NCBI GenBank assembly: GCA_964035545.1
Contig: OZ037770.1
Coordinates: forward strand, 2,636,662 to 2,700,661
DNA from: Bugula neritina
Taxonomy: Eukaryota; Animalia; Bryozoa
Length of the DNA stretch: 64,000 nucleotides
Direction of reading: 5' to 3'
Shown: positions 1-64,000 of the stretch, in pieces
Layout: the number at the start of each line of letters is the position of its first letter
Position numbering within the stretch: the first letter of the stretch is position 1
Position numbers and translations under genes: made by a program
The notes under the pieces: model-generated
The model's database searches: none
Seen by the model: only the letters and a program-made list of their open reading frames with translations
Told to the model about the DNA's origin: nothing

Positions 1-321
1 TTTTCACAAACATCAAATTTGTCATTTTCAATGTTCTCATTGATGACATAAGAATCCCCCTACTCAAAATGTAAGCAACAAGAAATTTGACTAAATAAAG
101 AAATATTGGAATTGTCAGAAACCATAAATAAGAATTGTTAATGTTTTAAAAGACATAAATTCAACTGTTGCAATATTAAGATAATTAAGATAAAATAATA
201 TATGTCTATATAGGCATAACGTACTACATAGTATAAATCCGTTTAGAGTCAAATGTCATGCCAAGCTCTTCAAAATCTAACTTTAGCTTTGCACAGTTTC
301 ATAATGGGGTTATGTACTGAA

Positions 322-2525
322 TTAGAAGGTATACTCTCTAATAAAGCCGTGGAAGCCAGGAAACAGGTAAAGTCTTTTATGGTAAGGAAGAGTATTTGAG
401 ATTATAACCAGATTTCTGCTTCTCTCTGAATCTTCATTTGGATACAGTCTTCTGACTAATTTAGTCTGTACCTGTAGAGTAAGTAATAACTATTATAATA
501 TTGTTTATTAATTCACTACTAGCTGTGATAACATGCAAATCTCAGCTGGTAAACTAATTTATCCTATTATGTCTGCTACAGTGATGTGATACATTTACTT
601 GTACTATATAAAATGCAGCAGAACAGTAAGATTAGTTATTAGCAAACTACAAAAACATAATATTATATTAAGGAGGAGAGAAGGTCTCTATATAGTGAGC
701 TAGTATACTAAAGAAATTAAAGCAACAAATGCTAAAATATACCATTTTAACCGAGGAAAGCCAGAAGTTACACTTTGTCGCTCAAAATAGTCCAATGCCT
801 CTTTCAATTACCACAAAAGGGTTTGAACATATAGCAATGAAATAAATGATATAATGTGAAATACTTTCTTTAATGAAAGTTCAAAGAGCCAAAAGGTTTG
901 TTAGTCTTAAACTCACCTGCTGAAAGATGGTGTAGAGATCACGGTGACAAGCATGTTTGTATATTGAAGATACTAAAGCTCTAATCATAGGAGATCCATA
1001 ATCAAGATGTCTCTCTGATGCTATAATAAATGTATATACAGCCAAAATTCAGGTCTAGCAAAGCCAAGCCTAAGACATTCTAGTTATAGTGAAACATAAT
1101 TTTAATCTAAAAGTTCTGGAACATATTTTACTCATTTCAGTTTAGAAACTGGTTGAAAACACAAGCTTATACAAAATGTGGGGGCAATACAATAAAAAGC
1201 AAATAATTTTCTAGATTATACATATCAGGCGCTGCAGTACAGAAAAATTAGCAATAATCACCATCTCTTACTGTACTTACAGCAGACGTTACTCTTCAGA
1301 ACGAGAAGATCATCAACATTCAGTTCAGTTCTAAACTTTTCTATTCTAGGATCTGGGGGTAAGGCAGGTCTGATGGGTCTCATTACACTGGGTGTTTTGG
1401 GGTATTCAACATCATCATTAGCTTCAGATGGCAATGCAGAAGAGACAGCTTCAGTTTCTTTTTCTGGAGTTGCTGCATGACCTGATCTGCCTGAATTGCT
1501 GTCAATATTTGCTACAAGAACATCATTTAAACTTGGTTAGTGCAAGCAGAAATTAGCACTCAGACACTAAATGAATGCGGAAAGTGCTTTTCACAGAGTT
1601 TTGTAGATTACTTTCACTACTCAACAAAAATGACGGTTTCCATTAAAAAACAGTGATTACCTCCACTGCTGGCTTCTAAGATGACAACTTTAGGTTTTCT
1701 CCTCATTCCGTCGAAATACAAAGGAGTGAGTAAATCATATAGTTTGGTGAGGTTGACCTTCTCAAGGTCAGTTCCATAGATGCAGTTATCTTTTCCACCA
1801 TGAGTCATAACAACCAGTATATGACATCCTAGCTTTTTGTTTTTCTCTTCTTTTACCTCAGATTTCACAGTAGACAATATCTCCTAGAATATTTAAATAG
1901 TATTTTTAACCAAATCCTCAAACATTCTGAATACCAAAAATTATAACTATAATTATTGTAACTCAAACTTTATAAAGCCACATGGTTTTCAAAAAAACTT
2001 TTTAGTAGTAAATGATACAATCATTTGGTAAGATAATACATTGGCAAAGTCAATCAGCTGTGCTGTGATATTAACTTGTAGTTAGAGGAGAACCTTTCTT
2101 TTAATCAGGTTTAACAAAAAAATGAACAGTGGTTTAAAAGCAAACATGCCAAGTTTTCTACCAAGTTTGAAAAATCCTCACAATATTGCAAAATTGTGTA
2201 TAATTATTCTTTTATCTAACATAAAAATTATTATAAGTGAGATCAAAAAGGACTTAAAATAAGGTTTTGCGAAGAGGCTGTGAGTTTTGTTCTTATAAAC
2301 AACTAGCAGGCTACTTTGAAAGTGAAAACTGTTTCTCTCAGTCTGAAAACACACATTTGCAGCAAGGTCTGTGTGCGTCATAACATCAAACTTGAGAGAT
2401 TTCAACATGGCAGACATATTCTCAACATCAGCATCTGAACCTTCCCTGCATAAGTCTGGTCTTTCAACAAAGTTCTTGTTGTTTATTATAAGAGCTCTTC
2501 CTCTCTCTCTGCTCATACTGAACAC
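322..2525 (-). CDS. Caspase-like p20/linker/p10 domain (5 exons); catalytic Cys replaced by Ser
   Basis: Motifs [32 protein letters not shown] (catalytic His), [12 protein letters not shown] (canonical KPKxxxxQACxG), [34 protein letters not shown]. Confidence 0.9.
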
Positions 2526-5500
2526 CTGAATACAAGTGTATTTAGAATATAATTTTATAAGTGTACACACACACACACATGCGCGCGCACGCAAACGCGC
2601 ACACACACGCGCACGCACGCACACACACACACACAATAAATTAATTATCTGCAAATTTGGTTATCTATAACTAAAAGGAGCCTGTGGAAGCTAGAATAAT
2701 CTAGTGAAGTTTGAGGGTTTAGTGTCCAAAAGGGAACTGCTAAAACTTATGTTCATTAGCTGACACATTCACCTTGTCAGTATTTGAGAAGAGTTGCTTT
2801 ATCCGTGGGTTGGTTGTTGGCTTTAGTTCAAGTTGTATTAATTTCAGGCCTTCCTTGTTCTCTTTATCAGGGTACAGATTGTCATCATCTTCCGAGAGAT
2901 CACTCAGATCATCATCTGATTTGTCTGCAGTCATATGATTGGGGTGATTAATGCCAGCATTTGAAACCATAGACAACATATCTTGCTTATTCATCAGAAG
3001 AAGCAATAAATTTTTTTAAAAAGGCACAATTAAACATATTTTGAAAATAAATGTATAGCCAAATAATTGCAAAGCCTATATAATTTTTCCAATACTGTGG
3101 GTTCAAAAAGTAAGTTCTGTCCTGAAAGTTTACCGTTTGATTTGTTCTGTTCACTTCGGAGTTTGAGCTCAGAAAGGAATTTTTTAAATTTATTTGTTTC
3201 TGTTTCAGACAAAGTCTCACCTAAAAAATACAGACAGCATTAGTTATACTATATCTTGATGAAAGTCATTAGACTAATATGTGATAAAAAAGAGCTATGT
3301 TTGTAAGTTGAAATTTTATAAATTAAAATGAAAATGCAATAAAGTGCTGTGTAGCTTTCTAATTTCCATCTATTATTAAAATTCATTAATGCAGGACAAA
3401 GAATTAGATATGATTTGTTACTGTAAGACTATTTAAAATATATTATCAAGAAATTTAGAAGTGAATCATATGTGTAAACATACATGGGTGAAGTAGAGCA
3501 CTGGGTATCTCTTCACCATTACACAGTATCTTCGAAGATCCATGGCACTTGTCGACATCGGATGGCAGTCGGCTTTTCAAGGAACGAAAACACCATTTAG
3601 GATGCAGAAGCTTTTCAGGGCAAGAAACCCCTAGTATGAGACAGTGAGCACAAATGCAGGCGGTGACTGGTCGACTAGCAGTCCAAGTTTCCATCACATG
3701 TCTGAGGATGTTGTTGTTGGCTAAAATGAGCTTCTCCCACATCCTGGAAATGTGAGCAGAATCAGATGACACATAGAGTAAGACTCTTCTAGAATCATAA
3801 TCATGTGTCAGCTGTGTGTAAATTTCATCTTGATAGACATTAACTCCATTTCCCTTCACCTCCATCGTAGCAAACTCGTCAGAAAATAGTTCTAACAAAC
3901 CAACTGTCATTTGATGGTACACATGCCGTGGTAATGCAAGACCATTGAATTGTGTTTCGGTATGTAACAGCAGATCCTTGGGTGATGTGTATGAAACACT
4001 GTAATGATCCTTAGCAAACTGTGGAATGATGAAGTACGGCTCATGAACATTTCTTTCCAGAGGGCCGTACAACAAACGGAATGTTTTAAGCAAGCAAACG
4101 GCAATTTCAACATCATGAGAGCTTTTGAATAAAGTTTCCTCTGCAATCAAATATGTTAAAAGAGATATCATCATCAAGCCTGTTTTTTCGAAGTGATTCA
4201 CAAATTCTCCAAACTCTTGTTTCTCCAGTCTCAACTCTTCACTAGAAAAACATGGTTTAAAATGATCAACTCGACTCTTCCAGATGTCTGGGTCATGATG
4301 ATACAAAACACAGAGTAGTTTGGTAACTTCTGTGATCTTGTGAAATATGTATGGTTTAAGTGCTTCAATATTTTTATACCACAAAACTTTGCCGCAGTCA
4401 TGCATGTATGTGAGAATGGTATCTAGCTGGTCTGGCTCAACTTCAATGCCTGCTTTTCTCAGTTCAGGCAAAATAAACCAAAAAGAGCTAAAGGCTCCAG
4501 GCAAAGACGAAACTTTTTCATTCACTTTCTCCCAGATCAGTGGCAAAGGCTGAACAAAGTGCTGACTACTTTTAAGAAGTGAGCTCTTTATCGAATCAAA
4601 CTCAGCATACTGGTCTTCCTTTCCAATTTGATAAGTATCTTTACTGGCAAACACCTTTCCACTTGATGAATTAAAATGCTGAATCTTTGCAAATTCTCGA
4701 TCTAAACTTTTTTCTTCATCAAGAACTTCTTTGCACAGCTGTTCAAATATCTCAAGAAAACTATCTTGAAGCTGCTGAAATTTTTCGCTCTGAAACTTAT
4801 CTTTGTGTGTGAAGACTAGTTTAGGTGGGCCAAGAGATGGATGGGTAAGATAGAGGTGGGACATGAAGTTAAAAGCCAACTTTCTGACAGCCTCTTTGTT
4901 TGTAAACTTATTTGAAATCTGATCAAACTGCTCCATGTTGACTACAATTACCGGTACGCAATTTTGTCTCAGTGTTAAATGGTATGTGATATGGTAGACC
5001 TCTTGGCCTCCCATATCTATGAGACGAAGAGTAGTACCATTCACCTCTACCTCTTCCACATTAAACACTTTTGTGGTTTCATCCTGTTTTGCATTAGGAC
5101 TTCTGTCAGTCAGAACTCTTTTCCTGTCACTGCTTTGTAATGTTTGGATTAAACTGGTTTTTCCTGCCATTGTGTTCCCCAAAACAACTATTGTAGCAAA
5201 TGGCAAGTTTTTACCAGCACCTTTAGCCAAGTCTTTGTAGTATTGCTGAACAGAATTTAATCCTCTTCTGCATATTTCTAGCGGTGGAGATGTAAGATCA
5301 AAACATCCACCTGTATCGAGAGACTGAAGTTGTGTTAGCTGTAGTATGTCAGGGTTCAAGAATGTCATGGAGCTGTTGTAGGATATATTCAGTGTGTGCA
5401 GATTACTCATTGTGCACACTGAAGGTGGGAGACTGGTGAAGTTATTAAATGATATGTTTAGTCTCTGTAACTTCTGTAGTCTCTGTATTCTAATAACATA

Positions 5501-8500
5501 TAATATTTCTATTATCAGCATAAACCAGAGGTAAGTGATCTACTATATGTCATGAGCAAACAATGATAATACACCAATACCTATACACAGAGCAGTGATA
5601 AGCAACAGTGACTTGTACAAAGCATGCTGACATAGTAGGCTACAGTAAATAAATGTCATTTTAAAAATGTGCCTAATAGTACAGAATATGGGCATTGTTG
5701 CAATCGTCATATTATTATATGTTTAAAATTTAAAATAATATTATTTATAAGAATTCATAGAAAATTATGAATCTATTCAGTTCCAATACTAAATACGTAC
5801 TGTATATACTGCCATTTAAACATAACATAATACTATACATCACACAAAAATATAGTTATATATGTACACCAGTTAGTATCTACATGTTCATACTGATCTT
5901 CTACTATAGATGTAATCAAAAAGACAAAAGTAATTTTATACTGCGGGACAGACAACATTATAAGCATGTGATATAAAACAGTTATTATCTCATAAAAGAA
6001 GCGTTGTGCTGATTTTGTAAAATGTGTTCAGGCGATTTCAGATGAAACTATAAATTTCTCTCCAACAATAATATATTTATTAAAACGATTTTATAGTGAT
6101 ATGAGAGTATATTATTATACTCTCATATCACTATAAAATCGTTTTAATAAATATTCACTAAAATCTTGTAAACATAATTTTATAAATTATACAAGCTAAC
6201 TTGCTATCGTGAGCTACAAGTTAATGAAATGCCATTATCATGTTCCATATCTTGAAAGGCAGCCTATCTTGGTTCTAAATATAAATAAATGTTAAAAAGA
6301 ATGTATTGTATTACCAGAAACAAAATACATTTTGACTGTTAATGCTGAGAGTGGAAACAGACAGCTGTTGTAGCGAGTGCCAAACACCCAAACAATATTC
6401 GAAATTGTAATTATACTTTTTTGTTCTTTCCTCCTAGCCTTGCAATATATTGTTAGGTTATTAATTTTCTAAAACAAAGCTAAAGTAGATGCTCAGTTCT
6501 GTGACTATCTTGATGTGTATTATATAAACCAGAGCAAAGACATGCAGCAACAAATCTTCCGACATCTTTTAGCCTACTTTTGTAACATAATTTTAATAAT
6601 AATAATTTGATACAATCAAAAATAATACTAATCCTGCATGTATACTGAGTCATGAATATTTGAAACGCTAGCACAAAAGAATATTAAAAAGAAACAGCCT
6701 GCATGTGGCAGTGATAATGCTGTGAAGAATTTACAGGTTTTTGAAAAGCAAGAATTGGTACAAAACCAGAGCAGAATCAGTACTGGATAATGAAATAGTA
6801 AAACTCTTGTGAGATTTCAACATACACACCGACAGAGTGAAGCTATAGGAGGCTGGATATAGTGACAGTTAACAAGCGTTACATTGCTAAAGTAATGCTC
6901 ATGGAACTAGTCCTCTCTTGTGACCATAGAGCAAAAGAGAGAAAATCAGAGTAGATAGGAAAATATTATAGGATTCAGCAATAGAAACAAAATTATTTTG
7001 GAAAACATCAAGAAAGGTCATTGCTATTAAAATTGGGGCCCTTGGAGCTGCATACAAGACTCTAGATTGGATGGTACTACTTGGAGTAGCTGAGAATAAA
7101 TACTCCATAATTCAGCAGACAACATTACTTATAGGATCAGCTCACATCTTGAGAAAAATAGAACTAAGCTGAGGATAGAAGGTTATGCCAGCAAAAATAG
7201 CTATATATACATAGCAATAATAATAATAATAATGATATAGTCCTATTATACACAACTTTTATAAATGTACGTCAGTTAACAGCCGATACCGCTGAAAACT
7301 TAGTCTAAAACAAAAAAGATTTACCTAACCTATTATTGCGTGTAAACTCTAAGTACCTAAAAACTTTCACTTTTAATTTTATTAAAGGCTCGATGACTTT
7401 CATTGGGTGCCATCCCAGATAGACGCTTCCCAGTAAGACCATACGCTAAATTTTTTACTTGGACGCTTTCCCCTTATAGAGGCTTTCCAGCTAAACACTA
7501 TTTATTTATCTCGGTACAAAAGATATTGTATGTGCTATTTATTTAAATATTATTGAAATACATGCATAATGTAATGGATTCTCATCCTCGATTAGTTCCG
7601 AAATAACTGCGTGTATTGTGATTACTGTTGCGTATCGTTTTGGATGCTGTAATTGTAGTAAGCTAGCTTGATAATGCCCAATTTTTGTGATTACTGTTAA
7701 AGCTTTCAACATAATGTAATTTTGCTAAAATACGCATTCCGGAGTTATTTTCTTTTGTGTTGCTATTTTATCGTTTAATACTGATACTGGAAATTTGTGG
7801 TTCGAGTTTCGGCTCTGCCGAATTTTGGAGCTGCTGAATTTCGGACCACAAAAAATCTTTTGTCTACATGTTCTTTTGTTCTCTGTGTATAAAAGCAGGC
7901 GAGTTCCAGTGTAGATTCAGTCTACTACTGGAGCTCGCCTGGGTAAGTCGGAGTTATTTCTGCTACAATAAAACACTTTTTGAACTTTGCTACCTCAACC
8001 TCTCTTGTTCTGCACTAAGTTACATTCAACCCACAAGTTTATCACATTGGTGGCAGCGGTGGGATTCTGAATACTAGTGTAAGAAGAACAAGATGGCTCC
8101 AGGGGGTGAGGAGGCGACCCCTGGAGCAGCAGCAACACCAACCCTCACTGTGGAGGCTTTGGTGACAGCCCTCCGAGAGTTGCAGGAGACAGGGCAGGCG
8201 CCACCTGGTGACAGGTACCGCCTCAGTCCCCTCGATTTTCGGAGGTGACAGGGATGTGGAGCAATTCATCCGGGAGTTCCAGGACGTGGCCACCATCGCT
8301 GAATGGCCAGCTCGGGCGCGCGTCCTCTAACTCAGTGCCTGTTTGACAGGCTGGGCCAAGAGTTTTGCTCTGGGGCCCGATGAAGCACACATCTTGCGTG
8401 CCCTAAGGACCAGGTTTGGCATGACGTCAGAGGAAGCGTCTGATCGCCTACAGGTCATGAGAAGGAACAAGAGAACATCATTGGAGGACCACGCCAATGA

Positions 8501-11500
8501 GGTGGAACGCTTGGCCCAGGCTGCTTTCAGCCATGCCACTGGACCGGAGAGACAGCGCTTGGTGTACAACGCGTTTTTCCAGAGCATAAATCATCCTGAC
8601 CTCCAACGCTATTGAATGGCTGCCAAGGTGGGCAGCCTGGACGAAGCTCTGGAAACGGGTAAAGCCTATTTCCAGGTGGAGGAGCTTTAAGGGCCAAGGT
8701 TCACCGCCCGCCAGGTAGTCGAGGATGAGACCACCATGCCTGCTAAACCTCAAGTAGCGGCGGCAGCAACTGAGTCATCGGAGCAGACGCAGCTCACCAT
8801 GTTGATAGACATGGTGAAGGGCCTGCAGGCTACGGTGACTGAGTTACAGCGAGGCCAGATGGGTAGGCGGGCTCCCAGAGTACGGGACGACCCTACCCGC
8901 CCCTTTCAGCTTACCTGCTGGGAGTGCGGAGCACCAGGACACGTGCGGAGACACTGTCCGAAAGGCAATCTGCCTTTAAACAACCAAGGCTCACGATAAC
9001 TTCCGCCGACCGTGGGCCCCAAGCCAATCCCATCCAGGACAGGGCTCAGAGGAAGACTGAGAGGACCTCGATGGAGCTTGCTGATACTAAGTGGAAGGCG
9101 CCACGGAGATCTCGGAGACTGAAAGGTCTGCTCGATCCTCCTGCCATGCAACTCAAAGCCCGGATGAAGTCAACAGACTCAGGATGGCAGACACCTCGGA
9201 GATCTCGGAGACCGCAAGGTCTACCCGATCCTGCGGCCTGGCCACTCCAGAACCGGTTCGTGGGGTTGCCCGAAGAGGTTGTGGAGGAGGACTCAGCTTA
9301 TTCACAAGAGTACCCCAAGCTGCCCTCCCGACCTCAGAAAACCCCCGTCGTCTCTAGGACGAAGAGGAGGCCCGCTGTGCGGACCCAAGTTGTGTCTCCC
9401 CCAGAGACTAACCGCTCCAGGAGCACCCAGCCGTACGAAAGCAGCTACTTCCTGCCCGGAAAAATTTCAGGCAAAGCTGCCACATTCCTACTGGATACTG
9501 GGTGCACTACAAACCAGCTGAGTAGGCGTCTCTTTGACACTCTTGGTGCCCGAGAGCGAGCAAGCCTGGAGCCGTACGAAGATGCACATGGTACGGACGG
9601 ATCATGTATTCCTTTTTACGGCGTTATTATGCTACCTGGACGCGTCCGTGATCAAGTGATTAACGAGACGTTCATAGTCAGCCAGCTGAAGGAGAACGCC
9701 ATTCTGGGATTGCCGTTTCTGGAGAAACACCAGTGCCGCATGGATTTCCAGAAGTCAGTGGTGGTGATGGCTGGAAGAGACCTTGTCTGTGTGGACAAGT
9801 TCGGCAGGCCCTTGGTGGGCGGAGTCCAGGTAGTGCGGGACTGCACGGTTCCGGGGATATTACAGGCAACTCTCCGCTGCAGAGTCAACTGTAAGGAGAT
9901 CGCCAGCCTGGGAGTGGTTGAGGGAACGCACGGAGCGATCCGACTAGCAAACAGCCTGAATCGGCTAGACTGTCGGCAAGAGCTCCTCGTGCAGTGCATC
10001 AACCCCTTCACGAAACCTGTCCAATTATCGGCTGGAGCACTAGTGGGGAAGTACCACTCTATCCAGGAGGCAGATGTGGGGCTGGCACTAGAAGCAGTGG
10101 CCGACACCCAGGGAAACCCCCCCCGCACTAGCCGAGGAACAGTCCCGGAGCATGTGGCTGACCTATACGGTGGAGCGAGTGGAAACTGTAAGAGTAGTAC
10201 TGAACGCCAAGCACTGGCTCAACTACTCACGGAGTACAGTGATGTCTTCAGTCATGGCGGTGGAGACATGGGGCTGAATAAGGTTATCTCTCACGAGATA
10301 CCCCTGGCAGCCGGCACCACTCCCATCAGGCAGCCCACCCGACCTCTAGGCCCAGAGAAGGAGAAGGAGGTGAGCCGGTAGGTGGAAGATCTTCTTGATC
10401 GGGATCTGATTGAGCCTGCCCACGGTGCGTGGAGCTCTCCAGTAGTCCTGGTCAAGAAGAATGATGGTAGCTGGAGATTCTGCGTAGATTACCGCATACT
10501 CAACAGCGTTACCATCTAGGACGCCTACCCTCTCCTACGGATAAATGAGTCTCTGGATACCCTCGCGGGTAGCAAGTACTTTAGTACTTTGGATCTGCTT
10601 AGCTGGTACTGGCAAGTGCCCCTCAGTCCTGATGCTCAGGACAAAGCAGCATTTATTACTCAGGACGAGCTCTGGAAGTGGAAAGTACTGCCATTTAGAC
10701 TAACGTCCGCCCCGGCAACTTTCCAACGACTCATGGAGCAGGTCCTCAGTGGATTACACTGGAAGACCCTCCTAATTTATCTGGACGATGTCATTGTAAT
10801 CTCCCCAGACTTTTCGACTCATGTCAGTCGTCTGCAGGAAGTCTTTGACCGTCTCCGGGCAGCTGGACTGAAGCTGAAGCCCTCCAAGTGTGCTTTCCTG
10901 CAGCCGGAAGTCACGTACCTAGGCTATGTGGCTGGCTGTGACAGGGTCGCTACCGACCCGGAGAAGGTACAGGCTGTGAAGGAGTGGGCTGTCCCCCGTG
11001 ACCTCCCTTAGTTGCGAGCATTCCTGGGCCTAGTAGGGTACTACCGGCAGTACATACCTGGCTTTGCAGGAGTGGCTCAGCCGTTAAATCGGCTGACCGC
11101 AAAGGGGGTCCGGTGGCAGTGGACACAGGAGGAGCAGCAGGCATTCGACCACCTCAAGCAACGGCTAATGGAGGCGCCAATTCTGGCGTACCCTGATCCA
11201 GCCAAGGAGTACATCCTGGACACCAACGCAAGCGACCACAATGTGGGAGCTGTTCTGTCTCAGGTCCAGGGTGGAAGCGAGGTGGTTGTGGCTTATAACA
11301 GCAAGACTCTCGCGGCCGCCGAGAAGAACTACTGCACTACTAGGAAGGAGCTCCTAGCAGTAGTCAAGGCGGTCAAGCACTTTCGGCCATATCTGTAGGG
11401 GAGAATGTTCCGATTGCGAACAGACCATGCATCACTGATATGGCTGTGTAAACGTGTGGAGCCTTCGAGCCAGGTAGCTCGTTGGCTGGAGATTCTTGCT

Positions 11501-14500
11501 GAGTTCTCCTACCGGATAGAGCACCGTGCTGGCCGGAAGCACGGGAATGCCGACGGCATGACTTGTTGGCCGGTAGAGGACTGCAAGCAATGCCTGCATA
11601 TAGAGAGACAGAACGGGGGACCCGCTCGCCTTGACGTAAAAACAGAATTAGGGGAGGGCGCCGTCTATCGGTGGGAGCATGGCCATCTTCGGACCGAAAC
11701 CCACTCTGACGACGTCCAGGTACTTTGTGCCAACCCCACTCTGTATCAGCACGTCAAGGAACTGTGCCGACTCCAGGAGACGCTACCCGGCGTAATAGTG
11801 GACATATTTCGAGCCAAGAAGGAGGGCCGATGACCTAGCGAGGAACAGCAGCGGCAGGGAGACGTTGAGTTCCAACTCCTCTGTCATCGCTGGAATTCCC
11901 TCAAAGTTAGTCCTGAAGGCCTCCTGATGATGACGCTAGCAGCAGACAACCGTCAGCAGGAGAGAGACCGCGTCATCTGTCCATGCGCTCTCCGACGGGA
12001 ACTGATTTGGGACACCCATAAGCAGGCTCATTCAGGAGTCAGTCGAGTCATTAGGTGTCTGCAGCTGCATTGGTACTGGCCCGGAATGACTCAGGACATA
12101 CGACTGCGGGTACGGTAGTGCGAGGTCTGCCAAGCTAGTAAGCATGACCGCCCCACGGAAACCACTGGTTGACGCCGGCTGTACGCTGGTCGATCGTGGC
12201 AAGTAGTGGCGGTGGACCTCGTTGGACCTATGCCGTTATCCGCCAGAGGGAACACCTGGATACTGGTGCTCACGGACCACTTGACCCGGTGGGCAAATGC
12301 TCTGGCCATTCCAGACGCATCGGCTCCCACGGTGGCCCGGGCTCTGGACCAAAACGTATTCTTCTACCTCGGTTTACTCGAGCAGATACATATAGACCAG
12401 GGCACCCAGTTCCAGTCTCAGCTCATGGGAGACCTCTGCCGGATATGGGGGGTGAACCAGAGTCGGACCACTCCATATCACCCGCAAGGGAACGGAGTCG
12501 TCGAGCGGAACAACAGGATGTTGGGTGACGCCCTCAGGAGCCTACTCCTCGGTTGAGGTCAGGAAGAATGGGAGGTGGCGCTGCCACAAATCATGCGGGC
12601 TTACCGCAGCACACCACGCTCCACTACACAGGAGACTCCAAACTTCTTGATGGTAGGACGGGGGACGCGGGTTCCGGAACACCTGACATACCACGTTCCC
12701 GCCCCCGAGTCGCCAGTACATGAGTACATGGGGAGACTGATAGAGATCATGGGTAAAGCCCATGACGCACTGCAGGCCCAGCAATGGCAGATCCATACAG
12801 AAGACTTAGAAGAGCCTCCATTGTACCAGGTGGGAGACTGGGTCTGGATGGTGAGCTACTGTAGGCGACGCGGACAGTCGGCTAAACTTTAGCCCAAGTT
12901 CGTGAGTCCCTACTGCGTGGTGGAGGTGCTGCGCAACCACACATACCGTGTGGAGCGCTCTGGACAGGTTTCAGTTTAGAGCGAGCAGCGCCTGAAACCA
13001 TACTATGCCAGCCCAGACGCGGTGGGTCAGGCTCCACCCCTCTTGGAGCCCAACCGCCAGCCCAACCATCAGGGGAGGGCCACCCAACCCCGAGAGGTGG
13101 AAATTGTCATCCGAAGGGAGGCAGAGCAAGAGCAGGCTGCCCTGCTGGAACAGTTGGAACAGCAACAAAGGCAGGAGCAGCAGCAACAGCAGCAGCAGGC
13201 CCCAGGGCCACCACCCTTCTCGGAGGAAGACAGTCCTACCCGTGTTACAAGTGAAGGCGGGGACCCCCTACTGTGGTAACGGGAGAGCAACTGGCACCAC
13301 CAGCGCCTGCACAGCCAGAAAGGAGCCAGAGAGCTAGGAAACTACCCAGATATCTGGCGGATTGCCAAGTGGGACACATGGAAATGTCCCCACGGAGGAG
13401 TGGTACACCCAGTACGGGTAAAAACTTTGAGCCTCAGTTGCAAAACAGCCCTGGCAGTACAGGACTTCTCCAAAAGCAACAACCCGCAGACCAGCACAGT
13501 CACCTGGACAACAGGTGCCCAGCTCTTTCGGGTAATGTTGGCCGAGTTAGGTGGCGATACCCCATACCTATGACTGACTTGGACCCCCCTCCAGAAAAGG
13601 AAGATGAGGCCACGACCCTACTACCCGCCCAGCTGATTAGAGATGGCGCTACCGCAGCCACCACCCAGCCTCTACAGGTAGCGTTGGCAAGACTGGGCAA
13701 GGAGCCTGGAGCACCAGGCAGCCAGATAGAAGAGAAGACCCAGCTGACCTACTCACACTTGCTCCGTCACCGGCAGAGTATGGCACCTCCTTACCGAGAG
13801 TGTGTCCTAGATAGTGCAATCCAGGCCTGGTCCAAGATCCTTGACCGATGTACAGAAGAGATAGAGAGCCTGGTGCACTATCTCCAATGACTGAACCGGA
13901 CAACTAGGAGCCACCGGCATTAGCCCCCTGGATTGTATCTATTGTGGGTGCTAATACGATTGTTATATCATTGTGACACGCGTGATTAATCATAATACTT
14001 TTCTGTTAACCACATATTTTCCATTTTTGTGTTTTTTTTTTGTGACCTGTTTTGTACAAACACCTTGTTTCTGTTATCGAAAAGGGGATGCTTTTCGATG
14101 CGGGAGAATGTAATGGATTCTCATCCTCTATTAGTTCCGAAATAACTGCGTGTATTGTGATTACTGTTGCGTATCGTTTTGAATGCTGTAATTGCAGTAA
14201 GCTAGCTTGCTAATGCCCAATTATTGTGATTACTGTTAAAGCTTTCAACATAATGTAATTTTGCTAAAATACGCATTCCGGAGTTATTTTCTTTTGTGTT
14301 GCTATTTTATCGTTTTGCATTAATACTGATACTTGAAATTTGTGGTCCGAGTTTCGGCTCTGCCGAATTTTGGACCACAAAAGATCTTTTGTCTACATGT
14401 TCTTTTGTTCTCTGTGTATAAGAGCAGGCGAGTTCCAGTGTAGATTCAGTCTACTACTGAAGCTCGCCTGGTTAAGTCATAGTTATTTCTGCTACAATAA

Positions 14501-17500
14501 AACATTTTCGAACTCTACTACCTCAACCTCTTTTGTTCTGCACTAAGTTACATTCAACCCACAAGTTTATCACAATATTTAAATAAACTTGGATCAATTG
14601 TTTGCTATTTAGCACATGAATAAGTTCCTTTGGTCCGCATTAACTTATTAATTTTGCATATTCTATAGCTATTTCTTAGTGTCTGAAAAAAAAATTTTTT
14701 TTAATAAGTTTTCATTAAAAATAATGTCTTTTATTAATGTATTACCGTTTTTTGCCCCACAAAAATGGGGGGGGGGAAAGTGGGCTATTATTCCAGGTAC
14801 TTTATATTAGCCATTATAGTTGTTAGCATATTAGCTATTTAGCAATCAATACACCGGTTATATACATTATTATGGTACCAAAAGAAAAAATAGCGTCTAA
14901 CTGGGAAACATCTATCTGAGATGAAACCTTTCATAGGAATCTATATAAGCCAATTGCCAAAATAACAGCATTCCAGTTATATCCTATAATTATCTGGTAT
15001 TTTGCTTCAAAATGACAGGAACTCACTGAATTTGCTTGCAATATTGCACACAATACCATCTTTTTAGTAATCAGTTCTACCCAAAACCTATCAACAATTT
15101 GTCTCTGGGGGAACTGGCATGGTGAACACGTTACATGAAGTTATGGACCTATGATATAATGATCTTTGAAATTGGCTGAAATTTCTCGACAAAGTACTTC
15201 TTGACAATACTTCTATAAGCAGTAAGGATTCTACAGGTTCACAAAAAAGGAGGTATAAATATCATATTGCAGTTTTGGTTGTGTTGAATATTTTACTGTA
15301 ACATACAAGTTAACAAATGTTTTAAATGGTAAGTTTATTGTAAAACACAAACCTCTTAGGTAGAGTAGATAATTTGCAGTTTTGCATATTCAACTCTTTA
15401 AGTGATGTGAGTGATGACACAACTTCTGGTACTTCGTTGAGAGGATTCCTTCCTATGTCTAGTTTCTCCAACTGAGTCAGCTGACGTAAACTGTAATATA
15501 AAATATGTTAAATATGTATATAGTCTACCTCATCATAGTATTGTATAATGTATATAATGTGTTTAACCAGGTATACAACTACAAAAATATAGCAATAAAA
15601 TTACCGTAGCATATGGTACGAGCAAAGAAAAAGCACGAGGGTAATACTGTGATAATATATAATAAAAGACGCAGAACGTGTTCTATGATTTACTACACAG
15701 CTATATTATATACAGAGTATAATTACATGGGTTAAGATAACTACCATGTAGTTATGAAAGATTATAGAGCAACTATATTATAAATATTTTACTTCTTTAT
15801 AAATTTTTTATTCAACTTATCATAAAAATTGGCTACTTATTCTAAGTAAAGATATAAGAGGGTATAATTTTTCACCTATCCCAGCTTTGTTCTGTTCGGG
15901 TAGCTGGGATGATAGTGTATTCTAATGGATTAGAACTATTAATTACTCAGTAAATACTAGTAAACTACAAATGGCGGCTTATGATAGGTAGAAACTATTT
16001 TAACATAATTATATAACATACTGTACTCTGCTTGTGTAGTCAATAATATATAAACACATGCGTGCAATAAATTTATTACCACAAGACAGATTCAATGCAA
16101 ATGAAAAAGACTAATGAGCAGTTTTTAGTTACTGCATGCATACTGGTAAAATACAAATGGCTGCTCTATTATTGATTACAATTTCTTTTCTTGATACAGT
16201 ACGTATTACATAATGGCATACCCTAAACGCAATGTAATTTCTAGGATAGATTGAAGTATGATATGTATACTTTCAGAAAATCAATTTATGTTTTTAACAT
16301 AGTAGTATATATTGGCATAAATTATTACTACAATTGATGAATATATAAATATATAACCGAGTTGATTTTTCAAACAACACAAAATGTGTGACGCACAAAC
16401 CTCTCTGGCAGATTAGATAAGTCACAGTCCCACATTTTCAACTCTTTAAGTGATGTGAGTGATGACACAACTTCTGGTACTGTGTTGAGAGGATTGCCTC
16501 CTATGCTTAGTTTCTCCAACTGAGTCAGCTGACATAAACTGTAATATATAAAGTATGTGATACAAGATATGGTCAGCTACTGCTATATTCAAAGAATGGA
16601 CACTTAGCAAGCAACGATTCAATAAGCTTTAGATACTAGCTAAAGATACAAACAGTTCTATCCCAGATAGATGCTATTTGTTATTGTGGTACCATGATAA
16701 CATATATAACTGGTGTATTGATTGTTAAATAGCTGATATGCTTATAATAGCTATATAATAGCTATTATGAAGTATCTGGAATAATAGCCTACGTTTCATG
16801 GATTTGCGTGGGGAAAAAACAGTAATATATTAACAATAGACATTATTTTTAATGAATACTCATTAACTAAATATTTCCTCAAACAAAAATAAGTATAGAA
16901 TATGCAAAATTGATAAGTTAATGCAGATCAAAGGAGTTTGATTATAAATATAGCAGATAATCCATCCAAGTTTATTTAAATATACATTTATTTCAATAAT
17001 ATTCAAATAAATTGCACATAAAATATATATTGTACCAAAATAAATAAATAGCATCTAAGTGGGAAGCGTCTAAGTGGGATGACACCCTACAAACTGCTTC
17101 TTTAGTAATTACAAAGTCTTTGTTTGCATAAAAATAAATAATGCCGTACCTTAGAATTATATTGTTTTCAAGATATAGCAAGCTGTTGAATAATTTCAAA
17201 AAAATTATGTTTATATTTCAACTGCTATATAGTATAATAACAAAGACATACTTTAACACTGCTTGGTAAGATCTGTGAATTAATGAATGTTTGAAACAAT
17301 ACAAAACCTGTGACGCACAAACCTCTCAGGAAGATTAGATAATTTACATTTCCACATATTCAACTCTTTAAGTGATGTGAGTGATGACACAACTTCTGGT
17401 ACTGTGTTGATAGGATTGTCTCCTATGTATAGGTTCTCTAACTGAGTCAGCTGACATAAACTGTATTATAATGAAGTGTGTGATATATGCAATTTATTGT

Positions 17501-20500
17501 ATCATAACAATACATTCTGCAAAATTTGCGATGTACAATATTCAAGAACTAAATTCAATGCACAGGTAAAATTCTCCAGAATGTAATAACGTGGTAATAT
17601 TTTTATTAATTTGCAGCGTCTGAGACAGTTAATTACCCTGAATATCACGTGCATGATGTCATTAGAGCAGTTACAATTAAGAAATTATATTATATATAGA
17701 TATAATATATTTAGGAGGTTGTAGATATTGAGAGTGGAGAGAGCTTTACTTTAATTACACGCGGTTAACCTGTTAGTTTAGTATAGATGAGACCTCACTT
17801 CATATTGTTATGATTTTCAGAATTAGGGTTGATATGCAATCCGGAGAGTCTATTTATTTGCTAGAGAACTTCACCAGGATAAGTCGAATAAATACGAGTA
17901 TATTTTACACACAAGAATACATCACAAAAACTATACAAATACATTCAGCAAATCTACACATCTATATCATTCAGCACTCTATCTTCGACTAACTAACAGC
18001 GGGAAGACTAACTACTGCTACTAACTATCAGTGTCGCTAATTGGCTGTCCATTGTTCCGGGTCAATTACGTGACCCTATGCTATAGTAGTGGGGAAAATA
18101 ACATTTCCCCGTATTACGCTGCTGGTAGCTCCACAAGCCACCACACCGCCCCCACCAGCAGAAAGCTCTCTTTCTGATACAAAAAAAAATATTTTACAAT
18201 TAACCACATACATCAGTAGACCAAAAGAAAAAGACATAACATATATATATATATATATAGATACACAATAACAGACATAATCATTATAACGGCATGTCAC
18301 ATACAATTGGCTAGCTATAGAAAGAGGATACCGGCTAGCTGTAGTGTTGGACAAGAGGTCGAGCTGTCAAGCATTTACATGATAGTCTTGGGCCTCCAAG
18401 AGGGTGAGGCTTGCGGATCATTCCGGGCAGAAGAGCCAGAGTCAGTGTTTGGCAAGCCGATGTTTGGCTTGGCGGGCACGTAGCTTTCTTTTAATCCGGC
18501 CGACAGAGCCTTTTAACTGATAAAGACCCGTTGTGGTACTAAGTAGATCTGGGGCTAACTGGGTGAACTCAGCCTGCACGTGAAGGAGACGCTCCTCTAC
18601 AATGGCCAGGCGAGTAGGGTCTGGGGACGGCGTCCGCCTTCGACGAGGGGGGGAACCTGGAGATTGGGTCCGCCTGCTAGTTGAAGGGCGGGGAGACTTA
18701 CTCTTCTTCTTCAGGGTAGGCAAACTCTTCGGGGGTATACACAATCTGAGGGCGGTCGGACACCAATGGGGATTGTTGCCTGGCGTAATCTAACACATGT
18801 TGAAAGCCGGAGGTCAGGACGGCCAATAACATTGCCTTCTTCACTAAGGGTCGTATTAGAGTCAGGAATTCCGGGTAGAGCTTAGCATCTACTACGTAAT
18901 TCTCTTCGGGGAAACGGCCCGCCGCTCGGTGTCTAGTGACGGAATAGGGGTAGACATCATTATATCCGCAGGGGCAGACTGTGAGTAAGAAGTGGGCGTT
19001 GACATGTAGCCTCATGGAGCGGTGAGAGGCACACTCTTCGTCACAAATCTGGCACTGTTTCCTTCCTTTGGGTCCCCAGGCTGTCTCTATTTGCTTCTCC
19101 GTCTCCGGCGACACCCACCACCAGCGGCGGCGCAGTGGCTCAGGCCGGTTGCCATTGGTGTACTCCTCGTGATGCGGAGCGGGAGGTGCTCTATCCCGTA
19201 CCCTGGTTGTAACGGTCGAGTGTAACCTGAAAGAGTTTCAACAGCGTTAGTATAATACACTGCAGTGTTGTCGGCTTGGACAGCCTGGCAACTTCTCAGT
19301 CAGTTAACACTCGTAGAGATTTATGGTAGTGAGTAGTTGGATAGAACACGTATTGCAATGAGATTGTAAAATCTCTAAGTCAAACTGAATTCCTACCACA
19401 GTAGTTCACTAACCTATCTCCAGCTCAATTGACTCAGGTGAGTCGGAGCTGAGTGATGCAATCTAGTTTCCATATCAAGATATAGTTAACTCACCCCACG
19501 ATCCGTTGTCGTACGACATACTGAACTTGTGAAATGGTTTGAACTATTGACTAGGAACACGTCTGCTCTTGACTGCATCAGCATAAGAAAAGATCGAGCA
19601 ACGTGGTTGGGGTGGGTGACTAAGACTTTGCGCACCCAGCGGATGAATTTTGTTTCTAAATCCGCCGATACAAAAGTTGATATTTCCGTGGTGTTGACAA
19701 CTCCCACAATTGCTCGATACTTTTCCCGTACGGTTCCCCGCTAGACTTTCATACGCGCCGCTTTTAATGCAGTCACATACGAAGTCCTTTAAATATGATG
19801 GGGGTTGCCTCGTACGTTGTCCCCGCTCTAGGGGAGGTGACGCACTCGCCGGTGTACTAGTAGGGGCCTCTGGCGGCGTCTCTACTTCACTATTAGTGGT
19901 CACTTCTTCCTGTTCTCTGGATGGAGCCCCTCCCTCCGTGGGGGTTTGCACTTCCAGAACCGGCTCGGTCTCCGGAAGTGATGGAACCAGACTTGGCGCA
20001 GGCGGTGGCGGACGCGCTTCTGCAGGCAAAAGTGGTCGCTCATCCCTCACCAAATCTTCTGCCCGCGGAATGACCACTTTGTACTCAGGTCCATGCCGCC
20101 GTCGCCCGCGCATTGTTGTCTGCCTCCTGGGCTCCAACAACGGGGGGCTTCTCTCACTGCGTCAGGGCTAGCCCAATACGGCTTCAAGCGAGCCTCATTC
20201 TGGGTAGACACCTGTCCTGAGCGCTCAATCTTGTAGGTATGGGTGGGCATAGCCTCGAGTATTACGTAGGGTCCCACGAACTTAGGCTGTAACTTAGCCG
20301 CCTGTCCGCGACGCCTACGGTAATTGACCATCCACACCCGATCTCCTGTCTGGTAGAGGGGTGGTTCCTCGAAATCCTCATGCCCAACCTGCCACTGCTT
20401 TTCTTGCGGTATTTTGTGTGTGACCCTCATCCGTTCCACTAGTTCACTGGCATACTCGTGGACCGAGCAGTCTTGCTCTGGAACATGGTAGGTAAGATGG

Positions 20501-23500
20501 TCAGAGACACGAGTCTCTCTCCCGAGCATTGGGGTCTCACCAGTACTGGTGTGTGGGGTGCTACGGTATGCGCGCATGATTTGCGGCAACACCGTGTCCC
20601 ATTCCTACTGACTGCGTCCGAGGAGTAGACTCCGGAGCGCATCACCTAGCATCCTGTTATTGTGCTCCACCACCCCGTTACCTTGGGGATGGTAAGGGGT
20701 GGTCCTGCTCTGATTTACTCCCCAGAGGCGGCAAAGGTCGCTCATCAGTTGAGACTGAAACTGAGCGCCGTGATCAGAGTGTATCTGTTCGGGGAGCCCG
20801 AAGTAACAGAATACATGTTGGTCTAGCGCCCTGGCCACTGTCAGGGCTGACGCATCTGGGATAGCCAGAGCGTCTGCCCACCTCGTAAAGTGGTCGGTCA
20901 ATACTAAGATCCAACTATTGCTTCTGGGGGTTAGGGGCATGGGTCCGACCAGGTCGACAGCTACTACTTGCCACGGCCTTCCAGCATATAACCTCCGCTG
21001 TCTCGCTTCACTAGGGGGACGGCCATGCTTGCTGGCCTGGCAGATTTCACACTGTTTTACCCTGAGCCGGACATCTCGCCCCATTTTGGGCAAATACCAC
21101 CGGAGTTGTAATTTAGAGATCACTCTCATGACTCCTGCGTCAGCCTGTTTGTGAGTGTCCCAGATTAACTCAAAGCGTATGGCACTAGGGCAAACCACCC
21201 TCTTCTTCTCTGGGTGTCTGCCGTTGGCAGCTAGAGAAATGGTCAGCAGACCATCCTGCCCGATCCTCAGCGAGTCCCAACGCTGGCAGAATAGCCGAAA
21301 AGCGGCACATCCCTGCCGTATTTGCTCCTCGCTGGGTCGTCGCCGTTCCTTTTTGGCCCGATATATGTCTGCCACTCCCCCAGGCAGCTCTTCCTGGAGC
21401 TTCTTCAGCTCCCAGACATTATCGGCCGATACAGGATTTGCGCGGAGGTTTTGTACAACCTCCGGGGACTCGTCAACCTTCTGCTTGAGTTGACCCTAGT
21501 CCCAGTCAAACTGCGCTCCCTGGTGAGCCAGTGTCTCCAATTCACATCGCGGGGGACCTCCGTCCCTCCTCTCGATATTGAGACACTGTTTGCAACCTCC
21601 ATCAGGTCGGCGGCTCAAACCGTCCGCATTGCTGTGTCTCTTGCCCGGTCGATGTTCTATCCGGTACGAGAACTCAGCTAGGATTTCGAGCCACCGGGCG
21701 ACCTGACTGGAAGGCTCTGCTCTCTTGCACAACCAGATCAGAGAGGCATGATCCGTACGCAGCCGGAACTTTCTGCCGTATAGGTATGGTCTGAAGTGCT
21801 TCACTGACTTGATTACTGCCAACAGCTCCTTGTGGGTAGTGCAGTAATTTCGTTCAGTGGGTGAAAGAGACTTGCTGTAGTAGGCTACTACTACCTCCCA
21901 GCCTTCTTGCACTTGAGACAGCACAGCACCAACGTTCTGGTCAATGGTGTCAGTGTCGAGGTTGTACTCCAGAGTAGGATCTGGGTAGGCCAAGATGGGT
22001 GCCGTCAGTAGGCAACCTTTGAGGCGGTCGAACGCTCCTTATTCGACCGGGGTCCACTGCCACGTCACTCCCTTTGCGGTGAGCCGGTTCAACGGCTGTG
22101 CTATGCTCGCAAAGTCTGGTATGTATTGTCTGTAATACCCTATCAGCCCCAAGAAAGCCCGAAGTCCGGTCAATTCTTGGAGGGTGACCCAGTCTTCTAT
22201 CGCCCGTACCTTTTCAGGATCCGTTGCCACGCCGTTTCGACCGACAACGTGCTCCAGGTACTTGACCTCCGGCTGCAATAGAGCGCACTTGGAAGGTTTG
22301 AGCTTCAGACCAACACCTCGGAGTCTCTCGAAAACCTCCCGCAGAGGACTGAAATGTGTCTCGAAGTCTGGGGAGATCGCGATGACATCATCAAGGTAGA
22401 TCAGCAGTGTCTTCTAATGGAGCCCGCTGAGGACTTGCTCCATCAGCCTCTGGAAGGTGGCTGGGGCGGAAGTTAACCCGAAAGGCAGCACCTTCCACTT
22501 CCACAAACCATCCCGTGTGATAAACGCCGCCTTCTCCTGGGCGTCGGGACTCAGAGGAACTTGCCAGTAACCGCTCAACAAGTCTAACGTACTGAAGTAC
22601 TTGCTGCCGGCTAGGGCGTCCAATGACTCGTCAATACGAGGTAGAGGGTAGGCGTCCTGTATGGTTACGCTATTGAGCTTGCGGCAATCCACACAGAACC
22701 GCCAACTGCCGTCTTTCTTCCGGACAAGTACGACCGGCGAGCTTCACACACTGTGGGCGGGCTCGATGAGGCCGCGGTCCAGAAGATCCCGGACTTGTCA
22801 GCTAACCTCCTTTTCCTTCTCCGGCCCCAGCCTGCATGTGGGTTGCCGAATAGGGACCGTCCCTGCAGTCAGCGGTATTTCGTGTTTGACAGCTCCAGTC
22901 AGTCCCACGTCTTGATCTCCGCTGCTGAACACATCACCGTAGTCGCGTAGCAACTTCGCCATGGCTTGGCGTTCCTCGTTGCTTGCGCAGCCACCACAGG
23001 CTGTCTCATATAACTCCTGGATGTGTGTTGGGACCGCTCCTCGCCCCTGAGTAGGGCGTTGAGGGGGTGCCTTCGTCGCATCTCCCAGCGACGGGCCCGC
23101 GTCTTCTTCCTGGACAGAGTGGAACCGGCCCAGCATAGACCCAGCTGGGAGCTTGATGGGCTCAGTGAAGGGATTGACACATTGCACTAAGATCTCTCCT
23201 CGTTCAATCAGTTGGTTTAAACTGCTGGCGAGTTGGATCCTTTCGTGCGCACCTTCGACTACCCCGAGTCCAGAGATCCGGCTATTGTTCACCCTGCAGT
23301 GAATGGTAGCACGGGAGCGGCCTGGCACGATACAGTTTCGTACCAACTGCACGCCTCCCACCAAGGGGTGGCCGAACTTGTCGACGCATGCGAGTGCTCG
23401 CCCGGACATTGCCATCGCAGATTTACTAAAATCGATGTGACATCCGTGCCGTTTCAGGAATGGCATTCCAAGGATGGCGTCCTCCTTGAGCTGACTGACG

Positions 23501-26328
23501 ATAAACGTCTCTTGGATCGTTTGATCACGGACGCGTCATGTCAGCTCAATTATACCGTAGAAGGGAAGGCACGACCCGTCAGTCAGGGTGCCATACTCCC
23601 CCTCGTACGGTTCCATCTTGCCCCTGACCCTAGCGCTGAGGGTGTCAAAGAGTTGGCGACTTATGAGGTTCGTGGTACAGCTCGAATCAATTAGGAAAGT
23701 GACAGCTTTGCCTTCTAATTTGCCGGGCAAGAAATAGCTGTTTCCATGGGGCTGCACCTGAACTGTCTCTTCGTGCCTTGCTCTCGCAGGGAGTACCTCC
23801 CTCGCTCTAGGTCGCGAAGGAGGTCGCTTGGGATGGTGGTAGATTGGCCTTGGAGGTGAGCAGGCTAAGTTTTCAGCTACCTTTGCTGGCTCCCATCCAG
23901 ATTCTTGTGGAGGGGCATAGAGAAGTCAGCGGCGTGGTCGGAGCCTCTTGCTGGTCCGTCGTGGCTGTCGCCACTCTCGGTTGTCAGCACGTGGTACCCG
24001 TCTGGGTGACCTACGTTTCTTCTTCCCTGAGGGGTTCATCGCCGGCCCGCAGGAGGTGGGAACATCTGCGGGCCGCGGTAGTTTAACCCCGAAGTTAGGA
24101 AGGGACAGCACCTGCGGAAATGTCTTTGGTTTCCGCATTCCCAGCAAAAACTGACCGTTTCCCCCGGTGGCGGCGCCGGTGGTCGTACTGGCTCAGAGTC
24201 GGTACCTACTGGGGTTTGGGGTGTCAGTGTTGCTATCAGTTTGGCCAGCATGTCGGTCAGTTGAGTGACCTTCGATGCGGCCGTTAACTGAGCCACGGCA
24301 GCCGTCGTGGAGGGCTCCGCCTCTCGCTCCGCTGCCGTGTTCGCGCGGAGTACCTCCACCTGACGGGAGTTCCTGCAACTTTTATGCATCTGGTTTGCCA
24401 GGAGATAAGCTTCTCCCTCCGCCAGAGCATCTTCAACGGTGGTGACTCCCCTACCTAGAAACTGGTGGTGGAGACCCAAGTCGTTGACAGATTGTATAAA
24501 GGCGTCAAGAGTATACCTCTCAGGGTTAGCTTGGAGCAGATCGCTATACGCAATCTGTGCCAGTTTCATGACCGTGGCGGCATGTTCTTGCAGCGGGGTG
24601 TGAGGATCACGCCGCAGCCTTTGTAGTCGGGCCCTGGCATCTGTAGCAGAGATGCCGAAGCGGGCCCGCAGAAAAGCAAAGATACTATCGATGTCTGCAC
24701 CTAGCCCATAGGGCTTAGCCTTGTCTATCAATGACATTCTGAGCTTCAGCAGGGCCACCCGAGGGGGCCACTGGGCGACGTCCATTACGTCACTAAACTC
24801 TTAGATGAATTGCTCCACCTCTTCTTCGCCCGTGAAGGTGGGCGCTTTTAACCGGTAGCGATCCTTGTTCAGCTCTCGAGGAACCCTTCGCTCTTCTACC
24901 ACATGATTCACAGGCATAGCATCGTTTTTACGCTCACCTTCTGCTGCCGGTGATGCATTCCAGCGTTTACAGTCTCCATCGTGGATGTACACTATCCCAC
25001 TGCTGCCACCACTGTTATGATTTTCAGAATTTGGGTTGATATGCAATCCAGAGGGTCTATTTATTTGCTACAGAACTTCACCAGGATAAGTCGAGTGAAT
25101 ACGAGTATATTTTACACACAAGAATACATCACAAAAACTATACAAATACATTCAGCAATTTTACACATTTATATCATTCAGCACTCTATCTTCGACTAAC
25201 TAACAGCGGGAAGACTAACTACTGCTACTAACTATCAGTGTCGCTAATTGGCTGTCCATTGTTCCGGGTCAATTACGTGACCCTATGCTATAGTAGTGGG
25301 GAAAATAACATTTCCCTGTATTACGCTGCTGGTAGCTCCACGAGCCACCACAATATTGCTATGTAGGTTGATGTCATAATTTTGTAATTAGGTGCATTTA
25401 AACATATGAAATATAATAGCGTTCTGTAAAATTTTGAAGACTTTATGGTACTTTTGTATTCAGCTACATAAAACATGCTTTAAGTGATGATATCAAGTAA
25501 CAGCATACACATTGTGACACTGTTTTCAATTCCTACATCTGATTCAGCTGGTATATAGATACAATGCTTTACGTATTATACTATTAGTTATACACTGTAT
25601 GATTATATTATGTGTAAAAATATGTTTTCGCATTCAATTAGTCAAATATTTTGTAAACAAGAAATAATGTCATCTACCCTCTATACAGTTGCTGTATTAT
25701 AAACACTCACTTGTTCAGACTTGCTCTGTCAGTCAGGCTAGAAACATGTAGATACAGGGCTTTACCGGCAATCTCTCCAATGTTGTCGGGAATTTCCCCT
25801 TCCAGTTTGAGATGTGTAATGTCATAACTCCCAACTTCACGTTTCACCTCAGCAGTAGTATATGACTTGGTACCAGCAAAAATTGTATCTAACCAGCCTA
25901 CAGCAGGCTGTCCAGAATGTCTAAACCAAACACTCATATTCTCTGTAACATTATACAGTGTGATTATTACACAGTGCTAGCAGGTGATGTCTCTCATTCT
26001 GATCTACTGATTGAATATATTTATTATCTGCATGCTGTGTATCAGTCAGTCAACTATCACAGCAATAAAGAACTGAATTACACATTTTATTATAGCAGCT
26101 GTAGGTTTAACAAAGTAAAAACTTCGAGTTATAAAATAAAATGAATAAAATCAGCAATTTCCTAAAGTCATATATACCTGATTTAATATCTCTAGAATTA
26201 TGCTGATTGTGTTTCAGTATAAAAACATCTCAAATCTCCTTTTTATGTATTACATACAATGATGTTAAAATAATGTAATATATTTTGAGCGTTTGCAATA
26301 TTTCAAAACACTCACCACCAGTTGCCAT
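322..26328 (-). CDS. LRR-Roc-COR (ROCO, MFHAS1/MASL1-like) protein fused to a C-terminal caspase-family (C14) domain, ~1260 aa, 13 exons
   Basis: Exons 5'->3': 26316-26328 (MATG), 25711-25942, 17323-17460, 16401-16538, 15353-15490, 3484-5489, 3134-3220, 2773-2924 (alternative in-phase acceptor near 2981), 2355-2525, 1661-1883, 1281-1511, 917-1020, 322-471 (TAA). All introns are GT-AG with compatible phases (1,2,2,2,2,1,1,0,0,1,1,0); total 3783 nt with no internal stop. Confidence 0.8.
2564..2634. repeat. (CA)/(CG) alternating purine-pyrimidine microsatellite in a caspase-region intron
   Basis: acacac...gcgcgcgcac...acacac. Confidence 0.9.
3484..5489 (-). CDS. Large exon: last LRRs + LRR C-cap + Roc GTPase + COR + Cys-rich tail
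   Basis: [16 protein letters not shown]-type LRRs; [12 protein letters not shown] cap; P-loop GNTMAGKTS; G3 DMGGQEVY; G4 THKD; COR PLPLIW...[13 protein letters not shown]; YFIIPQF; CICAHC. Acceptor ttattag at 5490, donor gtatgt at 3483. Confidence 0.92.
6073..6154. repeat. Perfect inverted repeat, 39-bp arms with 4-nt loop
   Basis: atatttattaaaacgattttatagtgatatgagagtata-ttat-tatactctcatatcactataaaatcgttttaataaatat. Confidence 0.95.
6700..7233 (+). mobile_element. 5'-truncated, decayed non-LTR retrotransposon 3' end (restriction-like endonuclease, R4/Dong-like) ending near a (TAA)n tract
   Basis: Frameshifted remnants [49 protein letters not shown] match the RLE consensus WDFxIQTD..RPDIV..IGALG..GTAxILRK; taataataataat at ~7218-7233. 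Confidence 0.65.
7570..8046 (+). repeat. 5' LTR of Gypsy-1
   Basis: Direct repeat of 14109-14574; followed by the PBS. Confidence 0.95.
8975..9018 (+). other. -1 programmed ribosomal frameshift signal (gag-pol) of Gypsy-1
   Basis: T TTA AAC slippery heptamer, 6-nt spacer, stem GGCTCACG/CGTGGGCC; the pol ORF is in the -1 frame relative to gag. Confidence 0.8.
14109..14574 (+). repeat. 3' LTR of Gypsy-1
   Basis: Direct repeat of 7570-8046. Confidence 0.95.
15353..15490 (-). CDS. LRR cassette exon C (138 nt, two 23-aa LRRs, phase 2-2)
   Basis: [45 protein letters not shown]; acceptor ttacag, donor gtttgt. Confidence 0.88.
16401..16538 (-). CDS. LRR cassette exon B (138 nt, phase 2-2)
   Basis: [45 protein letters not shown]; acceptor ttacag, donor gtttgt. 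Confidence 0.88.
16655..17087. mobile_element. MITE copy 2 between LRR exons A and B, inverted relative to copy 1
   Basis: Ends tcccagatagatgc / gcgtctaagtgggatgacaccc; flanked by tacaaac(ag/tg) direct repeats. Confidence 0.7.
17323..17460 (-). CDS. LRR cassette exon A (138 nt, phase 2-2)
   Basis: [45 protein letters not shown]; acceptor atacag, donor gtttgt. Confidence 0.88.
17806..18145 (-). repeat. 3' LTR of Gypsy-2
   Basis: Direct repeat of 25013-25352. Confidence 0.95.
18442..19519 (-). pseudogene. Candidate accessory gene of Gypsy-2: C2H2 zinc finger + SP/R-rich segment + coiled coil, possibly spliced
   Basis: [21 protein letters not shown] and VCPCG..TRH in ORF 18698-19114; frameshifted continuation 18442-18744; ATG exon 19495-19519 with GTGAGT donor and ctttcag acceptor at 19227. 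Confidence 0.55.
25013..25352 (-). repeat. 5' LTR of Gypsy-2
   Basis: Adjacent to the PBS; followed by ATAT. Confidence 0.95.
25711..25942 (-). CDS. N-terminal exon of the ROCO-caspase gene (divergent LRR N-cap)
   Basis: Open frame ..[36 protein letters not shown]; acceptor gttacag in phase 1 matches the MATG micro-exon, and donor gtgag in phase 2 matches the LRR exons. Confidence 0.65.
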
Positions 26329-29300
26329 GGTTACCAAATATCTTTATATCTGATTCATTCTAATGTGTATCAGTTAACTCTAGCTACAACAGATATATAA
26401 TATAGAAGTGATATTAGATGTTTTATTTTTGTCGGTTATGCCAAAACTTACAATTTTTTTCTGGAAATATTATATTTTTGCACCAGATTAAGAAAAATAA
26501 ACTTAAACCTTAGAGATTTGGACAAAACTCAACATTTAGCCAATACATGTGATTTAAAAATTTTAAAATCATTACCAAATATTTATACAATATATTATAG
26601 TATCAATCTGATAGATTTGCCCTTGTCTTACAACCAGCTATTTATAAGTGAGCAGCGTTCCTATTTTTATTGCCCATATAAAACTGGAATAGAAACTATA
26701 ATATACTTCAAAGCCACCTTGCTTGCAGATGAACCAAGCTTGTTGCTTTAAACTGACAAATTAATTTCAGGTGTTCAATTGAATAAAAAACCTTTAATTC
26801 ACAAATAGCAGTGCTCACCAAATAAACTTACATGAAAACTTCAAATAAATATGTTGAAATCACATTAGGAATACCAAAATAAAATGTTACTACACAGAGG
26901 TCATTTAATTTACCAAAACAAAGCAAAAACAACGCCATTAGTTAAACATCTACTTAGGGCAGCCAGCTCTCACTCACAACTGAGGCTGAGAACAAACTTA
27001 AGACTCATACACTTTCATACATTGTTCATAATATATGTCTTAAATTAAAATAATTTCACTCAACGATACTATAATAGACAATACATTTCTTTATTTCTGC
27101 ATGATGATATTATAGTGAGAAAAATGACCAAAATGCAGAAACCCTGTTTGTTATAGCTCAACAATGGGCTGTTTTCATGTGAGTAACATGCTGAGCAGGA
27201 AGTGCAGCAAGCTTGTGCGGGTTTGATTTAATTGACCAATTACCGTTAGCAAACACATTTCTTGAAATTAAATTTTAAATATCAAATAATTTTTAGCTAA
27301 CTGAAATAAAACATTTTCATATTTGAATTCCAAGATGATTAGCTAATAAATTTCCTCACCTACAACCCACACATTTTGTATGGCGGGAAACTCGCATCAT
27401 ATGGCCCTACGCTAACATACTTTGAAATATGCTTTATTGACGTGTATTCATCATAATGTATTCATAAACTTTGTTAACAGATGTATTTTCAAACTATAGT
27501 TTATGTACATGTGTTGCAATTTGCGCTTCACTGTTTATTAATGGGTCTATTGTTGTGAATTTATGCTTCACTTGTAATTATTGGGTCTACTTAAGCAAAG
27601 CAGATACTAATAAAAGGTACAACTATTCAAAACCGTTACATAATAAAGAGATAAAATATACAATTAGACTTTACAGTGCTTCGTTCTGGACCAACACTTG
27701 GCCAGAACGTTCCACTCTGTACGTGTGATTTGGCATCATCATTGCTGCTCACCCAACACCTCGTGAGCCGTCCTCATGCATTTTATGACCTCATCCACGT
27801 AATCATGAATGTTGCTCTCTGGAACTGGAACATGGTAAGTTACGTGTTCAGGAACCTTTGTTTTCCTCCCCAGTATGAGAAAGTTAGGAGTCTCCAGTGT
27901 GCTGGAGTGAGGGGTACTAAGGTAAGCTCGCATGATTTGCGGCAGCACCAAGTCCCACTCTTTCTGACTCTTACAAATAAGCAGGCTTCTCAGTGAGTCA
28001 CCTAGCATTCGGTTGTTCCGCTCTACAACCCCATTCCCTTGCCGGTGTTACGGGGTCATCCGACTTTGGTTAACCCCCACCGTCTTACAGAGATCGCTCA
28101 TAAGTTGCGACTAAAACTGGGCGTCTTGATCAGAGTGTAGTTGTTCCAGCAGGCCGAAACAACAGAACACCTGCTGATTCAAGGCCCTGGCCACCGAGGG
28201 GGCCGACGCATCTGGAATAGCCAGCACATCAGCCCACCATGTAAAATGGTCAGTTAACACCAGTATCCAGTTACTACTTCTCACAAACGTGGGCATGGGG
28301 CCCACCAGATCTACAGCCACGATCTGCCACAAATGACCGGCATGTAGTTGACGCCTCCCTGCGGCCATGCTTGCTAGCTTGACCGATCTCACACTTCCGC
28401 ACCCGGAGTTAGACATCCCGGGTCATACCGGCCAATACCACTGGAGTTGAAGGCATCTAGTCACCCGCCCAGTTCCTGCATGACCTCGCTTATGGGTGTC
28501 CAAGATCAACTCCCGTCGCAGAGCAAACAGGCAGACTACCCTCTCTCGTTCCCGGTAATTTGCATCGGTTAACAACGTTATCGTTAACAACCCATCACCA
28601 TTAAACTGGAGGGAATCCTAGTGGTTACAGAAGTACTTAAACTCTGCGCACTTGACTCGCTGTTTGGCCTCACCAGGCCGCCGTTTTTCCTTCTTGGCCC
28701 ATACTAGGTCAGCTACTACCCCAGGTAGTGTAGCTTGCAGCCGACACAGCTCCTTGAAGTTCCTGACCAGCGTAGGGTTTGCATGAAGGTTGTTAACAGC
28801 TTTAGTAGGGGATTCGGACTAGAGTTGTCCTTCATCCCAGCTGTATGTATCAGCTTTCCCCGTCTGCTCCTCCACATCGAAGCGAGGGGGTCTACTATCC
28901 CTGCGCTCGATGTTTAGGCATTGCTTACACCCATATACTTGGCGGCGGCTTAATCTGTCGGCATTACCGTGTTTCTTACCGGGTTGGTGTTCGATCCGGT
29001 ACGAAAACTCAGCCAGGATTTCAAGCCAGCACGCTACTTAGCTAAAAGGTTCAGTCCGTCAACACAGCCATATCAAGGACGCATGGTCCATTTGTAACCT
29101 GAACGTACGCCCATACAGATACGGTATAAAGTGTTTTACCGCCTTGACTACTGCCAGGAGCTTTCTCCTGGTTGTACAGTAGTTCTTCTCAGAGGCCGAC
29201 AGAGCCTTACTAGAGTAAGCTACCTCTACCTCACGACCATCTTGGACCTGAGACAGCACAGCCCCCACATTGTGGTTACTGGCATCAGTATCCAAAATGT

Positions 29301-31718
29301 ACTCACTTGCCAGATCAGGGTACGCTAAGATGGGCATCTCCACTAACCAATCCTTGAGGTGATCGAATACCTGCTGTTCTGCATACGTTCACTGCCAACA
29401 TACTGCCTTTGCTGTCAGCCGGTTTAGCGGCTGAGCAATTACTGCAAAGTCAGGTATGTGCTGCCAATAGTACCCTACCAACCTCAGGAACGCCTGCAAT
29501 TCAGGAAAGTCGACAGGGACGGCCCAGTCCCTCACAGCCCGTACCTTCTTTGGGTCGGTGGCGTCCCTATCTCGGGCAATTAAATGGCCCAGGTACTTAA
29601 GCTCCTGTTGTAGCAATGTACACTTTGAGGGCTTGAGCTTTAGACCAGCAGCTCGAAGTTTGTCAAACACTTCTCTGAGTTGACTGACACAAGTGTTGAA
29701 GTCGGGGGAGAAAACGATGACATCATCGAGATATATGAGCAAGGTCTTTTAGTGTAGCCCACTCAGGACCTGCTCCATAAGTCGCTGGAAGGTGGCCAGT
29801 GCAGACGTCAGTCTGAATGACAACACTTTCCACTTTCAGAGGCCGTTTCACGGTTTTTGAGTGTCCAAGCTGAAGGTTTCGGCAGGCCTTGCGACCGGCT
29901 AACTCTCCATGGGGCTTGCCACCTTGGCGAAGGCTCATCCTATTGGGTTTGGGCTTTGGCCTCGGCCTCAGACGGTTAAACCGAGGTCCACGGTCGGCAG
30001 AATCTACCGTGGGCCGTTGTTGTTTAACTGTCTCCCTCTACCATTAGGGCAGCATTGTACGAAGTGCCCATCACTACCACAGTCCTAACAAATGGGGGGC
30101 TCACTTGCCGATGACAGCTGTCGGCGACCTTTTGGGTCGGTTAGCCGTCGACTATTAGTGCAGATGCTTGATCTCAGCTAGCAGCTCTCGAATAAAGCTC
30201 ACAGTTGGTTTAAGGTCATGCTTTTCAGTTTCTGGCTCTTTGCCAGGTGTTTTATGTTCTATATGAACAATGTTCCACTGATAGCTCGAACAGGTTGAAT
30301 GTCACAAGAACAAAAAAAATATGAAAAGATAAAGAAACTTATGTTCTCCAATATACTTTTTTATTTTTTTCAAAAGCCAATTCATGTTTAAGTTATAGCT
30401 TGTTGAAAAACATAGTCCCCCTTCCACATTCTTTTTAATTTATACGCTCCTGACTTGTTATTGTGTCTCAATATGCCTTGTTTTTGAGTGCTCGTTAGTC
30501 TCGCTTCACTAACTTTGCCTATACTTCACAAGTGCCAGTGCTGCTGGCTCAAAAGCTAAATGTTATAAAATATAAACTGTCAGCTAAAACCCAATCTTGT
30601 ATTCCTAGGTTGGTTGGCCTAAATAAAACAATAGTCAAATCATGATTTCATGTTTTAAAAATTTACTCTATTCTAACCTGCTGCCTAGCTAGTTCTATTT
30701 TTGATGTATAATTACAGAATTTGTGAACCCTTTTTTTGGCAACCATCCTAGTTATAAAATGCAGTAATGGTACTTATAATATTATATTATTATCATTATA
30801 ATATATTATATAGTATTATGTGTGTTTTTATTATACTGCATAATATATATTTTATTATTGTTGTTGTGCAAACAAGTGCAATTAACCTAGTTTTCAAAAT
30901 TTACCTCTAAATTATCAGAATATCAGTTTAGATATTTTCATGCTTTGTTAGGTAAACCTAAAAAAGAGGCTGTATTCCCAAAGTAAAGGGTGTTGAATTA
31001 TGAACTATATTAGATTAGCCACTCTGCTACCAAGTGCTTCAGTATAATATTATATGAATAGCTCTAATGCTTTGTCTCCGGTGGCTGGCTGCGATATGAT
31101 AACTCGGCCAACTTCAAAGAGTTTAAAATTGGCGCAATCATTCAAGAGGTTACATACTGCACAGAGCTAGCAGTGATAGTAACCTTGCTATTGACAGTAC
31201 TTATTACAACTGCCAGCATATAAGCTGCATTGTAGAATGCCGTTGGGGTAGGCTAGTAAAATTAAATTCTGCTCTCTAATATACCTTAGACACAATGCAG
31301 CAACATAATTTTTAGTTACAAATTACATTTGCCACCCTTACATGAGCTGTGATCTTCATAAAGATTCATATGATTAGAGATTTATGCTATAGGCCCTACC
31401 TGTGCTAGTGTATGATGAAAATAACACACCATCGTCAAAGTTAACTTCAAGTATGTTGTTTTCCAGAAACTCAGTATTGTCGATTTATTTCTCGCATACA
31501 AATACTTATGTAATAGCATACAGTTTAAGTTTTATTTTAGAGCACATCTGCAAACTCTACAATAAGAACTTGTTTTACCAGTCTATTTCAGACCTGTTTT
31601 TGTAGCTAGTAATACGCAAGCTACTTATTTTTAAACTTTTGGGTTATTTGTTCAAAACCATTAGCTTTGCTAGTAACCAGGGGCTATTGCAACAGTTCAC
31701 TGCTAATCAACATGAATA

Positions 31719-34700
31719 GACGATGTAAATTTGGTACATTTAGTACCTTGTACCAACTCTAGAATACTCACCACTATAACTTATAAAAACTTCTGCAAGT
31801 TCAAATGCAAAATGCGTACTTTTAGAAAATAGCTGTGCAACTTTTATTACATGCATTGTTTTATTTCATATCTTAAATTTATGAACAATGAGTTCATTTT
31901 TCAAAATGTTTAAATTAAGTGCTCAAAAAATGCAATGAAAAATTTTTATTCTTGCACAAATACCCTGGTGCAGTTTGACCACAACCCCAGCTGTTTTGGC
32001 AAACACATTTAATGGTTTTTTTTTATTGACATAGTGGTGAATGAGCTGGTTGTTTTTGGCAGTTGGGTAGACTTGAAGCTTGGCAGCTTTTAAACAATTC
32101 TGATTGGCAGGATTTTACACGATAAGTTGATGTTTGTATCTGATTGGCCTAATAATACATATGCATTTGAAAATGTAGAGTTCTATATAAGCCATAATGG
32201 TGATATTTTAGAGTTGGTACCACACCCCTTTTGGGTTGAGTTTTATAGTCTGTTCCTGCTGTAGTCATCTACAACAACAGTGTATAGGGAAATTATTAGT
32301 ATTACGAAATCTGTTTTGGCTTACTTTGCTATGCCAGTTTTCTGACTTAGTTTGTAATCAACTGTGTTGGCAGTTAAAACTGAGGGTGATTTCATCAAAG
32401 GTGGACATTGCTGAGGCCTTAGAACATCAAATCAACCAGTGCTGTTACTTGGTTTTATTGTAAAGCAGTAGTGAGAGCAGGGATGTAGTGGTACCCATAC
32501 GGTCCCATACGCCGTATGGCCTAGAAGAAAATAGACTGTTCTAGGCCATACGCCCGTATGGGCATATTTTTGAAAGATGATTAGTGCACAGGATAGTTTG
32601 GGCATCCTCACTGAGAATATCATAAATTTCGCTAACAATCTAATTTAAGTTCTTGTTATGTTAATGCTATGTGGGTGGCATGCGTGTTGCCTACTTGTGA
32701 TTGTTTAGCCTGAGATTACACTATGAATACTATGCAGCTATCAACATTGCATCTTCTTATCTCTACGTGTTCACTGAAGCGCGAAGTGCTGTGCATTGGT
32801 GATTACTAAGGAAAAAATCTTTCATTTTCAGTGTATAAATCACTAACTTGTAGAAAATCTATGAAGGCTATTGACAAGATTGAACAAAAAATTTACCATT
32901 CATAAATTTCTCAGGTTTCCGACAGTGTTTGTTCTATTCAAATACCATGCTTTCCTGCTGAGATATTTGGCAGGGATTGAAAAATAAATTTTTCAGGTAA
33001 AATTGGCCAAAAATGGGTAGATTTTTGTCGATAACTTTGCAAAAAAATATTGAAAACTCAAAAAACAGGTGCTCTGAGGAACAGGAAGATCTAAAACATG
33101 GTTTTTAAATTTTAATTCTAGCACAATTAAGTGAGGTTTTATTTGGCAGGACTGAATTCTTATAATATACTAATAATGTGGCCTCAGCAAGGCAGTGACA
33201 GCTAGAAGTTGGCCCTTATCTATCATGTGTGAACTTGCATTTTGTCAATAAGCAATGGAATTTGGAAAAAACCAACATGAAATCAAGAAATAAAATCAAA
33301 ATGTCTTCAAGAAACAGTACCAGGTGTGTAGGAGAGGCTAATGAAAATTTATCACTGAGGTCTACAGGTACTATATCCACATTTTGGTCAAAAACCTAGC
33401 ATTATTGCATGTTAATTATCAATGCAATAAGGTTTTGCAAACTGTACACCACCATAAGTAACCTTTTATGTTTGATTGTACTAACGCCTGGCTTTACATT
33501 TAATCCTCTTCTAGGTTAACACATATTAAACCTGTCAAATTTGTTCTTTTGGGGTATATTTCCTTCATGTATCTAGTGGAAGCTCAGGGGTTTTATTTTA
33601 AAACCAAGTCAACATACTTTTCTTGGGTGTGCTTTATATTGTGTGTAAGGAGGTGTGGCGGTATCACCTTATGGATTAGACTAGTACTCTAATAAACTCC
33701 AAATAGGTTTTCAACCAATTTCTGCTTGCCAATGAGTTATCAACTCAAATTGCTCTTTATAATTAACCAACACACATTTTCTGATTAGCAATCTTCCTCT
33801 GTTCTGATCTATTATTCTTTTTCTGTGCACAGCACTGTATTAGTTATTTAAAGTAATCAGGTTGCATTTGGAGAGCACTTGTTACCTGCCTCTATCCTTC
33901 CATCTTTTTGAGATATTCAGCAATTTTTCTGTACAGGTTGGACTTAGTGTCAGAATAAACCTAACTGCAGTTGAGTAAGACTACATTACATTACATTACA
34001 GTCAACAGGTATGGGACAAGACTGAATATTTATATAGTTTGCAGCAATGCCCAGTCGTCATGTAGCTGGTATGGTATGAAAATAATAGCGAGGTGCACAT
34101 TTCAACACAGATTTTTTTCAGAAGAATTATAATTCACAATGGCTTTAAATTGCATAAATTTGCATCAGAAGTGCTCTGAGGGCTTCGGTGGCTGGGGCGC
34201 TGCCCCGGGCCCCGCTGGGGGCCTGGGCGGCCCCCTGGACCCCCGGCCTGAGAGTATGGCCAAGAATATTTTTACCACTACAACCCTGAGTGAGAGCATA
34301 GCACACTATCACAGTCACTGAGCTGCAATGACAGTGGCTACACCAAACTCGTCAGTTCTATTATATTATCTTATGTAAGGCACGGCAAAACAATATGGAC
34401 TCACATGCAAGGCACTACATGCTAATACTCATCTTTATACAAAATGTCTAAATTATCTATTGCTAATAGCTGTGCATTTAAATCCAATGCAGATGAATAT
34501 GCGACAGAGTAGAAAGCTACTGTTTTACAAACCTAAAATAAAATAATAATGCGGGTACACAAGCAAATAATTTATAGTTAGCGTAGGCTAATGCATTTGT
34601 AATGTGCATGTTAAACAACTTTTTTATAATTTATTACATTAGACTATGAGAATGTATTTAGTAGTATGCATTGATTTAAAACTAAATAATGAAATGATTA

Positions 34701-35621
34701 TCATTATTGCAACCTCTGTGCTTGATAGACAGGATAGAGAGGGGTGGTGTGACTGCTGTAATTGTGCTACTGCTCTATACATACTAACAGAGACTAGGCT
34801 AGTGTTTTGACGTGCCTTACATACTGTCATTGCAGCTCAATGACTGTGATAGTGTGCTATGCTCTCACTACTGCTTTACAATACAACCAAGTAACAGCAC
34901 TGGTTGATTTGATGTTCTAAGGCCCCAGCAATGTCTACCTTTAATGAAATCACCCTCAGTTTTAACTGCCAACATAGTTGATTATAACAAAACTAAATCA
35001 GAAAACTGGCATAGCAAAGTAAGCCAAAACAGATTTCGTAATACTAATAATTTCCCTATACACTGTTGTTGTAGATGACTACAGCAGGAACAGACTATAA
35101 AACTCAACCCAAAAGGGGTGTGTACCAACTCTAAAATATCACCATTATAGCTTATATAAAACTCTACATTTTCAAATGCAAATGTATTATTAGGCCAATC
35201 AGATACAAACATCAACTTATTGTGTAAAGTCCTGCCAATCAGAATTGTTTAAAAGCTGCCAAGCTTCAAGTCTACCCAACTGCCAAAAACAACCAGCTCA
35301 TTCACCACTATGTCAATAAAAAAAACCATTAAATGTGTTTGCCAAAACAGCTGGGGTTGTGGTCAAACTGCACCAGAGTGTTTGTGCAAGAATAAAAATT
35401 TTAGTTGCATTTTTTGAGCACTTAATTTAAACATTTTGAAAAATGAACTCATTGTTCATAAATTTAAGATATGAAATAAAACAATGCATGTAATAAAAGT
35501 TGCACAGCTATTTTCTAAAAGTATGCATTTTGCATTTGAACTTGCAGAAGTTTATATAAGTTATAGTGGTGAGTATTCTAGAGTTGGTACAAGGTACTAA
35601 ATGTACCAAATTTACATCGTC
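31719..35621. repeat. Large inverted duplication / foldback (arms ~800 bp)
   Basis: 31719-32477 plus 34297-34336 is the reverse complement of ~34822-35621 with few mismatches. Confidence 0.92.
32478..34288. mobile_element. Non-autonomous hAT transposon
   Basis: TIRs CAGGGATGTAGTGGTA / TACCACTACAACCCTG; perfect 8-bp TSD AGTGAGAG; GC-rich subterminal tract; no transposase ORF. Confidence 0.88.
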
Positions 35622-37222
35622 CATTGACAGCCTACAGCATACATGCATAATAATTAGATACTGAACACTGGGCTAAACCTTAAATTGATCTTATAGTATA
35701 CAATGTACTTAAAATAATCATATGTGAATTAGAAAAACTGGAAGTACACCTGCTGCACTATAGACAGACCTTTACTGACAAGACTGCAAAGTGAAGTGAT
35801 TTAGCTGAAATTAACTCTGCTAAACAAACAAAGAATTATGTTGTGCTGAGGCATTGTCAATAGATTGTAACATAGTGAGATATGATTCAGCTAAGTGCTA
35901 ATGTAAAACAGGGAACATTATATTGGCAGAAATTCAATAGATTGCCAATTTGTGCTAGAGGGTACTATATGTTATTGTGATAGCGCAGAGCGGCAACCGT
36001 ACTATAGGAATGTTATAATTAGTCACAGGAGCGTAGCTAGAACCACCATATGAAAAATTTAGAAAATTGCAGTGAAACTTGCAAAATGGTGTATGTTTTT
36101 ACTAAATTGTGAAGAGCATAAACAGAATTTCAAAAAACAAAAAAAGTATATTAGAGAAAACATATCAAGGAATGTCAAGTTTAACTTTTAGACTTTATAA
36201 AATGAATCCCCTGTGCTACAGCAGTGGAACATGGAGGGTGTAAAATTTTACTTATTATGCAACAACTTTCTCAGAAAATTTTTTATTGAAAAATTAAAAA
36301 AGTATATGAAAGAGGAATGCAAGAGCTATTTTTTCATGTAAAATTTATTAATGTGAGACAAAAACTGTTCGAGCTATCCCCTGGAAACCGTTTATATATA
36401 ACATAAAGCAGTGCCTAAATCTGGAAAGTAATGACCTTAAACTAACTGTGCTGGTGGTCAAGCTAGTCGGCTCGTCGGCTGCCGCCGCAGCGCGTGTACA
36501 GCCGACTTGGCTGGTGACGCCGACGACACCAACACGTCATTGTCGGCCTCAACTTGCTGTACTGTTGTCCCAGGCCAACACGTACCGTCGGCTTGGAAAT
36601 ATGCATTCCTAAGCCTGAGAGCTCTCTCCACCGTCTCAACCTCAGCTACCAGCAGGTGTTACCTTAAACCAAGGTTGTTAATAGACTGGAGGAAAGCATC
36701 CAGTGGCAGACTCTGTCAGCCATTTGCAGCATATGCCGTCCTCCATCGCTACTAGTTTGACTGGTTCTTGACGGGGTATGTTCTCCTCGTCGGCCATCTT
36801 TTACTTCCTGGCTAGGAGCATTAGCAGTAAAAAGATTCAACCGCAGCTACCACTGTTGTAAATTTACGCTTCACTTGTAATTATCGGGTCTATTTATGCA
36901 AAACCATTATGCCAGGTTTACAATTACCAACACTTTATTCTACTTATTAAACACACTGAATAAAACTGTGCAAGTAATAAAACACAATACATAATCAAGA
37001 AGAGAATATACAAAACTTTACACTAACAGTTCCCAATGTTATCTTCTGGCTAGTCAAGTAGACTAGTGCCCAATACAAGTAGCTCAGCTCTGCCCACTAC
37101 TAATTGCTAACAGTCCATTCATTGTATGGCCAGTGTGTACGAGACTGGTTTAGTTGATTGGCCATCCGCTGGCACCATCACACTAGTTGATCTGCGATGC
37201 AAAATAGATCATGCCATCAGTT

Positions 37223-37769
<547 letters not shown>

Positions 37770-38509
37770 AGTTGTCCTTTCGATAATAATAAACCTATAC
37801 AAAGTATCTACACATGACTTTTGCCTCACTGCTATAGAAACTATTAATGCTTGTTAAACCAGAAAGAATAAACTGAATGAAAGAAGTTCTTTATAAAAAA
37901 ATGCTTGGGAACAAAAAGTATGTATTTGTTATATTCATATACTGATAATATAAGCCACACATTACATTATGTTTCTATATATACAATTTCATCTGCTTTC
38001 ACTGATTGCATTTATCAGCCTCCTTTACATTGTACAGCTCTAACAATTTTCATTTGTATAGTGTGCAGTAATAAGAATTCCATGATTTTATTTTATAGAC
38101 AGTATAATATGATGCAATTCATATAGTTTAACTTTATGTTGGCATATACAAGGTATTCACATTATAATATAATATAATATAATATAATATAATATAATAT
38201 ACATAGACACCTCACAATATTATAGTCATCTATTTGTTATAGTGATATGCACAAAATATTTATGTAGACTGTTAACCACTAGCTTAATTTATACTACTTT
38301 CTGATACACAGCTTATTATGTTTAATGCATAATAAAAGAACACAAATATTCTTATATAAAAATCAACAGATATTATATATACCATGCAGTTTAAAGTGCA
38401 TGCCAGCACTATTATGCTTAATTGACATTTTGAAAAAAATATGGTATCATAGGAATTAGAATAGCAAACTATGTCAGTTTATCCAGTTGATGTATTGTGG
38501 GCAGTGTCC

Positions 38510-39063
38510 TGTAGAAATGGTACAGGTAATATTGGCACAAATAGAAAAGTAGGTAAAAATAGCACATGTTTTCAATATTGGGGTGGGGGTTTGGAGTTTG
38601 AAAGAGTGGTTTGAGGTGAGGATTTTGGGTTTGTACTTGGGGTTCTGGAGTTTTGGGGTGGGGGTTTGAGTTACGAGTGAGGATTCGGGGGTTCAAGGGT
38701 TAGGGGCTTGGGTGGAGGGTTTGTGATTTGAGTTTAGAAAAATTTAACATCAGTGTAGTGAAATTAGCGCTAGTTTGCTTAGCTATTTTAGCTATAATAA
38801 AAACATACAAAGAAAAGTTTTCTGCAGCACAGCCAGTGCTAACTGAAAGACCTCTGGCACTTGATAATAACAAGAGCTAGTGAACTAGTTGATTTTGTAG
38901 AGAGCAAAAATAATCTTGACTGTATTTAACTAGGCTGTGATTTGGCCAGTAAAACCTCACTAATGTCCTTTATTATATTATTATTCTAGCATTACACTAT
39001 ATTATTATGTGTCATTTTTACCTACTTTTCCATTTGTGTCATTATTACCTGTGCCATTTTACA
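38510..39063. mobile_element. MITE-like element with ~55-bp TIRs enclosing a G-rich tract
   Basis: gtagaaatggtacaggtaat..gtaggtaaaaat vs atttttacctac..attacctgtgccattttac. Confidence 0.55.
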
Positions 39064-39124
39064 TGCACCAGTTTAACCTAAAATAATTGTGGGTTTCAAC
39101 AAGCAAACTCTTCTCACACATAAC

Positions 39125-39662
39125 TGACAAAACAGAGTTTTGGTGCCATCAAGTACCACCTATCTGTGTGAGGTAGGATTCTCATCAATTCAAAAAGAAG
39201 AGAAACTGCTTTAACCTGCATAGTTACTCAAGATGGGCCTGGTCATAAACAGAGTCAGACTCAAAAGCATCAATTGCAGCCATAACATTGATAATTTAAT
39301 TGCTCTGTGTTTTATAGCATCACTGCGTTTCCATTATCGCATTATGCGAATGGATTTTTTCATTCGGCTAATGGAAACAGTTACATCGGATGAAACCGCA
39401 ATTATAAGTTAATGCAAACCACAAACCACAAATAATCCGTACGAAGCATTCATTCGCATTATGCGCAGTCATGGAAACGCAGTGCATGAAAACAACGATG
39501 ATATTACTATTATGATAAATATATTATATGCAAACATAATAGAATAAAATATCATATATTAACATTCAGTAAGTCATAAAATCTTTTCGCTCTTTGAAAG
39601 GGGGGAATTAATAGTAAACGTTTACGAAAGGGGGAATAGTATGAAAAAGGTTGGGAACCATT
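39125..39662 (+). mobile_element. 3' remnant of a hAT (Charlie/Buster-like) element
   Basis: RVLVPSSTTYLCEVGFSS..KKKRNC dimerisation motif; end aaaaggttgggaacca is the reverse complement of a Charlie-type TIR. Confidence 0.7.
39321..39484. mobile_element. PIF/Harbinger-like MITE, 164 bp
   Basis: TIRs cactgcgtttccat / atggaaacgcagtg; 3-bp CAT TSD. Confidence 0.8.
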
Positions 39663-39673
39663 AGGCTATAGTA

Positions 39674-39966
<293 letters not shown>

Positions 39967-41182
39967 TACTACTGTTCATATATAAACTATATAACTATCT
40001 CAAACATATAAATATAGAATTATTATAATTATGCCAACTCAGTTGCTTTTATTACAGGAGAAGTAGATGACATTTGCATTACTCTTAACCCTGCATAGAT
40101 TCTCATAATAACTAGTGAGTGTGAAACACAATCACTGCAAATAAACTAGCCAATTAAGAGCTAATTGAGACAACTTTGAAACTTACTTTCCAGGGTAAGT
40201 CATGTGAGCTGTTGACTGCTAGTATAGTCACTTGCCAGTTGTCACTTACTAATTGCTGGTTGTCACACTTACTAGTTGACAGTTGCTAATTGCTGGTTGT
40301 CAGTTACTATATAAGTTGCTACATATAGTTGACAGTTGCTGCTTACTATAATTGCTGGTTGTCAGTTGCTATAAGTTGCTAGTTGCTATAAGTTGTAGTT
40401 TCTACAATTAAATGATTCTTCGGACTCAACTTGCAAGTTTGACATAAAAATCAATTGCCTCCTGATTTGTGTCTAGTTCTTGTATTATGCAGTTGTAATT
40501 AAAAAACCGTATTGATTTACTAATGCATGTACCACTTACATTGCAACATATGCAAAATTGTATATGAAATTATTTTGGTGTTCAAAAAATGTGTCTTTTA
40601 CATTATTAGATTTGCTATTTACAAAAACATTTCTAGAGGCAGAAAGAATCATCAATAATTGTAATAAAGAAGTATAGTGATCCATGCTGTTATCAATTAG
40701 TTAAACACTAGTATTGATTGGAGCTAACAGTAACACAATTAAACATACACACACAGAGTTAGCTATTTGTTTTATTCTCTCACACTGTTTACATATCTGC
40801 AAATATCAGCAGCAATATGAGTTAGAGCAAGTCTAAAAATCACTATATATCACAAAGCATAGTTTGTAGAAGTTTTTATTAAAAGAAGTTATAAAGGAGT
40901 CTCTTAAAAAGATGCAAAACCGCCTGTACCCTTGTGTTAGCTTTCCATGTAACATTTACATTCTCTATTTCAGTAACATTAGTTAACCACTTGAATTCTG
41001 AGTCAATCACCTTGAGCAATGCCAAGCCATGGTTCTCTCTACAAACCTAGTCTCACGTCTATGCTTGTCCAAGATGTATATGAGTGGTAATTAGTAAGAT
41101 CGTCAGTACTTTGTATGCTTTGTCACTCTTAAGACAACAGCAACTGATCCTACAATAATTATACTAAATTGCTTTTGAAACA

Positions 41183-41315
41183 ACAGTGGTTATTACTACA
41201 GTGGTTATTACTACAGCGGTTATTACTACAGTGGTTATTACTACAGTGGTTATTACTACAGCGGTTATTACTACAGCGGTTATTACTATAACAATTGTTG
41301 TTACCACAGCGGTTA
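41183..41315. repeat. 15-bp minisatellite (ACAGYGGTTATTACT)
   Basis: About 8 tandem copies. Confidence 0.9.
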
Positions 41316-42070
41316 GGAACAGACTCTGTAAAAGTCAGCTTGTCAAAAGTTGTGTACCAACTCTAGTAATTCACCATTCTAATAAGCATAGAATTCTGCA
41401 AGTTTTACTAAATATGAAATACAAGCAATTCTGAAAATACAATTGAAATGTCTTTTACATGCATTAGTTCTTGTTTTTAATAATTAATAATACAAAGTCA
41501 CGTGTCTTTAGTCTGCTTTTCGAACCTTACAAATTAGTCAATTAGAGATTTTATTAAAAATTTTTTTGCTCTATATTCAAAAGATGATATGATATTTGCA
41601 CATTATGCATTTAAAAGCTGATGCTGTCTTATCATTACAGCACCTCATAAATATGTTTATCATTCTATGTATGTGACATTCTTTATAGTCAATTAACTGG
41701 CAGTTGGTAAAGTATGAGAGCTATAATAATATTTGTTGTGTAGTAAAATTTTAGAACATGGTGCATAACTTAAAAAGAATGAGTTATTATAGTGCTTTTA
41801 CAACATCTATTGTATAATATTGTAATTAGTCATATTGTGCATATTAGTATAGTTGGTTTGAATAATATACATTATATTATAAGTATGCAGCATAGAAGAG
41901 AATATTGAACTCAGCCAATGAGCATCTACTCTAACTTTTGTTTAACTTTGCCAGTTCAATGAACAATTTTTTTAAAAAGGAAATGCAGCTCGGATTAGTG
42001 TTATATTAAAGCATTAGGATATGTTTTCTTTACAAAGAATACTATATTGAATAAACTATAAATGTAGCTT

Positions 42071-42298
42071 TTGTGTTTGTGTTGTGTGTGTGTTGTGTGT
42101 GTGTTGTGTGTGTGTTGTGTGTGTGTTGTGTGTGTGTGCCTATGTTGTGTGTGTTGTGTGTGTGTGTGTTTTGTGTGTGTTGTGTGTGTGTTGTGTGTGT
42201 TGTGTGCGTATGTTGTGTGTGTTATGTGTGTTGTGTGTGTGTTGTGTCAGTGTGTTATGTGAGTGTGTTGTGTGCGTGTGCGTTTGTGTGTGCGTGTG
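42071..42298. repeat. Cryptic TG-rich simple repeat
   Basis: Degenerate (TG)n with TT interruptions. Confidence 0.9.
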
Positions 42299-42567
42299 CC
42301 ACGAACACTGATATCTACTAATCATGTATTTACTGTATTGATGATTTCCATAATATTGAAATGCTATATTTGAGTTTATTTAGCAAAGATAAATTATATT
42401 TCTTATTGCACTACTAATACTAAAACATAAATGGTTGTCACACAATAATAATATAAAGCTAAAAAATATCAGTTCTCGCTAATAAATGTAGAAAAAACAC
42501 GGTGATATTTGTATAACAATAAACTAACAACTATTTAGATATTCCAAATGCTTTCCTCTGATTCACT

Positions 42568-44079
42568 TTAGAATAGATGGGGCGCCACTCCAGCAACACC
42601 AAAGGTGTTTCCCTGTAGAATACAGTAATGCAAAATATTACTAAGTGAGTCAAATATGGAAAAAAATTGCAAAATAGAAATGGGCATGAAAAATATAATT
42701 TAATGCTACTAAAGCAATTCTTTTATAGCTTGCAATACCAAAATATTATAGCCATAACAATCAAAGTCCAAAATTTTGAAGTTTTAGGCCTGTTGATAAT
42801 AAAATGTAGTATGGTCAGAAAATTATGATCAGTACATTACATGTATATATTCTAGAAGTTACTTGAACTGTACTTACAAGGCCAACTGCAGTCCCAGAGT
42901 CTAATAACACTCCATTACTCGAACTAACTTGGTGAGCAACGTTACTGCTATGTCCCCCACTGAGAGCCACATCTGTACAATAGAATTGAGGCTATATACA
43001 TGTCTAACATATGAATATATACATTCATTTAACCTAAACTGAGTTGTAAATAATTTATACTTAATATACTGTAAAATACCAAACTTGTGCATCGTGTGAT
43101 ACTAACAACATATTAAATAATATATTACTATACTATTATATAAAATTTTATATTCTAATCTCTCAGCAATGTATAATTCTTATTACACAGAAGAAATGTT
43201 GCTACTTTTTGATTATATTTGAATAATAAAATTCTTCCTTTTTTAATGAACTAATCTATTGGATAAATCCACAGCATGCAGCATGTACTCATATTTTCTA
43301 TGCCAATATTTCATCAAAATAAAATTATATACTATAAAAAGCTGTACACTTTTGCAGTTTGATGGCTATAAGTTTAGAGCTATTTTAGGTTCATATATTT
43401 GTGTAAAATATTTTACTAATTTTGTATAAATAAATACTCACTGAAGTGTTTGCTGTGACTGGCTTTGTATGCCTGATCAAAGTTGTTATACAGCTTGCCA
43501 TTCAAGAACTGATTACCTTGTAGATGGTTTCCTCCAATTAGACCTGTCGAATATTTATTCATCAAGTATAATAATATAATAGATCTGTGATACTATAAAT
43601 ATAATTTATCAATTTAAATATTATTCTTTATTTATCTAAATATTAAGAAGATAAAAGCTGAACATAAAAAATCACAAATAAATAGTTTCTCTGAGTTCTT
43701 AATTTTCAACTGAGGCCTGCCACTTAATTAAACTGTTATACACTTATAGTTGATTATAACTTACTAGAAATTCAAACTAATAATTATAACTGTAGATATG
43801 GGAAACACCAGCACTAGAACATATCTCCATTTTCTTGTCCATTTCTTGTCATTAATCTAAACTGTTTGTTCTATATATAGATCACTCACCTCCTCCAAAA
43901 CCTCCACCAAATGCGCTAAATCCACCATGACCAATGCCACTGATGGGGCCGACAAAACCTCCCCCTCCTCTCAGATACGGTGTACCGTAGTGAGATCTGA
44001 AACCAAGATTTTTGCTGAATTGGAAAGCAGATGCTGCAGCTATAAGTGCTGTCAGAAGAGCAAGTTTGAGGCCGTTCAT
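42568..44079 (-). CDS. Secreted Gly-rich protein, 143 aa, 4 coding exons (unknown family)
   Basis: Exons 43890-44079, 43442-43543, 42878-42972, 42568-42612, all GT-AG and in phase; signal peptide MNGLKLALLTALIAAASA; GGGGF/GGF repeats; AATAAA at 42375-42380. Confidence 0.85.
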
Positions 44080-44565
44080 GATGTGTTCTAAAATAAATAA
44101 TAAGTAAAAGGTGTAATAGAAAAGATTCAAAAGAAATGTTTATATAAAATGAATCACTCTATGAAAATATTATTATAAGAGATGTCATTAAAAAAGCTGT
44201 CTTTTTAACAAATTCATAAAGTTAAATCAACATCCTTATGAAATTGCTTTTAATCCAAACAGCTATGAAATAAAACAGAAATGATATTTTATTTTAAAAA
44301 AGTCAAAAGCAGTTTCTTCAAGGTGAATTAGCTACACAAGTTTTTATTGAAGATATCTATCAGTTTTTCTAATATCATATTTTATCTGTCCAAAAAGATA
44401 GAAAATTGACTTCACATGAAACCCTGCATGTCTTGACAGACTTGGAAAGTATTTCAAGATTTTTTTAATCACAAAAATTTGATTTAAAGCTATAAGAAAA
44501 CTGAAATAATATTTGCTATATTTTAAATAATGAAAACTGTCACCAGATAATATGCATGCACTCAC

Positions 44566-44648
44566 TCTGTTATAATAAATCTGAACAATTTTTCGAGCCA
44601 AGGTTGCAAGACACAATGACTATCTCAAATGATGTTCTTGCTTATATA
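44566..44648 (-). promoter_or_regulatory. TATA box + Initiator + non-coding first exon of the Gly-rich gene
   Basis: TATATAA at 44648-44642, 31 nt upstream of TCATT (+1 near 44617); GTGAG donor at 44565; tttag acceptor at 44088 just before the ATG. Confidence 0.65.
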
Positions 44649-45444
44649 CAACCAAGAAATTTAATTATATTTTGAATGATTGATTATTGGAGTATTTTAA
44701 ATTAGCTGAGACCGGAGGTAATTAATTTCCACGAGTCATATAGTAGATTTTCCAATCACGTGAGTCTGAATACACAGGAAACACTGCCAATCACTCAAAC
44801 TGATAAAGATAGATTAAGAAATGCTTCTTGAGATTTATGAATCCGCAATTCAAGTACTTGATTTAAATTTAGTACGACTCCGGTGCAAGAATGTTTGATC
44901 ATAGATTACTATGAAAATTCCTTTCAACTTATGCAACATTGGGTTTTACATTCTTTATATTTCACCGCAAGCGAGTTAGGCTATATATCTTATTTACACA
45001 CGTTATCTTAAAAGTTTCTGTTAAATTATATAGCATTTAAATTTCATCCAACACTTACATAAACCTATTCTTTTAGCATATCGTGAGATTGTATGGTATG
45101 TATGATGGCATATTACCCATAACATAAGTTTATTCATTATTGGTGCAGTTCCAATTTATCATATGCAGCTATTGAAGTTGTCTACTCTTAAAAATAGTTT
45201 TCCAAGCATATAGAAATATCTATACAAATAGGTTAGTTTAAGAATATTTAAATAAAATTTTATTAGTTTTAGGTGGTGCATACAAAATTAAAACCTTATT
45301 TTGATTTACCTTGATTTACCATAAACTATGTGCGTGTATAATATATATCAAATCCTTACTTAGCCTGTTTACCTTAATAATTATACCCCTTACTGCTTCA
45401 TTATTTAGTATAAAATACAATAAAGTTTATAATTCTTATCCTTA

Positions 45445-45580
45445 TAGAAAAGCCCTGTTAAAAAGTGTCGTTTGTTAAATAGGGCTAAGGACCTATTCAG
45501 ATGGTGTACAGGAGTAATTATGACTGAATGCTCTTCCATTATATCACCAATGGTCTTCATTTTTGAGGTTCAAACCCAAA
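45445..45580 (-). mobile_element. Decayed SINE copy
   Basis: Reverse-complement similarity to 60791-60995 (B box, cattcagtcataattactcctgt core). Confidence 0.55.
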
Positions 45581-46932
45581 TCAAGTGTTGTATATGACGA
45601 TACATATCCCAACAACAAGTTTTCACCCAAAGTTGTGTTTGCAGAATGTGTTTACCAGACAATTAATAAACAAACGTCTGCATTTTATCTGGTTTCTTCT
45701 TCTGTGAAGCCATTTTGTAAATATGACAAGTTTTGTGTCAATCGGAGTAATCTTAGAAAGTTAGAAAGATTCATGGTTTGCGTGTGCCAATTTTTTCTTT
45801 ACTCACAAATTCCTGGAATACCGTGAGTGTTGGTAGCTGGTGGTTGTAGTAAACCATTTAATCTTATATTTTGTGAAATGTAATATATTATACACGTATA
45901 TGCAATAACCATGCCACATTAATCTTGCGCACGTAATTACATTTCTCATTACAGTATATTAAGCCATTCCCTTGTTTACTATTATTTTGCACGCTAGAAG
46001 TGGCCTGCACTGGCTGAAACTAATTAAACCATAGGTATTTTATGTTCTAAAGAATATTTTCTGCAGGCAGCCAAAAGTTCTCATTTAGCGAAGTAGGTGA
46101 AGTAATGACGAAATTGAGAAAAGCCTGTGTTCTATAGATTAGAGGTGTATAATAAGAAGTTATGTTCTCACAAAAATTTCAACCCATGACCAAAACCATA
46201 TTTCAATAATATAATTAAATGTAACTTGGGCTATCTCAATTTCTTCACTACCGCTCCTAAATACATTCAGCTTTGCATGACCTCCTATTGAAGTACGATT
46301 CCCTGTTTGTGTGACATACTTAGTTATGGTAAAGTATGTTATGTGTAGTAGATCTTGAACTTGCCAGTCATACTGGGAATAGCTTTGCAACAACAAAAGA
46401 TTAAAAAATTGGCAAAGCCCATCAGAAAATATAGTTACATAATATAATATCCTATTCTATTAAGCATGCCGTTACATAATACAAAGCATTAACTATAGTT
46501 ATATATCATAATAAGCAATAATTATGTAACGGAATAACTATAGTTATATCTAATCACATTAACTAGTTTAATATACTAATATTTAAAAGAGTTATATAAA
46601 ACATCAAACAGGATGTCATCTGAAAAAAAACTTTCATCATAAGTAAGAATCTTCTAGAATAAGATCTGACAGGTAGCGTGTGCAGATAAAGTGCTTCAGT
46701 TGACTATCAATCACTCTGAAAGGATTATGGTCTCAGCTAATCAGGGACGTGTGCCAATAGATATCTTAAGACGATAATAAAGTGTCCCAATTGATGGAAT
46801 GTGGAAATTATTGGTTAGATTTATTGCTAATTCAATGTTTAATCTCAACTAAATATGAATGATTCATCCCTGTTTCCTTATAGACAAATATTCTTTCTTT
46901 TTACCAACATTTCATTTAATTTACATATACCT

Positions 46933-47170
<238 letters not shown>

Positions 47171-47805
47171 AAAATAAATTAAATTACTATAGCAAATAAA
47201 AAAAATTAATATATAAACACTGGCATATTAACATGGAAAAGGTCATTGGTGATGTCAGAAAGAGTATATTGCATTGACGAAAAATAGGTAGTATTATACT
47301 TTGATTTAATGGTAAGATGGTTTGTCAAGTGTTACCAAATATGCCAAGTGCTTTTAAAGGTTTTCAATGCAGTAGCTTAGTAAAAATAAGATCATAATAT
47401 TTTTAAAATGTTATTAGTGAACAGTTATAATATAAGTAAAATTTCTATAAGGCTGAATCACAGGAAAAGTTGAAAGTTATTACTATAGCCTCTATATGAA
47501 AATTTAATGGATATTATATTATAACCTAGTATAAAATAGTATTTAATATAGCATGTATAAAGCATAATGGCACAACCTATTTAATATAATTGTATATAAA
47601 TAACACAAAAATTTGATATGTAATCTAATACGTACAACATTTCATACAATCTATATGTATATAATAAAGTATGCCTTATAGTGAATAATATTTGTAAGTT
47701 ATCAAATGTTCAACAGCTTATCTAAATAGCATATATAATAACAATTGTGTTTTTTTCAGAGCCTTGTTTGATAAGGAGATCTCTTTTAGAAAATCAGTTA
47801 TGTCT

Positions 47806-48009
47806 CATGACTTCCTGTGTTACATGACTTCCTGTGTCACATGACTTCTTGTGTCACATGACTTCTTGTGTCACATGATTTTTTGTGTCACATGACTTCC
47901 TGTGTCACATGATTTTTTGTGTCACATGACTTCTTGTGTCACATGACTTTTTGTGTCACATGACTTCCTGTGTCACATGACTTTTTGTGTTGCATGATTT
48001 CTTGTGTCA
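47806..48009. repeat. 17-bp minisatellite (CATGACTTCCTGTGTCA)
   Basis: About 12 tandem copies. Confidence 0.92.
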
Positions 48010-48334
48010 AATTATTTCACTAAAACCAGCGCTCTAACCCCGAGACCACGGCTGCTCCCAAAATCATGTAACATATGCCCACTATTCACTGCCATATGTG
48101 CTGATTGAGTGGCAGGAAAACTATATAATATTTACTATAAGCTCTAATATTAGTATATAATGATTGGTAGATTATTTATCAATGAGAAAATATTTAGCAA
48201 AAGTTTTCATGAGTCAGCAGTTCTTTTTCTTAAAGCTGCTGTAGCGTTGTGAAGTGTTCTTATTTATGTGAAATAAGAATTTTGTCAACAATGAAGGAAT
48301 GCAGTGAGTCAATATCTCTGTGGCTATAAAAACT

Positions 48335-48480
48335 CATGCCAGTTTATAAAAAGCCCTTGATGGAAAAAGTTTAACTTTGTTACATTTTATATTCAGATGA
48401 GGCACAGGAGCAATTATGACTGGATGTTCTTTCTATATATGTTCTTCCATTGTCGAGGCTCACACTCATGACAATTACTA
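48335..48480 (-). mobile_element. Decayed SINE copy
   Basis: gaggcacaggagcaattatgactggatgttct is the reverse complement of the core at ~60885-60915. Confidence 0.6.
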
Positions 48481-49720
48481 AGCAAACACTCCAACCCCTA
48501 AACCATGGCTGCTCTATAATAATTATGCTGGTGTTTTATGTTATGTAATTTGCATACTACAAGGTAATATAGCTTATAAATTACAATATGAAGTTTATAA
48601 TACATTGTAGAAAATAGAGACATGTATTTTCACTTTGGTGTGAAGTTTTTGAGTCTCAATTTGACTCCTGCCATGTTTGAAAATCCACCATTAAAAACAG
48701 CGACTAATAACTGCATATTAATAGCTATAAGCTTGATTAAAGGATAATTTGCTCTAATCCAATCAACTCTGTGACAATGACAGTGCAAAAAACTGTTATT
48801 TCTTAATTAAATTTCTAGTAACTTGATTGACTGCTTCTTTCCTAGCAAATTGTGTAACTACAGCAAAACAATACATGCTCATCGGCAAAGTTGGAAATCT
48901 ATAAAATTGAGGTTGAATTTGTGACTGAGTAACGCTGCATTTCCTTAAAAAACATGGCTGCTATTAGAACCTACTACTTGAAGTGATTTATTCATCAAGC
49001 AAGACAATCCAAAGCTAATTAAAGAGTTAATTGAGGTAGCATTTAACAAGCAAATAAACTAATATTGGGCGCAAGTGGGGTACTGGTTTCCATGGAAACG
49101 AGATAATCCTTCCATCCATTCGATTTCTTAATGGGGCCACTGCAGTAAGCTGTTGGTAAATATTTCACTTTTCTAAATTGTAAAACCTTTTAAGAGACAC
49201 TGTGCACATTAGTGGTTTTGGCACGTTTCCATGTTCTCAATCTATTTCCAATTATAGCTGGAAGAGATAATAACTATCAGTCTGTAAAAACATTATATAA
49301 CGTTACTGAAATGACAGACTTCTTACCAGATAATGTTAAAAAAATGACATTATTTAGCTTCATAGTCTTTGTGAATAATTTTACTTTTGATTGCTCTTCT
49401 CATAATACTGACAACATGCGTTGAGAGCTTTTGCTGAACACAGAACTGGAAATTGCTTGAAACAGCACACAGCTGGGGGTGACCATGTGTGTGTATTGGT
49501 TGGGGAGATGGGGTGTTGGGTGTTTTGGCAACCTAATCCAGTGCTGCTTCTAGCAACACCCCACAGAACATATAATGTGCATGATGCAATATCCTGCACA
49601 TTACAAGTATGTAGGTTCATATTACACTATCACTATATTATACTATTATACACTACTATAGTTTAATGCTCTTACTTACACATCAATGACTAGAACTGAA
49701 ACCTATGACACAAAGTGTAT

Positions 49721-50154
49721 GACCACACGAAGCGTGAATGGCGAGAATACATGCTAGTGACCTGCCACACACAGTGCGTGTGTTGCGAGTGTAGAAATTT
49801 ATTAGCTAATGATGTTAGCGTTAAACTTAACTGCTCTCCTACAGACATTTGTTTTTAAAACCACGCCATCGGCGAAGGGATTTTATTTAATAATTATATT
49901 AATATTATATTAATATTATAAAAACGGAAATGCAAACTATATGAAACTATTTTAATTCAGTTCGCTAAAAGCTAAAACCTACATTAAAATAAAAAAGTGT
50001 GCTCGCTGAATGAGAATAAGCCAATTAGATCAAACACGCATGAGCTTGCCGCACTTCTCGCTCAGCATGTTAGACGCATGAAAATTCGTCTCATGATGTC
50101 TCATTTTTTGGCTAAACAGGTTTACTCGCGGGTGTAAAATGCTTCGTGTGGCCC
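49721..50154. mobile_element. Harbinger-like MITE remnant
   Basis: TIR-like gaccacacgaagc / gcttcgtgtggcc; an internal segment (50020-50086) also occurs inverted at ~27172-27240. Confidence 0.45.
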
Positions 50155-51871
50155 TAGGCTCAGTATTCACAAGGTCATTATTGAGTCAAAGTGAACTACC
50201 AGCCTAATATACTAGTTACTAAAGTAAGTTCAATTGCAGATTAGCCTAAAGAAGTATAGAGATATAATGTAAATTTATGTATTTGACAAACTTGGGTCTT
50301 GTATGTATTCAGGTTACCAGATCATGAACTTGCTGTATTTCATGGGATGACTAATCTGCTCATGGAAAAGTGTTTTGCCACACAGACAGGATCTCTAGAT
50401 TAAGGAAGCGTATTTACAACAATTTATATAATCCTTTAGCACCGCAAATATAAAAACAACTTCAGCAGTCACCATCTATAGTTTAAAAATCCATCGAGGA
50501 TAGTTGACTAAAACTTGACTTATGCTAATGACAGAGAAATAAATAATTCAGTCAACATTGGCAGAAAATTAGTTGTACTCTTCTGCTTTTTTAATTATAT
50601 AGTATTGATTATTTTGAAGGATGATATTAAATTAAAATTACACAACATATACATTTTGCAAGCAGTTTCTGCCAATACCATGGTCGCATTATATGTCTAG
50701 CTCTCTACTAAATGGTCAGTGCTGCATTGCATTGAAATACTATATAGCTACATCAAAAGATCTATTGATCAATGAAACTCATTTGATCCTTTAAGTTTGT
50801 GCCGTGTGGTCAAAACTTCATTCATTATTTTAGAGAAAAAAAAAACCTCAGATGTCCATTGGAATCCGAAAACACTTTTAATGGAACATTTAATGTAGTC
50901 ATTTTTATTTTCAGTCTAGAAAGTGCATTAAAGCCAGATGCCATCAACTTATAAAACTAATCTCTGTAAGAGGGGTTGGGTGCCAGGCCACCCTTCCCCC
51001 TCATTCACATTTCTAAATCTCACAAACCAAATAGTTTGGCTATATATAATATAATGTTATACAGAGTTTATAGCAGTAGCAGTAAGTATTGACTCTACTT
51101 TAAATTTCTATAAACTGTTTCGTATCAGTAAGATAATAGCAATAGCTGTCACTGTACTGTACTATCAGTAGCTTTGAAAACTATATGATTAAAAATTTAT
51201 TATTATGTAACCACAACAACTTCGTACTCACTGTTGCATATTTGAGTAGCAGAAAGCGTGTGACTTCAACATTTAAAAATAGCAAGAATCTTTGATCTAC
51301 GATGCATAAATAATGCATCCTTAATGTTGTATGATAGTATTTCTTGCCACAAAAAGCCCACAAATATTACTTAATGTCATTCTAAGAAGATATGAGAGTA
51401 AGATAGTAGTAAACATCCTGTCCTTTAAGAAGTTGTTAGGTTTCACAGAGTTGTTCGTGACTTGCAAGTCTCATTCAGGAAATGCTAATCTCCTTAGATT
51501 AGCTGCTGTGCCGCATCTTCAGTTACTGGGTAGTCTCGTGCCAACGTACGCTTAATTCTCATATTAGAATATTAATTACTTGGATTAGTTGGTAGGAATA
51601 CCTGTGGTTGAAAATGGTCGTTGGTTGACACTAAGCCTTTCTCTCGAAATATGTAGGTCGCAATATGGTACGAGATATTCTCATCATTTAAAGAATTAAC
51701 TGGAGTCATCACCGATTGCGTACGTCACATATGGTGAGAACAAATTGAAGAAGGCATAAGCTAAGATCTGGCTGAAGAAAACTTGAGACGCTTAGTCCAG
51801 AGCCATTAATTCTCCAGACAGATCTGTTACGAGTGTCATATTAAAAAACAGGTGCAATGCCTACTTTCTAA

Positions 51872-52253
51872 AGGCCTGGCCTCACACTTGTGAGAATCAC
51901 ACAGAATCGTCTATCCGACACGAAAACACAATCGTATGAGAAAAGTTGAGGGATATCAATTGAAATCGTTTTCGTTGTGTACACGCAACGAAGATGATGG
52001 ACAAAAAATCACAATCAACGATAAGCACCATTTGATAGTTCAATAAAATTTAAGCAACAGTAATTATTTCATTTCTACCACGTTTTTCTGTTTAGCAATT
52101 TTTTGCTGTTTGTATCTCGTGCAAGACTCATTCACGAACTATTTATTATGCGTTTCGTCCGACGAGTGTGTGGCTGGTCATAACGAGAGGATAACTCACG
52201 AAAATCTTCACACGAGTTTCGTGTGATTCTCTCACCAGCGTGAGGCCAAGCCT
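51872..52253. mobile_element. PIF/Harbinger-like MITE
   Basis: TIRs aggcctggcctcacac / gcgtgaggccaagcct; TAA TSD on both sides. Confidence 0.8.
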
Positions 52254-52837
52254 TAACTCATAATACTCATATATGTTTTAACTCTAACTACTTCCATGTG
52301 CTCATAATACTAGGTACTTGCAGAGTTTAATTTGTTAGCAAAGTGTACAAATCAACCCATAGTTTTTCTCCAATTTTATTTTTATGAATTGCACAGACTC
52401 ACAATAATGATTGTACTTCTAATTAAAATTGTTAATGTAATGATTAGCTACTCAACCAGTAGCTGAGTGGATCAATAAAATATCAATTAGGTAAAATACG
52501 CTGATTCCATTAGAATCAATAAGTGACTTCGTATAACTAGTGACTGCCGTGAAATCAAAAGAGATTCATCTCAAAACATCCTGAGCAACAATTCTAATCT
52601 AAAAATATACTTTAAAATTCATCTTTTTATAGCATAATAACAACTTCAATTGATAAAAAACTAAAATCAATACTTCAGTAACTAGAATAAACTTGACTAA
52701 GGTTTCTAGATGACAAACAACATCTAGAATTGAAAGAAACGAAAATTTTCAATTTGATAGATTTCAGCTATATAATGTTATGTTGGACTATAAATGATTG
52801 ATTGCCTTGGTTCCACAGAATTCATAGCTGCTAATCT

Positions 52838-63688
<10,851 letters not shown>

Positions 63689-64000
63689 CTGTAGAAAACT
63701 ATACATAATAAGTCATATAAAATACAGAATTCACTTGAATATTTGCTCGAAACTTGACACTAGGCCGTTAAAAAGTGTCCCAAATGTCACATGGTTTCTG
63801 AAATGAAAACTAAATGCTGCAAGAATGATACAGTATTCTTAAATTTTCTTATTTTGGGCAAAGGAATTGCCTCTTGTTTCACCAATAACGCCCTGATCAC
63901 ACGACTTGGAGATAAATTGAAATTGAATTCACTTGTTTGATTCAAAAGAGAATTTGCAAATATGTACCATGTAGTGCAAATAATTTGTCCATCTGCAGAA

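Follow-up and report, generated by a model that had tools for sequence, protein, structure and literature searches.

According to Kaur et al. (2021), the effector at the C terminus of bacterial LRR-AP-GTPase-COR proteins can be a caspase (PMC8195603), and invertebrate LRR-Roc-COR proteins, some of them with Death, CARD or TIR domains, have been described from Aplysia (PMC9334734) and Trichoplax (PMC4104024). For the switch itself, the model drawn from C. tepidum Roco and LRRK2 is that the GTP-bound protein is monomeric and the GDP-bound or apo protein dimeric, with hydrolysis favouring the dimer (PMC6337361); for caspases, a pairing of dead and live domains has been proposed in coral caspase-X (PMC4715348). 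Here, we compare these systems with a gene from the bryozoan Bugula neritina, found in a stretch of 64,000 nucleotides of contig OZ037770.1 (the window, to which all positions below refer). The first-pass annotation of the window had described this gene as a fusion of leucine-rich repeats (LRRs), Roc, COR and a full caspase, and had proposed for it a role like that of an NLR. Judged by its sequence, the locus is one pseudo-caspase member of a family of about 110 genes.

Structure of the gene and its domains

The gene lies on the minus strand and consists of 13 exons, each bounded by canonical AG/GT signals and joined in phase to its neighbours. Together they give 3783 nt encoding 1260 amino acids with one terminal stop; the exons were searched one by one against Pfam, and the joined protein was built and compared by script. 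Exon 1 (26316..26328), 13 nt with the ATG start, is the least certain of them, although its phase and splice signals agree, and exon 2 (25711..25942), which has a homologous exon at related loci, encodes the N-terminal region, probably an LRR cap. It is followed by three near-identical 138-nt cassettes of phase 2-2 with two LRRs each (exon 3, 17323..17460; exon 4, 16401..16538; exon 5, 15353..15490), which share 86-91% nucleotide identity. Exon 6 (3484..5489; 2006 nt) holds the last LRRs, the Roc GTPase and COR-A/COR-B, exon 7 (3134..3220) a helix after COR, assigned in part from the model of a homologue (see below), and exon 8 (2773..2924) an acidic linker that leads into the caspase. The large subunit of the latter begins, with the Arg motif of the S1 pocket, in exon 9 (2355..2525) and continues in exon 10 (1661..1883); exon 11 (1281..1511) covers the inter-subunit linker and the beginning of the small subunit, exon 12 (917..1020) more of the small subunit, and exon 13 (322..471) its end and the stop codon.

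Two introns house Gypsy-type LTR elements with pol broken by stops, which we regard as passengers: one in intron 5 (approximately 7540..14570, plus strand) and one in intron 2 (approximately 17780..25350, minus strand), with LTR pairs 92-95% and 97% identical, respectively. Upstream of the gene, a broken Gypsy-type pol fragment with pieces of reverse transcriptase, RNase H and integrase lies at 27700-30040 (minus strand). The window further contains a short frame rich in Gly whose beginning resembles a signal peptide and which may encode a small secreted protein (43885-44139, minus strand), exons whose translated frames resemble a malic enzyme gene (about 53400-63700, minus strand), and long dinucleotide and minisatellite arrays (37200-37800, 39650-39970, 46900-47180 and 52800-56700).

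Exon by exon, Pfam recognized LRRs, Roc (E = 3e-8) and, weakly, COR-A (0.015). The Roc motifs are intact, with the P-loop GNTMAGKTS (G1) at residue 324 (5153..5179, minus strand), the G3 motif DMGGQ at residue 378 (5003..5017, minus strand) and the G4-like motif THKD at residue 447 (4799..4810, minus strand), and G1, G3 and G4 are present in nearly all of the 29 paralogues compared. In an AlphaFold model of exon 6 (pLDDT, 88.7; pTM, 0.87), the LRR-Roc-COR part is matched by that of LRRK1, C. tepidum Roco and LRRK2 with E values of 1e-22 to 1e-17, from which we conclude that the COR domain is real; the model also matches the isolated COR structure 3dpt. No Pfam family for a kinase, CARD or DED was matched in the ten exons scanned (all but exons 1, 4 and 7) or in full-length homologues. 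Thus, the exon count, the LRRs, the Roc motifs, the COR domain and the lack of kinase, CARD and DED all stand as first annotated. By its Roc motifs and the COR that directly follows Roc, the protein is assigned to the ROCO family; with Roc-COR rather than NACHT or NB-ARC as its central domain it is not an NLR, and neither is it a kinase of the LRRK or DAPK type.

The caspase call fared less evenly. Both exon 9 (9e-10) and exon 10 (1e-6) matched Peptidase_C14, the fold is complete with large and small subunits, and the catalytic His is kept (THGG, His1053; 1802-1800). However, the QACRG motif reads EASSG, so that the catalytic Cys is Ser at residue 1097 (codon AGC, 1670-1668), a substitution which the first-pass annotation had missed. 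Exchange of Cys for Ser is the standard way of inactivating caspases, and on this ground we rejected Ser1097 as a working nucleophile. This copy is accordingly a predicted pseudo-caspase, catalytically dead, and because the Cys is replaced it cannot be the executioner, or caspase effector, that it had been taken for. Both Arg of the S1 pocket (equivalents of Arg179 and Arg341) are present, and the third pocket residue, Gln283, is Glu in this copy; among the paralogues, the equivalent of caspase-1 Gln283 is Q, E, H, L or V, hinting at differing specificities.

As a stand-in for the fused Roc-COR-caspase part we folded a homologue from Watersipora, with which the model of our gene aligns end to end. 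Its caspase has caspase-3, CED-3, caspase-9 and caspase-8 as best PDB matches, and the fold matches CED-3, caspase-9, caspase-8 and caspase-3 at a TM of about 0.8. In this model, a single long helix comes after Roc-COR, and an acidic, disordered linker then leads to the caspase, with no CARD or DED prodomain in the helix and linker between COR and caspase. The acidic motif SD[LVI]SD in the linker is conserved in Bugula and Watersipora and could be a site of self-cleavage or phosphorylation.

That the LRR-Roc-COR and caspase parts form a single gene is well supported by comparative data. Several RefSeq models from Watersipora subatra are single chains of LRR-Roc-COR-caspase (e.g., XP_067947674.1 and XP_067948342.1), the B. 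neritina models in GenBank labelled CASP8 are fused too, and the same layout is found on metagenome contigs at 32-38% identity and on one further contig. In the one Watersipora gene tested, whose protein is ∼30% identical, the stretch that begins with the Roc-COR exon and ends with the last caspase exon is interrupted by eight introns, every one of which lies at the same aligned position as its counterpart in our gene. One could instead read two adjacent genes here, with the ROCO ending at a stop near 3455, since read-through of the exon 6 donor reaches a stop within a few codons and some Watersipora models do end after COR. Yet 30/30 paralogues retain the phase-1 GT donor that follows COR, exons 7 and 8 between the two parts are under purifying selection (dN/dS of 0.24-0.38), the intron positions agree with Watersipora, and intron 6 (263 nt) is devoid of AATAAA and ATTAAA, the last a weak check as the 3' flank also has no canonical signal. 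We consider a pair of separate genes highly improbable.

A gene family in Bugula neritina

The B. neritina protein KAF6029336.1 has a 97% match in the source genome. A search of this genome with the Roc domain, the paralogue check that the first-pass annotation had called for, returned 110 distinct Roc-COR loci, which are spread over eight contigs and form clusters on C6 and C1. A same-strand caspase exon lies downstream in 110/110, nearly always within 9 kb of Roc and at 11-16 kb in three loci; the pairing was made by eye from coordinates, and one exception was then checked directly. With every locus linked and the introns shared with Watersipora, the claimed ROCO-caspase fusion appears sound. 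The 110 loci, independent assemblies and the occurrence in two genera led us to reject a chimera of the assembly, and spliceosomal introns and a chromosome-scale contig to reject prokaryotic contamination. For about two dozen related caspase exons (C2, 30.51-30.55 Mb; C9, 9.32-9.41 Mb; others), Roc gave no match in the vicinity; these exons may belong to more divergent ROCO-caspases or be free caspases. Elsewhere in the assembly, small contigs (C22-C307) carry small-GTPase genes that read through TAA and TAG, and rarely TGA, as in the ciliate genetic code, and these contigs are probably ciliate contamination.

The catalytic Cys is kept at 97 of the 110 loci. Ser replaces it at ten loci, all on C6, and Ala, Tyr and Leu at one each; counting one Cys-bearing locus in which His has become Leu, 14/110 are without a catalytic residue, the His having been read in part of the copies. 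One metagenome contig carries a distant homologue (positions 8302-8547 of that contig) whose catalytic His is replaced by Gln, so dead versions may recur outside the B. neritina genome. Genes for the NACHT and NB-ARC classes are almost absent from this genome: one weak, partial match was obtained for NACHT and none for NB-ARC, in a search that domains split by introns could escape. We found no published description of a bryozoan ROCO-caspase family in the literature searched, which left most subscription journals outside its coverage, and neither Bugula nor Watersipora is among the listed entries of the Kaur 2021 supplement. The bryozoan LRR-Roc-COR-caspase family is real and apparently undescribed.

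Selection acts differently on the parts of these proteins. With a dN/dS of about 0.2, Roc and COR evolve under purifying selection, and this copy gives values of 0.20-0.27 against its paralogues in the Roc, COR, linker and caspase exons (0.22-0.27 in the caspase). Ser-type caspase domains are as constrained as their Cys-type neighbours (0.23 vs 0.25) and are not confined to a single group of the caspase tree; the dead domain is therefore being maintained. The LRRs follow another pattern. A cassette search gave 347 candidate sites in the genome, and all 41 exons examined, which were chosen by their similarity to exon 4, are 138 nt long, AG/GT-flanked and free of stops. They vary mainly at the six residues that the xLxx strands expose on the concave face (pN of 0.40 vs 0.045 elsewhere), with 38 different six-residue surfaces among the 41 exons, and the concave codons give an omega of 6.0 (LRT p about 3e-6) vs 0.68 for the framework, where gene conversion can inflate the LRR omega and mask recent decay. 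These values indicate that the concave surface is under diversifying selection. With such a surface, and with NACHT and NB-ARC almost absent, the NLR-like role first proposed is well supported for the family.

Further, the Roc and caspase trees disagree, and pairs of loci whose Roc domains are 94-96% identical bear caspase exons only 43-46% identical, which would mean that modules have been exchanged or the Roc part converted. At C6 2.53-2.61 Mb and C1 33.8-35.1 Mb, near-identical Roc-COR backbones occur with very different caspase modules (QAC, HAC, EVC and ETC types). Within exon 6 of 30 paralogues, synonymous divergence is 0.34 in Roc vs 0.75 in COR, the lower Roc value suggesting gene conversion of the 5' part of the exon.

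A putative GTPase-gated caspase receptor

Our main reading, to which we give a probability of about 0.6, is that the locus belongs to an extensive bryozoan family of intracellular receptors, each a single LRR/Roc-COR/caspase chain, which work in the manner of NLRs and apoptosomes, and that this dead copy pairs with an active paralogue. A ligand on the concave LRR face would shift the monomer/dimer balance of Roc-COR, and this shift would bring two caspase domains together; in the Cys-bearing paralogues, such proximity would start proteolysis, cell death or inflammation. Since GTP favours the monomer in C. tepidum Roco (PMC6337361), the resting state of the family could be a dimer, and what sets off signalling may be that GTP is hydrolysed or lost. 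The Ser copy cannot cut, yet its LRR face is variable and its GTPase intact, for which reason pairing with an active paralogue is most plausible: most likely it would act in a heterodimer, as cFLIP does with caspase-8, either as a sensor that switches on its partner or as a brake on its neighbours. On a larger scale, we speculate that the NLR/apoptosome system of cheilostome bryozoans has for the most part given way to a combinatorial set of about 110 GTPase-gated caspases, each a single chain, in which LRR cassette exons, Roc-COR backbones and caspase modules of differing specificity are reshuffled and dead copies act, in pairs with active ones, as sensors or brakes, a proposal that we consider less likely than not.

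Other roles can be imagined for a dead caspase in this setting. It might be an integrated decoy or a non-proteolytic scaffold that baits inhibitors from pathogens or binds an adaptor, the signal leaving through Roc-COR. In keeping with this, losses of the Cys lie at more than one point of the caspase tree and vary in form (Ser, Ala, Tyr and Leu, besides His to Leu) while the fold is conserved, and caspase modules have been swapped among Roc-COR backbones, much as integrated domains are exchanged in plant NLRs. However, about 87% of the paralogues keep the Cys, which points to proteolysis as the default output of the family, and the caspase exons are under purifying, not diversifying, selection; we regard a decoy or scaffold as unlikely. 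The same switch might also serve allorecognition or programmed turnover of zooids (fusion/rejection, polypide regression) instead of the sensing of pathogens. Bryozoans are colonial and recycle their polypides, and a diversifying LRR surface with a caspase output would suit any system that tells self from non-self. Against this, a family of some 110 paralogues with cassette LRR exons is less like single polymorphic allorecognition loci and closer to repertoires of pathogen receptors, such as the brown algal ROCOs (PMC11378527), and so we judge this use quite improbable.

Still less credible is that the locus, in an array shaped by birth and death, is an unexpressed young pseudogene or is carried along neutrally, having lost its Cys and gained two LTR elements. 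The insertions in its introns and the stops in a few neighbouring copies would be expected of such an array, but the frame is open over 1260 codons, the exons from Roc to the caspase show the constraint given above, and the ten Ser copies, at a dS of about 0.25, are still constrained.

If the receptor reading is right, this would be a large family of animal receptors in which Roc-COR, a GTPase, takes the place of a STAND ATPase and the protease is part of the same chain, and it would give a first concrete handle on innate immunity or allorecognition in bryozoans. It would also make a long-standing question about ROCO proteins and LRRK2 directly testable, namely which nucleotide and oligomeric state is "on", as the caspase is a dimerization-dependent reporter naturally fused to Roc-COR and the family offers natural live and dead versions of it.

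Comparison with known systems

The statement that no animal family with an LRR-Roc-COR-caspase architecture had been characterized survived our literature searches, whereas the novelty of the architecture as such holds only in part, given the same order in bacteria and a Roc-COR-caspase protein in a sponge (PMC8195603). Among the bacterial proteins, LRR, AP-GTPase (Roc), COR and caspase follow each other in an order identical to that of the bryozoan gene (e.g., OQX07365.1), with the effector in a variable C-terminal slot and a predicted counter-invader role; these proteins are known from prediction only, and the caspase is one of at least 24 effector types (PMC8195603). The bryozoan caspase is of animal type, unlike that of the bacterial system, as its best PDB matches show, and for the bryozoan Roc-COR, matches to invertebrate MFHAS1-like ROCOs reach 105-160 bits and those to solved prokaryotic Rocos 31-39 bits. 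From these matches, we infer that the bryozoan fusion is probably independent of the bacterial one. The sponge protein XP_019855546.1 (AP-GTPase+COR+DED+TRADD-N+CASPASE) likewise combines an animal Roc-COR with a caspase in a single predicted chain but differs in having DED and TRADD-N between COR and caspase and no listed LRR, and it is a single catalogue entry (PMC8195603).

By profile score, the nearest relatives are MFHAS1/MASL1 and the invertebrate LRR-Roc-COR proteins, with which the family has the LRR-Roc-COR core in common; the nearest named Roc-CORs outside the family come from amphioxus, Lingula and Owenia, and among the best 150 matches no ROCO from outside the family carries a caspase domain. 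The Watersipora proteins are themselves named "MFHAS1 homolog" in databases, a label that, with "CASP8", has concealed the family. In the ESM Atlas, only leads under 0.9 were obtained, the best being a cyanobacterial COR+CHAT cluster.

For the LRR cassette exons, the closest parallel is in brown algal ROCOs, which are likewise expanded, have phase-2 LRR cassette exons under diversifying selection and have been proposed as immune receptors (PMC3341825, PMC11378527). The algal exons hold one LRR per 72 nt and the bryozoan ones two per 138 nt, and the algal proteins are mostly without an effector, a caspase being nowhere mentioned in the 2024 paper (PMC11378527). As regards the lost cysteine, cFLIP beside caspase-8 and coral caspase-X (PMC4715348) are cases in which a dead caspase domain is retained beside active relatives, as in the bryozoan copy. 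DEDs recruit cFLIP, and in caspase-X both domains lie on the same chain (PMC4715348); unlike either, every bryozoan chain comes with an LRR sensor and a GTPase of its own, and the His is retained. Finally, NLR inflammasomes and the Apaf-1/CED-4 apoptosomes share with the proposed receptor the logic of a repeat sensor, an NTPase switch and activation of a caspase by proximity. They do so with a ring-forming STAND ATPase that engages a separate caspase through CARD or PYD, whereas in the bryozoan protein the switch is a Roc GTPase and the caspase is fused to it.

Follow-up and report, generated by a model that had tools for sequence, protein, structure and literature searches.

Modular LRR cassette exons as the candidate sensor arm of a predicted LRR-Roc-COR-caspase gene family in the bryozoan Bugula neritina

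Introduction

Three similar exons in the genome of the cheilostome bryozoan Bugula neritina, each encoding two leucine-rich repeats (LRRs), raise the question of what protein they belong to, how their variety is made and what it might be for. A preliminary description of the 64-kb stretch of DNA analysed here (the window) read them as cassettes of a diversifying receptor repertoire. To our knowledge, almost nothing is known about bryozoan immunity or about self/non-self recognition between colonies, which is why such a repertoire would be of interest. The Bugula genome paper contains weak Alr1-like matches only (PMC7576161).

The cassette exons

The cassettes, named in transcript order as in the preliminary description, were read from the sequence as follows.

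17323..17460, minus strand: LRR cassette exon A, two 23-aa LRRs, phase 2/2
16401..16538, minus strand: LRR cassette exon B, two 23-aa LRRs, phase 2/2
15353..15490, minus strand: LRR cassette exon C, two 23-aa LRRs, phase 2/2

Re-reading all three bears out their description as symmetric phase-2/2 exons with two 23-aa LRRs apiece; each is 138 nt long and open, with AG..GT borders, and no further cassette was found in the 64-kb window. The differences given for them are exact on recount, at 13 nt between A and B (3 silent, 7 amino acid changes) and 19 nt between B and C (3 silent, 10 amino acid changes), and the splice flanks were indeed duplicated along with the exons, as both acceptor and donor flanks lie within a 184-nt repeat family (D11). 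A core identical in all three exons is present at exon nt 58-102, at a length of 45 nt and not the 44 nt first given. This core is not special: among family cassettes, identical runs of at least 45 nt occur in 8 of 87 adjacent triples and in 5.7% of random triples, and since random triples reach such runs at this rate, we dropped the core as proof of conversion or of a somatic template.

The host gene

Exon-by-exon phase arithmetic places the cassettes in a gene of 13 coding exons on the minus strand, running from 26328 to a stop codon at 322, open throughout with matching phases and encoding about 1279 aa in the order N-terminal cap, three two-LRR cassettes, LRR-Roc-COR exon and caspase. For the first and last two exons, bounds were read from the sequence, the start being a predicted one, and domain searches were run exon by exon. 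The ten exons other than the cassettes are listed below, with the evidence for each.

26316..26328, minus strand: exon 1 coding part (ATG, 13 nt, phase 1), predicted start; sequence reading, region conserved with a paralog at C6:2.545 Mb
25711..25942, minus strand: exon 2, N-terminal cap ahead of the LRRs (232 nt, 76 aa, phase 1 to 2); 64 genome matches, and the Watersipora N-terminus weakly matches the same exon of paralogs
3484..5489, minus strand: large exon with about three LRRs, Roc GTPase and COR (2006 nt, 668 aa, phase 2 to 1); Roc 3e-8, LRR_8, weak COR-A
3134..3220, minus strand: short linker exon after COR; homologous exon in paralogs
2773..2981, minus strand: acidic linker exon into the caspase; exon chain
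2355..2525, minus strand: caspase large subunit, first exon; Peptidase_C14 7e-9
1661..1883, minus strand: caspase large subunit, second exon, with the catalytic His intact (MTHG) and Ser (EASSG) at the position of the catalytic Cys; domain match and motif reading
1281..1511, minus strand: caspase inter-subunit linker and start of small subunit; exon chain
917..1020, minus strand: caspase small subunit exon; tblastn with the Watersipora small subunit, 6e-8
322..471, minus strand: last coding exon, caspase C-terminal strand (LYLFPG) and stop codon; six-frame reading

The Roc domain scores above the Pfam cut-off (Roc, 3.4e-8) and has the G1, G3 and G4 motifs (P-loop, DxxG and T/NKxD-type), so that the window gene is, as judged by this domain, a ROCO. 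The COR region scores weakly in the window protein (COR-A, 0.016) and more firmly in its Watersipora relative (1.6e-5), and it has matches to the COR region of amphioxus ROCOs. Both the large and the small caspase subunits were found. A search of solved structures with the Roc-COR sequence gave no match, and folding Roc-COR-caspase from its sequence alone gave a model too poor to use (pLDDT 33). The receptor reading of the preliminary description stands as regards a repertoire, but it had missed the Roc-COR-caspase region downstream and the absence of the catalytic cysteine from the caspase.

The nearest named protein is a Watersipora subatra "MFHAS1-like" protein (39%); the label "MFHAS1 homolog" on the Watersipora relatives is an automatic RefSeq one. 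Watersipora genes are laid out alike, their phase-2 exons being 141 nt or similar in length, and their RefSeq models hold LRR, Roc-COR and caspase in one chain. AlphaFold models the LxxLxL motif of the Watersipora LRR arm, x positions included, on short beta strands. A second Bugula sample (JGI records) matches at 82%, and because its matching introns are about 89% identical, we take it for a sibling lineage, from another population than that of the window.

A large gene family

The host gene is one of at least 77 paralogs in the genome, counted by Roc-COR exons, and the five genes that were fully read contain 3, 3, 14, 15 and 36 cassettes, each array lying between one N-terminal and one Roc exon. 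Counted genome-wide, as the preliminary description had proposed, a 32-nt cassette core has 335 matches and its reversed control none; the possibility that only three copies exist is thereby excluded. The N-terminal exon has 64 matches, 32 of them in a cluster at C6 2.5-6.3 Mb, and the caspase exon 133. This cluster also holds 30 Roc exons, and a same-strand caspase exon lies downstream of all 30 (paired by position). We read 140 of the at least 335 cassettes, a sample picked in part for resemblance to exon B; of the 140, 137 are intact, and 130 cassettes are distinct. A metagenome scan returned two distant LRR matches and nothing else.

The largest gene read, at C6:6032092-6131204, spreads its 36 cassettes over 90 kb and would encode about 77 LRRs if all were spliced in. 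Its array contains recent 2-kb tandem duplications (95-98% identity) and is partly collinear in the sibling Bugula sample. The same gene has a Ser-form caspase, transposon-like ORFs that interrupt it, and one cassette with a GC donor. Deviant cassettes also include a half cassette at C7:12326555, with an acceptor and no donor, and one with an in-frame 9-nt deletion at C6:4857556.

The effector end of the family varies as well. In two neighbouring paralogs, C6:2528618 and C6:2591816, one of them with a close Roc exon (86%), the caspase exon that follows at a distance of 11-16 kb is divergent (43%), and effector swapping is a possible explanation. At C1:32.79-33.67 Mb, eight arrays contain the cassette core with a single mismatch over its 32 nt, together with divergent caspase exons (42-46%), Roc exons being absent among the scored matches; cassettes may have been transferred between distant subfamilies here. 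Further tandem clusters of caspase exons, at C7 5.03-5.11 and 7.58-7.73 Mb (with weak N-terminal exon matches), C2 30.5 Mb and C9 9.3-9.4 Mb, are probably more distant subfamilies.

Selection on the LRR face

Amino acid diversity among the family cassettes peaks at positions 11, 13, 14, 34, 36, 37 and 39, which are the x positions that the preliminary description had singled out in the LxxLxLxxN/C motif from three exons; the clustering of change there is above chance and holds over the 130 distinct cassettes. At these seven hypervariable codons pN is 0.43, against an overall pS of 0.14, and a codon model gives them an omega of 4.5, although this set was picked after seeing the data. With codon sets predefined from structure, the site-wise dN/dS comparison that had been proposed as a check finds the excess again: across the 130 distinct cassettes, omega is 2.2 for the 10 beta-face codons (2dlnL 21 against omega 1), 1.1 for the convex x positions and 0.35 for buried codons, tree-based values of this kind being inflated by recombination. 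The predefined set lessens the concern over a post hoc choice, as does a comparison with introns. Between best-matching segments of the window species and the sibling Bugula sample, with orthology assigned by best match only, 38 of 147 hypervariable-codon bases differ (26%), as do 423 of 4278 intron bases (10%) and 56 of 819 framework bases (7%).

An excess of amino acid change on the beta-face of the family cassettes is thus observed, and it bears directly on whether a receptor role need be invoked at all. Some of the pattern could arise in an LRR scaffold protein with no receptor role, through neutral tandem duplication, concerted evolution and a relaxed constraint on residues at the surface, since exposed LRR positions tolerate change and the convex x positions do evolve at an omega near 1. 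Relaxation alone, however, cannot make beta-face codons outpace silent sites and, by about 2.6-fold, introns, and the omega above 1 largely refutes a purely neutral account, which we consider highly improbable.

Exchange between cassettes and the origin of their variety

For the same pairs of genes, pS in the cassette framework is 0.08-0.21 against 0.26-0.51 in the Roc exon, and values between genes are about those within genes; splicing constraint on such short exons could account for part of the low cassette pS. Distances calculated from the left and right halves of cassettes are nearly uncoupled (rho 0.14, against 0.58 in an interleaved control), six pairs of cassettes match almost exactly over one half yet differ widely over the other, and some cassettes in different genes are identical, flanks included. 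An incompatibility test restricted to exons reaches significance in the 36-cassette array (p 0.004) but not in smaller arrays. A PHI-like test that included ungapped flanks gave p 0.002, but this value is inflated by indels, and we therefore put weight on the exon-only, half-decoupling and pS results. Silent sites are homogenised and cassettes are mosaic across genes, and together with the size of the family and the beta-face excess, these observations indicate that the variety is made in the germline. They likewise support the earlier proposal of a diversifying receptor repertoire that arises through exon duplication and exchange between copies.

Mosaic cassettes, and hundreds of copies with a near-identical core between hypervariable blocks, are also what one would expect if new sensors were assembled or converted somatically from a cassette pool via the conserved core, in the manner of lamprey variable lymphocyte receptors (VLRs), and Zambounis et al. 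proposed likewise for Ectocarpus (PMC3341825). The germline gene is already complete, however, and the parallel with VLR assembly that the preliminary description drew is not supported, as the core is no more identical than is ordinary in the family and the cassettes are intron-bounded exons bracketed in each gene by about one N-terminal and one Roc exon (32 and 30 on C6). Inverted or detached cassettes were not found in the arrays read, and arrays on C1 also end in their own caspase exons. We regard somatic assembly as almost certainly not the source of the variety. An apparent detached cassette library at C1 32.8-33.1 Mb was rejected, because N-terminal and caspase exons bracket those arrays.

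Could splicing multiply the germline variety?

Combinatorial splicing, whether by skipping as in Ectocarpus ROCOs or by a Dscam-like choice among exons, could add many sensors per gene to those encoded in the germline. Any subset of cassettes preserves the frame, one gene has 36 of them to choose from, and LRR splice variants have been reported in Ectocarpus (PMC11378527). The donor is the non-consensus GTTTGT in 122 of 137 cassettes, against mostly GTAAGT or GTAGGT in Watersipora. At C6:2619661, in a neighbouring paralog, one cassette has a 2-nt deletion that shifts the frame while its splice sites are intact and the Roc exon of the gene is open, as might be expected if that cassette were skipped. 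On the other side, deviant cassettes number just 3 of 140, the Watersipora RefSeq models take in every intact cassette of their loci, and the three cassettes of the window gene would allow at most eight forms. In three arrays, docking/selector pairing did not exceed that in shuffled sequences, with duplex energies within a few kcal and no consistent region, in what was a coarse test of limited regions; with introns of at least 190 nt, there should be no steric exclusion between cassettes. Most cassettes are probably spliced in constitutively and some may be skipped, which leaves combinatorial splicing on top of the germline variety a tentative reading, somewhat doubtful as matters stand.

A caspase with serine in place of cysteine

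The window gene keeps the catalytic His of the caspase and has Ser at the codon for the catalytic Cys, so that the His-Cys dyad (QACxG) is incomplete. The same Ser form occurs in five dispersed genes, including the window gene, and Cys is kept in at least 18 paralogs. With Ser for Cys, the window copy is predicted to be unable to cut and may thus act next to active paralogs much as cFLIP does, as a decoy, a brake or a scaffold.

Loss of the cysteine might instead be a sign of decay, and so might two retroelements that bracket the cassette block, one on each side and both within introns.

17806..25352, minus strand: LTR retrotransposon within the intron that separates exon 2 from cassette A, with 97% identical LTRs, a 4-bp target duplication (ATAT) and an integrase
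7568..14574, plus strand: LTR retrotransposon within the intron that separates cassette C from the Roc exon, with 92% identical LTRs, an aspartyl protease and broken frames

Also in favour of the window copy being a decaying pseudogene, turnover in the family is high, and one other Ser-form gene (C6:3755261) does have a stop in its Roc exon. Against this, all 13 exons of the window gene are open and in phase, and one Ser codon is common to five dispersed genes, the Roc exons of the others being only 73-82% identical to that of the window gene. Between the window gene and another Ser-form gene, moreover, the caspase exon has a pN of 0.05 against a pS of 0.28. The pattern points to a maintained protease-dead subfamily, and decay of the window copy seems unlikely to us. 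Two intronic elements of 7 kb could conceivably silence this copy. A relative of the element at 17806-25352 (84% identical) lies upstream of a paralog at C6:4.97 Mb.

Proposed mechanism

We propose, with a probability of roughly 0.75, that the cassettes form the modular sensor arm of a one-chain intracellular LRR-Roc-COR-caspase receptor diversified in the germline, of which the window copy would be a decoy, brake or scaffold. Germline variety comes from tandem duplication and loss of exons by unequal crossing-over, from exchange between genes and from diversifying selection; because every cassette is phase 2/2, duplication or loss leaves the frame intact. A ligand, perhaps a microbial molecule or a marker of a non-self colony, would dock on the concave LRR face. 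Initiator caspases are activated by induced proximity. By extension from ROCO and caspase biology, Roc-COR dimerisation (dimer model: PMC4104024) would pair two caspase domains and activate them, with cell death or signalling as the outcome. Ser-form copies would take their place next to active paralogs as putative decoys, brakes or scaffolds.

That several genes share the Ser form suggests pairs of activating and decoy genes. If so, bryozoans could have a hitherto undescribed system for immunity or allorecognition, in which one-chain LRR-Roc-COR-caspase receptors come in pairs, an activating Cys form with a Ser decoy, and owe their diverse specificity to germline exchange of cassettes and further to splicing in different combinations, with up to 36 cassettes in a gene, but this fuller picture is speculative and we would bet against it. 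Within the library searched, we found no account of bryozoan ROCO-caspases or of an animal LRR-Roc-COR-caspase. The at least 77 genes with a hypervariable sensor, a switch and a caspase are in any case concrete candidates for a part in bryozoan immunity or colony recognition.

Comparison with known systems

The comparison with brown-algal ROCOs made in the preliminary description turns out to be apt, because the cassette gene itself carries a Roc domain. Like the bryozoan genes, Ectocarpus LRR-ROCOs have an LRR-Roc backbone with a COR region, a predicted one in the bryozoan, and form an expanded family whose LRR exons are symmetric (phase 2), are exchanged inside a gene as well as from gene to gene, and evolve under diversifying selection at the concave face (PMC3341825, PMC11378527). 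They differ in having one LRR per 72-nt exon, against two per 138-nt exon in the bryozoan, and unlike them the bryozoan genes have a caspase fused at the C terminus. Reversed intronic cassettes, a trait of Ectocarpus, were absent from the five fully read bryozoan genes, in which all cassettes lie on the gene strand. Because the bryozoan belongs to an animal lineage, the two exon-shuffled designs are probably convergent.

A similar layout is found in bacterial LRR-AP-GTPase-COR-effector counter-invader proteins, which have fast-evolving LRRs, a Roc-type GTPase with COR, a C-terminal effector that is sometimes a caspase and many paralogs per genome (PMC8195603). The bryozoan gene differs from these in being intron-rich and cassette-diversified and in having a true caspase with large and small subunits; the solved caspases nearest to the Watersipora relative are caspase-3 and CED-3. 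Our reading, if correct, would show an animal that independently reached both the exon-shuffled ROCO design of brown algae and the LRR-GTPase-caspase layout of bacteria. How Roc-COR switches relay ligand binding by LRRs is an open question, for which activation of a fused caspase would be a natural direct read-out.

Among animals, the predicted LRR-Roc-COR core is shared with MFHAS1/MASL1-like ROCOs, including the LRR-Roc-COR-Death and LRR-Roc-GT4 proteins of amphioxus, but these end in Death, in GT4 or in no such domain, and not in a caspase, and their similarity to the bryozoan genes is weak (E about 1e-10). The nearest named matches outside bryozoans are amphioxus proteins, with no vertebrate sequence among the matches examined. 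Human MFHAS1 is single-copy. Another animal fusion of a ROCO to an effector is XP_019614112.1 of Branchiostoma belcheri, an LRR-Roc protein with a GT4 conflict-system effector.

Lamprey VLRs resemble the bryozoan family in that they have LRR cassettes, conserved stretches and variation on the concave face. They are, however, either secreted or anchored in the membrane, and are assembled somatically from intronless cassettes into an incomplete germline gene, whereas the bryozoan genes are complete in the germline, have spliced exons and encode a predicted cytoplasmic GTPase-caspase. By the completeness of its genes and by the coarse docking/selector test in three arrays, the family is neither a VLR nor a Dscam-type array. 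The Ser form, for its part, resembles cFLIP and other pseudocaspases, which have a caspase fold without the catalytic cysteine and occur beside active paralogs; its putative regulatory role would differ from that of cFLIP in that recruitment would be through its own LRR-Roc-COR and not through death-effector domains.

Other features of the window

The rest of the window holds a partial retroelement, an inverted-repeat pair (232 nt, 97% identical, 3.4 kb apart) and several minisatellite arrays with units of 15-33 nt, spread over positions 27700-30200, 31715-35625, 37100-37860, 52830-53510, 54800-56660 and 61209-61729.
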